A program made the translations under genes and the position numbers. From an uncultured Gammaproteobacteria bacterium (GTDB lineage Bacteria > Patescibacteriota > Patescibacteriia > Magasanikbacterales > UBA922), in contig CAYSXR010000006.1 in NCBI GenBank assembly GCA_964435035.1, positions 420 through 64,419 on the forward strand: a stretch of DNA of 64,000 nt, in the 5' to 3' direction. The notes beneath the pieces are model-generated. The model was given only the letters and a program-made list of their open reading frames with translations. It made no database searches and had not been told where the DNA came from. This document shows, one piece after another, positions 1-64,000 of this stretch; position 1 is the first letter of the stretch; every line of letters begins with the position of its first letter.

Positions 1-237
1 TATCAATCAAACGAAAACAATGAAAGAAAAAATATTATTGAAATCACTGATTTTGAAAATACCACATTCTTCAATAACAAAATTTCAATCGTTTGGTATG
101 AGGCACCTCCATCAGGAAACTACCGCCTGACCGCTGAAATCACGTCTAGAAACGATATTACGACTATAAGTGATGAGATACGCGTTCAGATAAAAAATTG
201 ATCAAAATAAAACCCCTCCGGATCGGAGGGGTTTTAT

Positions 238-1365
238 TTATTGCCTTATGGGCATCACAATATATTGAAACGTCTCATTACCCGGAACTTTAATGAGACA
301 CGGAGCATCAGGAGAATTTATTTGCATCTGTGCTTCTTCTTCATTAATTTGTTGCAACCCATCGAGTACATAACGATGATTCAAAAGTACAGTCATGGGT
401 TCACCTACCACTTCAGTATCAATATATGAGGTGTGTGCTCCAGTTTGAGCACTAATTGAAGAAACTCCTAAATGTTTCTTGACTGGATCCAACTCAAATG
501 AAATTGCATTTACCCCAACAGTGGTAAACAAACTCGCAGCTTTAATTTTATTCATCAGTTCAGAAACGGTAAATGTTGCCTGTGTTTTAAAAACAGTGGG
601 GATAATTTGTGTGTAATCAGGATATCGCCCTTCAATCAGTCGACTTACCATTTCAAACATATCATAACGAATCGCGATTTGATTATCACTTACCGTTACC
701 CTTACATTCTCTTCACCTTCATGCTGGCGGCCAAATTGAATCAGTCGAGCAATCTCATGAGCTACTCGCCCAGGTATAATACAGGTTACTTCCCCATCTT
801 CTCCCTGCGCAATCGGTACGCGAGCTTCTGATAATCGATATGAATCAGTCGCGGCCATAAGCAATCCTTCATATCGCTCGCTTTTAAATCTACAAAACAC
901 GCCAGAAAATTCCGGACGAATTTCATTTTTAGCACAAGAGATTGAAACTTTTGCGATAGTCTCTCTAAGAATGTTTGCATTAATGAGATAGGTGTGTCCC
1001 TCTTCAATTCCTGGAATGACCGGATATTCTTCTGCAGGAAATCCTTTTATTTTGGTTTCAGAACCAGACGAACGAATTACCAATTCATTTCCCTCAAGAG
1101 TGAGTTCCACCTGATCGTTCGTGAGTAATCGAATATATTCAGTGACTGTTCGAGCAGGAACGGTAAATGATCCAGGAATTTCTACTTTAGCTCGTATGTG
1201 TGTTTTGATTGAAACTTCTAAGTTGGTCGCACTTATCTCTACTCCAGACTCATGTGCTCGAATTAATATATTTTGTAATATGGGTAAATTTGCATGCTTC
1301 CCTGCAAAAGTACTTGCAATATCTAAACTGTATAATAAATTTTCACGTGTGGATGTTAATTTCAT
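238..1365 (-). CDS. dnaN: DNA polymerase III beta subunit (sliding clamp)
   Basis: 375-aa ORF with a typical beta-clamp N-terminus (MKLTSTRENLLYSL...NLPILQNILI). It sits immediately downstream of dnaA on the same strand, which is canonical synteny. Confidence 0.9.
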   Translation of the reverse strand: MKLTSTRENLLYSLDIASTFAGKHANLPILQNILIRAHESGVEISATNLEVSIKTHIRAKVEIPGSFTVPARTVTEYIRLLTNDQVELTLEGNELVIRSSGSETKIKGFPAEEYPVIPGIEEGHTYLINANILRETIAKVSISCAKNEIRPEFSGVFCRFKSERYEGLLMAATDSYRLSEARVPIAQGEDGEVTCIIPGRVAHEIARLIQFGRQHEGEENVRVTVSDNQIAIRYDMFEMVSRLIEGRYPDYTQIIPTVFKTQATFTVSELMNKIKAASLFTTVGVNAISFELDPVKKHLGVSSISAQTGAHTSYIDTEVVGEPMTVLLNHRYVLDGLQQINEEEAQMQINSPDAPCLIKVPGNETFQYIVMPIRQ

Positions 1366-1612
1366 ATTTGTCTCTCTTTATATAATATATATCTAGTAGA
1401 TAATAATAGAGGCTGTGAATAGGGGGGATAAGTTGTTTTTAGAGCTACACACAGCAGAGATTTTACATTTGTACTGTGGAAACATGGTGGGGAAAGAAAG
1501 ATCAGAAAGTGAATAGAATAAATGAAATGGACAGTACCTGTGGAAAAGTTTTATTTCTCCCCCTTCTACCCACCGCCTTATATACACTTTTTAGCACAGT
1601 TATGCACAGAAA
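1366..1612. other. dnaA-dnaN intergenic region: candidate oriC half / DNA-unwinding element
   Basis: It has a very AT-rich stretch (atataatatatatctagtagataataat) and degenerate DnaA-box-like 9-mers (ttatgcaca, ttatatacac, tgtggaaac). Confidence 0.3.
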
Positions 1613-3001
1613 TTAGATTTTGTTTGTGTATAACCTCTGCTTTATTAACTCCATGTCCTGTCTTAATTTCAAATCATTTTCTATTTGTAATACAATTTTC
1701 GAATGAGCGTGCATCGCAGTTGTGTGATCACGGCCACCAAGCTCTTCTCCAATACTTGGATAAGACAACTTAAGCTCTTCTCTCATGAGATACATGATAA
1801 CTTGTCTAGGAAAAGCAAAACGCTTCTCTCGACTCTTACCTAGTGTATCTTCAAGTCTAATGTCATAAAACTTGTTAACCTCCTCGATTAAGTCTTTAGG
1901 AGTAAGAGAGCGACGCATGTTTTGTTCTTGAAAGCTCGAGAGTATATGACGAATAGATTCCTCAGTTGGAAGAGTATTTTTGAGCTCGTGGAAAGCAATG
2001 ATTTTATTTAATGCACCTTCAAGTTCACGAATATTACTCTGTATATTTGTTGCAATCAGAGCTTGAATTTCGGTAGAAATAGGAAATTGACGTTCTTGTG
2101 CCTTCTTTTGGATGATCGCAATGCGGGTTTCAAGATCTGGCTGAGACACGTCAGCAATCATACCCCATTCAAATCTACTTCGAAGACGATCTTCAAGAGC
2201 TGGAATAGCCTTTGGAGGTCGGTCAGACGTCATAACTACCTGCTTACCCATCTGATGGAGTTCATTGAAGGTGTGGAAGAATTCTTCTTGGGTCTGTTCT
2301 TTACCCCCAATAAATTGGATATCATCAATCAAAAGTAAATCAACATTTCGATAACGGTCTTTGAATTCTTTGGCACGACCTTCTTTAATTGAAGCTACAA
2401 ACTCATTAGTAAATTTCTCAGAACTTACGTAGAGAATTTTCACATTAGGGTTGGCAGCAAGCATGGTATGACCAATAGCCTGAATCAGGTGAGTTTTTCC
2501 AAGCCCAACACCTCCATAGATAAACAAAGGGTTATAGGCCTCTCCAGGGCGAGAAGCTACTGCTTGGGAAGCTGCATGAGCTAGTTCATTGCCTTTACCG
2601 ACCACGAATGTTTCAAAAACATATTTAGGGTTAAGACCAAATTGCTGAACCAATAATGCTTTTTTTGGAAGTGGTGCAATCGAAGAGTGAAACAAGGGGG
2701 TTTTTGTGGCATCAAGAGAAGTGGGTCCGCATTCTTGTTCTTTGATATTTCGTACATTGTCGACTACATAATCAATCTTTTTTACAGGCTTTCCGGTGAC
2801 TCGTTCTAATATTTTGACAATAGTAGTATGATATTTTTTTTCTAGCCAGCTTTTGGTGAATGCATTCGGAACACACACAACGATACTACCATTCTCATAT
2901 TGAGAAATACCGGTATTTTTGAACCAAGTAGTGAAGTTAGCCTTAGAGAGAGTGAGTTCGAATTCAGCGAGAACTGACTGCCAAATTTCGTAATTAGTCA
3001 T
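1613..3001 (-). CDS. dnaA: Chromosomal replication initiator DnaA
   Basis: 462-aa ORF with an AAA+ Walker A (GGVGLGKTHL), box VII and a C-terminal DNA-binding helix (ELGGRDHTTAMHA). DnaA boxes lie just upstream. Confidence 0.95.
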   Translation of the reverse strand: MTNYEIWQSVLAEFELTLSKANFTTWFKNTGISQYENGSIVVCVPNAFTKSWLEKKYHTTIVKILERVTGKPVKKIDYVVDNVRNIKEQECGPTSLDATKTPLFHSSIAPLPKKALLVQQFGLNPKYVFETFVVGKGNELAHAASQAVASRPGEAYNPLFIYGGVGLGKTHLIQAIGHTMLAANPNVKILYVSSEKFTNEFVASIKEGRAKEFKDRYRNVDLLLIDDIQFIGGKEQTQEEFFHTFNELHQMGKQVVMTSDRPPKAIPALEDRLRSRFEWGMIADVSQPDLETRIAIIQKKAQERQFPISTEIQALIATNIQSNIRELEGALNKIIAFHELKNTLPTEESIRHILSSFQEQNMRRSLTPKDLIEEVNKFYDIRLEDTLGKSREKRFAFPRQVIMYLMREELKLSYPSIGEELGGRDHTTAMHAHSKIVLQIENDLKLRQDMELIKQRLYTNKI

Positions 3002-3080
3002 AACGTTTTTTTATGTGTGGAATTGTAACACAGTTTGAAAATTCGAAGTATCGTGGACTACAGGTAAGAAGTGCACAGGA

Positions 3081-3109
3081 TGTGGATTAACTGTGGATGA
3101 TGTGGATAA
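3081..3109. promoter_or_regulatory. Cluster of three DnaA-box-like 9-mers upstream of dnaA
   Basis: The boxes are TGTGGATTA, TGTGGATGA and TGTGGATAA, the last a perfect reverse complement of TTATCCACA. They are closely spaced about 80 bp upstream of the dnaA start. Confidence 0.55.
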
Positions 3110-3250
3110 TGTGAGAAAGCCTAGTATGCCTGAAATAAAAATTATTGACAAATAAGCCATTTTCTTGTTTACTATTATGCGTCTCAATCGATTGTCTAGG
3201 CAATCGATATGGGGATATCCGTCACATGCAACTGGAGGAGTGCTCACGCA

Positions 3251-3559
3251 ATGTCAAAATCGAAACGGAATTTCGAGACACTCAAGCTCACCATGCTCGC
3301 CCTCATACTCAACCACAAGAGGACGACCGTGTCCCGTGAGCCGGGGAAGGTTCGAGTCGAGGTGGACCCCACGGGCGATCTGACCATCTTCAACGAGGAT
3401 GAGGATCGTCCTCTGATGTGTCGCCCGCTGAGGCATGGGCAGCCCGCTCTGAAGACGGAGGAGTTGACGACGATTCATCCCTATGGAGAACGGCGTTTTC
3501 CTGCCGCAGACCGTGCGTTCGCGTGGGTCGGCTACACCTTCATCGGGGGGAACGGATAG
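3251..3559 (+). CDS. Hypothetical small protein in GC-rich island 1
   Basis: The segment is clearly more GC-rich than its flanks. The plus frame has strong GC3 bias (about 3 in 4 codons end in G/C); the opposite-strand ORF 3254..3589 is less biased. No recognisable domain. Confidence 0.35.
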   Translation: MSKSKRNFETLKLTMLALILNHKRTTVSREPGKVRVEVDPTGDLTIFNEDEDRPLMCRPLRHGQPALKTEELTTIHPYGERRFPAADRAFAWVGYTFIGGNG

Positions 3560-3664
3560 CAAGCGTTTTTGCGCTTGCAGGTCTCGCATCAGCTTTTTTA
3601 TCCAGTAATGGATTGAAAGGTTTGGTGCGAGGCTTCCAAATTCTCTAAAATTACGGAATTTTTC

Positions 3665-3693
3665 TTGACAAAACAGGTTAAATAGTGTATAGT
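3665..3693 (+). promoter_or_regulatory. Sigma70-like promoter for rpmH
   Basis: TTGACA, a 17-nt spacer, then TG-n-TATAGT. An AAGGAG RBS follows 7 nt before the ATG at 3727. Confidence 0.5.
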
Positions 3694-3726
3694 ATATTTA
3701 TTAGTAATTACTTAAGGAGCATTTGT

Positions 3727-3903
3727 ATGCCAAAGCGAAAGTATCAACCAAAAAAACGAAAACGAGCAAAAACTCATGGTTTTTTGAAAAAAATGAGGAC
3801 AAAAGATGGTCGTGATGTACTCAAGCGCCGACGCGCTAAGGGTCGAAAGAAACTCACGGTGAGTAGTGAACGCAAAGGAAAACGCACTCAAAAGACCAGA
3901 TAA
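3727..3903 (+). CDS. rpmH: 50S ribosomal protein L34
   Basis: [43 protein letters not shown] matches the L34 consensus (MKRTYQPSxxKRxxxHGFRxRM). It has the canonical position opposite dnaA and upstream of rnpA. Confidence 0.85.
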
Positions 3904-3952
3904 ATTTGAACATATTCAAAGCCTCGCTCAAACGGGGCTTTGTGTTATACTA

Positions 3953-4037
3953 CATGCGAATTACGAATAAATCCCGAATTTACGAATTTGAATTCAAGAA
4001 ATTTATTCGTAGATTCGTACTATTCGTAATTCGCATG
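3953..4037. repeat. MITE-like palindromic repeat, copy 1 (CATGCGAATTACGAAT...ATTCGTAATTCGCATG)
   Basis: An 85-bp near-perfect palindrome built from ACGAAT/ATTCGT sub-repeats. The same termini recur at 13066..13138 and 22647..22735. It lies between rpmH and rnpA. Confidence 0.7.
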
Positions 4038-4054
4038 TAACCACTCGAAAATGT

Positions 4055-4432
4055 ATGCTTACCGAGCAGTATCGACTAAAAAAAATGAAAGATTTTGAAA
4101 TCCTCTTTAAAGAGGGTAGATTTGTGTTAGGTAATATTGTAGGTGCAAAGATCTGGAAAATTGATCCTACTAAATATCCTAAGCGTGGATATGTAGAAAC
4201 TGATCTAAAAATTGGATTTGTAGCTAGTGTAAAACATGAAAAGAAGGCTGTGGGGCGGAATCGGGTAAAGCGACAGATGCGAGAAGTGGTCAGGTTGTTG
4301 CTTAAAGATAATAGAATCAAAGAGGGCTACTTTATTGCATTTTTATCTACTCCTAAGCTTTTTAGCGCAGAATATGCTGATATTGCTCAGGACATTGAAT
4401 CTATTCTCAAAAAGGCGAGGCTACTCATCTAA
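4055..4432 (+). CDS. rnpA: Ribonuclease P protein component
   Basis: A 125-aa basic protein (RLKKMKDFEILFKEG...RNRVKRQMREV) in the conserved rpmH-rnpA-yidD order. Confidence 0.85.
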   Translation: MLTEQYRLKKMKDFEILFKEGRFVLGNIVGAKIWKIDPTKYPKRGYVETDLKIGFVASVKHEKKAVGRNRVKRQMREVVRLLLKDNRIKEGYFIAFLSTPKLFSAEYADIAQDIESILKKARLLI

Positions 4433-4462
4433 TGGTGTTTTTACTCTCAAATAAGCTAAAAT

Positions 4463-4723
4463 ATGCAATTATTTCGCTTTATTATTACTATTCCGAAAAA
4501 CATACTCTTATTCCTTATTTGGGTGTATCAGCGAACACTTTCACCTGATCATGGGCCTATGAAGGTAAAATTTCCATATGGATATTGTAAATTTACCCCG
4601 AGTTGTAGTGAGTATGGGTATCAAGTAATCAAAAAATATGGCGTGATTCGAGGGTTACCAAGGGCGGCCTGGCGAATAATTCGTTGTAACCCCTGGTCCA
4701 AAGGTGGAATAGATAAGCCTTGA
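4463..4723 (+). CDS. yidD: Membrane protein insertion efficiency factor YidD
   Basis: 86 aa with the YidD hallmark motif CxFxPSCSEYxxxAIxxxG (CKFTPSCSEYGYQVIKKYG). Confidence 0.8.
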   Translation: MQLFRFIITIPKNILLFLIWVYQRTLSPDHGPMKVKFPYGYCKFTPSCSEYGYQVIKKYGVIRGLPRAAWRIIRCNPWSKGGIDKP

Positions 4724-4874
4724 CAAAAAGTGCTTTTTTTGATTAACTAAATCATTCTCGCATGAAAACTTTATAGAGAAAGCATGTATACAATTGTGGA
4801 AATTAACACAGGTTTCTAAAATTGTGTACATGGTACTGTGGGTACATCCGTAATAGCCTCAAGCGGAGGATCAT

Positions 4875-5186
4875 GTGAAGAATAAGCGAGAATTTCTGGT
4901 GCGTGCACTGACGGAAACGTCAGATAAGATCAGGGAACATTTTCCCGGGTTCGCCTGGATGGCGGAAGTTGGGGAAGCGGAAAAGGGGACGGCAAAGTAC
5001 TCAGAGGCACGTGGCATCCACTACTCAGATACAGTGCTCCGTGAGGAAAAAGAAGAAAATCTTCTGTATCTGTTGCAAAACCTGAAAAACCTCATCAAAG
5101 AAATAGGTTTCCAGTACAAGCATCAGGTCGACGCGAAGAAGCTCGTCGAAGAAGCACTGGAAGAGATAGGTAGTCAGAAAACCTGA
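4875..5186 (+). CDS. Hypothetical protein (GTG start, moderately GC-rich)
   Basis: A GGAGGA RBS sits 5 nt before the GTG. The 103-aa product is acidic/basic mixed. A CCGTTTcgtaAAACGG hairpin follows the stop. Confidence 0.4.
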   Translation: MKNKREFLVRALTETSDKIREHFPGFAWMAEVGEAEKGTAKYSEARGIHYSDTVLREEKEENLLYLLQNLKNLIKEIGFQYKHQVDAKKLVEEALEEIGSQKT

Positions 5187-5337
5187 GACCCTACATTTTG
5201 TCCCCGTTTCGTAAAACGGAGAGCCAAGAGGAAGCAGAGCCTACAGGTTACGCCGTACCTAGAAAACAACGGCAAACCTCTTCATGTGAAACATGAACTG
5301 ATGAGCTCTAATGGAAAAAAGAGCGAAAGGTAAAAAT

Positions 5338-5362
5338 AAAACCGCCGTAAGGCGGATTTTTA
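5338..5362. terminator. Bidirectional rho-independent terminator hairpin
   Basis: AAACCGCCgtaaGGCGGATTTTT, with an A-run on one side and a T-run on the other. On the minus strand it follows the ychF stop. Confidence 0.6.
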
Positions 5363-5440
5363 TTTCATCATCTCCGTGAAAACGGGGATCTTTTTGTCTA
5401 CCAATACAGATTCCCGCTTTCGCGGGAATGACGTACAAAG

Positions 5441-6514
5441 CTAGGCGATATGAAAATAACATACATCCCCATCTTTTACTTCATAGTCTTTTCCTACTAA
5501 TTGCATTTTGCCTTTTTCTTTGACACCTGGCCAGCCACCAAGTTCTACAAAGTCGGCAACACTTGCAACATCAGCTTTGATATATCCTTTGACAAAATCA
5601 GTATGGATTACTCCTGCAGCATCAGGACCAAGGGTTCCTCTCGTAACTGTCCATGCACGAGTTTCTTGTTCTCCAGAAGTAAAGTAAGTAATCAGATTAA
5701 GTAGTTTGTATCCTGCAACAATCAATCGATCAAGTCCCGTTTCTTTCATTCCCAAATCGTCCATAAACATTTGTGCATCTTCAGAAGAAAGTTCAGCAAT
5801 TTCGGATTCAATCTTTGCACTGATTTCTATATATGGAGTGGTACCAAAAATAGTCGTGAAATCTACTTTTCCTACCGCAGTTTCTTCTACATTTACCACA
5901 TACATCATGGGTTTCATGGTGAGCAAATGTAGATCTCGCACAATCAATTTTTCATCATCATTGAATTCAAGGTCTCGTGTAGGTAATCCACTACCCAATT
6001 GTGTATTTAATTTTTCGAGTACGGCAATTTCTATTTCTTTTCCTTTTGCTGCAGCACCTTTTGCGTCGCGTTTTGTTTTATCTAATCGTTTTGAGACAGT
6101 TGCAAGGTCGGCAAGTGCAAGTTCGAGATTGATAACATCACTATCATCTTTTGGATCCACTTTTCCTGTTACATGAATGATGTTTCCATCTTCAAATGCA
6201 CGAACCACTTGTACAATTGCGTCAGCTTCACGGATATGTGTGAGAAATTTGTTTCCCAAGCCTTCTCCTTCTGACGCACCTTTCACAATTCCCGCGATAT
6301 CTACAAATTGAATCGCAGTCGGGATAATTTTTCCAGATTTTGAAGTAGTGGCTAGCGGCGCAAGTCGTCCATCGGGTACTTCTACTACGCCAACATTGGG
6401 TTCAATCGTACAAAAAGGATAGTTTGCAGCTTCAGCGAGCTTACTTTTGGTAAGCGCGTTAAAAAGTGTTGATTTTCCTACGTTGGGGAGTCCGACAATT
6501 CCAATCGATAGCAT
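5441..6514 (-). CDS. ychF: Ribosome-binding ATPase YchF/Ola1
   Basis: [23 protein letters not shown]1 motif, 357 aa, and a C-terminal TGS-like domain. Confidence 0.9.
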
Positions 6515-6673
6515 AATAACAAGTTAGTTTTGTATTGCGGAGTGTAGCAGAAGAAATCAAAAAAATCAAACCTAATATAACAAAAAAAGATATTGAAATC
6601 TTTTGAAGGTGGGTGTTCTAAGCCTGTTCGGTAAACGGACAGGCTTAGAACACGAGATCAAGGACACACGGCA

Positions 6674-6964
6674 TTAAGGTCGCCGCGTATGCGACGAGCT
6701 CGGCGCATAGCGCGCACGTCGGCGAGGGCGGACAGAGCCCCTTCTCCTTCGTGGTCGATGCCATCTTTTGGTGGGCGAACCTTCGTCCGACGAGGTGAAG
6801 AACCAGCTTATCATGTTGGGGTTAACGGGAGGGGTGACGCTGATGGCATCCTGAGTGTTGTCCAGCTCTCCGAGAGCTTTCGCCTGCTCGATAATGTATC
6901 GAGCGAACTCGGTTGCCAGACAAATGAGCGCTAAGGAGACAAAGAACTGAAGCATGATATACAT
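6674..6964 (-). CDS. Hypothetical small membrane-anchored protein in GC-rich island
   Basis: The minus frame shows the GC3 bias. The N-terminus is hydrophobic (MLQFFVSLALICLATEF) and the tail is Arg-rich. The strand and frame call is tentative. Confidence 0.3.
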   Translation of the reverse strand: MYIMLQFFVSLALICLATEFARYIIEQAKALGELDNTQDAISVTPPVNPNMISWFFTSSDEGSPTKRWHRPRRRRGSVRPRRRARYAPSSSHTRRP

Positions 6965-7262
6965 CCTTGGCTGGGTGTCGGAGCAGAAACTGGAAAAAGT
7001 ATAACAGGTTTTTTCAAAAAAACAAGACGTAAAGGGTTTCTAAGAGGAATTTTTGGGATAAATTAATCTTAGCGTGCATTAAATTATATTGTACGACGCC
7101 TATATTCAATAAGTTTAAGCTAATTAAATTCAATTTTACTATATTACGAAGAAATTATAATGCATGTGGTTAATCTTCTTCATGGAGGTAGTATCGAGAT
7201 TACGACAATAAATAATACCGTTCTGGACTGGGTCCTACTCTACTGTTTCATCTATAGGTGAT

Positions 7263-7271
7263 ATATCGACC
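7263..7271. repeat. Homopolymeric C9 tract (intergenic)
   Basis: gaCCCCCCCCCgat. It is the only long G/C homopolymer seen in the window. Confidence 0.6.
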
Positions 7272-7298
7272 CCCCCCCGATTTTTCTAATTTAGATTG

Positions 7299-7329
7299 AA
7301 GCATCAAATAAACACGGCTTATATGCCGT
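7299..7329. promoter_or_regulatory. Perfect 12-bp-arm palindrome AATAAACACGGC-ttatat-GCCGTGTTTATT
   Basis: An intergenic inverted repeat about 150 bp downstream (minus sense) of tRNA-Arg. It could be an operator or a terminator. Confidence 0.35.
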
Positions 7330-7472
7330 GTTTATTGCTAATTATTGGAACTATCCCCGACTTTAGGCTTTTTGGGTACATCGAGACGAGGTTGTACTAG
7401 TGGAATTTTCAAATTGGTGCCCCTACCGCGAATCCCCGCCCAAGGCGGGTGCGCCTTGGGCGCAGAACCTTT

Positions 7473-7547
7473 TGGTGCCCTCGACAGGAATCGAACCTGT
7501 ATCTAGACGTTAGGAGTGTCTTGTTCTATCCATTGAACTACGAGAGC
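7473..7547 (-). tRNA. tRNA-Arg (anticodon CCT)
   Basis: The reverse complement folds as a cloverleaf: acceptor GCTCTCG/CGAGGGC, D-arm GTTC..GAAC, anticodon loop CTCCTAA, T-arm CAGGTTCGATTCCTG. CCA is encoded. Confidence 0.75.
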
Positions 7548-7618
7548 ATTTTAACAACTATGACTAATTGTAAATTGTTGGTATATGTTTCATGTGAAAC
7601 AAAGCAAATAGATCTTTA

Positions 7619-8359
7619 TTATTGGGTTAATGTATACAATAGTGTGTACATAGAGCTTACAGTGGCCGCATGAGTGATAGTGTCAACATACAACTCCTCT
7701 TCCTTGTTGCTAATAGTATATATTGTGTCTTCTGAAACGATAATTTCAACCGATTTGTATACATCTGTATGCACTTTTGAGGGAATAATCCAGCGAACAC
7801 TAGGTACCGCAGGAAGATCTTTGAGAGCCTGTCTATTTTCCGGAGTGTCGAATACGCAACAGATATTTGAAAGTCTGTTAGACTGAGATTTGACTTGGAA
7901 AAAGTCTACAAGAGTCTGTCGATCAAGAGTGGTAGGGCTAAGCAAGGAAATAAGTGTATTATTATTTGTATACAGTGTTCTATACAAATCCAAAACTGCT
8001 TCTTTTCCTACACGATTTGAAAGAAATGGGCGCCCGAGCATTGTATATGACGACTCAAGTTTTGGCAAGAGATTTTCAGCATCGTTTATGCGATTATTCC
8101 ACATGTTTTTTTGTCTCTCCGCGTATTCAATTAATTTTCGCGGATGTTTCACGTGAAACTCTGCGGGCTGTGAATTCTTTTTTTGTTCAACCAAATCAAA
8201 TGCAATTAATTGATCGAGTGAATGGTATCCAAGAGTTCGGGTGATACCAGCTCGGTGGGTGATTGAGGTTACGGTTCCAGATCCAAGTTCAAGAAGAGCA
8301 AGGTACGTTTTTGCTTCAGTTTCTGCAAGTCCAATTTTTACAAGCTCTTCAATCTGCAT
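7619..8359 (-). CDS. TrmB-family (sugar-responsive) transcriptional regulator
   Basis: N-terminal winged-HTH signature LAETEAKTYLALLELGSGTVTSI typical of TrmB. 246 aa. Confidence 0.65.
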   Translation of the reverse strand: MQIEELVKIGLAETEAKTYLALLELGSGTVTSITHRAGITRTLGYHSLDQLIAFDLVEQKKNSQPAEFHVKHPRKLIEYAERQKNMWNNRINDAENLLPKLESSYTMLGRPFLSNRVGKEAVLDLYRTLYTNNNTLISLLSPTTLDRQTLVDFFQVKSQSNRLSNICCVFDTPENRQALKDLPAVPSVRWIIPSKVHTDVYKSVEIIVSEDTIYTISNKEEELYVDTITHAATVSSMYTLLYTLTQ

Positions 8360-8362
8360 AAT

Positions 8363-8380
8363 TGTAAATATAAATTTACA
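8363..8380. promoter_or_regulatory. Palindromic operator candidate TGTAAAT-ATAA-ATTTACA (copy 1)
   Basis: 7-bp inverted arms immediately upstream of the trmB-like start. It is repeated at 8416..8434. Confidence 0.35.
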
Positions 8381-8415
8381 ATAGGTAATAATTAAACTTA
8401 AATATAGTATATATT

Positions 8416-8434
8416 AGTAAATATAAATTTACAA
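8416..8434. promoter_or_regulatory. Palindromic operator candidate GTAAATATAAATTTAC (copy 2)
   Basis: Second copy of the same palindrome in the divergent regulator / 8525-gene intergenic region. Confidence 0.35.
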
Positions 8435-8472
8435 GGTAGTACTAACGTAAGATAAGCATACATCATTTAACC

Positions 8473-8501
8473 TTGACAAAGAGGGTGTTTTGTGATATAA
8501 T
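8473..8501 (+). promoter_or_regulatory. Near-consensus sigma70 promoter (TTGACA-17-TGnTATAAT)
   Basis: Exact TTGACA and TATAAT with an extended -10 TG. It sits about 25 nt upstream of a GGAGG RBS and the ATG at 8525. Confidence 0.55.
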
Positions 8502-8524
8502 TTTTTGTCCTTACAACCAGGGAC

Positions 8525-9004
8525 ATGGAGGTTATCATGCTTACGATCGTTCTATCGCTCTTTCTCCTCGTCACTCTCGTGACGGTTATCTTCCTGGCGA
8601 AGGAGCTTGTGAAAAAGTTCAGGTTCCTTAAGGGGTACACCGACAACAACAAAAACTGTCTTCGTTGGCACTATCGAGGGAGTGTTGCTGAGGGGTACAA
8701 GCCTGGCATGCACACGATCGTGCTCTATAACACCAGTGGTCTTGAATTCACGGCCGTGGCCGCGTTCGAACTTCTGCTCCCATTCGGTATCAAGGGGGTG
8801 GATAAGTTCGGACTCATCAAGAGTAGGGGTGCTGGAGTGGCCGCATTCTCGACTTATCTGGGCAAGGGGGAGTGTGATTTCATCTTCCTCATCAACGGAG
8901 CAAAGCCCGAACAGATCGAGCGCTCGATCGACATGACCGGCGAGATCGTTCCGACCCAGACGTACCCACCGCACTGGTGGCAACGGCTCGGCTTCTGGGG
9001 CTGA
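8525..9004 (+). CDS. Hypothetical membrane-anchored protein in GC-rich island
   Basis: 159 aa with an N-terminal TM helix (MLTIVLSLFLLVTLVTVIFL). The DNA is GC-rich with GC3 bias. It has its own strong promoter and RBS. Confidence 0.45.
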   Translation: MEVIMLTIVLSLFLLVTLVTVIFLAKELVKKFRFLKGYTDNNKNCLRWHYRGSVAEGYKPGMHTIVLYNTSGLEFTAVAAFELLLPFGIKGVDKFGLIKSRGAGVAAFSTYLGKGECDFIFLINGAKPEQIERSIDMTGEIVPTQTYPPHWWQRLGFWG

Positions 9005-9136
9005 ACATCTGAGCGCATCTCGCGCTCCTTCCAAAGGTATGGAAGTAAAGCCAGTACAAACTGCGGAGTTCTGCCAAAGAGCTCCGCCCAAACCAAAAGT
9101 ACATCACATCAGTGGTGTCTTTTTGTTTTTGATATG

Positions 9137-9175
9137 AACCCCACCCTGCCCCTCCCCTTGTGAAGGGGAGGGAAC
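9137..9175. repeat. GC-rich hairpin repeat AACCCCACCCTGCCCCTCCCCttgtgaAGGGGAGGGAAC
   Basis: A stem CCCTCCCC/GGGGAGGG preceded by CCCCACCCTG. A near-identical copy lies at 63422..63459. Confidence 0.6.
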
Positions 9176-9216
9176 TTGTTTATGCAGGAATGACAGAGAG
9201 AAATGTTTGTGTTATT

Positions 9217-9320
9217 ATGGATAATACTATGGATGGACTGTTATCAATCCTAATACTGATCTTTGGTGCTGCTGCGGCAGGATTGATTTGGTTTTTCTTT
9301 GGTAAAATTGGGAAGAAATA
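9217..9320 (+). CDS. Possible 34-aa single-TM microprotein
   Basis: ATG..TAA ORF encoding MDNTMDGLLSILILIFGAAAAGLIWFFFGKIGKK. It was not in the ORF track because it is under 60 aa. Confidence 0.2.
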
Positions 9321-9324
9321 AATA

Positions 9325-9357
9325 CTAGTTTTCTGGTTTACTGGTTATCTAGTTGTT
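9325..9357. repeat. Dispersed motif copy 1 (TTTTCTGGTTTACTGGTTATCTAGTTGT)
   Basis: It shares an exact 25-mer with 46337..46361 (reverse complement). Related copies lie at 37109..37184 and 56788..56829. Confidence 0.6.
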
Positions 9358-9386
9358 TGGTAAGAGAATAAAATTATTACTATATT

Positions 9387-10484
9387 ATGCAAACTGGATT
9401 ATTGATTGTATTCGCGGTACTATTGCTCGCCATGCTCGGAGTAATACTTATGATGTATAAAAAGTTAACTGGTGCAGGAAAAAATAAAGAAAATCCTGAG
9501 GAACAAAAAGCAATATTTCTCATGTTCCAACAGCAATTGCAGGACATGCAAAAAACCATGGACACAAAAATTTCTGAAACGCATAAAATTGTAGGAGACG
9601 GTCAGCAAAACCTTCATCACACACTCCAAACACAGTTTGCACAAAGTTCAAAAATCATTACAGACATTACTGAAAAATTAACGACGCTTGATAAAACCAA
9701 TCAACAAGTAATTGGTTTTTCTGCGCAATTGAGTGATCTTGAAAAAGTGTTGAAACACCAGAAACAACGGGGAAATTTGGGTGAAGTAGGACTTAATCTG
9801 CTTCTTGAAAATATTTTGTCACCCAATGATTTCAAAACACAACATCATTTCAATAATGGAGATATTGTGGACGTTGCAATATTTACCAAAGAGGGAATTA
9901 TTCCGGTGGACGCCAAGTTTTCACTCGACAATTATGAACGGTTGATTCATGAACCAGAGGGTGTGAATCGCGACAACCTAGAAAAAGATTTCAAAAATGA
10001 TTTGAAGAAACGAATTGATGAAACAGCAAAATATATTAAGCCAGATGAAGGAACTCTTGAGTTTGCATTCATGTATATTCCGTCTGAAGCAATCTATTAC
10101 GATCTTCTGGTGAATGAGGTCGGGGCAGTAAAAGTAAATACGAGAAATTTGATTGATTATGCCTTTAATGAAAAGAAAGTGGTAATTGTTTCACCCACTA
10201 CCTTCTCGGCATATCTCCAGACGGTACTCTTTGGTCTTCGAGCTTTGAAGATTGAAGAAGGAGCAAAGATGATTCGAAAGAATGTGGAGATGCTCGGGAA
10301 ACATATCAATGCGTATGACGAGTATATGAAGAAGTTGGGATTGAGTATGTCTACGACCGTAAACCACTTCAATACCGCTTATAAGGAGCTTGGTAAAATT
10401 GATAAGGATGTAGTGCGGATCACGGGGGCGAGCGAGAAGGTAATTGTGCCTGATCTCCTTGATAAACCTCAGCTTGACAGTTAG
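9387..10484 (+). CDS. rmuC: DNA recombination protein RmuC
   Basis: N-terminal TM helix, a long coiled-coil, and a C-terminal RmuC-type domain (KVVIVSPTTFSAYLQTVLFGLRAL). Confidence 0.75.
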   Translation: MQTGLLIVFAVLLLAMLGVILMMYKKLTGAGKNKENPEEQKAIFLMFQQQLQDMQKTMDTKISETHKIVGDGQQNLHHTLQTQFAQSSKIITDITEKLTTLDKTNQQVIGFSAQLSDLEKVLKHQKQRGNLGEVGLNLLLENILSPNDFKTQHHFNNGDIVDVAIFTKEGIIPVDAKFSLDNYERLIHEPEGVNRDNLEKDFKNDLKKRIDETAKYIKPDEGTLEFAFMYIPSEAIYYDLLVNEVGAVKVNTRNLIDYAFNEKKVVIVSPTTFSAYLQTVLFGLRALKIEEGAKMIRKNVEMLGKHINAYDEYMKKLGLSMSTTVNHFNTAYKELGKIDKDVVRITGASEKVIVPDLLDKPQLDS

Positions 10485-10553
10485 TCATTATTTAGCTATA
10501 CTGCGGCTTACTCTCACATATTTATTATAAATCCGAAGAATTAGATATTTATT

Positions 10554-10823
10554 ATGCCAATTTTAAGAAATGCCAAGAAAGCTCTGCGCCAATCAAAGAA
10601 GCGTGAAGCTGAAAACCTCGTTTTCAAACGCGCGTACAAAGAAGCTTTGAAAAAAGCTCGAGCCGCAGTTGAAAAAGGTGAAAAAGACATGGGAGACAAA
10701 ATCAAGCTTGCTCAAAAGAAACTTGATAAAGCAGTAAAGAAAGGTGTGCTGAAGCAAGGTGCTGCATCACGATACCTCTCACGAATGACTTCAAAAGCTG
10801 CAAAACTTGTAAAGAAAGCGTAA
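10554..10823 (+). CDS. rpsT: 30S ribosomal protein S20
   Basis: An 89-aa Lys/Ala-rich protein with the S20-like N-terminus MPILRNAKKALRQSKKRE. Confidence 0.8.
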   Translation: MPILRNAKKALRQSKKREAENLVFKRAYKEALKKARAAVEKGEKDMGDKIKLAQKKLDKAVKKGVLKQGAASRYLSRMTSKAAKLVKKA

Positions 10824-10835
10824 AAATCTTATACT

Positions 10836-10870
10836 ATCCTACACCAAAATAGTGTAGGATTTTTATTTTT
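10836..10870 (+). terminator. Rho-independent terminator after rpsT
   Basis: ATCCTACACcaaaataGTGTAGGAT followed by TTTTATTTTTT. Confidence 0.7.
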
Positions 10871-12063
10871 TGTATATCTGGCATATGTCAGGAAGAGACG
10901 GTAAATTTACACCAGCTTCAGAATCAATGGGGGGAGTAGAGGCTGAAAAGAGAAACCGAGGCATTGGAACAAGAAAATCCGGGGATACTCGAGTATTGGT
11001 CGGCGATGCAACAGAAGCAAACTCATTTGTTGAAACATCTGAAATGGATACAAAAGTCGATCAGGTCCTGAAACATGTAGAATTGGAGTTGGGTTTAGAG
11101 ACCGTGCGGATTCTCCGTGATCGGTATGAACGAGCAATATCGCGAGGAATGTTTGCCATTAGACATCGGGAAACGGCAGACCCTACCCACAGTCGACCCT
11201 CCTCTGAACGCTCATCTTTATATACCGAAGCTTTTGCTGCACTCAAATATGCAATTGCTGACGCGTTGGAAAAAATAAGAAGTACGAATCGAGAAGATCG
11301 ACTTATTCCTGAATTAAAGACTCGACAGCAAGCGACAGAACGGTTCAATGATCTGGTAGCTCAATTGAGAGAAAATGAACAATTGGTTTTTGTGTCAATG
11401 GATCTTGATGATTTTAAAAAAATAAATGATACACTCGGTCATGTAATGGGAGATCAAGTGTTGCGTTCGTTTGGTACTGCATTATATAGTGCAGTACGCC
11501 CAGATGATGTATCAGTCCATTTTAGTGGTGATGAATTTGGACTAATGCTTAAAACAGACATTAAAAAACAAGATGGACAAGAAGTGGATGTGTCTGAAGT
11601 TCTCGCCCGTATTGTAAAGTATTGTCAGGATACCACTGTCCGTCCGATAGTATCTAATGATGGGGTATCAGAAATACAAAAAATAAGTACAGGTTTTGTA
11701 AAAATACCATTTGAGAAAAAAGAAAAAAGTAATTTTGAAATGTCACGAGAAAAATCTGACAGAGCATCGGAATTTTCAAAATTATTGGATATTTTGTTGG
11801 AATTAAGGGGTGGTGGTGTAGTAGACTCAGATATACGAGTCGTGGATTATGCCGCAATGGATATGATTAGAAAACAATTTTCAGATCATGAAATTAATAT
11901 AGCTCGATATGTGCGGGGCATGAGACGTGAATTTGGTGAGTTCATGAGATCAGGAAATGCTGAATTTGAGTATTCAATAAGAGAAATGGCACAAATTGCA
12001 GAATTAATACTCACAGGGAAGATGAAAGAAATATTGAATCTCCAAGGAAAAAAAACGGAATAA
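10870..12063 (+). CDS. GGDEF-domain protein with variant SGDEF motif
   Basis: The central region matches the diguanylate cyclase fold (VFVSMDLDDFKKINDTLGHVMGDQVL...VHFSGDEFGLML). The N-terminal start is uncertain. Confidence 0.5.
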   Translation: MYIWHMSGRDGKFTPASESMGGVEAEKRNRGIGTRKSGDTRVLVGDATEANSFVETSEMDTKVDQVLKHVELELGLETVRILRDRYERAISRGMFAIRHRETADPTHSRPSSERSSLYTEAFAALKYAIADALEKIRSTNREDRLIPELKTRQQATERFNDLVAQLRENEQLVFVSMDLDDFKKINDTLGHVMGDQVLRSFGTALYSAVRPDDVSVHFSGDEFGLMLKTDIKKQDGQEVDVSEVLARIVKYCQDTTVRPIVSNDGVSEIQKISTGFVKIPFEKKEKSNFEMSREKSDRASEFSKLLDILLELRGGGVVDSDIRVVDYAAMDMIRKQFSDHEINIARYVRGMRREFGEFMRSGNAEFEYSIREMAQIAELILTGKMKEILNLQGKKTE

Positions 12064-12064
12064 A

Positions 12065-12982
12065 TTATTGTATACCAATTTTTCCAACCAGCATATCAAT
12101 CATAATCGGCAAGTTACCCTTGCCGGTTTTTGTTTTGATATCTATGGAGAGTAATTCCGCATATATAGCTTTGAGTTCTGGAAGCGTGTAAGAACGAAGC
12201 AAAGGAATAGTTTTTTTAACGACAAATGGATGAAGTCCAATATTTTTTGCAAGTACATCAGGAGGAGTGGATGGAGCCAGATGTAATGCATCTTTCAACT
12301 CAAGCATTATTCGGAACTGTCTCACTATCATTGCAAAAATATAATGTGCATCTTGGCCTTGCTCGTATTGTTCACGAATCATCGCGTATACTTTCTCAGG
12401 TTTTTTGGCAACGATTGCGTCAATCAGATTGAAAATATTATCATCTGCTGTCTCATTGAGAAATAATCGAACAATATCAGCCGTACAAACTTTATCCTTG
12501 CAATATCCAGCCAATTGTTCGATGAGTGAGTGAATAAACCAGGTGTCACCTTTGGAGTGAAGTACAATAAATTCAAGTGCATTATTATCAACGGTGAGGT
12601 TTCTTTCTTTTGCATACTCACTAATCCATCTTCGTAAATCACCACCCTCAAGAATCTCGAAATGTTGCGCATATTTAGAGGCGGCAAGTTTTTTGAGCAA
12701 TTCTTTTTGTACTTTTGTCTTGTAACTATCGACTCGTTCGTATAACACACAGATGGTAGTTGCGGGAATTGCTGCATCATTATCAAGTAGTGTTGCTAAT
12801 TTTTCATGAAGTTCGGCGTGCTTTGATTCAAGAGCATATTCAATAATAACCATTCGTTTTTCAGCTAAAAAGGGCGAACCATGAAGCTCTGTTAGAATGG
12901 TTCCTGGTTTTTCAATAAGTGCGTCAAAACGAGCTATGTTGTAGCCCGAAGGATCGCGATCAGTCTTGAATTTCAGAATCAT
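12065..12982 (-). CDS. holA: DNA polymerase III delta subunit (N-terminus likely extends to about 13069)
   Basis: 305 aa with a HolA-like fold. In-frame upstream translation gives ILIFLYGKDTFRSRESLRK, the canonical delta N-terminus, but has no ATG/GTG/TTG start before an in-frame stop and runs into the palindromic repeat. Confidence 0.6.
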   Translation of the reverse strand: MILKFKTDRDPSGYNIARFDALIEKPGTILTELHGSPFLAEKRMVIIEYALESKHAELHEKLATLLDNDAAIPATTICVLYERVDSYKTKVQKELLKKLAASKYAQHFEILEGGDLRRWISEYAKERNLTVDNNALEFIVLHSKGDTWFIHSLIEQLAGYCKDKVCTADIVRLFLNETADDNIFNLIDAIVAKKPEKVYAMIREQYEQGQDAHYIFAMIVRQFRIMLELKDALHLAPSTPPDVLAKNIGLHPFVVKKTIPLLRSYTLPELKAIYAELLSIDIKTKTGKGNLPIMIDMLVGKIGIQ

Positions 12983-13065
12983 TTTTCGAAGTGATTCGCG
13001 ACTTCGAAATGTATCTTTGCCGTAGAGGAAGATGAGTATAGGTGGTGGGGTTAATTGAGGGATTA

Positions 13066-13138
13066 CATGCGAATTACGAATGGTACGAATATACGAATAA
13101 ATTCAATTAGTATATTCGTACCATTCGTAATTCGCATG
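13066..13138. repeat. MITE-like palindromic repeat, copy 2
   Basis: CATGCGAATTACGAATGGTACGAAT...ATTCGTACCATTCGTAATTCGCATG. It overlaps the presumed 5' end of holA. Confidence 0.7.
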
Positions 13139-13263
13139 TCAATTGTACCTGGTTTTGTATCATTACTCAATCTCTTGAATTGGAGATCAAAGTAGTGTAC
13201 ACTAGTCTCGTGTTTATACTTACTTTTAATATATTGCGTATGTGTATGAAGGGTGAATCAAAA

Positions 13264-13746
13264 ATGAAACATTGGGGACTGGTGGCACTTCGTTTAGTAT
13301 TAGGTATTGTATTTATCTATCATGGTTGGATGAAAATTGGTGGAATCGATGGGGCTGCAGGAATGATGCAGGGAATTGGACTTCCAATGCCATTATTTTT
13401 TGCATGGCTTGTAGCATTAGTAGAATTTATCGGAGGTATAGCAATCATACTTGGGCTCTTTAATCGTATTGTTACGGCACTTCTAGCTGTTACTATGGTT
13501 GTAGCTTTGCTTACGGTGCACACCAAGATGCCATATGGAGGTGCAACTGAACTTCCAATCGTGCTTTTAGGGGCACTTATTGCCCTGCATACTATTGGAT
13601 CTGGCAAATTTGCACTTATGGGACGAAAGAATGAAGAATGTGGATGTGGTGTTGATGGAAAAGGCCATGGTGATGCAGATGATGACGGGTGTTGTGGTGG
13701 TGGTTGTGAATGTTCTGGTAAAGAAGACAAAAAAACCAAGGTTTAA
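13264..13746 (+). CDS. DoxX-family membrane protein with C-terminal Cys/Gly-rich tail
   Basis: DoxX motif (LRLVLGIVFIYHGWMKI) and 4 TM helices, then a tail CGCGVDGKGHGDADDDGCCGGGCECSG. The start was chosen at MKHWGLVAL. Confidence 0.65.
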   Translation: MKHWGLVALRLVLGIVFIYHGWMKIGGIDGAAGMMQGIGLPMPLFFAWLVALVEFIGGIAIILGLFNRIVTALLAVTMVVALLTVHTKMPYGGATELPIVLLGALIALHTIGSGKFALMGRKNEECGCGVDGKGHGDADDDGCCGGGCECSGKEDKKTKV

Positions 13747-13870
13747 ATTTGATTAAGACAAACAAAATTCGCCTGCACTATGGGCGAATTTTGTTTTTGC
13801 ATGTTAGTAGACTAGGCAATCTATTGGGCGCCTTGCTATAATAAGGAAACGTTTAATGTAGTTATAGTCT

Positions 13871-15100
13871 ATGATGGAAAAAATAAAAACAGATGTGGTA
13901 ATTCTTGGGGCTGGAATTGGAGGGTATGAAGCTTTTCGTACGCTTAATCGAAATTTGAAACGAAAAGGACTAGGGAGCCATATTACGATAGTAGATGAAA
14001 ACAATTATTTTACTTTTATCCCTTTGTTACATGAGGTCTCTACGGGCTCTGTTGAGTCTACTCATGCATCAATACCATTGCGTGAATTAGTTCATAATAC
14101 TCCGCATGCCTATGTCAATGCCAGAGTAGAACATATTGAGTATGAAAAAAAAGAAGTCCATACTACAAGCGGTATCATTTCTTTCGATTATTGTGTTATT
14201 GCATTAGGAAGTACGGTGAATTTTTATGGTGTACCGGGTACCACTGAATTTACTCACCATGTGCGAAGTTTGAAAGATGCACTTGCACTTAAATATGCAT
14301 TGGTGGAGAATCTTGAGAATTGTAAAACTGATGAGTGTATGATCACTGTTGTCGGGGGAGGGTATGTGGGAGTGGAAATTGCAGGACAATATGGAACACT
14401 CAAAAATGGGGATTTAAAAAAATTATATCCGCACAAAAAAATTACTGTACGAATTATTGAACCAAATAATTCGGTTTTGTCTGCAATGAAACCGGGTATA
14501 CAAGCGCGTGTAACAAAACGTCTAGAAAAATTAGGGATAGAATTTGTATATAATAATTCAGTTGTTAAAGTTACTAAAAATTCAGTAATACTAAAAACTG
14601 GTGAAGAGATTGCGAGTGATATTACGGTGTGGGCAGCTGGATTTATGAATCTGGGCACACAGTTTGTGGAAGAAAGTAAATGTGAAAAAGGTAGAATTAA
14701 AGTGGATCAGTATTTACGAATGGAAGAGAATGAAGCTTGCTATGCAATTGGAGATATTGCCTACACACTTGATGGAGTTACAGGAAAATCTTGTCCTCAA
14801 CTTGCTGAGGTAGCTCATAAGGCAGGTAAGTTTGTAGGGGTGGATATTGCACGGAGAATTGCGGGAAAAGAAGTGAAACCATTTACATTCAAATCAAAAG
14901 GTCAACTCATGCCAGTCGGAGATTGGTATGGAATTGCAGTAATTGGGGGTAAAGTATTTTATGGTTGGTTTGCATGGTGGATACGCCGAACGGTGTATGT
15001 ACTTTATATGCCAGGAATCCTTCGAAAATTACGAATTGTGTTTGATTGGACAATTCACAGTCTTGGATTTGGACATTTTATACATATTGAAAAAAAATAG
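13871..15100 (+). CDS. Type II NADH dehydrogenase-like FAD-dependent oxidoreductase
   Basis: Two Rossmann motifs (VVILGAGIGG, VVGGGYVGVEIAG), the NDH-2 signature FTFIPLLHEV, and a hydrophobic C-terminal tail. Confidence 0.7.
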   Translation: MMEKIKTDVVILGAGIGGYEAFRTLNRNLKRKGLGSHITIVDENNYFTFIPLLHEVSTGSVESTHASIPLRELVHNTPHAYVNARVEHIEYEKKEVHTTSGIISFDYCVIALGSTVNFYGVPGTTEFTHHVRSLKDALALKYALVENLENCKTDECMITVVGGGYVGVEIAGQYGTLKNGDLKKLYPHKKITVRIIEPNNSVLSAMKPGIQARVTKRLEKLGIEFVYNNSVVKVTKNSVILKTGEEIASDITVWAAGFMNLGTQFVEESKCEKGRIKVDQYLRMEENEACYAIGDIAYTLDGVTGKSCPQLAEVAHKAGKFVGVDIARRIAGKEVKPFTFKSKGQLMPVGDWYGIAVIGGKVFYGWFAWWIRRTVYVLYMPGILRKLRIVFDWTIHSLGFGHFIHIEKK

Positions 15101-15246
15101 CATCGCAAAAATGAAATTATAATCCTATATTGTTTGTTCGATATAGGATTTTTTGTTATAGTCAAATTACAGTCCGCTAGCATAAGGAGGAGCGGGCATA
15201 GACTCGTGGCTGTCCCCAGGATAAGGGACAACAGTTCGGTGGACTA

Positions 15247-15783
15247 TTGTTCCAACGAGCATGTGCTTTTCTGGCGCATACGCGAGAAACGAGAGAAATA
15301 GTGTTCGAGATTATCGTTACATTCGGGACCGTGCCGGAGGTGCCGGCAGGTTATCGACACTACACACGTGACAACGATAAGCTTCTGGTGTGTTCGTACG
15401 AGAGGAAATTGGACGAATGGGATGAACCGTCGCTCATTCACCGTTACCTTAATCGTCACGAACTCGCTCGAGCTGATGCGGTGTACGTCTACGTCGGAGA
15501 CGTGGAGTCTACGTGCACACGAGAACAAGCATGGCTTCTGGTTCGCTGGATCCTCGGAGAGCTAAGCATCTTCAAGAGAGAGAAGAGACAGAAGAAGGAC
15601 GACAAGAAGGCGAAGGTGTCCGAGGTGAAGGTGGTCGTAAGCTTCGAAGGACTCGCCCCGGGGGTCCGGGAAAAGGAGGAGCGCGAGGCACAAGATCTGG
15701 GGGTCAAGGTGGTCGAACTGAAAGATATGTCGGCGGAGAAGTTCTTTGCTGGCATTTACGAGAAGTATCGACCGGCAGCCTGA
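15247..15783 (+). CDS. Hypothetical protein in GC-rich island (Lys/Glu-rich C-terminal half)
   Basis: 178 aa with GC3 bias in the plus frame. No recognisable domain. Several overlapping ORFs on both strands are typical of GC-rich DNA. Confidence 0.35.
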   Translation: MFQRACAFLAHTRETREIVFEIIVTFGTVPEVPAGYRHYTRDNDKLLVCSYERKLDEWDEPSLIHRYLNRHELARADAVYVYVGDVESTCTREQAWLLVRWILGELSIFKREKRQKKDDKKAKVSEVKVVVSFEGLAPGVREKEEREAQDLGVKVVELKDMSAEKFFAGIYEKYRPAA

Positions 15784-15946
15784 CCATTCATGCCAGGGAC
15801 AAAAGACAGCGCATCAGCGCTTTCCTTGTACCCTGGCCATTCTTTTTTAGTCGAAAGTCTCTACAGTTAAAAAGTCGAAAGAAAATACAATAACACAAGT
15901 TTTGAAATAAGACTTTCAAACTTTAAAGACTATATGACTTTCGACT

Positions 15947-18631
15947 CTACTTCATCTCCCCCCATCGATCGCCAATCTCTACTCCTACATCGATTGGCAC
16001 TCTGAGTTTTGCTACATTTTGCATTTCATTTTTTACAATCTCCGCAACTGTTTCGGCATATTTCTCCTCAACTTCTAAAACAAGTTCATCGTGTATCTGC
16101 AATGTCATTCGAGCATGCACATCAAGTAATTTTTCTTTTTTGAGCGCATGGTAGACCGCAATCATTGCCATCTTCATTATGTCCGCTGCGGTTCCTTGGA
16201 TCGGCATATTGATTGCCATGCGTTCTCCTGCTGCTTGGATTTGTCTATTGGGTGATTGTAATTCGGGTACATAACGTTTTCGACCAAATAATGTTTCTAC
16301 ATACCCAGTTTTTTTTGCTTCTTCAAGTGTATTATCTAAATATGTTTTTACACCAGAAAATGTTTCAAAATATTTTTTGATAAAATCTTTTGCTTCAAAT
16401 TGACTTATACCAGTTCGAGAAGCGAGTCCAAATGCACCCATGCCATATAAGACTCCGAAGTTAACTTCTTTTGCCGATCGTCGAATATCTTTGGTAACTT
16501 TATCCAGTGGAATATTGTGAATTGCGGCAGCAGTTGCGGTATGAATATCTTCACCTTTTTTAAATATCTCAATCATTTTTTCGTCATTCGCAAGAGACGC
16601 AACAATACGCAATTCAATTTGAGAATAATCAGCTGAAATCAGTTTATTTCCCTTGTCTGCAATAAATGCTTTGCGTACATCTTTCCCTAATTCAGTTCTA
16701 ATTGGGATATTTTGCAAATTGGGGTCAATACTTGAGAGTCGTCCCGTAGCTGCAATTGCCTGGTTGAATGTCGTGTGAATTCTACCGGTTTTTGGATTAA
16801 TCAGTGTTGGTAATACATCAATATAGGTATTTCGAAGTTTTTCTACTTCACGATATTCTTCAATAAAAGGAATAATAGAATGCATTTCCCGTAACTTTTC
16901 AAGTTCACTCGCAGCAGTTGAATAACCTGTTTTACCTTTTTTTATCATGTCAGTCGGAAGTCCTAGATCGACAAATAAAATATCCCGAAGTTGGGTGGAA
17001 GACGACACGTTGAATTCTTTTCCTGCTTCTTTCCAGATTTTAGCCTCCAACTCTGTAATCGTTTTTGCAATTTTTTCTGATAATCTTCCAAGGAGTGGAA
17101 TATCAATGGCGACTCCTGCGAGCTCCATGTGTGCGAGTACGGGGATGAGTGCCATTTCGATGTCTTCAAATAATCCCTTCTCTGATTCACTTACTAATTG
17201 TTTTTCATATTTCTCTGTTACTTTGAGCATTGCTGCGAGTTCGGTTGCAATAATTTTTGGGTCAATGCCGAATAGTGATGATTGATCTGTATTGGGTAAT
17301 TCAATTCCTAATTCTCGAATCGCAATTGATTCCATATCATGCGCACGAGTACTGGAGTTCAGTAAATACGATGCAATCATGACATCAAATAACTGCGCTT
17401 TGAATTCAACGCCTACATGCGTGTACAGTTTTACAAATTGTTTTACATCATGCCCGACAATGGTAATGTCTTTCGAATTAAAAGGAAGTTTTTCAAGCAT
17501 TGAAAGTGGAATCATCCACGAAGTGTCGGCAATAACACATACAATTCCAGTACATGTTGAGGTGATGATATTTCCATTTTCATTCTGGAAACAAGGTCGA
17601 CATGCGCAGACTTTATATTTTTGTATAAGTGTACTAAGCTCTGAAATATTTTTAGTATCAACGTTGACCACTTCACCAACTTTCATCTTTTTTTCTTTCT
17701 TTTTAGAAATAGTGGTTTTTTCTTCAACTACTTCTGTTCCTCCCGACACACGCTTCACGAGAGAGTAAAAACCGAATTTTTTGAATAATTCAATTACATC
17801 TTCTCGTTTATAAGAAGTCGTCTGCATTTCTGGAAGTGAGTATTCGGTATCAGGAACATTAGTATCGATGGTCGCAAGTTTTTTACTCATCAATGCTGAC
17901 TCATATCCCTCAGTTAATTTCTTTTGTACACTTGCAGATATTTTTTTGTCTTCTTTTTTCAGCGCATCATAAATTTTTTCAAGTGATCCAAAATTTGCGA
18001 TTAATTCTGTCGCAGTTTTTTCTCCCACACCTTTCACACCTGGAATATTATCAGAAGTATCCCCACGAAGAGATTTGTAATCAATCATTTGTGCCGGAGA
18101 AAAACCGAATTTTTCACGCATGTGACTTTCATTGAATAATTCAAAATCTGACATTCCTTTTCGGAGAAGATACACTTCGATTTTGTTGTCATCAATCAAT
18201 TGTAATAAATCTTTGTCACCCGTCACGATAATACAGGTGATGTCTTTGTGTGCTCCAGTAATTTTTTTGGCCAATGTTCCAATAAGATCATCAGCCTCAA
18301 ATCCCGTCTTCGTGTAAATAGGTACATTAAAACCTTTTACTAGTTCATGTACGAGTGGAATCTGATCATAGAGTGCCTGATCAGTCTTTACTCGGGTAGC
18401 TTTGTATTCGGTATAGATTTCATCTCGAAAGGTTCCACCAGCTACGTCAAAAGTCGTAACTAGGTAGTCAGGTTTGAGGTCTCCCATGACTTTGAGGAGC
18501 ATGGATGCAAACCCATAAACAGCGTTAACTAGAGTGCCATCTGGAGCAGTGAGCGGTGGTAGGGCATGGTAGGCGCGGTGGATAATCGCATTTCCATCAA
18601 TAATGACGACTGTTTTATTGGTTTTTGTCAT
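15947..18631 (-). CDS. polA: DNA polymerase I
   Basis: 894 aa with an N-terminal 5'-3' exonuclease (VVIIDGNAIIHRAYHALPPL), a degenerate middle domain, and C-terminal polymerase motifs (DYSQIELR, QIHDELVLE). Confidence 0.95.
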   Translation of the reverse strand: MTKTNKTVVIIDGNAIIHRAYHALPPLTAPDGTLVNAVYGFASMLLKVMGDLKPDYLVTTFDVAGGTFRDEIYTEYKATRVKTDQALYDQIPLVHELVKGFNVPIYTKTGFEADDLIGTLAKKITGAHKDITCIIVTGDKDLLQLIDDNKIEVYLLRKGMSDFELFNESHMREKFGFSPAQMIDYKSLRGDTSDNIPGVKGVGEKTATELIANFGSLEKIYDALKKEDKKISASVQKKLTEGYESALMSKKLATIDTNVPDTEYSLPEMQTTSYKREDVIELFKKFGFYSLVKRVSGGTEVVEEKTTISKKKEKKMKVGEVVNVDTKNISELSTLIQKYKVCACRPCFQNENGNIITSTCTGIVCVIADTSWMIPLSMLEKLPFNSKDITIVGHDVKQFVKLYTHVGVEFKAQLFDVMIASYLLNSSTRAHDMESIAIRELGIELPNTDQSSLFGIDPKIIATELAAMLKVTEKYEKQLVSESEKGLFEDIEMALIPVLAHMELAGVAIDIPLLGRLSEKIAKTITELEAKIWKEAGKEFNVSSSTQLRDILFVDLGLPTDMIKKGKTGYSTAASELEKLREMHSIIPFIEEYREVEKLRNTYIDVLPTLINPKTGRIHTTFNQAIAATGRLSSIDPNLQNIPIRTELGKDVRKAFIADKGNKLISADYSQIELRIVASLANDEKMIEIFKKGEDIHTATAAAIHNIPLDKVTKDIRRSAKEVNFGVLYGMGAFGLASRTGISQFEAKDFIKKYFETFSGVKTYLDNTLEEAKKTGYVETLFGRKRYVPELQSPNRQIQAAGERMAINMPIQGTAADIMKMAMIAVYHALKKEKLLDVHARMTLQIHDELVLEVEEKYAETVAEIVKNEMQNVAKLRVPIDVGVEIGDRWGEMK

Positions 18632-18730
18632 AAAAATATTAAGTAAGAATAGTATAGCAGGTTTTATGGTTCCTGAAACCTAAAAATTAGATATAGCGCC
18701 GGATGAAGCTGAAATACGAGAGATGTATCC

Positions 18731-19156
18731 TTGACAAGCCAGATATGCAGGTGTATTTTTTGTTACTGGTGTTCTGATTCGTACTGCAAGGGGGTGTGTA
18801 TGGGTGTCTGTGACAGGTTTTTCTACAGTTCGTTCGATGTCTGGGGATTCTATATTCCCACAGACTTCGTCCCGAGGGCGAGGATCACTGTCTACGGGAA
18901 TCCACGCAATCGGGTGGGGGGGCATGTCATCTATATCGAGGATGTCACGCCTGTGAACGAGAGGATCATCAGTATCACGGGCTACACGTGGCCTCTGTAC
19001 AGTGTGACACCAGGGATTCCAGGTGCAGATTCGAGGCATCGGATGAACGGCGTCCTCTACACCGACCTGAGCCTCGTCTGCATACGTCCTGGATGGGGGC
19101 CTCCGCGGCTGCCGCCAGGGTGGCTCGCATCCATCCGTAGTATCATCACACATTAA
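18731..19156 (+). CDS. Hypothetical Cys-rich protein in GC-rich island (strand ambiguous)
   Basis: The plus frame begins at TTG, has GC3 bias and a Cys-rich N-terminus (CRCIFCYWCSDSYCKGVCMGVC). A hairpin CCTCTGCAC..GTGCGGAGG follows its stop. The opposite-strand 157-aa ORF 18680..19153 cannot be excluded. Confidence 0.25.
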   Translation: MTSQICRCIFCYWCSDSYCKGVCMGVCDRFFYSSFDVWGFYIPTDFVPRARITVYGNPRNRVGGHVIYIEDVTPVNERIISITGYTWPLYSVTPGIPGADSRHRMNGVLYTDLSLVCIRPGWGPPRLPPGWLASIRSIITH

Positions 19157-19167
19157 GGAGGAAAAAG

Positions 19168-19205
19168 CCTCTGCACTGGTATATACTGGTGCGGAGGTTC
19201 CTGTT
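19168..19205 (+). terminator. Hairpin after the 18731 ORF
   Basis: CCTCTGCAC-tggtatatactg-GTGCGGAGG followed by a T-rich tract. Confidence 0.35.
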
Positions 19206-19450
19206 TATATAGAAAAATGTAGTTAATTTTTCTATATTGAGGTAAAAAATTGGATAAAAGGCTTGACAAAATGGCTTAAATATGGTATATTCTCTAGTTC
19301 AAAATCGTCCTTTATAATATCTTTCTTGGCTTTCTTTTTGCCTTATTTTAGCTTAAAATATGCAGAAAGAAGGCTGTCAACGAAGCACATGGATTGTCAA
19401 AAACTTGACACAGGGTCAGGCATAAGACATTCCGTGTAAAGGAGTGAATC

Positions 19451-19768
19451 GTGGGAAAGAATCGGCGTCAGAGCAATTTCGCACAGTGGAGTCGAGATGC
19501 ACAGGTGGAGCTCGATGAAGAGGCGGATGAACTCGAGCGGCAACGTCTATGGTATGAGGGGTTGGATGACGAAGATATAGTCGAGCCGGAGAGCTCAACC
19601 GACGAGGGTAGCTGCTACGAGCCTGGTGAGGAGTACAGCGGAGCTCATCACGATGATTCCTTCGCCGACATGGCTCGTGAGCCGTTCACCGAGGACGAGA
19701 TTGTCCAGATCGACCAGAAACTCGAGGATCATATCGCGGTGAATCGTGAGTGCAACTCAAAATCCTGA
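19451..19768 (+). CDS. Hypothetical highly acidic 105-aa protein in GC-rich island (GTG start)
   Basis: An AAGGAG RBS sits 7 nt upstream of the GTG. About one-third of residues are D/E. GC3 bias. A CCCGTATC-atac-GATACGGG hairpin lies downstream. Two TTGACA-type promoters lie upstream (19267 and 19404). Confidence 0.45.
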   Translation: MGKNRRQSNFAQWSRDAQVELDEEADELERQRLWYEGLDDEDIVEPESSTDEGSCYEPGEEYSGAHHDDSFADMAREPFTEDEIVQIDQKLEDHIAVNRECNSKS

Positions 19769-19947
19769 ACTCCTGTTTAGGTAAGTCTATACGGGCTTCA
19801 TGGAGCGTGACGTTCCTGGCCCGTCGGGCTCGACGAACCCCCGTATCATACGATACGGGGTTGAATGTTTTTATAGGGTATTTTAGCCTTTGACATTTCT
19901 CATACTTTTCGCTATAATCTCGAAACTTCTAGACATAATTATATTCT

Positions 19948-21252
19948 ATGGAACACACGCATAAAAAACTCAAAAACTCAGAAATCGAGATGACTATTAC
20001 GGTCACCGCTGCTGAATATGAAAAACACTTACGAAAAGCAGCAGAACGGATTTCAAATAGAACTACCATCAAAGGCTTCCGCAAAGGACATGCTCCTTTT
20101 GATATGGTAAAACGAGAAATCGGCGAAATGCATGTGATGAATGAAGCACTCGAGAGCATTCTCCAGGAAACATTTTATAATGCAGTGATGGCAGAGAAAC
20201 TGGATACCATCGGAATGCCAAAAATTAATATTGAAAAAATCGCTCCAGGCAATGATTTTGTATACAAAGCAGTAGTGGCACTTCTTCCTGTAGTGACTCT
20301 GCCAAAACTCGACAAAATCAAAGTAGAACACAAAGCAAAACCAGTAACTGAAACTGATATCGATGCAGTGATTGAAAACCTCACCAAAATGCAGGCAGTA
20401 GAAGTGGTAAAAGAAGGCCCTGCTACTAAAGAAGATAAAGTGGTAATCGATATGGACCTACTTCTCGATGGAGTACCTATCGAAGGTGGGCAGGCAAAAG
20501 ATTACCAGGTCTATCTCTCAGAAAATCAGCACATCCCTGGATTCAATGATGCGCTTCTCGGAGTGAGTAAGGGAGAAGAAAAAGAATTTGATGTTCCATT
20601 TCCAAAAGATTATTACAACAAAATGCTTGCGGGAAACACTGGACACTTCAAAACGAAAGTGAAAGAAGTGTATACTCGAGTATTTCCAGAAGTGAATGAT
20701 GAATTTGCAAAAAAAGTAGGACAAGACAGTGTAATCAAACTCCGAGAATTATTACAGAGTAACATGGAACATGAAGCACTTCACAAAGCTGATGAAGTAG
20801 CTGAGATCGAAATGTTTGATGCCCTGATCGACAAATCAAAATTCGAAGAAATTCCTGAAGTGTTGATCGATGCTGAACGAAAGAAAATGTTTTATGAATT
20901 AAAACGTGATCTTGAAAAAAATGGAATCACGATTGATCAATACTTGGCAGACTTGAAAAAAAGTGAAGAAGATATTCAGAAAGATTTTACTGAGCAAGCA
21001 ACCAAGCGTGCAAAAGCAGCACTCGTGTCTCGCCAAATTGCAAAGGATGAAAATCTTACGGTAGATGATACTGAGCTTGCTGAAGAAATTGAAAAAATGA
21101 AAAAAGAATATAAGGATCATCCAGAATATTTGGAGAATCTAAATAAAGCAGAGGTGAAAGATTCAGTTCGAACCTACTTGGTAAATCGAAAAGTAATCAA
21201 TTTCCTCCGAGAGAAAATTTTGACAGGAAGACCAGAGCATACACATGACTAG
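19948..21252 (+). CDS. tig: Trigger factor
   Basis: 434 aa with a ribosome-binding N-domain (TIKGFRKGHAPFDMV), a central FKBP-type PPIase domain and a C-terminal arm. Confidence 0.9.
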   Translation: MEHTHKKLKNSEIEMTITVTAAEYEKHLRKAAERISNRTTIKGFRKGHAPFDMVKREIGEMHVMNEALESILQETFYNAVMAEKLDTIGMPKINIEKIAPGNDFVYKAVVALLPVVTLPKLDKIKVEHKAKPVTETDIDAVIENLTKMQAVEVVKEGPATKEDKVVIDMDLLLDGVPIEGGQAKDYQVYLSENQHIPGFNDALLGVSKGEEKEFDVPFPKDYYNKMLAGNTGHFKTKVKEVYTRVFPEVNDEFAKKVGQDSVIKLRELLQSNMEHEALHKADEVAEIEMFDALIDKSKFEEIPEVLIDAERKKMFYELKRDLEKNGITIDQYLADLKKSEEDIQKDFTEQATKRAKAALVSRQIAKDENLTVDDTELAEEIEKMKKEYKDHPEYLENLNKAEVKDSVRTYLVNRKVINFLREKILTGRPEHTHD

Positions 21253-21292
21253 TTGTCTGGTTGAGAAAATTTGCGTAACTAAGAATTTAATT

Positions 21293-21394
21293 AAATCCGT
21301 GTTAATCCGTTCAATCCGTGTCATCCGTGTTCCATTTAGCGAAAGTTAAAGAATAGAACACGGATTTAACGGATCTGACGGATAGGCACGGATT
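21293..21394. repeat. Inverted array of iterated ATCCGT(G) motifs
   Basis: The left arm is AAATCCGTG TTAATCCGT TCAATCCGTG TCATCCGTG and the right arm is CACGGATTT AACGGATCTG ACGGATAGG CACGGATTT, with 4+4 repeats. It lies between tig and the DUF167 gene. Confidence 0.6.
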
Positions 21395-21404
21395 TAGAAT
21401 TTAT

Positions 21405-21626
21405 ATGCGTCTTACTATTATCGTAAAACTTCGCTCATCAAAAACTGACGTAATACAAATTTCAGAATCAGAATATCAAGTTCGTCTCACTGCGTCTCCG
21501 GTTGATGGGGAGGCAAACGAACAGCTAATAAAAGTATTAAGCGAATATTTTGATATTGCAAAAACCCACATTTCAATTCTTAAAGGTAAAACAGGAAAGA
21601 AGAAAATGGTAGAAATCAGCAAATAA
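21405..21626 (+). CDS. DUF167/YggU-family protein
   Basis: 73 aa with the family core LTASPVDGEANEQLIKVLSEYF. Confidence 0.7.
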   Translation: MRLTIIVKLRSSKTDVIQISESEYQVRLTASPVDGEANEQLIKVLSEYFDIAKTHISILKGKTGKKKMVEISK

Positions 21627-21693
21627 AAAAATCCCTTGATAGGGAATGGGTGTGCTCGCACCTGTCGACCGAAGTCTAAGGATGCGAGCACAC
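21624..21693 (-). terminator. Tandem hairpins terminating the minus-strand GC-island gene
   Basis: TCCCTtgatAGGGA preceded by an A-run (a T-run on the minus strand), plus the 11-bp-stem hairpin GTGTGCTCGCA...TGCGAGCACAC. Confidence 0.5.
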
Positions 21694-21707
21694 GAGCTAC
21701 GACGCGG

Positions 21708-21995
21708 TCACTGCGTCAGGTGAAAGTCCAGTCGGACGGGCTTGTGGATCGGCTGATCCGCCATGGCCTCGAGCGTGAGGCAATTGCCCTTGAGCTCCTT
21801 CTTCCACTTGGTCGCCTCGAGGCAGTCGGTACGTCCGTTGTAGTGGACGACGATCGTCTGAGCGAACTCGGTGACACGGGTGGGACCCTTGTGCACCTTC
21901 AGTGGTCTCTTGCTGAAGTTGCGGTAAATGACGACCTTGTGGCCGACGAGCACGACCGGTTCGGCCAGTGCGATTTCTTCAGAGTGCTTGGACAT
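21708..21995 (-). CDS. Hypothetical 95-aa protein in GC-rich island
   Basis: Very strong GC3 bias in the minus frame. It is followed by terminator hairpins. No recognised domain. Confidence 0.4.
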   Translation of the reverse strand: MSKHSEEIALAEPVVLVGHKVVIYRNFSKRPLKVHKGPTRVTEFAQTIVVHYNGRTDCLEATKWKKELKGNCLTLEAMADQPIHKPVRLDFHLTQ

Positions 21996-22212
21996 GTGCG
22001 TGTTTCTCCTGGTGACGGTCGGCAGGTAGCTCGACAGGTGCGTAGTATAAAGGTTTTACAGAGGTTGTCAATAATTTGTGTGAGTAAACAAAACACCGCC
22101 TCGATCTCCTTTACTGTCCCGAAGTTTTTCGGACCAATAAAGGCATGAGGCGGTGAAATAGTAGTGTTCACTTGTGGGTTGTAGTCGACCGCGACATGCC
22201 AGGGAGTAGAAG

Positions 22213-22557
22213 TTACTTTTTGGAAATTTCATGTTCCGAGGGGGTGAGAGTGCGCCAATCGTGACAACGATTGTGGTGATCACCATAGATCGCAACTTCT
22301 TCGTACCGAGTGAAATCCTTCAGTCGAGGACAGTTGGTGAACCAGTAGACCTCGCCGAGGTACATGTTCATGATCATGATGGTGTACTCACCTCGATAAA
22401 CGGGATATCCGATTGCGGGCCGACGGTCGAGTTCCATTGCTATCGCACCCTGTTCGTTCCCGACGATCTTGATCGCGCCGGCGATCACGAATGTGATGAG
22501 AACGAGCCAGATGAATGGCTGGGTGTACAGACGTTTTGTGTTGAGTTTTTCTTCCAT
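22213..22557 (-). CDS. Hypothetical membrane-anchored protein in GC-rich island
   Basis: The start was chosen at MEEKLNTKRLY. It has a TM helix (FIWLVLITFVIAGAI) and GC3 bias. Confidence 0.35.
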   Translation of the reverse strand: MEEKLNTKRLYTQPFIWLVLITFVIAGAIKIVGNEQGAIAMELDRRPAIGYPVYRGEYTIMIMNMYLGEVYWFTNCPRLKDFTRYEEVAIYGDHHNRCHDWRTLTPSEHEISKK

Positions 22558-22646
22558 CGCAATTCTCCGTTGCAAAAAGAGCGAACACTGGTATCTAGTA
22601 TTCCCAAAAAGATAGGATGTTGTCAAGAAGATTTCAAACCAGGCTA

Positions 22647-22735
22647 CATGCGAATTACAAATGGTACGAATTTGCGAATGCTGAAATTCAAAATTCTAAT
22701 CCATTCGTGTATTGGTTTTATTCGTAATTCGCATG
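22647..22735. repeat. MITE-like palindromic repeat, copy 3
   Basis: CATGCGAATTACAAATGGTACGAAT...TTATTCGTAATTCGCATG. It directly abuts the GC-rich island. Confidence 0.7.
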
Positions 22736-23851
22736 TCTAAATTTCCAAATTTCGCGACCAACAAATTGGTTGTCACGAGAATAGAGGAGAGAGGTAGATT
22801 TTTCCGAAAAAGGAATTACTTTGAATCCAAGTTTCTCAATTTCAATATGTGCATTAGTTTTCACCCAGTCTTTGCCTGATTTGAATATGGGAATGATAAA
22901 AATAATGACGCCATCGGGTGAAAGTATTTGTTTGAAAGATTCAAAACTGCTGAGGTATAACATTTTCAACTCCACTGCCTGACTTTCAAGCGCAAATTTA
23001 CTTTCATGTCCATGCAACGGCTTGCCCATGTACGGTTCAGACACAATTGCATCAACACTATTTTTCTTAAATACTTTTTCCAATTTTTCCGCAGGTATGA
23101 GGTGTACGGCTGTTTCAATTTTTGTAGATGTGTGATCTTTTAAAAACCATCGGGTATTCTCAATAGAATCCTCAACAGCTTTTTCTGAATTATCTGATCC
23201 GGATACGTGAGTATACCCAAGTGAGAGTGCTTCGATAAGTACCGTACCTGATCCACAAAATGGGTCGAGGATGTGAGCATTGAGTGGGGCTTCGGTAAGG
23301 TTTACCATCATGCGGGCAAGTTTGGGTGGAAGCATCCCACTTCGGCTATCAGTGCGTGGGCGCTCATAATCGCGGCGAGTGAAAGATTCAATATCTTGAA
23401 TTGCATCAGTTACAAACCATTCAGTACCTACTTTGATAATATCCCCCTTTTTTTCAATCAAATTATTATGAATTACGGTCGCCGCATTTTTTGATTCAAT
23501 ATATCTTACGGAACGCCCAATACTTTTTAAATGTTTTTTAACTTCCAGAGCCAAAGACTTCTGGTTTATTCCTGAAATCGAAAATTGAATTTTTCCATCA
23601 GTCGCTTGTTCGAGGTGTTCCGCAATCGTGTGTACGTCGTTGGTCTTTTTTTCCAAAGCATGTGCGATTCGAATGGTACCACCAAGAATATGGATGAGTA
23701 CTTGTGCATCGAGTGTCTCATCGACTTCGATAATATAAAAAGAGTCAGCAGTGTTGATTTCTTTGTAAGAAATTGATAACCGCTTACACACAGAAATAAT
23801 TTCAGCAACCGATACATGAGGCTGGTGTCCTAGTTCAAACGCGTATTTCAT
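22718..23851 (-). CDS. THUMP-domain class I SAM-dependent RNA methyltransferase (UPF0020/Trm14-RlmL-like)
   Basis: An N-terminal THUMP-like region, then a methylase core (ILDPFCGSGTVLIEA, motif I) and a DPPY-like region. Confidence 0.65.
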   Translation of the reverse strand: MKYAFELGHQPHVSVAEIISVCKRLSISYKEINTADSFYIIEVDETLDAQVLIHILGGTIRIAHALEKKTNDVHTIAEHLEQATDGKIQFSISGINQKSLALEVKKHLKSIGRSVRYIESKNAATVIHNNLIEKKGDIIKVGTEWFVTDAIQDIESFTRRDYERPRTDSRSGMLPPKLARMMVNLTEAPLNAHILDPFCGSGTVLIEALSLGYTHVSGSDNSEKAVEDSIENTRWFLKDHTSTKIETAVHLIPAEKLEKVFKKNSVDAIVSEPYMGKPLHGHESKFALESQAVELKMLYLSSFESFKQILSPDGVIIFIIPIFKSGKDWVKTNAHIEIEKLGFKVIPFSEKSTSLLYSRDNQFVGREIWKFRHANYE

Positions 23852-24255
23852 AAGTCAGTAGTAGAGGATGAAGCCTCGGGAATAATAGGGGTTGTGGTTG
23901 AGCTTACCGGAAGGTTACTGATGGTTGATGTGATTGTCTGGTTATAAAAAGGGTCTCGAGTAGGGGGGGTAAATTCCAAATGCTGTTTCTCATTGTCAAT
24001 CAACAGTACTTGTTCGAGAAGTACAAAGTTCACTGGACCTGCACTTTTGGACACCATTTGTGCTTGAAAATCTGTCTCATAAGTTGATATTCGATTGGAC
24101 ATAAGGTATACCGTCCAGGTAGCATAGCTTGTAACCGTGAGACAGATAAGCGCAACCCCAATCGTAATCAGTCGAAGTACTGAAACATTTGCAAATTCAG
24201 GAGGGATTGGATTGTCTATGCGTTTGGGAGTATTAGTTGACATAGGATGGTTCAC
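23848..24255 (-). CDS. Hypothetical single-TM protein at the distal end of the pilus assembly operon
   Basis: A TM helix (LITIGVALICLTVTSYATW) and a Ser/Thr-rich C-terminus. It overlaps the upstream gene by 8 nt, so translational coupling is likely. Confidence 0.35.
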   Translation of the reverse strand: MNHPMSTNTPKRIDNPIPPEFANVSVLRLITIGVALICLTVTSYATWTVYLMSNRISTYETDFQAQMVSKSAGPVNFVLLEQVLLIDNEKQHLEFTPPTRDPFYNQTITSTISNLPVSSTTTPIIPEASSSTTDL

Positions 24256-24793
24256 TCGTAGTATTAAGCGTCGCTCTAAAAGTCATAACAACCTGATTCT
24301 CTCCTAATTTTGAATTTTTTTCAATAGTCAGCCCTCTGATGCTTAGATAATAGGGGATTGATTCGAGTTCTGCTAGATACCTTTCGATACGTTCAAGTGG
24401 TCCTGTGGTAGAAAATGAAAAAAGGTAACGACCAGTAAACTGCGCTTGGTCTTCATGTGGTTGGTACGATACTGATAATTCTTGGTCCACCCCATTTCGC
24501 TCGGCAATTAATTCAATTAATTCAATTAATTTTTCTTCTTCTGATTTGGTAATTGAAATTGCAGTAGTACGTGATAAATTTTCCTCAATAGTATCTATTT
24601 CAATAAGTGATCTACGAAGTAGTCGTACTCGTTCCAACTCCTCATTGTCAGCACTCACCTGTGCAACCATGGCGTCCGTAGTTTGGGTGATCGAGTTCAG
24701 TGAAGGGAATATAAAACCAAATATCACGCCAATTCCGGCAGAGAAGAAGAAAATGATGGTAAAAATAAGTTTGTGAGTAATCGTGAATCTCAT
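24233..24793 (-). CDS. pilO: PilO-like type IV pilus inner-membrane component
   Basis: A TM helix, a coiled-coil and a C-terminal alpha/beta domain. Its position after pilN is canonical. The start was chosen at MRFTITHK to avoid overlap. Confidence 0.45.
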   Translation of the reverse strand: MRFTITHKLIFTIIFFFSAGIGVIFGFIFPSLNSITQTTDAMVAQVSADNEELERVRLLRRSLIEIDTIEENLSRTTAISITKSEEEKLIELIELIAERNGVDQELSVSYQPHEDQAQFTGRYLFSFSTTGPLERIERYLAELESIPYYLSIRGLTIEKNSKLGENQVVMTFRATLNTTSEPSYVN

Positions 24794-24794
24794 A

Positions 24795-25325
24795 TTATTT
24801 GAGTGTTGCCTGAATAGTAAACGGAATATTTTCTTTACGTGTAAGTTCTCCCAATGGTATCTGTACGGATTCAAGTATAGGAAGTGCTTTCATTGCTGTT
24901 TCACAAAGACCGAGCACCTCGCGTGATGCGGCAACTCCAGCAAGCGAAAGGGTGTGTGTTTCTCCATCTAAAATGATAGAACTCACTTCAATCCCTGGTG
25001 GAAGTGCGGCAAGAATAGCGTGTAATCGAGGAGACCACAATGTAAAGGTGGTTTGAGTTTGTTCTATTTTTTTGAGTTGACTATTGGTCGCTGCAATCCG
25101 TTGAGTATCAATCAGGTATGATCGTCTTCCTGAGAGTACTCCGTAAGTGAGAGCTGCACGATATTCAATAAAAAAACTTTCAGTAACCAAGAGTACTGCA
25201 GCAAGTACTGCAATCAATGAGAAAACTAACGCAAAAGAACTTTTGAGGTACGTAAAAAGTGCCAAGCGCTTGAGATGAGCTTTTTTGGAATCTGATAATA
25301 CATTGATTCTGACGGGGAACATCAT
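24795..25325 (-). CDS. pilN: PilN-like fimbrial assembly protein
   Basis: N-terminal RINVLSDSKK (compare the PilN INLLP motif), then a TM helix, then a periplasmic domain. Confidence 0.55.
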   Translation of the reverse strand: MMFPVRINVLSDSKKAHLKRLALFTYLKSSFALVFSLIAVLAAVLLVTESFFIEYRAALTYGVLSGRRSYLIDTQRIAATNSQLKKIEQTQTTFTLWSPRLHAILAALPPGIEVSSIILDGETHTLSLAGVAASREVLGLCETAMKALPILESVQIPLGELTRKENIPFTIQATLK

Positions 25326-25330
25326 ACTGA

Positions 25331-26437
25331 TTAGATAGTATCTCGTTTGCTAAATGGATTATCCGCTGCTCGAAGAGCAAGTCCAATCGCTGTTGCGTAT
25401 GACAGGGCTGAAGCATTTTCCATAGGCGCATGTTTTGGATCAATGCCTAGATTTTTCCATACATTTCCCCGCACACACTCAACACCTAAAGCTTCATTGA
25501 GGACAGTATCGAGATGAATTAAATTGCATGATCCTCCACACAAGACAATACGAGTAATTCTATTAGCACGAGTATTGTGACCGTAGTATGATGAGAAAGT
25601 GTGTTCGAGAGCTTTGGAAAATGCATGTACTAATTTGAGAAGTGCGGGAGTATTTTTTTTGCCTTGTGGAATTTCCAATCCCGTGTCAATTTTTATTTTT
25701 TCGGCAGTAGCTTCATCCACTTTTTGAGAGTCCATGATGGCGTGAGTCAGTAGTTCTCCTGAAAAAGGGAGTACGGTGCTGAATTGAATAACATCACGGT
25801 CATATATAATGACCTGAGTACGTGTGGAGCCAATATCAATGATTGCACGAGCCTCTTCTTTGTACTCTTTGTGTGCGGTCACCATTGATCGTGCAATTGC
25901 CACTTCTTCAATTTCAAGCGCCATTACTCCGAGACCAAGACTTTCGAGTAAATAAGTGTAGCTGTCCCCAATACGTTTGGGAATTGCTCCTACTAAAATT
26001 CGCACCTCAGTATCATTGCCCTCAGGCTGTACCACGTGCCAATCGACTGAGTAAGTAGAAAGATCATCAACAGGTAAGTATGTAGAAATCAAATTAAGTA
26101 CATCGGGTGCCTCTACAGCGGCTATGTCGCTGTCGGGTATAGAAATTAATTTGAGGAAACTGTGATTTTCAGGAACTGAAGCTACTACCCATGGACTCTT
26201 AATCGGGTGTTCACCTCGTCCACTACCTTTCAATAATTTTTCTATTTTTTTCCGAACGAGCTCTGGTTGTTCAATAATCCCATTGACTACGAGTCCTGGT
26301 TCGAGAGGACAGGCACGCATCGCAACGGGTTGGAAAGTGGTGCTTCTAATTTTTTCATGATTTCTAAGTTGGACCAGTTTTACTGATCGGTCTCCGATAT
26401 CGATTCCAAATGCATGTGGAAAAGGATGAGTGAGCAT
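25331..26437 (-). CDS. pilM: Type IV pilus assembly protein PilM (actin-like ATPase)
   Basis: 368 aa with FGIDIGDRSVKLVQL and a later IDIGSTRTQVIIYD actin-fold phosphate motif. Confidence 0.8.
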   Translation of the reverse strand: MLTHPFPHAFGIDIGDRSVKLVQLRNHEKIRSTTFQPVAMRACPLEPGLVVNGIIEQPELVRKKIEKLLKGSGRGEHPIKSPWVVASVPENHSFLKLISIPDSDIAAVEAPDVLNLISTYLPVDDLSTYSVDWHVVQPEGNDTEVRILVGAIPKRIGDSYTYLLESLGLGVMALEIEEVAIARSMVTAHKEYKEEARAIIDIGSTRTQVIIYDRDVIQFSTVLPFSGELLTHAIMDSQKVDEATAEKIKIDTGLEIPQGKKNTPALLKLVHAFSKALEHTFSSYYGHNTRANRITRIVLCGGSCNLIHLDTVLNEALGVECVRGNVWKNLGIDPKHAPMENASALSYATAIGLALRAADNPFSKRDTI

Positions 26438-26446
26438 GTGAATAGT

Positions 26447-27571
26447 TTAGAAAGCTTGGGTAAGCGAATACATCGGCATGATAATGGAAACTGCAATACC
26501 AGCAACACCTACGCCGAGTAAAATAATAATCACTGGTTCAATAATGGTTGAGAAATTCTTCATGGTTTTATCCACTTCATCTGAATAGAATGATGCGAGT
26601 TCCTGGAGTAAGTGGTCTATTTCACCTGTTTTTTCTCCCACCATTACCATTTCAGTTACCATTGGCGGAAATAGTTTGGGACTGGCAGCGAGTGTATCTG
26701 ATAATTGTTCACCTTTGGAAAGATTCTCCGTTGCACTGAGGAGTGCTCCGCTGTATCGAACATTCTTACATGTTTCGCCAGCAATGCGAACGGCATCAAC
26801 AATTGGAATAGTACTTTTGAGAAGAGATGATAATGTTATGGAAAATCGTGCAAGATTTACTTTTTTGGCAATGGCTCCAAAAATAGGTAAGTGAAGAATA
26901 ACACCGTGCATGAAATATCTAAAAGCAGTATTCTTTTTTATCATAACAATAAAGAGGATAACAAAGAGAGCGGTAAGACCAAGGACAAGTATTAGATTGA
27001 GAGGTTGTGAAAGAAAGTCGGTAATACCAATCAACACTTTGGTTGAGAGAGGAAGCTCAGCCTCGAATTCATCAAACATCGCAGTGAGCTTAGGAAGTAC
27101 CATCGTGACCATGAGTATTCCAATAATGAGAATCGCGCTTACAATCACTGAAGGGTAGATGAGTGCGCCTTTAACACTTGCAACGAGTGCATGATTTTTT
27201 TTCATCTGCACAACGACTTGATCGAGTGCGTCTTCGAGTTTTCCTGCGATTTCACCAGACGCAATCATTTTTGTTTGTAAATCAGGAAAAATTTTTGGGT
27301 AGAGCTTCAAACTATCACTCAGTTGATTTCCTTTTTCCACATGATCGGTAATTTCCTTTACAATGCGAGCAAATTTTTTGTTCTGTGCTTCCTTTGCGAG
27401 TACGTGCAATGCTTCAATGAGTGATAGTCCTGCATGAATCATGGTTTTCAAATGATCGAGAAAAAAAATACGATCGACCATGGAAATTTTTACATGTTGA
27501 GAACTAAAAAACTGGCGTGGTAGATGCGCTTCCTTTGACTGTGATGCATTTCGTAGTGCGGGATTTGCCAT
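26447..27571 (-). CDS. pilC: Type IV pilus platform protein PilC (GspF family)
   Basis: Two T2SS-F domains and 3 TM segments. 374 aa. Confidence 0.85.
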   Translation of the reverse strand: MANPALRNASQSKEAHLPRQFFSSQHVKISMVDRIFFLDHLKTMIHAGLSLIEALHVLAKEAQNKKFARIVKEITDHVEKGNQLSDSLKLYPKIFPDLQTKMIASGEIAGKLEDALDQVVVQMKKNHALVASVKGALIYPSVIVSAILIIGILMVTMVLPKLTAMFDEFEAELPLSTKVLIGITDFLSQPLNLILVLGLTALFVILFIVMIKKNTAFRYFMHGVILHLPIFGAIAKKVNLARFSITLSSLLKSTIPIVDAVRIAGETCKNVRYSGALLSATENLSKGEQLSDTLAASPKLFPPMVTEMVMVGEKTGEIDHLLQELASFYSDEVDKTMKNFSTIIEPVIIILLGVGVAGIAVSIIMPMYSLTQAF

Positions 27572-27575
27572 ATAA

Positions 27576-29336
27576 TTAGTCTTTGCTTGCGCGGAGTACT
27601 TCTTCGATAGTTGTCATACCTTGTTTTGCCTTGATCAGTCCATCTTGAAATAGAGTAAGCATGCCGTTTTTTATAGCGTGTGCTTTGATATCATTTGCAT
27701 TAGCTTTGGTATTAATAATTTTCTGAAGTTCTTCATCGATTACCATTACTTCATAAATTCCGATACGACCTTTGTATCCAGAGCCTTCACATTTTTTACA
27801 TCCTTTGCCTCGGTAAAAGGTAAGTGATTCAAGAGTTTTTTCTTTTGCGGTGAGCGTTGCTCCATGCTCTTTGAAAAGAGTAGTCATTTTTGATTTATCA
27901 ATGAGAGAATGTAGTTGTTTTAATTCTTTTGCTGTTAGTTTAAATGACTCTTTGCAATTGGGGCATATTTTTCTGACCAATCGCTGTGCAATAATAATAT
28001 TGGCGGTGAATGCTACCAAGAATGGCGGTATATCCATGTCGAGCAAACGAGGAATCGTTGTTGGCGCATCATTGGTGTGCAATGTTGATAATACTAAGTG
28101 TCCGGTCATGGCTGCGTGAATGGCGATTTCCGCAGTTTCCTTATCACGAATTTCTCCTACCATAATAATGTCAGGATCTTGGCGAAGGAACGAGCGAAGA
28201 CCTGAAGCGAAGGTAAATCCAGCTTTGGGATTGATCTGGCTTTGATTAATACCAGTCACATGATATTCGATCGGATCCTCAATCGTACAGATATTCACAT
28301 CTGGCTGATTAAGCATTCCTAATATGGAATAGAGTGTGGTAGTTTTTCCTGACCCTGTTGGACCAGTTACCAATACCATACCGTGTGGTTTTTCAATCGC
28401 CTCATCAACCAGCTCTTTGATTCCAGGTAAAAATCCAAGTTCATCGAGGGTTAATGGTTTTTGTCCTTCATGGAGAAGACGCATTACAATCTTTTCTCCG
28501 TCGTATACTGGAATGATCGAGACACGAAATGATAATGTTTCTCCTTGAACAGAGATTTTAAATCGTCCATCCTGCGGAATCATGTGTTCATCAATTTTTA
28601 AGTTTGATAAAATTTTAATTCGGGCAACAATACCACTCTGCACCGCTTTCGGTAAGTGCATCATTTCGCGTAGGATTCCATCAATACGAAATCGAACAAC
28701 CACATCGAGTTCTGTTGGTTCGATATGAATATCACTAGAGTTCTCGAATACCGAATGTTCAAGAATCGAGTTCACAATATTAATAATCGGAAGTTCCTCA
28801 GCAGCCTTTTTGAGGTCTGTTGGATCTGAATGTGCAAGCGGTTGACTCAGTTCTTGTTTGAGGTTTGATCGGTATCTACGTAATGCTTCCTTGGTTTCGC
28901 GAGGAGTGGTGATAAAGACTTCAAGATCTTTTCTACTTTTTCTTCGAATAAATTCGATGGTCTGTACGTCGGTCGGATCCGTAAGAGCGATTTTGAGAGA
29001 TGTTGGTGTGCTTTCAAATGCTACAATGTGGTGTGCTTCGGCAAATGCCTCAGGTAATTCATGTAATGTTTCAGAAGGAATATCGCGTCCTTTCAGGGAA
29101 ACTCGAGATAATCCATATTCTTCAGCAACCGCTTCGCATAGAGCATCTTCTTTGACCACATTCTTTTCAATCAGATATGTTTCCAAATCGCGACCCCGGT
29201 TCTGTGCATCTTCAAGATGGGTAGCAATTTGTGCTGCGGTTAATTTGAATTTTTTAGCAAGAAGTTTTTTGAACTCTTCCAAAGGTAACATAAGAAAGTG
29301 AGTTGATGCTCGACTAATCAGTGCATAGTATAGCAT
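27576..29336 (-). CDS. pilB: Type IV pilus assembly ATPase PilB (GspE family)
   Basis: Walker A VLVTGPTGSGKTTTLYS, Asp and His boxes, and a tetracysteine motif (CPNC...CKKCEGSG). Confidence 0.9.
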   Translation of the reverse strand: MLYYALISRASTHFLMLPLEEFKKLLAKKFKLTAAQIATHLEDAQNRGRDLETYLIEKNVVKEDALCEAVAEEYGLSRVSLKGRDIPSETLHELPEAFAEAHHIVAFESTPTSLKIALTDPTDVQTIEFIRRKSRKDLEVFITTPRETKEALRRYRSNLKQELSQPLAHSDPTDLKKAAEELPIINIVNSILEHSVFENSSDIHIEPTELDVVVRFRIDGILREMMHLPKAVQSGIVARIKILSNLKIDEHMIPQDGRFKISVQGETLSFRVSIIPVYDGEKIVMRLLHEGQKPLTLDELGFLPGIKELVDEAIEKPHGMVLVTGPTGSGKTTTLYSILGMLNQPDVNICTIEDPIEYHVTGINQSQINPKAGFTFASGLRSFLRQDPDIIMVGEIRDKETAEIAIHAAMTGHLVLSTLHTNDAPTTIPRLLDMDIPPFLVAFTANIIIAQRLVRKICPNCKESFKLTAKELKQLHSLIDKSKMTTLFKEHGATLTAKEKTLESLTFYRGKGCKKCEGSGYKGRIGIYEVMVIDEELQKIINTKANANDIKAHAIKNGMLTLFQDGLIKAKQGMTTIEEVLRASKD

Positions 29337-29562
29337 ATTTTTATATCACGTACTATGAGATTAAAAATTAAAGACTGAAGAATGAAGATTGATATAAAGG
29401 TATCCCATTTTTAATCTTTAATCTTCAATTTTTCCGTGCTAACCACTCTATTGACAAATACCTTATACATTGATATAGTCTCCGCGGTCGTAAAAATAAA
29501 ATTGGTGTCGTTTTAGTATCTAAAAATATTTAATTTAACGTGTATTTTGAAAGGTCAAAGTT

Positions 29563-30081
29563 ATGAAAAAGTATGAGATATTGTGCGTACTCCCAGGCAC
29601 ACTCGCTGAAGACGAGGTAGCTCCGATTGCTGCACAGATCGAAACTCAGCTCAAAGCGCATGGGGCTGAAGAAATCAAAAGAACCGATTTGGGTAAAAGT
29701 AGACTTGCATACCCAATGAAGCATATCCGATACGGATATTTTGAGTTTTTTACAATAGAGATTCTCCCGGAGAAAGTTCTGGCACTCGAACAGAGTATTA
29801 GACTTATTGGGGGTATCCTCCGAGTAGGAATCCAGGTACATGATTCCAAGCAAAAAAGTACGATTACTCTGGCTATCGACCCTACAGCCTTGAGTGCACC
29901 TCCAAAAGCTGATTTGCCTACTCGTTCGGGTCGACCTGAGGTTCGAAGAGAGCATAAAGAACGCCCTGAAGTAGTATCTGAAGAGAAAAAAGAGAGTGCT
30001 CCAGCTGAATCAAGTCTCAATTTGGAAAATATTGGTGAAAAGCTTGATGAGATATTGCAGAAAGATATTGATAAGGTATAA
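29563..30081 (+). CDS. rpsF: 30S ribosomal protein S6 (with C-terminal extension)
   Basis: MKKYEILCVL...SRLAYPMKHIRYGYF matches S6. The rpsF-ssb-rpsR operon order is present. Confidence 0.8.
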   Translation: MKKYEILCVLPGTLAEDEVAPIAAQIETQLKAHGAEEIKRTDLGKSRLAYPMKHIRYGYFEFFTIEILPEKVLALEQSIRLIGGILRVGIQVHDSKQKSTITLAIDPTALSAPPKADLPTRSGRPEVRREHKERPEVVSEEKKESAPAESSLNLENIGEKLDEILQKDIDKV

Positions 30082-30148
30082 TGAGAATAAGTCCTAGTCG
30101 TTCCCTAAACCAAGGAGGGTTCGGCACTTATTTATAACTCATTTCTCT

Positions 30149-30595
30149 ATGGACCTGAATCGAGCTATGATCCTCGGGCGTCTAACCCGGGATCCTGAAG
30201 TCAGAAGTACCCCTTCTGGTCAAAGTGTCGCAAATATCGGTGTAGCAACAAGCAGAGTGTGGAAAGATGCCTCAGGTACGCGTCAAGAGCGCCCTGAATA
30301 CCACAATGTGGTGTTATGGGGAAAGCTTGCAGACATCTCGGGCCAATATCTCGGAAAAGGACGTCGTGTGTATATCGAAGGACGTCTGGAAACGAGAGAA
30401 TGGACCGGTCAAGATGGTGTGAAACGCTATCGAACCGAGGTAATTGCAGAAAATCTAATTATGCTTGATGCGCCACGAGGTGGTGCAGGCAGCCAAGGAG
30501 AATCATTTGGAGGAGGAAAAGAAGAAGATGAGAGACCAAGTGCTCCAACAAGTGCCCCTGATGATGAAATAAAAGTAGAAGATATCCCGTTTTAA
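30149..30595 (+). CDS. ssb: Single-stranded DNA-binding protein
   Basis: An OB-fold N-terminus (NRAMILGRLTRDPEVR), a Gly-rich linker, and an acidic tail ending DIPF. Confidence 0.9.
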   Translation: MDLNRAMILGRLTRDPEVRSTPSGQSVANIGVATSRVWKDASGTRQERPEYHNVVLWGKLADISGQYLGKGRRVYIEGRLETREWTGQDGVKRYRTEVIAENLIMLDAPRGGAGSQGESFGGGKEEDERPSAPTSAPDDEIKVEDIPF

Positions 30596-30612
30596 TCAAC
30601 ATGAAGTAACGT

Positions 30613-30846
30613 ATGAATCCAGTGAAAAATCAAAAACTGAAAAAGCAAAAACAATGCTTCTTCTGTATCGACAAGAAAAAACATATTGATTACAAAGACA
30701 ATGAATCACTTCGCCGGTTTACCTCTTCATATATGAAGATCCAACCTCGACGAAGAAGTGGTCTCTGCGCAAAACACCAGCGTCAGATTGCACGAGCAAT
30801 CAAGCAGGCACGTATCGCAGGACTTCTCGCCTTTGTACCGAAATAA
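30613..30846 (+). CDS. rpsR: 30S ribosomal protein S18
   Basis: CFFCIDKKKHIDYKDNESLRRF plus a basic C-terminus. Confidence 0.85.
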   Translation: MNPVKNQKLKKQKQCFFCIDKKKHIDYKDNESLRRFTSSYMKIQPRRRSGLCAKHQRQIARAIKQARIAGLLAFVPK

Positions 30847-30862
30847 ATCTCAATAGAAGTTA

Positions 30863-30896
30863 AAACACTCTGACTCAAATCGGAGTGTTTTTTATT
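30863..30896 (+). terminator. Rho-independent terminator after rpsR
   Basis: AACACTC-tgactcaaatcg-GAGTGTT followed by TTTTTATTTT. Confidence 0.65.
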
Positions 30897-30904
30897 TTAA
30901 AAAA

Positions 30905-30960
30905 ATAGTAATTAACAACTAACAATTAACAAATGAAACTTTTTGTTCATTGTTAGTTGT
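30905..30960. promoter_or_regulatory. Imperfect inverted repeat upstream of the pilin operon
   Basis: AACAACTAACAATTAACAAATGAA ... TTCATTGTTAGTTGTT, followed by a TTGAAT ... TGgTATACT promoter-like sequence before 31021. Confidence 0.35.
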
Positions 30961-31020
30961 TCTGTGTTAGTTTGAATTTGTGGTATACTTATCAAAAATC
31001 TATAGTGAAAATAAAAAAAT

Positions 31021-31467
31021 ATGGAGACTGTAGAAAAAAATCATCATCTCGAAAGAGAAAAAAATAAAGAACGTAGAGAAGAAAAAGAAGGGGAAGTAAG
31101 TGAAGAATTAAAAGCTGCAGCTACGCGTGAACGAGCTGAATATCTCATAAAAGAAGTAAAAAGCACTACCAAGCAAGTACAGAATTTGGTACTGCATATT
31201 CAGCACGTGGTAGCAGCAATTAATGCACTGAAGACACAATTGCAACTAACTTCAAAAGAAGATCCATCCTCAGTGGTACAGGATGCAAAAATGGTAGGTG
31301 TATTAAAACAAAAGATTATTCAACATAAAAAAGAATTAGTAGAAATGAAGGAGGATTTAATAGAAGCACTGATGAAAGAAGAGGGGAATAAATCTCATAC
31401 AATAAAAACAAAGGAAGAGGTTGTGCAAATTGTTCAAAGAATTATGAATGAATTAAGTGTCGAGTAA
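31021..31467 (+). CDS. Hypothetical coiled-coil protein (Glu/Lys-rich)
   Basis: A 148-aa charged helical protein that is the first gene of the pilin operon. Confidence 0.4.
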   Translation: METVEKNHHLEREKNKERREEKEGEVSEELKAAATRERAEYLIKEVKSTTKQVQNLVLHIQHVVAAINALKTQLQLTSKEDPSSVVQDAKMVGVLKQKIIQHKKELVEMKEDLIEALMKEEGNKSHTIKTKEEVVQIVQRIMNELSVE

Positions 31468-31479
31468 CCGTTTTTTTGA

Positions 31480-33252
31480 ATGAAACTAAAGTCTACATTG
31501 AAAGGGTTTACTCTGATTGAGTCAGTCGTTGCACTCGGTATTTTTGGTCTATTTATCGTAGGAATTTATGGAAGTATTCAACTGAGTTTTTCGTTGGTGT
31601 ATCATTCGCGAGTGCGCATTTTGGCAACGGCGGTTCTGAATGAACAGATGGAAATCATACGGAACGTACCATTCGATAGCGTAGGAATTATTAATGGGAG
31701 TCCTTCGGGCGTATTCGAATATACTACAACTACTATTCGAAATGGAATGCATTTTGAAATCATTCGAACTATCCGGAATATTGATGATCCATTTGATGGT
31801 TTGATTGGAGGAATTCCTGCAGACACTGCGCCAAATGATTATAAATTTGTACAGATTGAGGCACGATGTGTTTCGTGTGATCAAGCTGAACCTTTCTCAA
31901 TGTATACCTATATTGCACCCAAATATCTCGAAGGCAATCTCAACCATGGTGCATTGTTTGTCCAGGTAATAGACGCTTATGGAAATCCGGTTACTGGTGC
32001 ATCGGTGACCGTAATTGCAACAAGTACTAATCCTTCCTACAATTTTGTTGATACTACTGATAATAATGGATTTTTGCGTATTTATGATTTAGCCACTGGT
32101 ACTGCAAAATATTTTATACAAGCTACAAAGACAGGTTACACGACAGATAAAACCTACGCACCGAGCTCGACCAACCCAAATCCCACAACCCCACACGTAA
32201 CGATTCTTCAGCAGGCAGTGAGCAATCTCACGCTTACTATTGATGAATTATCGAGTATAACCGTGGAAACAAAAAATGCACAATGTAATACGGCTCCAAA
32301 CGTTCCTTTCCAGATAAAAGGAAGTCGTGCGATTGGAGCAAATCCGAGTGTGTATCTGATAAATCAGAGTTATATAACTAATGGGAGTGGAGTGCAATCA
32401 AACTTGAATGTACCGTGGGATAGCTACGGTATGTCTGTGACGGGGTATGATCTTCTAGGGACTATTCCTGATGTACCCATGACCATATTACCTGGCGCAG
32501 TAGACGTGGGGACATTGATTGTTGGTCCAAACACGACACGATCATTAGTCATACTAGCTGAAAATCAATCAGCTCCTATTGCAAATGCAACGGTAACAAT
32601 TACGGGACCTAATGGATTTTCATCAGTGAAAACAACGGGGGTCGGAAGTATTTCACAGACGGACTGGTCACAAGGGTCAGGTATTGAAGATTTTGGTGAA
32701 GGACTCGGGTACAGTTCGGGAAGTGGAATTGATACACTTACGAGTCCAGGAAATCTCACACTTTCTCAAAATGGTAGTGTGTATGTTTCAAACGGATATC
32801 TCGAATCATCAACAATTGATACCGGAGAAAATGCGCGCTATATCATCTGGTCATGGAATCCAATGGCTCAATCACCTTCAACTACGATACGTTTTCAAAT
32901 GGCAACAAGTCCTTCGAGTACAGGACAAAACTGGGTGTTTCTAGGACCTGATGGAACGGAGAATACATACTTTACACAAAGTAGTGTACATATTTCTGAT
33001 GCTCATGATGGTGAGCAATACATGAGATATCGAGTGTATTTTGATACCCTCGATCCCACTGTTTCACCTCTGCTCTCTGATCTCACCTTTGTGTACACTA
33101 ATGCATGTACACCTCCGGGACAAGTCTATGTGGGAAATTTGGTTGCAGGAGAATATACGATTCGTATTGAAGCCCCAGGTTATGAAGTGTATGAGGAATT
33201 GTTTGAGGTAACAAGCGATCATTTTATTATTGCAGATCTTAATTCTGTATGA
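31480..33252 (+). CDS. Large type IV pilin-like protein with carboxypeptidase-regulatory-like beta-sandwich repeats
   Basis: Class III prepilin signal (K-G|FTLIESVVALGIFGL). Repeated Ig-like modules (GASVTVIATSTN...GFLRIYDLATGTAKYFIQATKTGY; NLVAGEYTIRIEAPGYEVYEE). Confidence 0.7.
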   Translation: MKLKSTLKGFTLIESVVALGIFGLFIVGIYGSIQLSFSLVYHSRVRILATAVLNEQMEIIRNVPFDSVGIINGSPSGVFEYTTTTIRNGMHFEIIRTIRNIDDPFDGLIGGIPADTAPNDYKFVQIEARCVSCDQAEPFSMYTYIAPKYLEGNLNHGALFVQVIDAYGNPVTGASVTVIATSTNPSYNFVDTTDNNGFLRIYDLATGTAKYFIQATKTGYTTDKTYAPSSTNPNPTTPHVTILQQAVSNLTLTIDELSSITVETKNAQCNTAPNVPFQIKGSRAIGANPSVYLINQSYITNGSGVQSNLNVPWDSYGMSVTGYDLLGTIPDVPMTILPGAVDVGTLIVGPNTTRSLVILAENQSAPIANATVTITGPNGFSSVKTTGVGSISQTDWSQGSGIEDFGEGLGYSSGSGIDTLTSPGNLTLSQNGSVYVSNGYLESSTIDTGENARYIIWSWNPMAQSPSTTIRFQMATSPSSTGQNWVFLGPDGTENTYFTQSSVHISDAHDGEQYMRYRVYFDTLDPTVSPLLSDLTFVYTNACTPPGQVYVGNLVAGEYTIRIEAPGYEVYEELFEVTSDHFIIADLNSV

Positions 33253-33872
33253 GTGTTTCTAGACAAAGTAAAAATTACTTTCGTGGTATGAGCCTGCTTG
33301 AGGTGATGGTAGTACTTGGAATCACGATGATTGTATTGCTCGGAGCAACCTCTTTTATTATATTGAGTTTTCGTAATCAGCGTATACTCAATGACCAGCT
33401 ATTTGGACAAAAAGATGCTCGTCGAGTAATTTCTGAAATGGTAAACACCATTAGAACTGCCGAAGAATCAAGTATTGGTTCATATCCGGTTGCAGAAGCT
33501 ACCACTTCATCTCTTACCGTGTACGCAAATATTGATGGGGATAGTTTACGCGAACGAGTACATTATTGGTTATCAGGAACTGATTTGAAAAGAGGAATAT
33601 TAAAACCAAGCGGTAATCCTTTGAGTTATACAGGTCAGGAACAGGTGACGACGATCGCAAGTTATGTACAGAATGCAAATAGAGGTACTCCAACATTTCA
33701 ATATTTTACAGAAAGCTATACGGGGTCGCAAAGTGCAATGACTCTACCAATTACGATTACGAATATTCGAATGATACAAATTATTATTGAGATTGAAAAA
33801 GATCAGACCAAGAGTCCAGTACCACTCCGAGTGGAATCGCTCACTCAAATTAGAAATCTGAAAACAAATTGA
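33249..33872 (+). CDS. Type IV pilin/pseudopilin-like protein
   Basis: Prepilin leader ending FRG|MSLLEVMVVLGITMIVLLG. 207 aa. Confidence 0.65.
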   Translation: MSVSRQSKNYFRGMSLLEVMVVLGITMIVLLGATSFIILSFRNQRILNDQLFGQKDARRVISEMVNTIRTAEESSIGSYPVAEATTSSLTVYANIDGDSLRERVHYWLSGTDLKRGILKPSGNPLSYTGQEQVTTIASYVQNANRGTPTFQYFTESYTGSQSAMTLPITITNIRMIQIIIEIEKDQTKSPVPLRVESLTQIRNLKTN

Positions 33873-33925
33873 CGTGCCTTGTATCTTATTTCGAGTGATC
33901 CTGACCTTGTCAGGTGAGCTAAAGA

Positions 33926-35347
33926 ATGTATGTTAGTGAAACTATGTTGAAAGCAAAAAAACAATGTAAAAAAAGGTATCAAGGAACCACACTTCTCATT
34001 GTGATGGTTTTTGGATCAATAGCTTTTGTGATTATGGTATTGGGTATTTTGAGCTATGCTTTGTTTGAACATAGAATTTCACTGGAGTACTACCGACGGG
34101 ATGTCACTTTTCATGTAGCTGAAGCAGGTATTAATTATTATCGCTGGCACCTCGCACATAATCCTACCGACTTTACTGATGGTACGGGAGCTCCTGGTCC
34201 GTATGTTCATACTATGAAAGATAAGTTTGATAATACAGTGGGAAGCTATGCTATTAGTATTTCAACTCCATTACCAAATTCTTCAGTTATTGCTGTAGTA
34301 TCCACAGGGACAATTGCCGCCTCTCCTAATGCTAATCGTGCTCTAAAGGTGCGATTGGGTTTTCCTTCATTTACTGATAGTGCATTTATAGAAAACGTTG
34401 ATATGTCATTTAGTGCGACGACTGAGGTGCATGGAGATATTATGTCGAATGGCGGAATCAAGTTTGATGGAACGACTGACTCGTGGGTCAGGAGTGCAAA
34501 GTCTACTTATAATTACCAAGGTACCACAAGGCCTGGAATCTGGGGGACTGGTGGACCTACATATTATTGGGAATTTCCTGTTCCTGCGGCTGATTTTGGT
34601 TCGGTATCTGCTGATCTCTCTGCTTTGCGTACCGAGGCGCAGAGTGCGGGTAAATATCTCGCTTCTTCAGGGGGAGAAGGATATCAGATTATATTTAATG
34701 ACACTCAATATACAGTGTACCGAGTAAATACGAGAGATTGTTACTATGGTGAAGGTAGTTGGAGATGGAGTTGGTCGGGATGGTATTGGAATGGGACTTC
34801 ATATTGCTACGATATTGGTACCAAAAGCACGATTGGAACGTATACATTGCCTGCAAATGGTGTAATGTTTGTTGAAGATAATGTATGGCTCGAAGGAACC
34901 GTTGACGGGAGAATAACTATCGGAGTAGGTAATTTCCCCGTACCAAGTAGTCCTAAAAAAGTATTTATTTCGAATAATTTATTGCAAAAACAAAAATCAA
35001 GTGATGATGTGATCGGTATTATTGCTCAGGGTGATATTATTGTTCCCTATGAAGCTCCAAGCACGCTCGAGATAAATGCCGCTGCATTGACACAGTATGC
35101 AAAGATTTTTACACCCTACTATAATCCAAGTCAGCATGCGGGAGCTCTCAAAAATTCTCTTACCTTTTTTGGTTCGCAGATTTCGTATGCTGGTGGGGGC
35201 TGGAAATATATCAATACAGGTGGACAAGTGATTTCAGGATACTATTACACCAATCATGTGTATGATGGAAATTTGAAATATTATCCACCACCTGGATTTC
35301 CCGTAGGTTCAACATATGAACTTATTAGTTGGGAAGAGGTAAAATAA
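33926..35347 (+). CDS. Minor pilin-like protein (PilX-like N-terminal hydrophobic helix)
   Basis: QGTTLLIVMVFGSIAFVIMVLGI is an N-terminal hydrophobic helix without the conserved Glu5. A large Gly/Thr/Tyr-rich ectodomain follows. Confidence 0.45.
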   Translation: MYVSETMLKAKKQCKKRYQGTTLLIVMVFGSIAFVIMVLGILSYALFEHRISLEYYRRDVTFHVAEAGINYYRWHLAHNPTDFTDGTGAPGPYVHTMKDKFDNTVGSYAISISTPLPNSSVIAVVSTGTIAASPNANRALKVRLGFPSFTDSAFIENVDMSFSATTEVHGDIMSNGGIKFDGTTDSWVRSAKSTYNYQGTTRPGIWGTGGPTYYWEFPVPAADFGSVSADLSALRTEAQSAGKYLASSGGEGYQIIFNDTQYTVYRVNTRDCYYGEGSWRWSWSGWYWNGTSYCYDIGTKSTIGTYTLPANGVMFVEDNVWLEGTVDGRITIGVGNFPVPSSPKKVFISNNLLQKQKSSDDVIGIIAQGDIIVPYEAPSTLEINAAALTQYAKIFTPYYNPSQHAGALKNSLTFFGSQISYAGGGWKYINTGGQVISGYYYTNHVYDGNLKYYPPPGFPVGSTYELISWEEVK

Positions 35348-35362
35348 AGTAAAAAGTAAAAA

Positions 35363-35384
35363 CCCTGCCTGCCGGCAGGCAGGG
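35363..35384 (+). terminator. GC hairpin CCCTGCCTGCCGGCAGGCAGGG
   Basis: A perfect palindrome immediately after the pilin operon. The same core recurs at 37189..37208. Confidence 0.55.
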
Positions 35385-35507
35385 AAAAAGGCAAAAGATA
35401 TATACAGGACAAAATAATGAAATGTGTATTTTCTTTTCACCTTTTACTTTTTCCTTTTAACTTTGCTTTGTGATATACTATCCCCAATCTTATTGTAAAA
35501 AGAAAGT

Positions 35508-36344
35508 ATGAAGAAAGTTCGTAAAGGTGTAATCACTGTTGCAGGCTTAGGCACGCGGTTTCTTCCTGCTACCAAAGCCATGCCAAAAGAAATGTTGCCG
35601 GTACTTGATAAACCAGTACTTCAATATATTGTAGAAGAAATGGTAGCAAGTGGAATCACTGAAATTATTTTTGTTACTAGTTCACAAAAGCGGGCGATAG
35701 AAGATCATTTTGATCGAGATCGTGATTTTGAAGCATATCTGGAAAGCCAGGGAAAACTCGACCGTATACAATCTCTCATAGATCTAAGTGAAAAAGTACG
35801 ATTTTTTTATACCAGACAAGCTGAACCACGAGGTAACGGACATGCATTATTGTGCGCAAAAGAGTTTGTTGGAGATGAACCATTCGCATTTTCAGATGGA
35901 GATAGTATTATTGATGCCAAAACTCCGGTAATAAAGCAGCTGTTAGATATTTTTTATAAAAAGAAAGCTTCGGTAATCGGTGTTCAAAAAATGGAAGATA
36001 CCGAAGAAATGAGAAAGTACGGTAATGTATATGGGAAGCCGCTGGGGAAAGGTGTCTATCGAGTAAATGAATTTCGTGAAAAACCTCCTCTCGATGGAGT
36101 TTCTCCTATGGGTCTGATTGTAGGCGGAATGCGCTATATTTTCACCAATGATATTTGGAAAATTCTTGATTCTCAAGGAGAAGGAAAAGATGGGGAAATT
36201 TGGCTCTCAGACGCAGCAAATACACTAGCCTCAAAAAAGAAATTTTTTGCGTATGAATATGAGGGAGAATATTTTGATACGGGAAATAAAATAGCGTTAC
36301 TGAAAACTGCAATTCATTTTGCCGAGAAAGAGGGTTTACTCTGA
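35508..36344 (+). CDS. galU: UTP--glucose-1-phosphate uridylyltransferase
   Basis: KGVITVAGLGTRFLPATKAMPKEMLPV N-terminal signature. 278 aa. Confidence 0.85.
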   Translation: MKKVRKGVITVAGLGTRFLPATKAMPKEMLPVLDKPVLQYIVEEMVASGITEIIFVTSSQKRAIEDHFDRDRDFEAYLESQGKLDRIQSLIDLSEKVRFFYTRQAEPRGNGHALLCAKEFVGDEPFAFSDGDSIIDAKTPVIKQLLDIFYKKKASVIGVQKMEDTEEMRKYGNVYGKPLGKGVYRVNEFREKPPLDGVSPMGLIVGGMRYIFTNDIWKILDSQGEGKDGEIWLSDAANTLASKKKFFAYEYEGEYFDTGNKIALLKTAIHFAEKEGLL

Positions 36345-36369
36345 TTCGACCTTACACCTTTTAGATAAT

Positions 36370-37110
36370 ATGAAAAAATGGAAGTGGATATTGATTATAC
36401 TATTAGGAATTTTTGTTACAGGTGGAGCCCCTCATGTGAATGCTCAGATTGGGGAGGCGTGTACAGCTCCACAAGACTGTATTGATCCTGGACTTGAGTG
36501 CATCAATGGTTTCTGTGCGGTGCCTGCAGTGGCAGGAGGTGTGGCGTGTTATCTGGCAAGTAGTAAAACCTGTAGTCAGGCAGAAGCATCAATAGATTTT
36601 TGTATCTCACCCAATCAAAGATTTGATTCGGTATCACTCTGTGAGACATATAGACAAGAACAAAACGCACAAAACACGTATCCGATCGGAGCATGTCGGT
36701 GTGGAAATCAATGTATAAAATATGGGGAAAGTGGTCCAGGGGGGAGTACTGTGACACCTGGGAATTGTGGGACGTGTACGGAAAAAGCAAGTTTTGAAAA
36801 ATGTATTGAAGAAGTGACTCGTGAATCATCATCGTCTACACCACTCTCAGAATATGCGGACCAACTCAATAAACTCAAAGTTGATAATGTACAAGATCTG
36901 ATTGGAATTATTGTTCGAGGAGTCATGGGAGTCATTGGAACTGTTGCATTAGTAATGATGCTCTATGGGGGTATTACCTGGATGACAGCGCGAGGAAATT
37001 CAGAGAGTACGCAGAAAGCTCGTGAGACAATACTATGGGCAGGTCTAGGAATTGTGTTAATTTTTGCAAGTTACGCCCTAGTGGATTTCGTGTTCGAGAT
37101 ATTTCGATAG
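36370..37110 (+). CDS. TrbC/VirB2-like pilin paralog a (Cys-rich ectodomain)
   Basis: A signal/TM helix and a Cys-rich 170-aa head, then the conserved C-terminal domain MLYGGITWMTARGNSESTQKARETILWAGLGIVLIFASYALVDFVF. Confidence 0.6.
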   Translation: MKKWKWILIILLGIFVTGGAPHVNAQIGEACTAPQDCIDPGLECINGFCAVPAVAGGVACYLASSKTCSQAEASIDFCISPNQRFDSVSLCETYRQEQNAQNTYPIGACRCGNQCIKYGESGPGGSTVTPGNCGTCTEKASFEKCIEEVTRESSSSTPLSEYADQLNKLKVDNVQDLIGIIVRGVMGVIGTVALVMMLYGGITWMTARGNSESTQKARETILWAGLGIVLIFASYALVDFVFEIFR

Positions 37111-37184
37111 TTTTCTGGTGGTCTGGTTTACTAGTTTTCTAGTAAAAGAGAAAAATGGTGGTTATAACCAGATAACTAGACAAC
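37109..37184. repeat. Dispersed motif copy 2 (two partial copies in inverted orientation)
   Basis: AGTTTTCTGGTGGTCTGGTTTACTAGTTTTCTAGT and AACCAGATAACTAGACAAC. The palindrome TTTACTAG-TTTT-CTAGTAAA lies within it. Confidence 0.5.
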
Positions 37185-37188
37185 AAGT

Positions 37189-37208
37189 CCTGCCTGCCGG
37201 CAGGCAGG
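37189..37208 (+). terminator. GC hairpin CCTGCCTGCCGGCAGGCAGG (second copy)
   Basis: Identical core to 35363..35384. It follows pilin paralog a. Confidence 0.5.
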
Positions 37209-37229
37209 AAACTAGAAAACTAAAATTTT

Positions 37230-38606
37230 ATGAAAAAACGAATTCTCATCTCTCTATTAATGATCATGGTTCTAACTATATCCGGTTTTGGTTGCAAAGG
37301 TTTAACTGTACAAGAACAGTCAGCTGTCAAAGGAGTTACTTTGAACTATTGGACCGTATTTAATGATGTGAATGAACTGAAGAAATATGCAGCAGAATAC
37401 AAAGCAATGCGTCCACAAGTAACGATCAACATTCGTCAGGTTCGATACGAAGAATTTGATACCTTGTTTACCAATGCGCTGGCAGATGACGTGGGTCCCG
37501 ATGTTGTGTCTATGCATGTTCGTTGGCTTCGTAAAAATCAGAATAGATTGTCTGCGGCACCTGCGAGTGTGCAGGTACCTCGTTTGATAGAAAAAAATAA
37601 ATATACCAAAGAAAAGGCTGTAGTAATCGATACGGTACCATTGCCTCGAGAGCGGGATATTCGAAATGAGTATGTGCAGTCGGTACACAAGGACGCCGTA
37701 ATCGATGGGCAAATTTATGGATTCCCGATTGCATTTGATTCTCTAGCATTATTTTACAATCAGACACTGCTCGATCGAGCAGGAATTGCCGAGGCGCCTA
37801 CTACCTGGGAAGAATTTGTGGAGGCCGTACAAAAAACTACCAAATTTAATTCAACTCTTGATATCACTCAGTCAGGGGTAGCGCTGGGTACTTCGAATAA
37901 TATTGATAATTTTTTTGACATTGTTTCACTCTTTATGATGCAGAGTGGTGTCATTCCCGTAAGTCAGAATTCAGTTACTTTCGCCGCGGGTGTTGACCGT
38001 GCGCAGGATCGATCACACCCGATGCTCCGTGCGCTAGATTTCTATACCGGATTTGCACGTGCTACTGCTGATCGATATAGCTGGAATGAGAAACAACAAA
38101 ATGCATTTGATGAATTTGTACGAGGGAAAAGTGCCTTTTTCCTAGGGTTTGCCTATGATTATCCACGGATCAAAGAACGGGCACCACAGCTGGATATCCA
38201 GATTACAACCGTACCACAACTGAATCCAAGTTCACCTTCCAATGTTGCAAACTATTGGCTCGAATCAGTAGTAAAGAAATCAAAATACCAGAATGAAGCA
38301 TGGGATTTTGTACGGTTTATTAGTTCAAAAGAAAAAGTAAAAACCTATACAGCAGCGACCTTTAGACCAAGTCCATACCGAGAGCAGATTGCAGAGCAGC
38401 AAAAGGATGAAACGATGGAGCCTTTTGCAACACAGGCACTTTTTGCTGATAATTGGTATCGAGGTCGGGAAAGTGATATTGCAGTTTCAACCATGAAAGA
38501 TTTGATTACCGAATTTTTGAGACCAGGAAATACTGATCAGGAAGTGCTCAAAAAAGATAAGACGGTGATTTTGAATGGTGCCGCAAAGATTCAACAAACG
38601 TATTAA
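37230..38606 (+). CDS. Extracellular solute-binding lipoprotein (ABC transporter SBP family 1), orphan
   Basis: A lipoprotein signal (LTISGFGC) and an SBP_bac_1-like sequence. No permease or ATPase genes are nearby. It is embedded in the pilin array. Confidence 0.6.
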   Translation: MKKRILISLLMIMVLTISGFGCKGLTVQEQSAVKGVTLNYWTVFNDVNELKKYAAEYKAMRPQVTINIRQVRYEEFDTLFTNALADDVGPDVVSMHVRWLRKNQNRLSAAPASVQVPRLIEKNKYTKEKAVVIDTVPLPRERDIRNEYVQSVHKDAVIDGQIYGFPIAFDSLALFYNQTLLDRAGIAEAPTTWEEFVEAVQKTTKFNSTLDITQSGVALGTSNNIDNFFDIVSLFMMQSGVIPVSQNSVTFAAGVDRAQDRSHPMLRALDFYTGFARATADRYSWNEKQQNAFDEFVRGKSAFFLGFAYDYPRIKERAPQLDIQITTVPQLNPSSPSNVANYWLESVVKKSKYQNEAWDFVRFISSKEKVKTYTAATFRPSPYREQIAEQQKDETMEPFATQALFADNWYRGRESDIAVSTMKDLITEFLRPGNTDQEVLKKDKTVILNGAAKIQQTY

Positions 38607-38610
38607 ACAT

Positions 38611-39729
38611 ATGGTTCGATTTTTGAAATATACCTTACTAACTTTTGTCTGCATAAGCGCTTCATTATTTGCGTCAGGAGTGCAGGCTGCAGATCCGCCA
38701 CTTGGAGATTTCAAATGTCCGATGTTTGCCGTAGAAGGTAAAAAATTATCAATTTTTTTATTAACAAGTATTGAGAGCGAAGACACGGTAGAAGTACCTC
38801 CGAGTAATCGATTTTTTTGTGTTGAAACAAGTGTTGATGCTACTACAGTGACCTGGGGAGATTTGACCAAAGGAAAAGATAGAAATGGAGCAATTGCAAT
38901 ATACCCTCAGTGGGGTAGTGGTGGAGCTGATGTGCGACCACAATATTTTACCACCTGTTTACTAGATAGTAGTGATAAATGGCATGATACCGGAGTAGGA
39001 GCTGATGTTAAGCCATCTGATCAAATATATAGCTTAAGTAAGACTGCATCACATTGTGATAAATCAAATGCTAGGTTACGGTATTATCTAAATGAATTAG
39101 TGGGTTCTCCTGAACTGTATTTGTATTATATTAAGCCAGCTCTCCCAGGTGAACAGCAGGAAAATCCAATTGCGGCATGTGAAGCGTCTAGAGGTACAAG
39201 TAAACAAGCCTGTGAAGCAAATTCAAAGTGTTTTTGGTCCATTCCTAACCTTTGTCTGGCAAAAGCTGATCCGGGAATAGATTGTACGAAGTTATCATTA
39301 ACGGAATGTTCCGCTGCAAATTATTGCACATCAGAAAATAATAAATGTGTAAAGAAAACAACTCAGGTGGAGGTGTCAAAAGCGATTGATCAGTATATTG
39401 AGGATCGGTATTCCAAGCCAAAAGACTATACAGGACCGCTACCCAAATGCGCATTTACTGGTTCATGTCGCAACGTAGAAGATTTGGTTCAAGTAGGTGT
39501 AAATGTGGCAACTTGGCTATTTGGTATTATCGCAGGTCTTGGATTTGCTTTCTTTGTGTATGGTGGGCTCACCATGGTTTTATCATTTGGAAATTCAGAA
39601 AAAGTGGGACAAGGAAAACAAATATTGGTGGCAGCAACGGTTGGTATGATCATCGCATTTTCAGCATATGTATTGGTGAGTTTTGTGGTAAAAGCGATCG
39701 GAATAAATCCTAATTTAGCACCGTTTTAA
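38611..39729 (+). CDS. TrbC/VirB2-like pilin paralog c (large Cys-rich ectodomain)
   Basis: A signal helix and a roughly 290-aa Cys-rich head, then the conserved domain FFVYGGLTMVLSFGNSEKVGQGKQILVAATVGMIIAFSAYVLVSFV. Confidence 0.6.
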   Translation: MVRFLKYTLLTFVCISASLFASGVQAADPPLGDFKCPMFAVEGKKLSIFLLTSIESEDTVEVPPSNRFFCVETSVDATTVTWGDLTKGKDRNGAIAIYPQWGSGGADVRPQYFTTCLLDSSDKWHDTGVGADVKPSDQIYSLSKTASHCDKSNARLRYYLNELVGSPELYLYYIKPALPGEQQENPIAACEASRGTSKQACEANSKCFWSIPNLCLAKADPGIDCTKLSLTECSAANYCTSENNKCVKKTTQVEVSKAIDQYIEDRYSKPKDYTGPLPKCAFTGSCRNVEDLVQVGVNVATWLFGIIAGLGFAFFVYGGLTMVLSFGNSEKVGQGKQILVAATVGMIIAFSAYVLVSFVVKAIGINPNLAPF

Positions 39730-39734
39730 TTCGT

Positions 39735-40130
39735 ATGAAAAATAGGACAAAGTTATTAGTCGGGATTATAATAATTATGTTTGGCACTCTCATAAGTGCT
39801 AGTAATTTTCAATTAGCTTTGGCCTCAAGTACACCAACGATTGGTTGCCGTGAAGGGCAGGATTGTGTATCACTTACTAATCCCCTTAATGAAACAGATA
39901 TTAAAAAGATTATTGGAAATAGTATTGGGGTTATCATGGGGATTGCTGGCTCAATCACCTTCGTAGTATTCGTATACGGGGGCCTCCTCTGGCTCACCTC
40001 AGCAGGAAATTCTGAAAGGATTCAGAAGGGTTTGCAAGCTATGCTCTGGGCTGGGATTGGAATTATTGTGATTTTCAGTAGCTATGCTATAATTACGTTG
40101 ATTTTAACGACATTACAAGCATCGCCGTAA
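39735..40130 (+). CDS. TrbC/VirB2-like pilin paralog d
   Basis: 131 aa with the conserved domain VFVYGGLLWLTSAGNSERIQKGLQAMLWAGIGIIVIFSSYAII. Confidence 0.65.
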   Translation: MKNRTKLLVGIIIIMFGTLISASNFQLALASSTPTIGCREGQDCVSLTNPLNETDIKKIIGNSIGVIMGIAGSITFVVFVYGGLLWLTSAGNSERIQKGLQAMLWAGIGIIVIFSSYAIITLILTTLQASP

Positions 40131-40286
40131 GTGAGAACGGAAGAAAGTGAAAATAAAGTGTTTCTTTAACTATAAAATTGAAGATTATAATCTTTACTCT
40201 CAGCTGTGAAATAAGATTCATGAGCTGGTGGTCCAATGTAAGTACAACGTTATGCAAAACTTGCAATTGAAGGGGGGTGAGGAAGT

Positions 40287-40727
40287 ATGAAAAACATACA
40301 AGCAAAATTACTAAAGCATAGAAATATCGTGCTTGGTATTGTAGCTTTTGTAAGCGTGTTTGCATTCGCACCGGTACAGGTAGCACTAGCGACAACGCCG
40401 CCACCTGCATCAGCAGCAGATCCAGATAACTTCGGTCTTAACCCTTTGGATAGTTTAACGATCCAAACCGATACAAAAGATGCACGAGAAGTGATTATTG
40501 ATATCATCAATCTCGCGTTAACGTTTCTTGGTTTGATCGCTGTTATTTTGATCCTCTGGGGTGGTTTCAAGTGGATGACCGCTGGAGGAAACGACGAGAA
40601 TGTAGAAGCAGCGAAAAAGATTATTATTGCTGCAGTGATTGGTCTCGCGATCATTCTATCTGCATACGCAATTGCTAATTTCTTTATCAGTTCCATTGGA
40701 ACAGCTGTAGATGTAGATCTTACGTAG
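40287..40727 (+). CDS. TrbC/VirB2-like pilin paralog e
   Basis: LILWGGFKWMTAGGNDENVEAAKKIIIAAVIGLAIILSAYAIANFF. Confidence 0.65.
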   Translation: MKNIQAKLLKHRNIVLGIVAFVSVFAFAPVQVALATTPPPASAADPDNFGLNPLDSLTIQTDTKDAREVIIDIINLALTFLGLIAVILILWGGFKWMTAGGNDENVEAAKKIIIAAVIGLAIILSAYAIANFFISSIGTAVDVDLT

Positions 40728-40819
40728 TTGTTTGCTGGCGCCCCTCCGGGTGTCAGAGCTTTCACTGGTCAAAAAATTTTCGGGTGGCCAGGTTAGCTTT
40801 GACTCTCATACATTCATAT

Positions 40820-41275
40820 ATGAATAACAAGTTGATTCTCGCAACTCTCTTCTCAGGTATTTTTTTTGCTCTGACCGTAGCTTTATTTCCGGTAAAATCT
40901 CTGGCACAAGGTTGCGATGGGCAACAGGGCGAGGGTGACCTCCTCGGACTCGATTGTGCAGGAACACAGTATTCAGGGCTGAGTGCGGAAGATCCACGTA
41001 TTATTACTGTGCGTATTATCAATTTCGCCTTGAGTCTATTAGGAATAGTTGCAATAATTATCATCCTATATGCGGGCTTCACCTGGATGACGGCGGGGGG
41101 AAATGATGAGAAAGTGGGAAGTGCGAAGAAGATACTAGGTGCTGCGGTGATGGGGCTCATAATTATCTTGGCATCATACTCTATTATGAGTTTTGTATTA
41201 CGCTCTCTCTGTGAGACTATTGGTACCTCATGTGGAAATCAATACTCTTCAGGATCATCAGGCTATTCTCCATGA
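40820..41275 (+). CDS. TrbC/VirB2-like pilin paralog f
   Basis: IILYAGFTWMTAGGNDEKVGSAKKILGAAVMGLIIILASYSIMSFV. The start was chosen at MNNKLIL. Confidence 0.6.
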   Translation: MNNKLILATLFSGIFFALTVALFPVKSLAQGCDGQQGEGDLLGLDCAGTQYSGLSAEDPRIITVRIINFALSLLGIVAIIIILYAGFTWMTAGGNDEKVGSAKKILGAAVMGLIIILASYSIMSFVLRSLCETIGTSCGNQYSSGSSGYSP

Positions 41276-41294
41276 AATTAATCAATTTTTTCTT

Positions 41295-41864
41295 ATGAAA
41301 AAAGTGTATTTACTTATCGGTCTTATCGCAGCATTCTCAGTTTTCGCTTTCGGCACTACAGTTCTTGCTGGTGATTTTGGGCTCAAAGATACGGCACGTG
41401 CTGCAAAACTCGATACCTACGGAGATAGTGTTCCAACTATTGCAGGAAACGTGATTGGAACCCTGCTTTCGATGATTTCAGTGTTATTCTTTGTACTCGT
41501 ACTCTATGGAGGTATTCTCTGGATGACGGCACGTGGAAGCTCAGAGAATACCGAAAAAGCCTTAAATACCATTATTGCGGCGACGATTGGTATTATCATT
41601 GTTATGGGAGCATACGCCCTTACTAACTTTGTGTTTAAGCTTGGGACAAATACTGGAGGAAATAATGTTGAAACACCTGTTAGCCCCGCGTTATGTGGAA
41701 ATGGTCAAATTGATCCGGGTGAACAATGTGATGGAGATTCTGAGTGTACTAGTAGTTGTACTATTATCCCCGGTACTTCACTTTGTGGAAATGGTCAAAT
41801 TGATCCGGGTGAACAATGTGATGGAGATTCTGAGTGTACTAGTAGTTGTACTATTATCCCTTAG
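41295..41864 (+). CDS. TrbC/VirB2-like pilin paralog g with C-terminal duplicated Cys-rich module
   Basis: The conserved domain comes first (VLYGGILWMTARGSSENTEKALNTIIAATIGIIIVMGAYALTNFVF), then 2x LCGNGQIDPGEQCDGDSECTSSCTIIP. The start was chosen at MKKVYLL. Confidence 0.6.
   Translation: MKKVYLLIGLIAAFSVFAFGTTVLAGDFGLKDTARAAKLDTYGDSVPTIAGNVIGTLLSMISVLFFVLVLYGGILWMTARGSSENTEKALNTIIAATIGIIIVMGAYALTNFVFKLGTNTGGNNVETPVSPALCGNGQIDPGEQCDGDSECTSSCTIIPGTSLCGNGQIDPGEQCDGDSECTSSCTIIP
41691..41864 (+). repeat. Perfect ~90-bp tandem duplication inside paralog g
   Basis: TGTGGAAATGGTCAAATTGATCCGGGTGAACAATGTGATGGAGATTCTGAGTGTACTAGTAGTTGTACTATTATCCC occurs twice with a 13-nt spacer. It is in frame and encodes a 30-aa module twice. 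Confidence 0.85.
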
Positions 41865-41883
41865 ACAAAAATTAGTTAGAATT

Positions 41884-42261
41884 ATGATCGAAGCTGTAAA
41901 AAGAAAATACAAAATTTTAACTTTAATTTTACCTCTTTTAGTACCTGGTAAAATATACGCCAAAAAAACCATCGAAGATGCTAGTTCAGCACTTGAATCC
42001 GCCGTAGGACCTACCGGACTACCACAAAACGAAATATCAACATATATTGGATCAGTCGCGCAGTGGTTGTTTGGAATATTAGGTCTTCTATTCTTTGTCC
42101 TCACGCTCTATGCAGGAATCACGTGGTTTCTCGCTCGTGGAGAAGAAGAAAAAATTACAAAATCACGTCAAACACTTATCGCAGCAGTTATTGGGTTGAT
42201 AATCACCGTGAGTGGGTATGCTATCGCCAGTTTTATTACAAATGCAATCAACTTCGGATAG
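41884..42261 (+). CDS. TrbC/VirB2-like pilin paralog h
   Basis: TLYAGITWFLARGEEEKITKSRQTLIAAVIGLIITVSGYAIASFI. The ORF-track N-terminal extension from 41575 reads through the upstream repeat in another frame and is likely artefactual. Confidence 0.6.
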   Translation: MIEAVKRKYKILTLILPLLVPGKIYAKKTIEDASSALESAVGPTGLPQNEISTYIGSVAQWLFGILGLLFFVLTLYAGITWFLARGEEEKITKSRQTLIAAVIGLIITVSGYAIASFITNAINFG

Positions 42262-42276
42262 TAATTTGAACTAGTT

Positions 42277-42669
42277 ATGAAAATCATTAATACGATAAAA
42301 CAATTCTGGGTACGAGGAGTTCTTGTGTCACTCAGTATTGCTGCACTGCCAAGTCGAGCGTGGGGACAAGGAAATCTGGGTAATGCAGACGATAATCTTG
42401 AGAATCTACAAAAGGGTATTGGAGGGAATGTGCCAACCGACTTAACTGTCGTGGTAGGAAATGTGATAAAAACAGTATTGAGTCTGGTAGGTATTATATT
42501 TCTAGTGCTTACGGTCTACGCAGGATATCTCTGGATGACTGCACGTGGAGAAGACGAACAAGTGAGTAAGGCAAAAGAAATTATCAAGTCATCAATCATG
42601 GGTCTGTTTATCGTGGTATCATCATACGCAATCACCGTGTTTATTACTTCACGATTTAGTGGTCAATAA
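42277..42669 (+). CDS. TrbC/VirB2-like pilin paralog i
   Basis: TVYAGYLWMTARGEDEQVSKAKEIIKSSIMGLFIVVSSYAITVFI. Confidence 0.65.
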   Translation: MKIINTIKQFWVRGVLVSLSIAALPSRAWGQGNLGNADDNLENLQKGIGGNVPTDLTVVVGNVIKTVLSLVGIIFLVLTVYAGYLWMTARGEDEQVSKAKEIIKSSIMGLFIVVSSYAITVFITSRFSGQ

Positions 42670-42670
42670 T

Positions 42671-43081
42671 ATGAAAAAACTACAAACCGTTAAAATTTTT
42701 TTGTTAGCCGCTCTTCTATTTTCTGGTTTATTGGGTACTACAGTTTATGCTCAAAATCTCGGTATCGATGATGTACATAAAGCGGGGACACAGGCGGGGT
42801 TTACGCAAGCTACAGAGACCACCTTGGCGGAAAACATTGGTAGGCTGATTACCGTGCTATTTTCAGTGTTAGGGGTATTATTTACGGTACTCATTGTATA
42901 CGCTGGATATCTCTGGATGATGGCGCGAGGGGATGATGAGCAAGTTACTAAGTCAAAAAATATTATGGGTAGAGCTGTAATAGGACTCATCATTCTCATG
43001 TCAGCATATAGTATTACCCGATTTGTAGTACCACGAGTACTGGAAGGATCGGTAAATACCTCAACCACTTCTACCCCATAA
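42671..43081 (+). CDS. TrbC/VirB2-like pilin paralog j
   Basis: IVYAGYLWMMARGDDEQVTKSKNIMGRAVIGLIILMSAYSITRFV. An ATG start at 42671 was chosen over the overlapping GTG at 42659. Confidence 0.65.
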   Translation: MKKLQTVKIFLLAALLFSGLLGTTVYAQNLGIDDVHKAGTQAGFTQATETTLAENIGRLITVLFSVLGVLFTVLIVYAGYLWMMARGDDEQVTKSKNIMGRAVIGLIILMSAYSITRFVVPRVLEGSVNTSTTSTP

Positions 43082-43086
43082 AAAAT

Positions 43087-43500
43087 ATGCAAAAAATGAA
43101 AGGATTAGTTGTGCACTTACTATTTACTTCATTTCTAATCTTCGGAGTATTTGTTTTTTCATCCTCATCAGCTTTGGCGACAACTACAGGACCAGACATC
43201 ATGGGGCAACTAAATGCAGGATCACAGGCTGCTGGATATGGTACCGAAGCACAAGATATTCGTATTACTGTTGCAAAAGGAATCCAGTTACTACTGTCTT
43301 TTTTGGGTATTATTTTTGTAGTGTTAACCGTATATGCTGGTTTTCTGATCTTCACTGCAGCTGGAAATGAGGAAAATCTATCAAAAGCAAAAAAAATCAT
43401 TGGCTATGCAGTGATTGGTTTTATTATTATTCTGTCTGCATACAGTATTACCAGTTTTGTGACCAGTCGAATTGTTGCAGAAACGATGGGTCAGCAATAG
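43087..43500 (+). CDS. TrbC/VirB2-like pilin paralog k
   Basis: TVYAGFLIFTAAGNEENLSKAKKIIGYAVIGFIIILSAYSITSFV. Confidence 0.65.
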   Translation: MQKMKGLVVHLLFTSFLIFGVFVFSSSSALATTTGPDIMGQLNAGSQAAGYGTEAQDIRITVAKGIQLLLSFLGIIFVVLTVYAGFLIFTAAGNEENLSKAKKIIGYAVIGFIIILSAYSITSFVTSRIVAETMGQQ

Positions 43501-43509
43501 ACTTGAAGT

Positions 43510-43983
43510 TTGAATATGAAAAAAATAAAAAAAATGATAGTAGGTGCTATGTTTGTACTCGGAATACTTTTTTCAAGTATGCCTAGTTTGGTGTTTGCTA
43601 CCAATCCATCGACACAGAAACCGGGGCAATTTCAAGGTTCAGAAATGGAAGAGCAACTCAATGCATTTGGTGGAGATAAAGGCGGGAAACTAACGTATAG
43701 TGATCCGAGAATAATGGTGGCAAAGCTTATCAAAACATTTTTAGGTGTGTTGGGAATTATCGCAGTTGCGCTAGCGCTCTATGCAGGGTTTGTGATAATG
43801 ACGTCTAGTGGTAATGAAGAAAAAATCGAGACGGGGAAGAAAATTTTGATGTATTGCGTAACAGGTACCGCGGTAATACTCGGGGCGTACAGTATTACGT
43901 ACTTTATATATATGGGTTTGTATGGAAGTATCAATAATCCTATAACGCCCGGATATAATGATTCATATCCTGATGAATTCTAA
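43510..43983 (+). CDS. TrbC/VirB2-like pilin paralog l
   Basis: ALYAGFVIMTSSGNEEKIETGKKILMYCVTGTAVILGAYSITYFI. Confidence 0.65.
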   Translation: MNMKKIKKMIVGAMFVLGILFSSMPSLVFATNPSTQKPGQFQGSEMEEQLNAFGGDKGGKLTYSDPRIMVAKLIKTFLGVLGIIAVALALYAGFVIMTSSGNEEKIETGKKILMYCVTGTAVILGAYSITYFIYMGLYGSINNPITPGYNDSYPDEF

Positions 43984-45101
43984 GCTTTCAATTTTGAAAT
44001 AAATTCAAGTAATTGTGTACTAGACTGCACCCCTGTGTAGTCTTTTTTTGTTTTCTTTTGTGACAGGTAATGGGTCACAAGTGATACTAAGTCTTTAGTA
44101 GTTGGAGCATGGTCACCGAGATGATTTTTTTTCAAATATTCTACATTAAAATCCTCTTGTCCTGGAATTGGGTAAATAGCAATAAGTGGGACCTGAGACA
44201 CCGTGCACTCAGTAGTAGTAAGTCCTCCAGGTTTACTTATGACAACTGAGGCAAGTTTCATGAAGGAAGAGATTTCATCGGTCCAGCCTAGGGGTATATA
44301 GGTAATATGCGTTGGTGCAGTAAGCTTCGAAATACGATTAAACATTTTTTTATTTTTTCCTGTCACTGCAACTAGGGTACAAGAGGGTTTTGTGCGGGTA
44401 AATAATTCTTCAATAATATCAGAAAGTTCAATAAGGCCACTCCCACCTGAAAGAAGTAGTATGAGGGGTTTATCTTGTGGTATGTGGTATTTCGAGCGAA
44501 CCTGTTCAGCTGGTTTCGAATCATAAAATCGAGGATCAATCGGAATTCCAAATTCATGGATGTGAGTAGGAGGAATTTTATACGTCTGAACCAGCTCATC
44601 TTTCATTTCGGAGGTACTCACTACATATTCGGCAACCCCGTTAACAACCATGATAGGATGTACACCGTAGTCAGTAATAATTTGAGTAATAGGAACAACT
44701 TTACTTCGTTTTTTCATGGCGTGTACCAAAATTTCTGAAGGTAGAAAATGAGTAGTCACAATGTGGTCGGGAGCAAATTTTTCTACTTCTTGGAGAAATT
44801 CAAACGAACTGAGCATTTTGAGATAATCAGTAAGAGCGTGGTACGTTTTTATAAATACTTTATTATCAGAGATTCGGAATAATCCAGACCACACTTTAGG
44901 AAGATGGGATACGAGAAAATCATATCCTTCGACCGTAGTTTTTTTAAGTAGAGGCGTAATGTAATCGGCGATATCAATATGTCTACACTCAAGTTTAGGA
45001 AAATCAAGTTTAGCAGCATTTTCCAGTGCTTTGGCAGTTTGAGTATGTCCTGAACCAGCAGAAAGCGAAACAATAAGTATTTTTGTATGTTTGCGGACCA
45101 T
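43980..45101 (-). CDS. GT28-family glycosyltransferase (MGDG synthase / UgtP-like diacylglycerol glycosyltransferase)
   Basis: N-terminal ILIVSLSAGSGHTQTAKAL (the MGDG_synth motif) and a C-terminal Glyco_tran_28_C-like region. Confidence 0.65.
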   Translation of the reverse strand: MVRKHTKILIVSLSAGSGHTQTAKALENAAKLDFPKLECRHIDIADYITPLLKKTTVEGYDFLVSHLPKVWSGLFRISDNKVFIKTYHALTDYLKMLSSFEFLQEVEKFAPDHIVTTHFLPSEILVHAMKKRSKVVPITQIITDYGVHPIMVVNGVAEYVVSTSEMKDELVQTYKIPPTHIHEFGIPIDPRFYDSKPAEQVRSKYHIPQDKPLILLLSGGSGLIELSDIIEELFTRTKPSCTLVAVTGKNKKMFNRISKLTAPTHITYIPLGWTDEISSFMKLASVVISKPGGLTTTECTVSQVPLIAIYPIPGQEDFNVEYLKKNHLGDHAPTTKDLVSLVTHYLSQKKTKKDYTGVQSSTQLLEFISKLKA

Positions 45102-45187
45102 AGTAAATATGTGTCACTAGTATACCCGAGTTCTGTAAACAATAAAACGCCCAGATGGCGTTTATCTATATTTAGAAAGATCCCCTT

Positions 45188-45264
45188 AGGGGTGGCTAAC
45201 GGGGATCGAACCCGTGATAAAGGTACCACAAACCTCTGTGTTACCACTACACCATAGCCACCCC
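45188..45264 (-). tRNA. tRNA-His (anticodon GTG)
   Basis: The reverse complement is GGGGTGGCTATGGTGTAGTGGTAACACAGAGGTTTGTGGTACCTTTATCACGGGTTCGATCCCCGTTAGCCACCCCT. It has an 8-bp acceptor stem with G-1 typical of tRNA-His, and GTG in the anticodon loop. Confidence 0.75.
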
Positions 45265-45337
45265 TAAATTGACCTCAAGTCAAATATGAAGACGAGTATA
45301 GGATAAAATCAGGCTTTTGTCAATGACAATTATAACA

Positions 45338-45363
45338 CAAAACCTCGGAATCCCGAGGTTTTG
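45338..45363. terminator. Bidirectional terminator hairpin AAAACCTCGGaatcCCGAGGTTTT
   Basis: A perfect 9-bp stem flanked by an A-run and a T-run. It lies downstream of the minus-strand SPFH gene. Confidence 0.65.
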
Positions 45364-45386
45364 TTGAAAAGGAAACATAATGTTCA

Positions 45387-46115
45387 TTATTTTTTCTCGA
45401 ATGCTCGGAGGATTTCAAGGGGGACTGCAAAAATAATGGTATTTGATTGGTCAGAGCTTACATCATTGATTGTACTAAGGGTACGTAGGTGTAAGGCACC
45501 TGGGCTAGCAGAAAGCATGTCTGCAGCTTTTGAAATATTCTCGGCAGCTGCAATTTCTCCTTCTGCCTTGATAATGACTGCTCGCTTTTCACGTTCAGCT
45601 TCGGCCTGTCTTGCAATTACACGTTGCATGTCATCAGGAAGAGTAATATCTTTCAATTCTACTGTCTCAACTTTGATACCCCATACATCGGTTGCAACAT
45701 CGATAATCTCACGAATTTTTTTTGCAGCTTCTTCACGTCTAGCGAGTAGTTCATCGAGTTCGAGTTGCCCCACCACATTGCGCATGGTAGTCTGTGCGAG
45801 TTGTGACACAGCAAACCAGAAATTTTCTACTTCAAGTATTGCTTTTGCTGCATCAGACACGCGATAGTAGATTACGGCATTGATTTTTGCAGATACATTA
45901 TCTTTGGTAATTGCTTCTTGATACGGCACATCCACTGCTTTGGTGCGGATATCCACTTTTTGCATACTCTGGATAATGGGGAATACCAATCTCCATCCTG
46001 GCTCAACAATCTTTGTATATTTACCGAGCTGAAATTTCACACCTCTCTGGTACTGATTCACCTGGCGGACACTGATAAATATGATGAACAGTACGATCCC
46101 TACGAGTACCCACAT
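45387..46115 (-). CDS. SPFH/Band-7 (stomatin/HflK-like) membrane protein
   Basis: An N-terminal TM helix and an SPFH domain (RGVKFQLGKYTKIVEPGWRLVFPIIQSMQKVDIRT), then a coiled-coil tail. Confidence 0.8.
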   Translation of the reverse strand: MWVLVGIVLFIIFISVRQVNQYQRGVKFQLGKYTKIVEPGWRLVFPIIQSMQKVDIRTKAVDVPYQEAITKDNVSAKINAVIYYRVSDAAKAILEVENFWFAVSQLAQTTMRNVVGQLELDELLARREEAAKKIREIIDVATDVWGIKVETVELKDITLPDDMQRVIARQAEAEREKRAVIIKAEGEIAAAENISKAADMLSASPGALHLRTLSTINDVSSDQSNTIIFAVPLEILRAFEKK

Positions 46116-46182
46116 ATTGTATAATATAAGAATTATGCTGTAAGTATTGCGTAAAGTTCTTATAAATGCAAGAGTGTGGAAT

Positions 46183-46214
46183 AAAAAATCCGTCCTCAGA
46201 CTCGGAGGACGGAT
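46183..46214 (-). terminator. Terminator hairpin downstream of tRNA-Arg(TCT)
   Basis: ATCCGTCCTC-agactcg-GAGGACGGAT preceded by AAAAAA, giving a T-run on the minus strand. Confidence 0.65.
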
Positions 46215-46222
46215 GTAGTGTG

Positions 46223-46294
46223 TGGGCCCAGCAGGAATCGAACCTGCATAACCAGCTTAGAAGGCTGGTGTTCTATCCATTGAACTATAGGCCC
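46223..46294 (-). tRNA. tRNA-Arg (anticodon TCT)
   Basis: The reverse complement is GGGCCTATAGTTCAATGGATAGAACACCAGCCTTCTAAGCTGGTTATGCAGGTTCGATTCCTGCTGGGCCCA, with anticodon stem CCAGC/GCTGG and loop CTTCTAA. Confidence 0.75.
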
Positions 46295-46336
46295 ATTAAA
46301 AATTTCTAATTATTCTAATTAACCCAATTTTTAAAT

Positions 46337-46370
46337 ACTAGACAACTAGATAACCAGTAAACCAGATAAC
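46337..46370. repeat. Dispersed motif copy 3 (reverse orientation)
   Basis: The reverse complement is GTTATCTGGTTTACTGGTTATCTAGTTGTCTAGT. It has a 25-nt exact match to 9333..9357. Confidence 0.6.
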
Positions 46371-46410
46371 ATGTGTAACCACGACATACTACCGTCCAAA
46401 TGCTTGTTTG

Positions 46411-47424
46411 TCAATCATCATTTCGTTTCTTACCATGGAATTTTTTATGAATATTAAGCAATTCTTTGTCAGTAATATGCGTGTATATCTGTGTGGTTGT
46501 AATTGATGCATGCCCGAGCATTGATTGTACACTTCTAATGTCTGCCCCATTTTGGAGCAAATCAGTGGCATAGGAGTGTCGTAGGGTATGTGGAGTCACT
46601 GATTTAGTTATTCCTGCTTCACGGGCATGTTTTTGGACTATACGTTGCACTGAGCGAGGGGTTAGTGGTTCATCCGGACTATTTTTCGAAGAATTTTTTA
46701 TTATCTCATGTTTTTTTGTTCGTTTGTCATGTGATACAAAGAGGTAGGGATGGATATCATTTCGGAGATCTAAATATTTCTTAAGAAAGTATTTTGCTTG
46801 CTCTGAGAGGAAAACGACGCGAGCTTTACGTCCCTTACCAACAACCGTAAACTCATCACGTTTTAGGTTTACATCATCTTTCTTGAGTTTTACTAATTCT
46901 GACACGCGAAGACCGGTAGAAAATAGTAATTCAAGGATAGATTTGTCTCGGTAAGCAATTAAGAGGGTAGGTCCAGCAGAAATCTTACTTCCCTCTGCTT
47001 CCAATTTTTTTGTATTAATATGTTTGAGTGGAGCTTCAAGAATACGGTTGAGATCACTCCCATCGAGAAATGATACCTCGCGATCGGGCATCTTCATGAG
47101 CTCTATTTTTTCAGCAGAAAGCGTTTTGATATCTCGTTTGGCAAGGTATTTGAGAAACGTGCGTAGTGCAATCAAATGATAGTTCTGAGTATTCTTTTTT
47201 AAAGGCTCACCATGTACATCAATCAGCCGATTGAGCCAGAGGCGGTACTGGCGGATGTCTTCGAACGTAATATTTTCTGGTTTTTTATCTTCCCCAAACC
47301 ATTCCACAAAGCGACGAAGATAAAAATCGTAGTTTTTGGTAGTCTTATCACTTCGATTTTTTTCAATTTCGAGGTGTTCGAGGAAATCAGTTTTGTATTT
47401 GGTGAGCGTTTGCATATATTGCAT
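46411..47424 (-). CDS. Tyrosine recombinase XerC/XerD-like
   Basis: An N-terminal SAM-like DNA-binding domain and a C-terminal catalytic domain with the RHxxR/Y box (TPHTLRHSYATDLLQNGADIRSVQSMLGHASITTTQIYTHI). The start was chosen at MQYMQTL. The ORF-track 5' extension is hydrophobic and likely spurious. Confidence 0.8.
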   Translation of the reverse strand: MQYMQTLTKYKTDFLEHLEIEKNRSDKTTKNYDFYLRRFVEWFGEDKKPENITFEDIRQYRLWLNRLIDVHGEPLKKNTQNYHLIALRTFLKYLAKRDIKTLSAEKIELMKMPDREVSFLDGSDLNRILEAPLKHINTKKLEAEGSKISAGPTLLIAYRDKSILELLFSTGLRVSELVKLKKDDVNLKRDEFTVVGKGRKARVVFLSEQAKYFLKKYLDLRNDIHPYLFVSHDKRTKKHEIIKNSSKNSPDEPLTPRSVQRIVQKHAREAGITKSVTPHTLRHSYATDLLQNGADIRSVQSMLGHASITTTQIYTHITDKELLNIHKKFHGKKRNDD

Positions 47425-47752
47425 ATTTTTTTGTGTCGCACAACATAGTATAACAGAAAAAAACAATTTTTCTAGTAAAATGTCGAAAAAACGGGGTTGA
47501 CAAAACGTGTTTTTTGTGGTATAGTATATAACGTTGCAACATACAATATACAAAAACAAATAAACAAAATATGCAACCAAAATATTTGGCCACAGACGCC
47601 ATTAAGTCTGAGTTTTCTTTAGTATATTATTATTTAGCAGCAGGGATAATGATTGCAACAGCAGTATTTATCTTTGTTCCTCGTCTAACATTAAGCTGAC
47701 AAGTGGAAGCAGCCCACCCGGGCTGCTTTCTGTCCTCATTTTTTAACTTACT

Positions 47753-48739
47753 ATGAATAAAAAAATAATATATAGCGCACTAATACTCTCGCTTGGGCTC
47801 ATTTTCTCAAGCGTGCCAGGATTAGTAAAAGCGCAAACTGATGGATCTGCAGCCGAAGTATCAGGAGAGGTGACTGTTGACGCTACATCCAGTAGCGAAA
47901 CAGGTACGTCTGATGAACCTACCGGCTGGAATCTCTTTTTTCTTGGAGTGAAAGAACGTTTTTCACTTCTCACCACATTCGACCCGGTGAAAAAAGCAGA
48001 AAAAGCATTGAAGTTTGCTGAAGAGCGAACAAAAATTGCAGAGAAAATGGCAGAAAAGACCAATGATCCAAAAGTACAAGCACGTCTCGATAGAGTGCTT
48101 AAACGGGCAGGTGAGCTCGAAGAAAGAGCTGATAGTGTAAAAGAAAAACTTTTAGAAAATCCTGACGCACGAGCAAAACTTTTGTTAAAAAATCTTATCA
48201 ATTTTAAAGAGCGTAAAGAAGAAGTATTCTTAAAATTAGAAGAAAAACTGACCTCAGAACAGCTTGAACGCTTGCAAAATATGCGTACACAAGCAGAAGA
48301 GAAAAGCCAGGCTCTTATAAATGCGCTTGAGAATAGCAATCTCCCTGAAGAGGTTCGTGAGCATCTAGAAAGTGTAAAAGTAAAAATTGAAGAGCATCAA
48401 GAAGAAGTTAAAGAATTCCGTGATGAACAAAAAGAACTTCTTGATCGGATAAAAACTGGCGATGATTCTGCAAAAGAAGAATTGCGCACACTCAGAGAAG
48501 ATCGAAAGGTAGAAATTAAAACAAATGTTGAGGATCGTAAAGAAAATAGACAAGAGATAAAACTAAAACTTGAAGAAAAGGCTGATGATCATCCTGCAGC
48601 AGAGCGTAAGCTCGAGCGAATGGAAGATCTAGAAGAGGGTCGAGAGAAAGAGCGAGAGCGAATGGAATCTGATTCTGGTGAAAGAAAACAGAGACAGGTT
48701 CGTCCAGTCTTACCGCTTCAAGAACGACCTCAAAATTAA
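47753..48739 (+). CDS. Secreted Glu/Lys/Arg-rich coiled-coil protein
   Basis: A signal peptide (MNKKIIYSALILSLGLIFSSVPGLVKA) and then about 280 aa of charged heptad-like sequence. Confidence 0.5.
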   Translation: MNKKIIYSALILSLGLIFSSVPGLVKAQTDGSAAEVSGEVTVDATSSSETGTSDEPTGWNLFFLGVKERFSLLTTFDPVKKAEKALKFAEERTKIAEKMAEKTNDPKVQARLDRVLKRAGELEERADSVKEKLLENPDARAKLLLKNLINFKERKEEVFLKLEEKLTSEQLERLQNMRTQAEEKSQALINALENSNLPEEVREHLESVKVKIEEHQEEVKEFRDEQKELLDRIKTGDDSAKEELRTLREDRKVEIKTNVEDRKENRQEIKLKLEEKADDHPAAERKLERMEDLEEGREKERERMESDSGERKQRQVRPVLPLQERPQN

Positions 48740-48751
48740 TTAGAACTATAA

Positions 48752-48780
48752 GACTGGTTGAAATCCAGTCTTTTTTTCGC
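48752..48780 (+). terminator. Rho-independent terminator
   Basis: AGACTGGttgaaatCCAGTCT followed by TTTTTTT. Confidence 0.6.
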
Positions 48781-48794
48781 TATGCTTAGGTCCT

Positions 48795-49277
48795 ATGAAA
48801 CCAGAACTTACTCTCATACTCCCTAATATCCGCTCATGCCACAATGTGGGTGCCATGTTTCGGACAGCCGATGCATGCGGATTTAATAAAATCTATCTCG
48901 TTGGGTATACCCCTGTTCCGCCACGTCCTGAAATAGATAAGGTAGCTTTGGGGGCTGAAAAAACAGTGCCTTGGGAACATAAGAAGAGCTTGGCGCGGTT
49001 GCTCACTAGTTTGAAAAAAGAAGGATATACTATTGTTGCTTTGGAAAAAACAAAAGAGAGTGTTGAATTAAGTAAACTAACTAAAAAATTACTTGGTACA
49101 AAAATAGCTCTCATTGTAGGAAACGAAGTTGAGGGAATTGATGTAAAGAATATTAAGAAGAGTGATATCGTCACGCATATTCCTATGCGTGGAATGAAGG
49201 AGAGTCTCAATGTGTCTGTGGCTGCGGGAATTGCGATGTACGCGGTAACCCAAAAAATAAAGAAAGATAGAAAGTAG
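48795..49277 (+). CDS. TrmH/SpoU-family RNA 2'-O-methyltransferase
   Basis: 160 aa with SpoU motifs (LVGYTP, LIVGNEVEGI, IPMRGMKESLNVSVAAGIAMY). Confidence 0.75.
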   Translation: MKPELTLILPNIRSCHNVGAMFRTADACGFNKIYLVGYTPVPPRPEIDKVALGAEKTVPWEHKKSLARLLTSLKKEGYTIVALEKTKESVELSKLTKKLLGTKIALIVGNEVEGIDVKNIKKSDIVTHIPMRGMKESLNVSVAAGIAMYAVTQKIKKDRK

Positions 49278-49426
49278 GGAGGAACAGAAGACAAGTTTTA
49301 CTGCTATATGTTGATTGACAAACAGCATATTTTGTGGTATATCATATATCGTTTTTGGTGTAGTTTTGTTATACTCTCCACATATTTTTTTGAAAATACT
49401 ATAAAAATCTATTCTACATAATTTGT

Positions 49427-50470
49427 ATGTCTACACTTAAATCGCTGCATTATATTCGTTCTCTACCAGAAGGTGTGATTCAGGGTGAAGAAGTCAGTAT
49501 ATCAACTAAAAGAATTTTAGAAGAAGCCGAAAATTTGGGAATTACGTGGGAAATACTACCTAATACCGAGATGATTAGGTTAAGTTATAAGGATAACGTA
49601 CAAATTGTAAAAAACCGTCTTCCAAATACGACGAGTAAAAATGCATATGAGGTCTGTCATGATAAGCAGATATGTAAAATGATACTCGAAAAAGCTGGAT
49701 TGGAGGGGATGCCAGGATTCCTTATTTATAAAGAAGACACTGAAGTACGGATCAAGTCCATGTGGGATGCTTTACAAAAGCCATTAGTATTAAAGCCCTC
49801 AAAAGGCTCTCATGGCGACGGAGTAATCGTTGGGCTTACAGATTTTTCTGAATGTGTAGGAAAAATTCGTGAATATTTTGAGACACCTCTGTATGAAGGC
49901 GGATTAATATTAGAAGAAATGTTTGTGGGTAAGGAGTATCGAATTCTCGCAACGCCAGAAAAAGTGTTGGCAGTGATCGAGAGAATTCCTGCGCACGTAA
50001 TAGGTGATGGAAAACATACGATTGAACAGTTGATTGAAATTGAAAATCGTAATCCTATACGTAATATTAATGAGTTTATTTACCCGCATCTTGCTTTGAA
50101 CGAGACTTCTTTTAAACTTCTCAGAGCACAAAAATTAACTCCGGAGTCTGTGCCGGAAAACGGGCAGCATGTGGTGCTCCAAAAAATTTCTAATATTATG
50201 GCTGGAGGAGTGGCTATTGATCGGACAGATGAAGTGCATGAGTCAGTTAAAAGAATTGCGATAGAAGCAACCCGTGCAATTCCAGGTCTCAGTTGGACAG
50301 GTATTGATTTTATGACTAAAGATGTCTACAAACCGCAGTCAAAAGGTACTTATACGATTATCGAAATGAACCACGCACCTGGATTTGACATGCATGATAT
50401 GCCAATGCAGGGCGAGCCAAGAGGGGTAACAAAAGAGTTTTTATATTTAATGTTTCCGGAGTTGCGCTAG
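49427..50470 (+). CDS. ATP-grasp ligase (RimK / cyanophycin-synthetase N-terminal-like)
   Basis: ATP-grasp core (KPLVLKPSKGSHGDGV, LILEEMFVGKEYRILA, IIEMNHAPG). Confidence 0.55.
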   Translation: MSTLKSLHYIRSLPEGVIQGEEVSISTKRILEEAENLGITWEILPNTEMIRLSYKDNVQIVKNRLPNTTSKNAYEVCHDKQICKMILEKAGLEGMPGFLIYKEDTEVRIKSMWDALQKPLVLKPSKGSHGDGVIVGLTDFSECVGKIREYFETPLYEGGLILEEMFVGKEYRILATPEKVLAVIERIPAHVIGDGKHTIEQLIEIENRNPIRNINEFIYPHLALNETSFKLLRAQKLTPESVPENGQHVVLQKISNIMAGGVAIDRTDEVHESVKRIAIEATRAIPGLSWTGIDFMTKDVYKPQSKGTYTIIEMNHAPGFDMHDMPMQGEPRGVTKEFLYLMFPELR

Positions 50471-50487
50471 TATACAAAATATATAAA

Positions 50488-50512
50488 AGTCGGCGAAAGC
50501 CGGTTTTTTTAT
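50488..50512 (+). terminator. Rho-independent terminator
   Basis: GTCGGCgaaaGCCGG followed by TTTTTTTATTT. Confidence 0.55.
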
Positions 50513-50614
50513 TTCTATGTATTAATCTATCACTGTATACTGGAACAATTTTGCTAAAAATCAACCGGTATCGTATAGTGTTAAGTACTTTATTAAGTGG
50601 GGTAATAAATATAT

Positions 50615-51283
50615 ATGAATACAGTAGTTTTCGATATCGAGACAATTCCAGTACCTTTTGACGAATTGGATGAAGATCAACAAAGTTATTTGCTTAAATT
50701 TGCGGAAAATGGGGAAGATGAAGAAAAAGTAAAACAACAAATGGCGTTGTGGGCTCCGACGAACAGGATTGTAGCGATCGGTATGCTCTCAATCGAGAGC
50801 GGAAAAGGAGCGGTTTACTTTCAGGTCTCAGGAGAGGTAGTTGAACCATATGAAAAAGATGGAATTAAGTACGAGTGTGGTACTGAAAAAGAAATTCTCG
50901 AAAAATTCTGGAAAGCAATTTCATTTTCTCATAAATTTGTCACCTTTAATGGACGTGGATTTGACTGTCCAGTACTCATGCTCCGGTCAGCAATGCTTGG
51001 GGTGAAGCCTACTAAAAATTTAGCTCCCTATCGGTATAGTACTGATGCTCACGTCGATTTACTTGAGCAATTGACCTTCTATAATGCATATCGGAAATTC
51101 AATCTTGATTTTTATTGCAAAGCATTTGGAATCAAGTCGCCCAAATCAAATGGGATGAACGGGCATGAAGTATTGCCCATGTTTCAAGCAGGAAAATGCA
51201 AGGAAATTGCAGAGTATTGTGCGGGAGATTTGCATGCAACAAAAGAATTGTATATACGGTGGAAAGAGAATTTATCTTTCTAG
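50615..51283 (+). CDS. RNase H-like 3'-5' exonuclease (PolB-exo-like, DEDD)
   Basis: N-terminal VVFDIETIP (Exo I) and a later FNGRGFDCPVL. 222 aa. Confidence 0.55.
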   Translation: MNTVVFDIETIPVPFDELDEDQQSYLLKFAENGEDEEKVKQQMALWAPTNRIVAIGMLSIESGKGAVYFQVSGEVVEPYEKDGIKYECGTEKEILEKFWKAISFSHKFVTFNGRGFDCPVLMLRSAMLGVKPTKNLAPYRYSTDAHVDLLEQLTFYNAYRKFNLDFYCKAFGIKSPKSNGMNGHEVLPMFQAGKCKEIAEYCAGDLHATKELYIRWKENLSF

Positions 51284-51414
51284 AATGTAAAACTTAAATC
51301 TCAAAACGCAAAACTGTAACTTAAATGTCAAAACTTTTAGTTTTTAGCTATAGTTTTAACTTTTGAGTTTTACGCTTTGAGTTTACCTGAATTTTGCCGT
51401 ATACTATCTCCACT

Positions 51415-52119
51415 ATGCAACCCATCATTCAACATACCCTCACCATTTACGAAACGATTCTTAATCGTCTCCCACCATTAGTACCTCGAAATGTAAAACA
51501 AAATCTTGAGGTAGAGATCGATCGTCTTTTTAGAACCGAAAGCACCACTCTTCACGAAGTAGAACAATCCATGGCAGAACATGGCATGATTGTATGGCCG
51601 TATATGCGGGCATTTGAAGAAATGGTGGAACATCATGAAAAAACAATGGGTGATAAGTTTTTCATGCAAAAGGCTTCTCCGGGTCTCCGAAAAAAATATC
51701 TGCTAGTGCGTGATTTGGGCGGAGAATTTACACACGTATCACGTGGTACATTACCTGAGCATTTTAATCATGCTGAAAAACAAGAATTGAATGAACTATT
51801 GGTAGATTTGAAGCATGATATCCGACGCTACGCTATGCAGGCAGTACTCACCCATGATCGAAAAACATATGAAGAAAAGATCGAATATTATGGTGGTATG
51901 ATAGAAGAAATTAATAAGGTACTTACATCACTTCGAGATCTTGCTGAAAACCAAAATGAACATCATCGTGATTTGGCACAGGATATTCAGAGTAACATTA
52001 AAGCAATCGAACATAGTATTTCATTTCTCGGCCCACGAATAGAAATAGAAGAAATACGAGGAATGCCCGAGTATTTTCAAGGAAAAAGAGAAGAACGGAA
52101 AGTTCGATGGGGAGTATAA
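51415..52119 (+). CDS. Hypothetical helical protein
   Basis: A clean ORF with the start chosen at MQPIIQ. No recognisable domain. Confidence 0.4.
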   Translation: MQPIIQHTLTIYETILNRLPPLVPRNVKQNLEVEIDRLFRTESTTLHEVEQSMAEHGMIVWPYMRAFEEMVEHHEKTMGDKFFMQKASPGLRKKYLLVRDLGGEFTHVSRGTLPEHFNHAEKQELNELLVDLKHDIRRYAMQAVLTHDRKTYEEKIEYYGGMIEEINKVLTSLRDLAENQNEHHRDLAQDIQSNIKAIEHSISFLGPRIEIEEIRGMPEYFQGKREERKVRWGV

Positions 52120-52158
52120 TAAAATAATGTAGGTGTGCTGCAACACACCTACATTATT

Positions 52159-52962
52159 TTATTTCCAGTCTGGTGAGGAAGGGATTTCGCTATGTCTTAT
52201 TGTGTGTGTACTATAATGTTTGTTTGAGAACAGTATTGGAAATTTTGTCTTAAGGTCATCATCTGATTTTTCTGAAATAAGCAATGCTGTGGTAGCAAAT
52301 TCGTCATGTGTGTTGCCCAAAAATACGAGCATGTCATCGGCAAATTCAGGCACACGATCGAATATTTCATTCAATGTGTCTGTGGGAACATGTTTGCGAG
52401 GGATAAATGGACGACCACCAATTTGAGTTTTGTAACAGGGAAGTCCGATTGCAGAATGAAACCCATATACATTACGGTCAACTCCGTGTGAAACAAATTC
52501 ATACCCGTTCTTCAAGGCGTATTCATTTAAGTGAATCTCCGCAACAAAAGCAATACTAATCGGAGTTTTTTCCGGTATGTGGTGAGGGAAGAATTTGTAA
52601 TTACTTGAAACACTTTTTGTCTCAGTGTTGTGTGAAAGAATTAATCCCCCCAGATATTCTGTATTTTTGTATAATGATAATGCAGCGTATTCTCTCCCCC
52701 GTTCTCTCCCTTTTTTAATTCTATCTCGAATAGGGAAAATAACACCTCGTTCTTTCGAGGCGATATGCGCCTCATACAAAGGAATAAATTTATCCAAATA
52801 TGAATCATCAATATTTTCAATAATAAAACGATATCCTGCTTCTTCCAGAATGGGTATGGATTTTTTGATACGAGATGCTGTTTGTTTTCCAAACGGAGAA
52901 AAAGGGTCCGAATCTTTGAAGAAAATTTGCCAACTAATATGACGAGGAAAGAATATATCCAT
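52159..52962 (-). CDS. Hypothetical protein (between two ATP-grasp genes)
   Basis: 267-aa ORF with no motif I can name. It is convergent with the 51415 gene. Confidence 0.4.
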   Translation of the reverse strand: MDIFFPRHISWQIFFKDSDPFSPFGKQTASRIKKSIPILEEAGYRFIIENIDDSYLDKFIPLYEAHIASKERGVIFPIRDRIKKGRERGREYAALSLYKNTEYLGGLILSHNTETKSVSSNYKFFPHHIPEKTPISIAFVAEIHLNEYALKNGYEFVSHGVDRNVYGFHSAIGLPCYKTQIGGRPFIPRKHVPTDTLNEIFDRVPEFADDMLVFLGNTHDEFATTALLISEKSDDDLKTKFPILFSNKHYSTHTIRHSEIPSSPDWK

Positions 52963-53006
52963 AGTTTATTGATGTGTGTCTGATATGGAATTAGATGATG
53001 CCTATA

Positions 53007-54290
53007 TTATACCACTTCTATTTCAATCATCTGTTCGAGTCGGTGCACATCAGCGAGCAGTTTTGATTTTTCAGGATTAAACAAGATGATGTTAAATATA
53101 CCGGTCCCACCATTTTTTGCATAATTACACTGATCTCCAATTTTTTTATTAATCGTAATTTCTTTGAAAGATTCGAGTTCTTGTGCGCGTTTGAGGCCTG
53201 CAAGCTTCGTGAGCTTTCCTTCTTTTCGTGCAAAAAATTGCATTCCTGCGGTATATCCTTTCAGCTTTCGTTTAATAATTGGTTTTTCAGGGATACGAAT
53301 CAAAAAGTCGTTAACCGAATGTGGTATTCCATAGGAGTATCCATACATTTCATTACGGAATCCCCCAATCCTGGCACCTACTTCGATAACTTTCCATCCG
53401 CCCTCGGTCTTCATAAGTTCGATATGTGCAGTGGTACTCCGAAGTGCAAGTGCGTGGACTGCTTCACGAGCAACATTTTTGGCGGCTTCAATACTTTCTT
53501 TGCTGAGGTTGGTTGGAAGCATTCGTACATAGCCGAAAAAATCGTCAAATCCGATTGAGCGCCCAGTCTTGATATGCACGAACGGTAAGAAGGTTATTTT
53601 ACCTCTGGTGGTGACATAGGCATCAACTGAATACATCTCTCCTTCCATAAAATGTTCTACAAGTACTTGTGGTTCCCAATTTCCACCAGTACTCTCATAC
53701 ACGGCTTTGATTTTCTTGTATACTTTCTTCAGAGTTGATTCCAACTCTTCTTTGTGAAAACAAAGAGACACTAGTCTGCTGGCAGCAAGTCCGGTTGGTT
53801 TGACGATGAGTGGGAAACCAACGTTTTTCTCGATTTTTTCAAGAGAGGCTGGGTCAGTGTCGGTAACAACGATATAAGGAGGGCAAATTTTTTTATTGTA
53901 GGTATAAAGTCTCCGTCGCATTTCAAGTTTATTTGAGGACCATCGTAGAGATTCACTAGTCGGAGTACGTAGATACGGTACAAAAGGGATGATGCGTGCA
54001 AACATATTAATATAGTCTTCACCACGGCAGGTAATTGCAAGAAGCTCGTCTTCGTAAGGTAAAAGTGCCGCTTGGATCATGCGATCAGAAGAAGTATCAC
54101 ATGGAATCGCTACGTCAATAGATTTCAGTAATTCGTCACTCGGGGAATTACGTTTATCTTTGATGTCGTAGAGTAACCCAATGCGAAGTGGTCGTTTGGT
54201 GCGTTTTGCAAATTTTCTGATATCAGTAATAATATAGGTCGGGATTCTTCCTACATAGAGAACAATATTTTGCTTCTTTTTTAAAGACAT
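53007..54290 (-). CDS. ATP-grasp domain protein
   Basis: GFPLIVKPTGLAASRLVSLCF, VLVEHFMEGEMYSVDAYV and IEVGARIGG are typical of the ATP-grasp fold. Confidence 0.55.
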   Translation of the reverse strand: MSLKKKQNIVLYVGRIPTYIITDIRKFAKRTKRPLRIGLLYDIKDKRNSPSDELLKSIDVAIPCDTSSDRMIQAALLPYEDELLAITCRGEDYINMFARIIPFVPYLRTPTSESLRWSSNKLEMRRRLYTYNKKICPPYIVVTDTDPASLEKIEKNVGFPLIVKPTGLAASRLVSLCFHKEELESTLKKVYKKIKAVYESTGGNWEPQVLVEHFMEGEMYSVDAYVTTRGKITFLPFVHIKTGRSIGFDDFFGYVRMLPTNLSKESIEAAKNVAREAVHALALRSTTAHIELMKTEGGWKVIEVGARIGGFRNEMYGYSYGIPHSVNDFLIRIPEKPIIKRKLKGYTAGMQFFARKEGKLTKLAGLKRAQELESFKEITINKKIGDQCNYAKNGGTGIFNIILFNPEKSKLLADVHRLEQMIEIEVV

Positions 54291-54354
54291 AGGGCAAATT
54301 ATCCGAAGAAAAAGCGTGCGGTTTTATACCACACAGAAGTTATTTTGTCAAGTC

Positions 54355-55407
54355 TTAGACCAGAAGTTTTGGCTTAATTGAGCTATATTTTTTGAGAATA
54401 GTCGCAATTTGTTTTTTGGTAAGGGTGCCTGTGTGTCCACCAAATTGTTGGACAACACCTGAAGCGTTTGCTGTACCCCAGGACATTGCTTGTGGAATCG
54501 AGTGTCCACTGAGGTGTGCACTTATAAATCCACTCGCGTAGGCGTCTCCTGCGCCAGTTCGTGAGAGTGTTTTTACGGGGAACCGTGGCATATGATAGAG
54601 AGACTCTCCATTAGATACATATGATCCTCTCGACCCATCGGTAACCACGACGATCCGAACTCCTTTGGTGTGTAAGAGTGCTATAAGCTCTTGGACAGTC
54701 CCCTTAGATTGGGTAATTTTCTCAGCTTCTTCTTTGTTTACAAATAAAATATCAGTGAAAGGTAAAATTTGTCGTGTTTTTTGTATACCTTGACCAAATT
54801 GGTGTGATCCGGGATTGCATGCCAGAATTACTGTTTTGTGTTTTTTCTTGTATGCAATGACCTCATCCTGAATTCGTTCAAATGTTTTTCCTAGAGAAGT
54901 ATAATAGATGGCTTTGGTAGTGGGTAGTTTTGGCTTCTGGTATGTACGGGGAGCGTGATACGAAAGAATCGTTCGTTCTCCTTTATAGCTCAATACCACT
55001 GAATATCTTGTTTCTTTCCCTTTGTTTATGTGTACGAGGTTGGTATTAACGCCCATTTTGGTCAAATCATCATTGATGAGTAGTCCGTTGATATCTTCTC
55101 CCACTTCAGTGACTATTGCTGTTTTGAGGCCCAATTTTGCGCCTCCAGCAGCTACGTTCGCAGCATTCCCGCCAATTGCTTGGATCGCGCCATTGATCGG
55201 AATTTTATCTGCATACGTAAAACAGAGCTGGCATTCATTGGTTTTGATATCACAGTTGAGAGTGGCTTCGTCGATCAAGAGGAACATGTCGACAGTGGAG
55301 TCACCAATAGTTACAAGATCGTACATAGCATTAGCGTAATTTTTTAACACGTTCGAGTTGTTCAGGGTTATGTTTGTGAAGTCCAGTGAGTATTTCAATA
55401 AATTCAA
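54355..55407 (-). CDS. PfkB-family carbohydrate kinase (ribokinase-like)
   Basis: C-terminal TGAGDAYASGFISAHL and N-terminal LVTIGDSTVDMF. The true start is probably MYDLVTIG at 55326. Confidence 0.75.
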   Translation of the reverse strand: MNLLKYSLDFTNITLNNSNVLKNYANAMYDLVTIGDSTVDMFLLIDEATLNCDIKTNECQLCFTYADKIPINGAIQAIGGNAANVAAGGAKLGLKTAIVTEVGEDINGLLINDDLTKMGVNTNLVHINKGKETRYSVVLSYKGERTILSYHAPRTYQKPKLPTTKAIYYTSLGKTFERIQDEVIAYKKKHKTVILACNPGSHQFGQGIQKTRQILPFTDILFVNKEEAEKITQSKGTVQELIALLHTKGVRIVVVTDGSRGSYVSNGESLYHMPRFPVKTLSRTGAGDAYASGFISAHLSGHSIPQAMSWGTANASGVVQQFGGHTGTLTKKQIATILKKYSSIKPKLLV

Positions 55408-55654
55408 TCATCGAATTCAAGGCGAATGCGCCCATCGCAAGAACAAAGACGAGATTTGCGATGTAAATTGCATAGACGAGAAGGCAGGATGCTCCAAGAA
55501 AAAATACCAAATCCTGTCGGCGCTCTGCTTCGAGAAAGACTCCATATGAAAGAAGGAGAATACCTAAGAAAGCTGAAACATAGACAAGTGTCTCAGTAAT
55601 AGTCGAGGGAAGTACCGGAAATACTGATTCGAGGAACATAGATTTGAAACTCAA
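55331..55654 (-). CDS. Hypothetical 3-TM small membrane protein
   Basis: A 107-aa hydrophobic ORF that fits exactly between pfkB (if it starts at 55326) and the upstream region. Confidence 0.35.
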   Translation of the reverse strand: MSFKSMFLESVFPVLPSTITETLVYVSAFLGILLLSYGVFLEAERRQDLVFFLGASCLLVYAIYIANLVFVLAMGAFALNSMIEFIEILTGLHKHNPEQLERVKKLR

Positions 55655-55819
55655 AGCTCAAAAGTAAAAACGCAAAGCTATAATACAAATGTAAGTATAG
55701 CAAAATGGAAGTAAATAACAAACATGTAATTATTCTAATTGTACTAATTGACCTAAGTACTCTAAATAAATTCAAATCAAGGGTATTTTTAGAATAATTA
55801 GGTTAATTAGAATAATTTA

Positions 55820-56785
55820 TTATCCTTCCCATTTATTGATATATTCAATTGCAGAGAGAGCTGCTGTAACTCCCTGGCCTGCGGCGATAACTATTTGTTT
55901 ATAGGGAACGGTAGTCACATCGCCTGCTGCGAATATACCAGGTACTGATGTTGCGCATTTGAGATCAACTACGATTTCTCCGAGAGGTGTACGATCAACA
56001 GTCGTAGCAAAGCTTGAATTAGGAATATTTCCAATGTGTACCATGACACCATTTGTGTCAATTGTTTGTGTACTGTTATTAACATCCGTATAGGTTACCC
56101 CAGTCACATTCTCAGAACCTAGGATTTCAATAGTTTTTGCAGCGTATATGATTTCAACATTTGATGCTTTTTTCACTTTATCAATCAAGATATTTTCCCC
56201 TTTTGGAAATCCACCATTGGTTTCTTTGGTATTGGGAAATTTGGTAATACAATATACTTTGGTTGCAAGTTCAGACATCATGAGGACTGATTCGAGGGCA
56301 GCATTTCCAGCTCCGATGGTTGTGGTTATTTTTCCTCGGTACAGTGGACCATCACATACGGTGCAATACGTAACACCCTTACCACGCAATTCTTTTTCTC
56401 CAGGAATTCCGAGTTCTCGTGGGTGAATACCACTTCCGATAATTACTGTTTTTGTGTAGTACAACTTTTCTTTTTTTGAATAATCCTCAGTTTTTACAAT
56501 AAAATAATTTGCTTCTTTTTCAATTCCAGTCACTGCATATCCTACGTCTGCTTTAACGCCGTAGGATTCTATATGTTTGTAAAATTGTTGAGCAAGTTCA
56601 AAACCAGTGGTATGAATAATGCCTGGCCAGTTTTCAACTTCTCCCGAAAGAGCAACTTCTCCGCCAATATCTTTGGTAACCACAGCAAATTTCAAATTTC
56701 TCCGTGCAGCATATACCGCAGCCGCACATCCTGCAGCAGCAGCTCCGATAATGACGAGGTCGAGGAGGTCGTTTTTTTGAGACAT
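55820..56785 (-). CDS. trxB: Thioredoxin-disulfide reductase
   Basis: FAD motif LVIIGAAAAGCAAAVYAARR, redox-active CTVCDG, and an NADPH motif. Confidence 0.9.
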   Translation of the reverse strand: MSQKNDLLDLVIIGAAAAGCAAAVYAARRNLKFAVVTKDIGGEVALSGEVENWPGIIHTTGFELAQQFYKHIESYGVKADVGYAVTGIEKEANYFIVKTEDYSKKEKLYYTKTVIIGSGIHPRELGIPGEKELRGKGVTYCTVCDGPLYRGKITTTIGAGNAALESVLMMSELATKVYCITKFPNTKETNGGFPKGENILIDKVKKASNVEIIYAAKTIEILGSENVTGVTYTDVNNSTQTIDTNGVMVHIGNIPNSSFATTVDRTPLGEIVVDLKCATSVPGIFAAGDVTTVPYKQIVIAAGQGVTAALSAIEYINKWEG

Positions 56786-56787
56786 AT

Positions 56788-56829
56788 GGTAGTTTTCTGG
56801 TTATCTAGTTTTCTGGTTATCTAGTTTTT
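56788..56829. repeat. Dispersed motif copy 4 (two tandem units AGTTTTCTGGTTATCTAGTT)
   Basis: It overlaps the last 10 codons of rpe (LEKLDNQKTR), i.e. the repeat supplies the rpe C-terminus and stop. Confidence 0.6.
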
Positions 56830-57463
56830 CTAATTGATTTTTGATGTATGCAATTTGATCAGCTGGTGAATGTTCCCGTTTGAAAACCAAACTTCCTGGA
56901 CAAATCGCATGTACACCACTCTCAATAATCGCGTGCAGCGTGTCTTCATGTACTCCACCATCTAGTTCTGTATACAACTCAGGATACGTCGTCCTACATT
57001 GAGCAATTTTTCGAAGAACTTCAGGAATTAATTTTTGACCCTGGAATCCAGGGGTAACACCCATAAAGAGTACTCCATCGATAAGATCTATGTAATGGTG
57101 AATAGTTGAAAGAGGGGTATTGGGATTTAGCGCAAGAAAAACTTCCCGACCATACATCTGTACATGTGTGATGGCGGCAGCAATGTCCTCAACGGATTCA
57201 ATATGGATGATGAATCGAGTGACAGAGGAAATATCTTTCCATAGAGTAATGGTCTCGAGTGGGGACTCATCCATGAGGTGGAGTTCAAAAGTATAGTCAT
57301 CAATATGGTGGACAATTTCAGGTTCACTCCATGTAGTATTTGGAACAAAATGTCCATCTGCAATATCAAGTTGAAGATGGGTGACTGCATGATCGAGTGC
57401 TGTAATTTGTGTCAAGAATTCTTGCTTACTCGAGACTAGAATCGATGGAATGATATCAATCAT
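56801..57463 (-). CDS. rpe: Ribulose-phosphate 3-epimerase
   Basis: IIPSILVSS...LQLDIADGHFVPN and GGVHEDT motifs. 220 aa. Confidence 0.85.
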   Translation of the reverse strand: MIDIIPSILVSSKQEFLTQITALDHAVTHLQLDIADGHFVPNTTWSEPEIVHHIDDYTFELHLMDESPLETITLWKDISSVTRFIIHIESVEDIAAAITHVQMYGREVFLALNPNTPLSTIHHYIDLIDGVLFMGVTPGFQGQKLIPEVLRKIAQCRTTYPELYTELDGGVHEDTLHAIIESGVHAICPGSLVFKREHSPADQIAYIKNQLEKLDNQKTR

Positions 57464-57933
57464 ATACCCTTCTCAAATTCCTGAATTTTTCCAAGACGTC
57501 GGACATGCCGCTCTGATTCACTAAACGGAGTTTCGAGCCATCTCTTTACAATTGCCATAGCAAAATCTTCTGAGAGGTGATCGGCTGCAAGGCATAATAT
57601 ATTAGTATTATCATCTTTCATCATGGATTCCCCAGCTGCAATATTATATCCAATACCTGCACGGACTCCAGGGACTTTGTTTGCAGCTATACATACTCCG
57701 ATTCCATTCCGGCATACGAGAATACCACGTGCATTTTCAGCTACTATGCGTTTTGCAAGAGGGAACGCATACTCGGTGTAGTCATCATGTTCTACAAATT
57801 CGAGTGGTCCCATATCTTCAATTGAGCGGTTGAGTTCATTTTCGATAAACCGAACTAGGCGCTTTTTGAGGGCGTATCCACCATGATCTCCTGAGATGTA
57901 GAGCGGTCCTGTATACATAAATAAAAAATTCAA
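57460..57933 (-). CDS. rpiB: Ribose-5-phosphate isomerase B
   Basis: LacAB_rpiB fold (ISGDHGGYALKKRLV...GILVCRNGIGVCIAANKVPGVRAG). It overlaps rpe by 4 nt. Confidence 0.8.
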   Translation of the reverse strand: MNFLFMYTGPLYISGDHGGYALKKRLVRFIENELNRSIEDMGPLEFVEHDDYTEYAFPLAKRIVAENARGILVCRNGIGVCIAANKVPGVRAGIGYNIAAGESMMKDDNTNILCLAADHLSEDFAMAIVKRWLETPFSESERHVRRLGKIQEFEKGI

Positions 57934-58131
57934 AACTTAAAGCTCAAACACCAAAACTAAATCAATTTTGAGAGCTTGTGTGCATAAGAAAGTATATCAA
58001 TGTTTATTGTAATTGGTAAAGGGAGTGTACTCATAATTTGACGGCTGTGCAAGTTGTAGCTATGATAGAAATATAGTAAAAATTCAACCATATTCATCCA
58101 TATTTTTTTCTTTACTTTTAACCCCCACCAT

Positions 58132-58581
58132 ATGAAAGTCAAAGAATTGATGGATACTAAAGTGCTTTTCGTGACTCCGAATACTACATACGAGGATGTA
58201 GGACGTCTTTTGTATACTAATCAGGTAACCGGTATTCCGGTTCTCGATGAACAAGAGCGTGTAGTGGGATTTGTGTCAGAAAAAGATATTGTACGGATAC
58301 TCTACCCGTGGTATAAGAGTTTTTATGAAAGTCCTGAAAGTTATACTGACATGGAGTCGAGAGAATCAAAAGCAGGGGACATTAGAAATACCAAAGTCGA
58401 AGTATTCATGAAAAGAGATATTCTTACGGTTACTCCAGATGACCCCATCATGAAAGCCGGTGCACTCATGCTCGCTCATGATGTGAACCGTTTGCCTGTG
58501 ATTGAAAATGGAAAAGTAGTGGGAATGGTAAGTCGTGATAGTATTTACAAAGTAATACTCAAGAAGAATTTTGGGCTGTAA
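58132..58581 (+). CDS. CBS-domain pair protein
   Basis: Two CBS motifs (VTGIPVLDEQERVVGFVSEKDI; VNRLPVIENGKVVGMVSRDSI). Confidence 0.7.
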   Translation: MKVKELMDTKVLFVTPNTTYEDVGRLLYTNQVTGIPVLDEQERVVGFVSEKDIVRILYPWYKSFYESPESYTDMESRESKAGDIRNTKVEVFMKRDILTVTPDDPIMKAGALMLAHDVNRLPVIENGKVVGMVSRDSIYKVILKKNFGL

Positions 58582-58619
58582 TTTTTGACTTTTTGCACAT
58601 AATCTTGTACAGTTGCACT

Positions 58620-58820
58620 ACAATAAAAGAAGCGCATTTTTCTGCAATCAACAGAAATTCTATTATAGAAGCGCTAGAGGAAGAATCTCAGTTTAATTGG
58701 GACTAGAACCTCTCGGGTATGCCCGTAATAGCTGCAAATAAGTGCTACCAATCGTAGAAGCAGGATGGTACCGCCCGGCCCCTGGCCTGGCTCCTGCAGA
58801 TAGGGTAGCTTTTTAATTTC
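58620..58820 (+). promoter_or_regulatory. Candidate T-box riboswitch leader for ileS (Ile specifier AUC)
   Basis: AGGATGGTACCGCCCGG at about 58756 resembles the T-box consensus AGGGUGGNACCGCG with 2 mismatches. An upstream GAAGAAUCUCAG carries an AUC codon in a specifier-like context. A T-run lies at about 58813. The secondary structure is not fully resolved. Confidence 0.45.
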
Positions 58821-58902
58821 CAAGTTCAAATTTCAAAGTTCCAATAAAATGTCAAAGTAAAAATTTTGGACTTTGAAATTTGGATTTTGAACTTTATTTT
58901 AT

Positions 58903-61785
58903 ATGCCATATAACGCACAAGAACAAGAATTAGAAATACTCAAACATTGGGACAAAACTGATGCATTTCGAAAATCAGTAGAAAATCGCCCAGTTGATAC
59001 GCAATATGCGTTTTATGATGGACCTCCATTTGCAACCGGTCTTCCTCATTATGGTCATATTGTAGCGAGTGTAATGAAGGATGCGGTACCTCGCTATTGG
59101 ACCATGCAAGGAAGACGGGTGGAGCGTGTATGGGGGTGGGATTGTCATGGACTCCCGATTGAAAATATTGTTGAAAAAGAACTTGGTACCAAAAGCAAAA
59201 AAGATATTGAGGAAATGGGTGTGGCAAAGTTCAATGAACTCTGCCGATCAAAAGTATTAGGATACGTTCCTGAGTGGGAAAAGACAATCAAACGATTGGG
59301 GCGCTGGGTAGATATGAAGCATGCTTATCGCACCATGGATAATACCTACATGGAGTCAGTCTGGGCTGTATTCAAGCAACTCTGGGACAAAGATTTGATT
59401 TATCATGGATACAAACCCATGCACATTTGTCCTCGATGTGAGACGACGCTTTCACAGCAAGAAGTAACTGAAGGATACAAAGATATTAAAGATATTTCAG
59501 TTACTGCTAAATTTAAAATTACAAATGCAAAAGAAAAACTAGGTATCGATGGTAATGTCTACATGCTTGCGTGGACGACCACTCCATGGACATTACCGGG
59601 GAATGTGCTACTTGCAGTCGGAAAAGATATCGAATATTCTCTGGTAAAAAACGGAGAAGAACAGTTTATTCTTTCGGGAGAATTAGTTGAAGTTAATTTT
59701 GAAGGAAAAGAGTACGAAGTGGTGAAAAAACTTTCAGCTGATGAATTGGTTGGTTTGGTCTATGAGCCATTATTCCCATATTTTGCCGATAGTAAAAATT
59801 CTTTCCGTGTAGTCGCTGCAGATTTTGTAACCACCGAAGATGGAACTGGTGTGGTGCATATTGCACCTGCATTTGGTACTGATGATTATGAAGTATTCAA
59901 AAAAGAAAATGTTCCGTTTATTCAACATGTAAAAATGGATGGAACATTTATTGATAAAGTTACAGATTTTGCGGGCATGCATGTGAAACCGGCAGAAGAT
60001 CATATGGCGACTGATGTCGAAATTGTAAAATGGCTTGCACATAATGGAAAATTATTTTCAAAGAAAAAATACGAACACAGCTATCCACATTGCTGGCGTT
60101 GTGATACTCCATTGATTAATTACGCGACGAGTAGTTGGTTTGTAAATGTCACGAAAATAAAAGTACAAGCATTGAAGCAAGCGGAAAAAATCAATTGGTC
60201 TCCTGAACATATTAAAGAAGGGCGATTTGGAAAATGGCTCGAAGGTGCACGGGACTGGTCTATTTCTCGACAGCGTTTTTGGGCTACCGTCATCCCTGTG
60301 TGGCAGAGCGCTGATGGGGATTCAATATGTGTTGGCTCCATGAAAGAGCTTGAAGAACTGTCAGGAAAAAAAGTAGATGATCTGCACAAACACATTGTTG
60401 ATACTATTACGTTTGAAAAAAATGGTAAGACCTATACTCGAGTACCTGATGTATTGGACACCTGGTTTGATTCTGGTTCCATGCCCTATGCTGAAGTACA
60501 TTATCCATTTGAAAATAAAGAAAAATTCGAAGCAAGCTTCCCTGCAGAATTTATTGCAGAAGGTCAGGATCAGACTCGTGCATGGTTCTATTATTTGCAC
60601 GTGCTTGCAGTAGGATTATTTGGGAAAACTGCGTATAAGAATGTAATCGTCAATGGAATCGTGCTTGCAGAAGATGGAAAAAAGATGAGTAAGAAATTAC
60701 AGAATTATCCAGACCCGAATTTGATTCTTGAAAAGTATGGTGCTGATGCATTACGTTATTATTTGTTGACCTCACCGGTCATGGCAGCAGAGAATCTGAA
60801 TTTCTCGGAAGCAGGAGTACGAGAAATGTATAACAAACTCATAAACACGTTGTGGAATGTGTGTGAGTTTTATGAACTGTTTGCAGAAAAAGTCGAAAGT
60901 CGAAAGTCGAAAGTCGAAAGTAAACACATTTTGGACCGTTGGATTATTTCCAAACTTAATATTTTGGTTAAAGAAGTTACCGAGGGAATGGAAGCGTATA
61001 AATTAGCTGAGGCAAGTCGTCCGATTGTAGAATTTGTCACTGAATTGTCGCAGTGGTATGTGCGACGAAGCCGTGATCGTTTCAAGGGTGAGGATGTTGG
61101 TGATAAAGAAGCGGCGCTTGCTACGCTCCACACGGTTTTACTAACTCTATCAAAAGTGATGGCACCATTTACACCATTTATTGCAGAAACTCTGTATCAA
61201 AAAGTGGGAGGAGAAATGGAAAGTGTACATCTCGAAGATTTTCCCGTGTATAATAAGAAAGAAGTTGATGAGAAAGTGTTGGGGGAAATGGAACATGTTC
61301 GAAAAGTAGTAGAAATGGGCTTAGCACTTCGAGCTCAAGCTGGAATAAAAGTACGACAAATTCTATCAGCATTATATTTTGATGGGGTTACACTATCAGA
61401 TGCTGCACAAAAAATTATCGCAGATGAAATGAATGTAAAGTCAGTTGTTGCTGGTATGCCTGAAACAAGTGGATATTGGTTAAAAAAAGAAAATGATCTT
61501 ATCGTGATACTCGATACTGACCTAACTGATGAACTGAAGAAAGAAGGTTTGGTACGAGAAATTGTGAGAACTATAAATCAGATGAGAAAAGAATCAGGGT
61601 TAACGGTGGAAGATAGGGTAGTGATTTACTGGTATACTGAAGATGCACAATTTCGTGCAGTGTTCGAAGGCTATAAAGATAGTATTGCTCAATCAGTACT
61701 CGCGACAGAATTAACTGAGAAACAAACTGATACTAAAGTTTCCATTGAAGGAATAGAGATTTCACTAACCATTGAAAAGAAATAA
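58903..61785 (+). CDS. ileS: Isoleucyl-tRNA synthetase
   Basis: 960 aa with HIGH (PFATGLPHYGHIV), KMSKS (KMSKKLQN) and a CP1 editing domain. Confidence 0.95.
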   Translation: MPYNAQEQELEILKHWDKTDAFRKSVENRPVDTQYAFYDGPPFATGLPHYGHIVASVMKDAVPRYWTMQGRRVERVWGWDCHGLPIENIVEKELGTKSKKDIEEMGVAKFNELCRSKVLGYVPEWEKTIKRLGRWVDMKHAYRTMDNTYMESVWAVFKQLWDKDLIYHGYKPMHICPRCETTLSQQEVTEGYKDIKDISVTAKFKITNAKEKLGIDGNVYMLAWTTTPWTLPGNVLLAVGKDIEYSLVKNGEEQFILSGELVEVNFEGKEYEVVKKLSADELVGLVYEPLFPYFADSKNSFRVVAADFVTTEDGTGVVHIAPAFGTDDYEVFKKENVPFIQHVKMDGTFIDKVTDFAGMHVKPAEDHMATDVEIVKWLAHNGKLFSKKKYEHSYPHCWRCDTPLINYATSSWFVNVTKIKVQALKQAEKINWSPEHIKEGRFGKWLEGARDWSISRQRFWATVIPVWQSADGDSICVGSMKELEELSGKKVDDLHKHIVDTITFEKNGKTYTRVPDVLDTWFDSGSMPYAEVHYPFENKEKFEASFPAEFIAEGQDQTRAWFYYLHVLAVGLFGKTAYKNVIVNGIVLAEDGKKMSKKLQNYPDPNLILEKYGADALRYYLLTSPVMAAENLNFSEAGVREMYNKLINTLWNVCEFYELFAEKVESRKSKVESKHILDRWIISKLNILVKEVTEGMEAYKLAEASRPIVEFVTELSQWYVRRSRDRFKGEDVGDKEAALATLHTVLLTLSKVMAPFTPFIAETLYQKVGGEMESVHLEDFPVYNKKEVDEKVLGEMEHVRKVVEMGLALRAQAGIKVRQILSALYFDGVTLSDAAQKIIADEMNVKSVVAGMPETSGYWLKKENDLIVILDTDLTDELKKEGLVREIVRTINQMRKESGLTVEDRVVIYWYTEDAQFRAVFEGYKDSIAQSVLATELTEKQTDTKVSIEGIEISLTIEKK
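60891..60918 (+). repeat. 7-bp x4 microsatellite (AGTCGAA)4 inside ileS
   Basis: gcagaaaaAGTCGAAAGTCGAAAGTCGAAAGTCGAAagtaaac, encoding KVESRKSKVESK. The related GTCGAAAG/CTTTCGAC motif also occurs three times at 15849..15947. Confidence 0.8.
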
Positions 61786-61795
61786 ATTAATACAT

Positions 61796-63301
61796 ATGAA
61801 ATATACTGTTCACACAAGTATCGAAGAATTAAAACCGTGCAATGTAGTATTATTTCCGGTATTTGAAGATCAAAAAGTTGAAGCAGAGCTTAAGAATTTT
61901 GGAATACTTGATGAGGTGAGGAAAAAAATCGTGGGTGCAGTAGAATTAGAAGAGTTCACAGGGAAAAAATTGGAAAAATTGGTATTGCATACTGAAGAGA
62001 AAAATCATCCTCGCATTATGCTGGTAGGGTTGGGTAAAGACAAAGAATATTCAGTAAAAAAATTACGTGAATGTGTGGGTGCTGCATTTGTTATTGCACA
62101 AAATAAAAAATGGAAAAAAGTTTCTCTCGTACTTACGAATGCTTTAAAAAAGAAAGAAACAATTGAAGGATTGGGTTCTCTGTTGGTGCGTGCGGCTGAA
62201 ATTTCTACGTATGCATATGATGAACATAAGACCGATGTGGAAGCGCGTTCAGTTCCGATTGAAGAAGTGCAATTCGTTGGGCTCGTAAATGCAAGTGAGA
62301 AAAAAGCTTTTGAAAAAGGTATTGTATATGGCAAAATACTGGCAGAAGGTGTGAATTTTGCACGCCATCTAGGGAACACTCCACCAAGTACTATGACGCC
62401 AACGTATCTAGCTGACGCAGCTGTCGAAATGGCAAAAAAGAGTAAGATCAAAGCTACGATACTTGGAAAAGCAGAAATTAAAAAATTGAAAATGGGGTGT
62501 TTGCTCGGTGTAGCGCAAGGATCTGAACATGAACCAAAATTTATTATTGTAGAATATTGGGGAGCTGCTAAGACTCAAAAACCAACAGTGTTGGTAGGAA
62601 AAGGAATTACCTTTGATTCTGGTGGATTATCACTCAAACCAGCAAATTGGATGTCTGAAATGAAATACGACATGCTTGGAGGTGCGGCTGTACTTGGTGC
62701 AATCAAGGCTGCGGCAGATCTCAAACTCAAAAAAAATATTGTAGCGTTGATTCCTGCAGCAGAAAACATGCCAAGTGGCACCGCATTTCGACCTGATGAT
62801 ATTCTGGTGGCAATGAACGGAAAAACAGTTGAAATTTTGAATACTGATGCTGAAGGACGGCTCATTCTTGCAGACGCACTGGTATATGCAAAGAAATATG
62901 AACCATTAGAAGTAATAGACCTCGCCACTCTTACGGGCGCGTGTATGGGAGCTCTTGGATCAGAACGATCGGGAATATTTACTCCCGATGATAGCATGTG
63001 TGAAAAACTGGTTGCGGCAGGTGATGGGGTGGGGGAACTATTGTGGAGACTGCCACTGGGTGAAGAATATAGTGAAGCTATGAAGAGTGAAATTGCTGAC
63101 ATTAAAAATCTGGGTGGAGTAGGAAATCCTGCATTTGGTGGAGCTTCGACCGCTGCTGCATTCCTCCAATTTTTCGTCGATTACAAATGGGCGCATATTG
63201 ATCTAGCAAGTGCCATATTTATGGGCAAAGCAAAACCATGGCTAAGGCCTGGTGCAAATGGATTTGGTGTTGAGACGCTTGTGGCGTATTTATCTCGGTA
63301 A
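61796..63301 (+). CDS. pepA: Leucyl aminopeptidase (M17)
   Basis: NTDAEGRL, VGKGITFDSGG and the metal-ligand pattern. The start was chosen at MKYTVHT. The TTG at 61772 overlaps the ileS stop. Confidence 0.85.
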   Translation: MKYTVHTSIEELKPCNVVLFPVFEDQKVEAELKNFGILDEVRKKIVGAVELEEFTGKKLEKLVLHTEEKNHPRIMLVGLGKDKEYSVKKLRECVGAAFVIAQNKKWKKVSLVLTNALKKKETIEGLGSLLVRAAEISTYAYDEHKTDVEARSVPIEEVQFVGLVNASEKKAFEKGIVYGKILAEGVNFARHLGNTPPSTMTPTYLADAAVEMAKKSKIKATILGKAEIKKLKMGCLLGVAQGSEHEPKFIIVEYWGAAKTQKPTVLVGKGITFDSGGLSLKPANWMSEMKYDMLGGAAVLGAIKAAADLKLKKNIVALIPAAENMPSGTAFRPDDILVAMNGKTVEILNTDAEGRLILADALVYAKKYEPLEVIDLATLTGACMGALGSERSGIFTPDDSMCEKLVAAGDGVGELLWRLPLGEEYSEAMKSEIADIKNLGGVGNPAFGGASTAAAFLQFFVDYKWAHIDLASAIFMGKAKPWLRPGANGFGVETLVAYLSR

Positions 63302-63325
63302 AAAGATAAAGAATTTTAGTGGGTT

Positions 63326-63349
63326 CCTCCCCCTTTCCCAAGGGGGAGG
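63326..63349 (+). terminator. GC hairpin CCTCCCCCtttcccaaGGGGGAGG
   Basis: A perfect 8-bp G/C stem after pepA. Confidence 0.5.
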
Positions 63350-63421
63350 TCAGGTAGGGGTTGAGGATCGGAGTGAACAACATAAAAACGGTCTAAAACA
63401 TGTGTAGGCACTTCGACCTGC

Positions 63422-63459
63422 AACCCCACCCTGTCCCTCCCCTAAGAAGGGGAGGGAAC
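63422..63459. repeat. GC-rich hairpin repeat (second copy of the 9137 element)
   Basis: AACCCCACCCTGTCCCTCCCCtaagaaGGGGAGGGAAC, which is 36/39 identical to 9137..9175. Confidence 0.6.
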
Positions 63460-63476
63460 GTACTAAGAAATTTATT

Positions 63477-64000
63477 ATGATCGCACATATTCAAGGAACT
63501 ATTATCGGGAGCACGAAACAGAGTGTGATTGTGGCAACACAATCTGGTCTTGGGTATGAGGTTGTGCTTCCAGCTTACAAACTTCTTGAATTAAATACGG
63601 GAGTTCCGGTGTCACTTTTTATTTATCATAAAGTAAGTGAGAATAGTCAAGAATTATTTGGATTTTCACAGCTTGAAGATAGGGATTTCTTTATGCTTCT
63701 TATGACCGTATCTGGAATTGGGCCAAAAAGTGCGATGAATATTATGTCCCTTGGTTCAATCGAAGATATACGCGATGCAATTGCGAGAGGAGATGTGGGT
63801 TATCTTACCTCGATTCAAGGTATGGGAAAGAAAACAGCGGAGCGGCTTGTGGTAGAATTGAAAAGTAAGATTGATTTGGGTACAAGAATATCAGTTCGTT
63901 CAAAGCCTATGGACGGAGTGTTGGATGATGTGGTTGAGGGACTGATTTCTATGGGATATACTAAGGACGAATCAAGGAGTATGCTTCAAAATATTGAAGG
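63477..64000 (+). CDS. ruvA: Holliday junction branch-migration protein RuvA (3'-truncated by window end)
   Basis: MIAHIQGTIIGS...FGFSQLEDRDFFMLLMTVSGIGPKSAMNI has an OB fold plus HhH motifs. Confidence 0.8.
   Translation, partial: MIAHIQGTIIGSTKQSVIVATQSGLGYEVVLPAYKLLELNTGVPVSLFIYHKVSENSQELFGFSQLEDRDFFMLLMTVSGIGPKSAMNIMSLGSIEDIRDAIARGDVGYLTSIQGMGKKTAERLVVELKSKIDLGTRISVRSKPMDGVLDDVVEGLISMGYTKDESRSMLQNIE

Follow-up and report, generated by a model that had tools for sequence, protein, structure and literature searches.

A MITE-like palindromic repeat with CGAAT-unit arms beside rnpA, holA and a methyltransferase gene in a CPR-type genome

The repeat copies and their surroundings

The window analysed in this study, a 64,000-nt stretch of DNA, carries three copies of a short palindromic repeat. 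The copies, for which no strand is assigned, and the features around them are as follows.

3727..3903, + strand, rpmH, 58 aa
3918..3941, + strand, terminator-like GC-containing hairpin AAAGCCTCG-CTCAAA-CGGGGCTTT followed by GTGTT, 3' of rpmH and conserved in relatives (read from the sequence; a strict terminator scan made no call there)
3943..3951, + strand, extended -10-like box TGTTATACT, abutting copy 1 and kept in all relatives with differing sequence downstream
3952..4038, no strand, copy 1, 87 nt, in the rpmH-rnpA spacer (rnpA leader), ending 16 nt 5' of the rnpA ATG
4055..4432, + strand, rnpA, 125 aa
12065..13039, - strand, holA; the ancestral start at 13039-13037 reads ATA here and the first ATG is at 12982
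13065..13139, no strand, copy 2, 75 nt, in the holA leader, a near-perfect palindrome whose 34-nt arms are 97% complementary
13142..13170, - strand, promoter-like site of holA (TTGAGT-17-TACAAT), kept in relatives; copy 2 starts 2 nt downstream
22597..22626, - strand, promoter-like site TTGACA-18-AATACT of a 114-aa gene (22213-22557, - strand), 19 nt downstream of copy 3
22646..22736, no strand, copy 3, 91 nt, degenerate, with 77% arm complementarity, at the methyltransferase 3' end and upstream of the next promoter
22718-23851, - strand, methyltransferase, whose last five codons (HANYE) and TAA stop (22718..22736) are part of copy 3

All three copies reported by a sequence-only reading of the window were confirmed at these positions. 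The 16-nt terminus described as common to them, CATGCGAATTACRAAT, occurred exactly six times in the window, as three inverted pairs, and the terminus that copies 1-3 truly share was found to be 17 nt long (ACATGCGAATTACGAAT), inverted and invariant in the window. No further exact or near match to the 16-mer was present in the window, the sole other match having three mismatches, and none of 100 shuffles gave as many as seven matches. Copies 1-3 aligned end to end with a mean column identity of 75%. Invariant ends and CGAAT/ATTCG interiors were seen as described, but the cores are less variable than claimed because they can be aligned between copies.

Each arm consists of about four CGAAT units (inverted, ATTCG) spaced by 7-11 nt. 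The units and the termini are conserved, while the spacers between units vary and are often non-complementary. ACGAAT was not enriched across the whole window (52 found vs. 44.8 expected). No coding capacity was found in the elements, as the ORFs across copies 1-3 were chance ORFs of 44-46 aa. In addition, three tRNAs alone passed the gathering thresholds of the Rfam covariance models in the window, and the elements were unmatched.

All three copies folded far better than their shuffles, with DNA folding energies of -27.5, -35.2 and -17.1 kcal/mol and z scores of -9.2, -15.7 and -4.0 for copies 1, 2 and 3, respectively. A long perfect hairpin, as had been proposed for each copy, is formed by copy 2 alone, and there nearly so; the hairpin of copy 1 has internal loops and that of copy 3 is degenerate. 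In predicted RNA folds, the element hairpin was self-contained and the start region was unpaired. Covariation support for an RNA structure was not found (covariation term +1.88, unfavourable), and structural constraint on an RNA was rejected, given also that the terminal stem never varied and inner pairs were often broken. Orientation calls were weak because the element is palindromic, with copy 3 aligning slightly better when inverted. A common orientation relative to transcription or replication was also rejected; the copy found in a second genome is antisense to its genes.

Two of the proposed locations were not borne out. Rather than overlapping the holA 5' end, copy 2 is in the holA leader, past the conserved -10 box, and ends 25 nt before the position of the ancestral start codon. 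Likewise, copy 3 does not abut a GC island, as the GC content was 0.42 in 22001-24000 and ranged from 0.37 to 0.45 over all 2-kb windows. Finally, two Logan contigs end at 13111, within copy 2.

Orthologous sites, distribution and host

A paired-terminus scan of 185,579 species genomes identified a fourth copy, in the MAG CAYGHM01 (L011), where it occupies the spacer between a glycosyltransferase gene and holB. CAYGHM01 was the only GTDB species genome found with an intact copy, and one such copy was detected in it, at a locus unrelated to the three loci of the window. The full-length alignment also held for all four copies. Among them, the 17-nt terminus was identical in seven of eight ends; the terminal positions showed 1 change in 136 and the interiors differed by about 25-40%. 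The CAYGHM01 copy had no Rfam match at E<=1. MreB of CAYGHM01 groups with Magasanikbacteria, and so does PolA of the window. The window belongs to a CPR bacterium close to Candidatus Magasanikbacteria.

Copy number was low, with three copies in 64 kb, all inside 19 kb. The paired-terminus scan of JGI metagenome contigs gave 0 matches, as did searches of IMG/VR with paired termini and with the single 17-mer, and blastn against phage and plasmid records gave no match. An nhmmer search of the window and 89 loci with a profile of the element recovered the known copies; its other matches were all weak (E>0.1), to other unit-built hairpins and to a decayed copy in L082. An exact-protein look-up with rnpA gave no match, and a PolA search of metagenomes returned only distant relatives (<=58% identity), which were of no use for site comparison. 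The near-identical assemblies of SRR12762283, SRR12762285 and SRR12762287 showed no polymorphism and thus gave no sign of current activity.

Comparison with relatives revealed orthologous sites that are empty, in L084-86, L081-83 and L078. At the holB site, the spacer of L011 is 101 nt long, consisting of an 83-nt element and 18 nt, and that of its relatives (L084-86; MreB 95% identical) is 21 nt long. At site 1, the relatives lack copy 1 and the rpmH-rnpA leader is different in each lineage; homology ends exactly at 3951/3952, directly after the conserved -10 box and 0 nt before copy 1, and the genes there are 85-90% identical. The holA promoter is similarly conserved in seven relatives, in each of which the leader differs. 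The closest relative, L078, lacks copy 2, and the decayed copy of L082 is found here. Removal of copy 2 leaves 27 nt from the -10 box to the start, within the local typical range of 19-31 nt. With copies 1 and 2, leaders that are usually short reach about 100 nt. The divergence of the relatives is too great at these two sites for an empty site to be compared cleanly.

Copy 3 is common to the window and L078, where it differs by 2 substitutions. The outgroups L081-L083 have no element at this site, and their methyltransferase stop lies within the -35 of the downstream promoter. L076, L077 and L079 have only 17-31 nt resembling the left end of the element. The C-termini of the methyltransferases differ, being RHANYE* in the window and L078 vs. 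KFRK(V/T/A)* in the outgroups. Taken together, the comparisons show the copies to be derived insertions at non-homologous intergenic sites that later decayed or were deleted.

Target-site duplications were not seen beside any of the four copies, whose flanks are TATACT|AACCAC, GGGATT|CAATTG, CAGGCT|CTAAAT and ATCATA|TTTTTA, and a duplication was also absent when the filled site of L011 was compared with the empty site of L084. Duplication of TA as a target was rejected, as TA is on both sides at copy 1 only.

Mobile-element reading and its rivals

On balance, we regard it as probable, with considerable doubt left, that the copies belong to a low-copy, MITE-like family of non-coding foldback insertions of Magasanikbacteria-class CPR bacteria. 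The copies possess terminal inverted repeats, are small (75-91 nt, below the 400 bp expected of MITEs) without a transposase ORF, are dispersed and differ in presence between relatives. The earlier proposal of a non-autonomous MITE-like palindromic family is upheld by the derived insertions, which occupy four loci without homology to one another, in two genomes, but not by the flanks, which lack a target-site duplication. Neither a transposase nor a parent IS with matching terminal inverted repeats was found in the window; an Xer-like recombinase (46411-47424) is the sole recombinase-type gene seen there. Against the mobile-element reading stand these absences, the low copy number, the lack of polymorphism and the divergence of the relatives at sites 1 and 2. 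In addition, clamp-loader genes (holA and holB) immediately follow two of the four sites, which random insertion would rarely give.

If the elements are mobile, an enzyme acting in trans would move them, recognising the stem at the termini, which is conserved, and perhaps also the CGAAT repeats. Lack of a target-site duplication together with the hairpin form suggests that the intermediate is single-stranded or a hairpin, like those of IS200/IS605/RAYT-type systems. Any influence on adjacent genes would be a by-product of insertion. For instance, the rnpA and holA mRNAs should start inside the element, because it intervenes between the -10 box and the point where transcription is expected to start, and would have at their 5' end a stand-alone hairpin of about 30-35 bp with the start-codon region unpaired. 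This hairpin may stabilise the mRNA or be a target of RNase III. At site 3, the element would have replaced the last codons of the methyltransferase.

The placement of the copies could also reflect a host cis-regulatory module, either a CGAAT-site array for a DNA- or RNA-binding protein or a leader hairpin selected for its effect on the stability or translation of low-abundance housekeeping mRNAs (rnpA, holA and holB). In three of the four copies the end is 15-27 nt 5' of a start codon, two begin 0-2 nt past a -10 box, the two clamp-loader sites are in different genomes, and the units and termini are kept while the often unpaired spacers vary. Moreover, ATCCGTGT units make up a similarly built hairpin at 21292-21396, whose L082 counterpart is 98% identical to it, as against about 85% for the genes on either side. 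However, the element is missing at orthologous sites in the closest relatives, copy 3 is upstream of a promoter and outside any leader, orientation relative to transcription is inconsistent, ACGAAT shows no enrichment beyond the elements and covariation gives no support. A regulatory module is considered unlikely. Still less credence is given to a local origin without transposition, by template switching or hairpin-templated repair combined with unit slippage in hypervariable spacers. Many unrelated unit-built hairpins do exist in these genomes (ATCCGTGT, AAAGTA, TAAAGAT, GCAAATA and CTACAAA), both arms of the almost perfect palindrome of copy 2 are of the same type, and the left terminus at site 3 matches methyltransferase codons that are present in element-free relatives too. 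Independent local origin, however, cannot explain why four non-homologous loci in two lineages have the same 17-nt termini and interiors that can be aligned, which makes this account very improbable.

The role first suggested for copy 1, intrinsic termination or attenuation in the rpmH-rnpA spacer, has hardly any probability left. Although a stable hairpin is indeed located between two co-oriented genes, it is followed by AACCACUCG and not by a U-run, its stem of about 35 bp is AT-rich and unlike those of intrinsic terminators, and the element, which the relatives lack at this site, is preceded by a -10 box and by another hairpin, conserved and terminator-like. The terminator scan made no call at any of the three copies, nor was there a T-run in the sense of the local genes. 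It is also conceivable, but quite doubtful, that the CGAAT family belongs to a wider class of foldback elements with tandem-unit arms, present in Magasanikbacteria and other CPR bacteria and possibly entering the melted -10/+1 promoter region preferentially. Members of such a class would have arms in which a unit of 5-8 nt, specific to each family, is repeated 3-5 times in tandem, the units seen being CGAAT, ATCCGTGT, TACGAA, CTACAAA, TAAAGAT and GCAAATA, and would fill leaders and spacers that are hypervariable although the genomes are otherwise streamlined. Conservation of the ATCCGTGT hairpin far above that of its flanking genes would then imply its domestication as a regulatory or RNA element.

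Comparison with known systems and implications

Rickettsia palindromic elements are palindromic repeats of about 100 bp that are often found in-frame inside genes. Similar to these, copy 3 enters the end of a coding gene and becomes protein (RHANYE*), but there is no sequence relationship and, of the four copies, the other three do not touch a gene. Eukaryotic Foldback transposons (FB/Galileo-type) are kilobase-scale, transposase-linked and produce target-site duplications; they share arms of short tandem sub-repeats and conserved extreme termini with the CGAAT element, an analogy of architecture only. TIGR arrays are guide arrays, and the 7-11 nt unit period and single-hairpin form of the present copies are unlike them. 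Integron attC sites, which have the R''/R' core sites RYYYAAC...GTTRRRY and occur in cassette arrays beside intI, were rejected, as the ends ...GAATTAC and GTAATTC... do not fit GTTRRRY and the copies are spaced 9 kb from one another, with housekeeping genes next to them.

Correia elements (CREE) of Neisseria, RUP and ERIC are non-coding MITEs of about 100 bp with terminal inverted repeats and TA duplication (PMC3184786). Like them, the CGAAT element forms a long hairpin, is intergenic, often 5' of genes and probably co-transcribed, varies in presence and can alter gene ends. Different from them, it lacks a target-site duplication, sequence similarity to them and a known parent IS, is of very low copy number, has arms of about four tandem CGAAT units and resides in a CPR host. 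REPs are G+C-rich, 20-40 bp long, marked by an unpaired GTAG/CGTC tag and present in tens to hundreds of copies, and a REPIN consists of two inverted REPs, each itself palindromic, and is mobilised by a RAYT (PMC3116915; PMC3733652). REPs lying in or close to replication genes are noted as well (PMC3733652). The element resembles REP/BIME/REPIN in being an extragenic palindrome without target-site duplication, of a kind thought to move as single-stranded hairpins, and in possibly forming RNA hairpins. A REP/BIME-like identity, which had been offered as an option, does not fit, as neither end has a GTAG/CGTC tag and the copies are AT-rich and, in the 64 kb covered, only three in number. Unlike those of REPINs, the arms are not palindromes but direct arrays of CGAAT units, and there is no Y1/RAYT transposase in the window.

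Genomes of CPR/Patescibacteria are about 1 Mb in size, streamlined and thought to be repeat-poor. When the literature was searched, no account of MITE-like repeats in these bacteria was found. The element is previously undescribed and is otherwise a fairly ordinary miniature mobile-type repeat. For practical purposes, it can be used in annotation and as a strain marker, and perfect palindromes break short-read assemblies at element sites, as seen in the two Logan contigs. For the biology of the CPR bacteria, the finding means that miniature palindromic elements still enter and reshape the short leaders and operon spacers of these genomes, and that such insertions can rewrite gene ends and the promoter-proximal sequence of essential genes, including rnpA, holA and holB.

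Host, copies and arm plan of the element

PolA of the window (15947-18631, minus strand) was about 60% identical to its nearest named relatives, which belong to Candidatus Magasanikbacteria, a group of the CPR/Patescibacteria. Further PolA relatives with identities of 80-94% were found in several MAGs. No transposase was found within the window, whose sole recombinase was a Xer-like tyrosine recombinase (46411-47424). In addition, positions 36370-43983 contained a run of nine genes with a C-terminal T4SS_pilin (PF18895) domain, amid which were a gene for an ABC-type solute-binding protein (37230-38606) and two ORFs without Pfam match.

Features of the window and copies of the element
minus strand, dnaN and dnaA
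3727-3903, plus strand, rpmH
3952-4038, copy 1, 87 nt, bounded by 17-mer termini
4055-4432, plus strand, rnpA
plus strand, yidD
12065-13039, minus strand, holA
13065-13139, copy 2, 75 nt, bounded by 17-mer termini
DoxX-like gene
22626-22597, minus strand, conserved promoter beyond copy 3, followed by a 114-aa gene
22646-22736, copy 3, 91 nt, bounded by 17-mer termini
22718-23851, minus strand, methyltransferase

The 16-mer CATGCGAATTACRAAT matched the window exactly six times, as three inverted pairs, and its sole additional match carried 3 mismatches; the observed count was attained in none of 100 shuffles. Extension by one common base gave the 17-mer ACATGCGAATTACGAAT. The sequence-only reading had placed the three copies correctly. 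The cores that it had called variable are related, as the copies could be aligned over their entire length, at a mean column identity of 75%. All three share the arm plan GCGAAT-T-ACGAAT-spacer-(T)ACGAAT-spacer-ACGAAT, followed by a loop and the mirror image, with approximately four CGAAT units per arm spaced 7-11 nt. The hexamer ACGAAT was not enriched across the whole window (52 matches vs. 44.8 expected).

The DNA folding energies of copies 1, 2 and 3 were -27.5, -35.2 and -17.1 kcal/mol, respectively (z = -9.2, -15.7 and -4.0 vs. shuffled controls). All three copies therefore fold far better than shuffles, but only copy 2, whose 34-nt arms were 97% complementary, approaches the long perfect hairpin that had been attributed to each. 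The fold of copy 1 was interrupted by internal loops, and copy 3 was degenerate, with 77% arm complementarity. Rfam identified three tRNAs in the window and nothing at the elements.

Element sites in the window and its relatives

A short hairpin (3918-3941) lies 3' of rpmH and is followed by the box TGTTATACT (3943-3951). The first base of copy 1 immediately adjoins this -10 box and its last base is 16 nt 5' of the rnpA ATG; copy 1 sits in the rnpA leader. An identical RpmH was encoded on eight contigs. In the RpmH-matched contigs, genes were 85-90% identical to those of the window, and homology ended exactly at 3951/3952 and restarted at rnpA. After the conserved -10 box, the element was present in two loci of the same strain as the window (L008 and L009), while L001, L003 and L007 had an unrelated 49-nt filler. 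In L002, L004 and L006, an rnpA leader of about 145 nt with two GGAGG/CCTCC hairpins was found in its place (e.g., L004 814-1005). No U-run was found downstream of copy 1 and a terminator scan called no terminator there; an intrinsic terminator was thus rejected for the element, and the suggested attenuator or terminator between rpmH and rnpA is unsupported.

The motif of this box, TGnTAtAcT, was repeated 19-31 nt 5' of many start codons of the window, among them the dnaA, ychF and polA starts, and from this recurrence it looks like the usual extended -10 box of the organism. Very short leaders also look like the norm in this organism.

Examples of the extended -10 box in the window
3022-3030, minus strand
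6541-6549, minus strand
13834-13842, plus strand
18651-18659, minus strand
30981-30989, plus strand
35471-35479, plus strand

The holA promoter TTGAGT-17-TACAAT (13170-13142, minus strand) was common to seven syntenic relatives, and the leader after it was different in each of them, ranging from 23 to 76 nt. Copy 2 starts 2 nt past the -10 box and is followed by a C/A-rich leader of 25 nt to the ancestral start position. Without copy 2, the -10 box and the start codon are 27 nt apart, a typical distance. Copy 2 is therefore outside holA, in the leader before the ancestral start position, and does not overlap the holA 5' end as had been proposed. L078, the closest relative of the window (PolA 94% identical), had no element at this site. 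In L082, an outgroup at the methyltransferase site, a decayed copy occupied this position (TGCGAATTA...TAATTCGCG). The holA start (13037-13039, minus strand) was ATA in the window vs. ATG in all seven relatives. The frame is open back to 13063, and use of the first ATG (12982) would cost 19 conserved N-terminal residues. L090 and L091, two Logan contigs that are independent and match the window at 100% identity, both ended at 13111, within copy 2. The simplest explanation is that the assembler broke off at the perfect 34-nt inverted repeat, consistent with perfect palindromes disrupting short-read assemblies.

In the outgroups L081-L083, the methyltransferase C-terminus was ...WKF(R/K)K(V/T/A)-stop, and its TGA stop in L082 and L083 fell within the -35 (TTGACA) of the promoter of the following gene. 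In both the window and L078, ...TTTAG precedes the element, which contributes the codons HANYE and a stop; copy 3 differed by 2 substitutions in 91 nt between the two, whose flanks were 96.7% identical. The relatives L076, L077 and L079 had no element, yet carried 17-31 nt similar to its left end (CATGCACAATAA, CATTCGAATTAA), with which the methyltransferase ends in RHAQ-stop and RHSN-stop. The simplest history would be one old insertion in the sub-clade ancestor followed by deletions, while a recurrent insertion hot spot is conceivable. The GC island said to abut copy 3 is not present. Moreover, the holA leader of L081 (after TACAAT) and site 3 of L076 both open with GCATGCAC, which resembles the terminus of the element, ACATGCGA, and older or variant insertions may have left their footprints there.

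When one genome per species (185,579 species) was scanned for paired termini, a single additional element of 83 nt was identified, in MAG CAYGHM01 (locus L011, CAYGHM010000002.1), 3 nt past a glycosyltransferase stop and 15 nt ahead of the holB start. This MAG is labeled 'uncultured Gammaproteobacteria', probably wrongly; the named neighbors of its MreB were all Candidatus Magasanikbacteria. Relatives with 95% identical MreB had a 21-nt spacer at that site vs. 101 nt in L011; the insertion is clean and left no visible duplication. The JGI metagenome contigs, IMG/VR and the phage and plasmid records yielded no copy. No more copies were found in the window or in 89 comparison loci.

Other hairpins built from short units

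A 105-nt hairpin at 21292-21396 of the window had four ATCCGTGT units per arm and ended 8 nt 5' of the ATG of a 73-aa PF02594 gene. In the orthologous spacer of L082 (6570-6700), 128 of 131 nt were identical, with flanking genes only about 85% identical, and L078 had a DUF559 gene in place of this hairpin. The hairpin looks constrained or recently exchanged. Hairpins with A-rich/T-rich arms from short units (GAAAGTC, AAAAGTAAAAAG, AAAACTAAAA) were found 3' of polA and elsewhere, were different in every relative and probably serve as bidirectional terminators of an unusual type with long stems. The arms of other intergenic hairpins were tandem arrays of a unit specific to each family (TAATTAG, TTCAAA, TAACAA, CTACAAA, TACGAA or ACGGAT). 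The TACGAA unit of the element in the comparison locus L012 was nearly that of the CGAAT family, with different termini.

Hairpins built from short units
15894-15946, window, A-/T-rich arms
35346-35457, window, A-/T-rich arms
12729-12802, L079, A-/T-rich arms
12694-12770, L076, A-/T-rich arms
2046-2126, L084 (relative of L011 without the element), A-/T-rich arms
55728-55817, window, tandem arrays
58815-58894, window, tandem arrays
30914-30961, window, tandem arrays
4277-4378, L011, tandem arrays
14480-14560, L012, tandem arrays
940-1020, L012, tandem arrays

Nature of the element and its proposed effects

The same 17-nt termini and alignable interiors recur at four non-homologous loci across two lineages. 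Local origin cannot produce such sharing, and the sequence has therefore been dispersed. Local formation of the palindromes by template switching would fit the presence in these genomes of many further hairpins built from units, but is very unlikely, for it leaves the common termini unexplained. Comparison of orthologous sites polarized each case as a gain. Among the four copies, terminal positions had one change in 136 and interiors diverged by approximately 25-40%, so the ends are the part selected or recognized. The CGAAT units were retained between copies, the spacers were variable and often non-complementary, and in the consensus fold the terminal stem was invariant, inner pairs were frequently broken and the covariation term was unfavorable. 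By this pattern, the constraint is on sequence at the DNA level, as it is for subterminal repeats and for ends bound by a transposase, and not on pairing in RNA.

In our reading, this is a non-autonomous foldback element of MITE-like type. The mobile element first proposed is supported by dispersal, gained insertions and shared termini, but not by a TSD, as none was visible. Against this reading, no parent element was found, copy number was low and the three near-identical assemblies showed no polymorphism. The clamp-loader genes holA and holB each have one of the four sites directly upstream, and three of the sites are 15-27 nt ahead of a start codon, as a host cis-regulatory module might be, although we consider such a module unlikely. 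Bacterial MITEs include Correia, RUP and ERIC (PMC3184786); the element resembles them in working, without TSD or sequence relationship. The REP/BIME-like family also suggested (PMC3733652, PMC3116915) was rejected, because the element is AT-rich and lacks a GTAG/CGTC tag, its arms are non-palindromic and no RAYT is nearby. An attC site was also rejected. The tandem-unit arms are reminiscent of eukaryotic Foldback elements, by analogy only.

The TSD absence and hairpin form of this MITE-like element would suggest a single-strand or hairpin-based mechanism, with step and enzyme both conjectural. If transcription starts about 7 nt past the -10 box, the 5' ends of the rnpA and holA mRNAs would lie within the left arm, and both mRNAs would bear a free-standing 30-35 bp hairpin (RNA dG about -40 kcal/mol). 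In the RNA fold, the C/A-rich segment and the start codon were left unpaired. A 5'-terminal hairpin could shield an mRNA or be an RNase III substrate. It is quite unlikely that the element belongs to a broader class of foldback elements, built from short units and in some cases strongly constrained, that shape the leaders of CPR bacteria. The repeats are real and make up a low-copy family of palindromic insertions in a CPR lineage, one that had not been described before.

Follow-up and report, generated by a model that had tools for sequence, protein, structure and literature searches.

A tail-bearing VirB2/TrbC-like pilin with a perfectly repeated cysteine-rich module and a probably strain-exchanged tail in a Magasanikbacteria pilin array

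Main finding

Gene g of the window (the whole stretch of DNA that was analysed, 64,000 nucleotides) is best explained as a tail-bearing VirB2/TrbC-like pilin of a conserved Magasanikbacteria array. Its modular tail would face outward and would be exchanged between strains as a cassette, and the modules within it would have been homogenised by conversion. The probability of this reading was put at roughly two in three. The tail ends in two copies of a short cysteine-rich module that are identical over 77 nt, and this perfect duplication is in itself minor and nothing unusual for repeats that commonly occur as tandem arrays. The comparison of near-identical strains points to wholesale replacement of the cassette, and not to stepwise duplication, as the dominant change of the tail. 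The features of the gene and of its surroundings are summarized in Table 1.

Table 1: Features of gene g and of the surrounding pilin array, with positions in the window
Feature	Position	Strand	Basis or remark
Array of 11 VirB2/TrbC-like pilin paralogs (a, b-e, g-l), gene g being the sixth	36370..43983	+	ORFs, motifs
Solute-binding-protein gene interrupting the array after the first paralog	37230-38606
Gene g, tail-bearing pilin-like protein, 189 aa	41295..41864	+	ORF; same as database protein P0001
Predicted signal peptide, residues 1-25 MKKVYLLIGLIAAFSVFAFGTTVLA	41295..41369	+	Hydrophobic segment, AF2 helix 2-23; cleavage site inferred
Conserved pilin core, residues 44-113	41424..41633	+	PF18895 match; two hydrophobic helices 46-79 and 85-119; ARGSS loop
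Gly/Thr/Asn/Pro-rich linker from core to tail KLGTNTGGNNVETPVSPA	41637..41690	+	Sequence; similar low-complexity linkers in nearly all orthologs
Short cysteine-rich module, copy 1 CGNGQIDPGEQCDGDSECTSSCTIIP, 4 Cys	41694..41770	+	Repeat finding; partial TIGR02232 match; hhalign 97.9% to the canonical repeat
Inter-module linker, 13 nt, unique CGGTACTTCACTT	41771..41783	+	Third base of a Pro codon, then GGT ACT TCA CTT = GTSL
Short cysteine-rich module, copy 2	41784..41860	+	77/77 nt same as copy 1; TAG stop at 41862-41864 directly after
Hypervariable cassette: g tail, 19-nt spacer and signal-peptide-coding start of gene h	41660..41953	+	Homology to the closest relatives lost inside, regained on both sides
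Gene h, next pilin paralog	41884..42261	+	First ~23 codons part of the variable cassette

Gene g and the pilin array

The relation of gene g to known pilin families was analysed by profile search. Its core matched PF18895 (T4SS_pilin) with 31.7 bits against a cutoff of 26.6 (E=1.6e-7) over profile positions 3-71 of 71, and all the orthologs tested also exceeded the gathering threshold of this family. The match to the NCBIfam entry Mbov_0395, a pilin-like conjugal transfer protein, was sub-threshold. By the PF18895 match, gene g is a member of the VirB2/TrbC-like "T4SS_pilin" family, and the conserved pilin module that the first-pass annotation had proposed for it was confirmed. Strong purifying selection acts on the core, with dN of 0.013-0.10 and dS from 0.5 to saturated. 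The N-terminal part is short and free of cysteine, and the tail of 73 aa contains 8 Cys.

The AF2 model, calculated with 33 homologs, placed helices at residues 2-23, 46-79 and 85-119 with the five-residue loop ARGSS at 80-84, and the hydropathy scan agreed with this arrangement. The pLDDT values were 63-85 for the core, whose model is plausible, and 36-60 for the tail, which stayed below 50 in the full model and reached a mean of 51.7 when modelled alone from a 9-row alignment. The Foldseek comparison of the full model with the PDB gave no match at E<=0.001, the best hits (E=2.1) being generic helical hairpins. The promoter and terminator scan around gene g performed no better than shuffled controls.

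The gene order of the array, with PF18895 on every member, was found to be the same in five other genomes (L001, L003, L005, L089 and L171). The shared order runs NTP_transferase, pilin, SBP_bac_1, ten pilins, MGDG synthase, Band_7 and an Xer-type integrase on the other strand. Source records assign the homologs to Candidatus Magasanikbacteria or Patescibacteria. The array adjoins type IV pilus genes, namely PilB, PilC, PilM and N_methyl pilins, one of which carries a PF13620 module, and neither VirB4 nor VirD4 was found among the 10 large ORFs of the window that were scanned. With type IV pilus genes as neighbours and no VirB4-type ATPase among the scanned ORFs, "T4SS pilin" is to be read as a family name and not as a demonstrated role.

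The order of core and variable region was then compared. The statement that every other paralog places its variable region first holds essentially within the window, where the ectodomains of pilins a and b are N-terminal, span ~150-270 aa (by crude segmentation) and contain 14 Cys each; the exception is paralog e (40820-41275), which also has a C-terminal tail of ~20 aa with two Cys. The reversed order is not a peculiarity of gene g. Nearly all of the 66 relatives retrieved consist of a core, then a Gly/Ser/Thr/Pro linker, and then a tail of 50-190 aa with an even number of cysteines. This count is even and lies between 4 and 28 in nearly all relatives, and the same was seen in GTDB representative genomes. 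The positional orthologs in syntenic loci likewise have the core first and the Cys-rich tail last, and the core-first order can be regarded as a trait of the subfamily.

The tandem repeat

The repeat at the end of gene g was analysed with three programs. TRF reported one array at 41694-41860 with a period of 90, 1.9 copies, 100% matches and no indels. The repeat finder returned two 77-nt copies that are 100% identical at a spacing of 90, and blastn of the repeat unit against the whole window recovered only these two copies. Both are in frame within the ORF, and the protein contains 27 identical residues LCGNGQIDPGEQCDGDSECTSSCTIIP twice with a period of 30 residues. An exact repeat of 77 nt cannot have arisen by chance in 64 kb. 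The repeat thus appears, as far as its sequence can tell, to be real and recent.

The in-frame tandem repeat at 41691-41864 and its nature as a small Cys-rich module with 4 Cys in each copy were therefore established. The description of a perfect 90-bp duplication held for the 77/77 nt identity and for the period of 90, and failed for the 13-nt linker, which is not duplicated. This linker (CGGTACTTCACTT) is matched neither by the sequence before copy 1 (TAGCCCCGCGTTA) nor by that after copy 2 (TTAGACAAAAATT), with 4/13 identities counted by eye. Each module is preceded by Leu and followed by Pro; the amino acids at these boundaries are the same and the codons differ (TTA vs CTT for Leu, CCC vs CCT for Pro).

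The search for further copies of this allele gave negative results. Neither exact nor degenerate DNA patterns of the module were matched in collections of genome and metagenome contigs, and a second assembly of the population was not found in them. The pattern of the L003-type module likewise led to no other assembly in these collections, and the exact-protein look-up of the P0001 sequence gave no record.

Identity of the module

The 63-aa tail alone gave no match in a word-indexed protein search. The exhaustive HMMER search with the 60-aa tail recovered 993 proteins at E<=0.001, among them many long tandem arrays in which as many as 31 stretches matched per protein. Pure arrays of short modules of ~29-30 aa were present in P0069 (8 copies) and in P0076 and P0090 (3 copies each). 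The profile TIGR02232 scored 21.5 bits on the isolated tail and 17.6 bits on the whole protein (cutoff 20.8), covering only profile positions 3-16 of 38, and PF13948 (DUF4215) scored 8.5-12.8 bits against a cutoff of 27. Canonical TIGR02232 repeats of 55-61 bits occur in the tails of P0003, P0004, P0005 and P0008, and in P0004, P0005 and P0008 the canonical repeat directly follows a short module that resembles the one in the window and that HMMER reported as a second stretch. The P0004 tail matched chains of pappalysin-2 and pappalysin-1 in the PDB with E=1.5e-8 to 3e-6.

A further comparison was made with hhalign, in which a profile of 19 short modules was aligned with a profile of 14 canonical modules. 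The alignment had a probability of 97.9% (E=5.5e-13) and all four Cys were matched. It contained a single gap of 5 residues, which falls in the DDGN..GDGC centre; the module of the window is without the full DDGNxxxGDGC centre. Together with the tandem-array matches, this profile alignment indicates that the module would be a short variant, five residues shorter, of the widespread TIGR02232/DUF4215 cysteine-rich acidic repeat, which usually occurs in tandem.

Two other identities were considered and rejected. The suggestion that the module might resemble an EGF-like domain was followed up by the HMM search, which gave no Pfam EGF match at E<=10 and led to the TIGR02232/DUF4215 variant instead; the module also has 4 Cys and not the six-Cys pattern. 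An LDL-receptor class A domain was rejected on the lack of any Ldl_recept_a match at E<=10, on a PDB match to LRAD3 that was only weak (E=0.009), and on the presence of 4 Cys with no DxSDE calcium cage.

Exchange of the tail between strains

The way in which the tail changes was seen in a pair of strains, L005 (JGI sample 3300014773) and L089 (Logan assembly of SRR30502285). Over 8344 nt, as far as the ..NFVF codons that close the g core, the two share 98.4% identity. After the core, 750 nt in one and 396 nt in the other are without homology, and identity of 99.0% is then resumed from ~80 nt into gene h. In one strain the tail is a 36-aa 'QWCL' module repeated perfectly three times; in the other it is composed of a short module, a canonical module and a cap. 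Across the array, the g tail is the only region in which the two strains differ.

The same pattern was observed for the gene of the window. In blastn comparison with L001 and L006, the sequence is 89% identical as far as 41653-41659 and 86-94% identical again from 41954-41958, and these break points coincide with those of L005 and L089. Between the array of the window and that of L001, homology is interrupted by four such gaps, each at a predicted ectodomain, namely those of pilins a, b and d and the g tail. In a set of 14 orthologs, unrelated tails are attached to cores with 92-100% identity, and the tail of the window is matched best by proteins with more distant cores (83-87%). Whether the short module itself had passed between lineages was examined by synonymous divergence, with an ambiguous outcome: the two-fold codons differed in 0/11 cases in the module and in 7/12 in the core (p=0.005), and the four- and six-fold codons were equally diverged.

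The comparisons of strains and orthologs show that the g tail is hypervariable and that tail, spacer and the signal-peptide region of gene h are replaced wholesale between near-identical strains. The proposal that the ectodomains grow by module duplication was partly upheld, as module amplification recurs in the family, but the dominant change appears to be the replacement of the cassette. No description of such a sharply bounded, strain-level tail replacement in a conserved CPR pilin array was found in the literature searched. The search returned no paper combining Patescibacteria, VirB2 and cysteine-rich, and a C-terminal Cys-rich modular tail is undescribed in the CPR pilin papers cited here.

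Origin of the perfect identity

The absence of any substitution in 77 nt indicates a very recent homogenising event. The age of the tandem arrangement itself was judged from L171, the locus of ortholog P0006, which has the layout module-GGTSV-module. Its linker reads GGA ACT TCA GTC against GGT ACT TCA CTT in the window, a likeness that extends over only four codons, and its two modules are identical at 43/77 nt (56%). In the multiple alignment, module 2 of the window occupies the position of the canonical module in P0004, P0005 and P0008 and of a second, diverged short module in P0006. Since L171 shares the layout and linker codons and has diverged modules, the tandem arrangement seems to be older than the split of the lineages. 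Older, diverged module duplicates were also present in P0007, P0014, P0006 and L073. The comparison with orthologues in related genomes, as had been advised, thus revealed that tandem modules recur and that the two-module layout seems to be older than the identity seen in this gene.

The rival that lies nearest to the annotated interpretation is a fresh, one-step tandem duplication of a single ancestral module by replication slippage or unequal crossing-over, which is considered unlikely. It would account for the 77 nt free of substitutions, it has a parallel in the ortholog of L005, where a 108 bp unit is perfectly amplified (exactly 3.0 copies, 100%), and the close relatives L006 and L001 have one short module or none. 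A duplicated unit of 90 nt should, however, leave 90 nt repeated, and 13 nt of each period match no outer flank. The boundary codons for Leu and Pro also differ, and the distant ortholog in L171 already has module-GTS-module with matching linker codons and diverged modules. The unduplicated linker is explained by gene conversion between two old modules, and conversion of one module by the other would accordingly be more likely than a fresh duplication. Of the earlier claim of a very recent duplication, the recency was retained and the duplication gave way to the conversion of older tandem modules, which fits better.

An artefact of assembly, in which the repeat was resolved wrongly or two strain variants of the cassette from the same sample were fused into a chimera, is improbable to a greater degree. 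The repeat was read in one MAG-type assembly, its 77 nt exceed the k-mer length of many assemblers, strains differ at this locus, and the L013 assembly ends exactly at a repeated tail module, all of which are points in favour of it. Against it, the unique linker keeps the reading frame, the ORF has a clean stop, and the layout is colinear with L171. Over-traversal of a loop in the assembly graph cannot invent a unique linker, so reads that join module, linker and module must exist. Still less credit, to the point of being very improbable, was given to programmed variation, that is a contingency repeat of high-frequency copy-number change, antigenic variation from silent donors, or a DGR target. 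A perfect repeat within a surface protein is what a contingency locus typically shows, and the tail is hypervariable between strains. Two copies with a 90-nt period are nevertheless a poor substrate for slippage, for which classical contingency repeats are better suited, and high-identity tail repeats were found in only 2 of the ~170 related loci (~580 kb in total), namely the one of L005 and a 48 bp repeat of 2.6 copies at 89% in L138. The silent-cassette model was rejected on the result of blastn and tblastn, by which no silent donor copy of this or of other tail modules was found elsewhere within the 64-kb window. A DGR target was rejected on the repeat pair, which is 100% identical, adjacent and in one reading frame; unlike a template/variable pair, the copies differ at no adenine and each of them is coding. 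The reading of two older modules made identical by conversion, within a tail that is exchanged as a cassette, is therefore preferred.

Proposed mechanism and significance

In the preferred reading, the signal peptide would place the N-terminus outside and the two hydrophobic helices would fold into a hairpin whose short Arg-containing loop lies in the cytoplasm. By the rules of membrane topology, a cleaved signal peptide followed by a two-helix hairpin with a basic loop leaves both mature ends facing outward. With both ends outward, N-terminal and C-terminal ectodomains would be topologically equivalent. The C-terminal tail would then emerge outside the cell, or on the surface of a filament if the protein polymerises. 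It would consist of the flexible Gly/Thr/Pro linker and the two 4-Cys modules, each probably with two disulfides. The pilin core may serve to anchor or to polymerise, and the tail may be a strain-specific part that binds a ligand or a host, or is otherwise exposed at the surface, under diversifying selection.

The cassette of tail, spacer and signal-peptide region of the next gene would be exchanged between strains, most likely by recombination in the conserved pilin sequences that flank it. Such exchange would uncouple the type of tail from the phylogeny of the core. Inside the cassette, the two older tandem modules would have been homogenised very recently, most likely by gene conversion; a new duplication with subsequent rearrangement would be less likely.

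Gene g comes from an ultrasmall bacterium of the CPR/Patescibacteria, a group that accounts for much of bacterial diversity and whose members are believed to be attached to host cells. In the only member of the group that can be manipulated genetically, the VirB2-like pilins are essential (PMC10633639). The position of gene g in the array, with a Cys-rich tail that is probably exposed and is swapped as a unit between flanks of 98-99% identity, makes the tail a candidate determinant of host or partner specificity. A comparative marker is also provided by the two break points, one where the pilin core ends and one behind the signal peptide of the next gene. By analogy, the tail can be inferred to be an exposed, strain-specific recognition surface. 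A more specific proposal is tentative, being possible rather than probable: gene g would be a 'modular VirB2-type pilin' whose disulfide-rich tail is a strain-specific host-recognition (or phage/predator-exposed) determinant of episymbionts, diversified by cassette exchange together with internal module duplication and gene conversion.

Comparison with known systems

Arrays of 2-11 VirB2-like pilins with highly divergent paralogs have been reported in CPR bacteria and host adaptation was suggested for them (bioRxiv 10.1101/2025.01.22.634366). The array of the window belongs to the same Pfam family and its 11 paralogs are within the published range. In the same study a pilin gene was near virB4 in 1,135 of the 1,948 CPR assemblies having both, whereas the array of the window adjoins type IV pilus genes and not virB4. 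In Southlakia epibionticum, a series of VirB2-like pilins in a T4SS cluster was found to be essential (PMC10633639).

The module was compared with the TIGR02232/PF13948 repeat of Myxococcus proteins and of pappalysin-1/2 (PDB 8sl1, 7ufg, 8a7d). Both have the CGNGxxxxGExCD start in common, both are acidic, their four Cys align, and both form tandem arrays in secreted proteins. The module of the window differs in being without five residues of DDGN..GDGC, and the HMM cutoff is reached only for the tail alone. The bacterial repeat is not mentioned in a paper on the evolution of PAPP-A (PMC11925022).

A likeness in design exists to the modular type IV pilins, in which a small pilin acts as carrier of a C-terminal effector displayed outside and of which many CPR examples have been reported (PMC8179133); gene g would be their VirB2-type counterpart. 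PilB of Streptococcus sanguinis, from the same study, shares with gene g the plan of carrier, short linker and C-terminal effector. The suggestion of a carrier and effector for gene g was drawn from this common design, and it fits the idea of host adaptation for the CPR pilin arrays. A class III signal peptide and assembly by the T4P machine characterise the modular type IV pilins, whereas gene g has a two-helix hairpin of VirB2/TrbC type, which belongs to another superfamily. The effector of the PilB type is a vWA or lectin domain; that of gene g would be a pair of tiny modules with predicted disulfides, for which adhesion is putative.

A conserved part for assembly with a diverse exposed part, as in gene g, is also described for flagellins (PMC7018530). 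In Bartonella and Anaplasma, several VirB2 paralogs, cited in bioRxiv 10.1101/2025.01.22.634366, likewise combine a conserved part with an exchangeable exposed region. Compared with these flagellin and VirB2-paralog systems, the variable part of gene g is a C-terminal appendage, and the swap reaches into the signal peptide of the next gene.

Loss of homology in pilin ends and ectodomains

The swapped block was compared between the window and the strain pair L005 and L089. The signal-peptide-coding start of h, the pilin gene next after g, was always part of the block (Table). In these three close relatives the signal peptides of h were unrelated while the mature proteins were near-identical. 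Comparison with the close relative L001 revealed three more stretches devoid of homology, at 36341-36675, 38607-39332 and 40106-40500, with flanks 84-90% identical; they cover the Cys-rich ectodomains at the N-termini of pilins a and b, as well as the end of c and the N-terminal part of d. The array also includes a solute-binding-protein gene, for which SBP_bac_1/SBP_bac_8 matches were found in the orthologous loci, and its position within the array is kept in L001, L003, L005 and L089.

Table. Positions of the type IV pilus genes, the solute-binding-protein gene and the h-start portion of the swapped block
Feature	Position	Strand	Location
PilM	25331-26437	-	window
PilC/T2SSF	26447-27571	-	window
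PilB/T2SSE	27576-29336	-	window
N_methyl pilin	31480-33252	+	window
N_methyl pilin	33249-33872	+	window
Solute-binding-protein gene	37230-38606		inside pilin array, after first pilin
h-start portion	41884-41953		window
h-start portion	9015-9094		L005
h-start portion	8658-8740		L089

Module repeats and divergence

The positional ortholog of gene g in L005 (JGI 3300014773, Ga0119928_1000007) carries a perfect in-frame 108-bp x3.0 tandem repeat at 8431-8754, separated from the next gene by a 253-nt spacer. Its unit is a 36-aa four-Cys module, QWCLTAENTCVQGGGGPCSGTIQPSETACNAARANT, different from the short module of the window. In L013 (UBA922 contig DBDW01000009.1) the contig end coincides exactly with the start of this triplicated module, and the assembly appears to have been broken by the repeated module. 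Tandem duplications also lie upstream of the ortholog in other loci: 430 bp x2.0 at 89% (232-1084) in L071, L149 and L150, probably a duplicated pilin gene segment, and 138 bp x2.0 at 96% without an open frame in L139 (380-655).

The short module DNA (window 41694-41770) was 88-89% identical to that of the related loci L003 (8403-8476) and L008 (3136-3203), whereas the pilin core was only about 74-75% identical between the window and these lineages. Two-fold degenerate codons differed at 0/11 in the module, compared to 7/12 and 6/13 in the core; at four- and six-fold codons the module and core were equally diverged. The exhaustive protein search revealed P0076 (408 aa), an unrelated surface-type protein with a signal peptide, three CGND modules of the short type and, at the C-terminus, a hydrophobic segment. 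Its modules 2 and 3 are identical across 24 residues, a further example of module homogenisation within the short-module (TIGR02232/DUF4215-type) repeat family.

Adjacent type IV pilus genes

A type IV pilus gene set (25331-33872) is located immediately upstream of the array of VirB2-like pilins. One 590-aa protein of this set joins N_methyl and a CarboxypepD_reg (PF13620) module, a combination included among the listed architectures of modular type IV pilins (PMC8179133).
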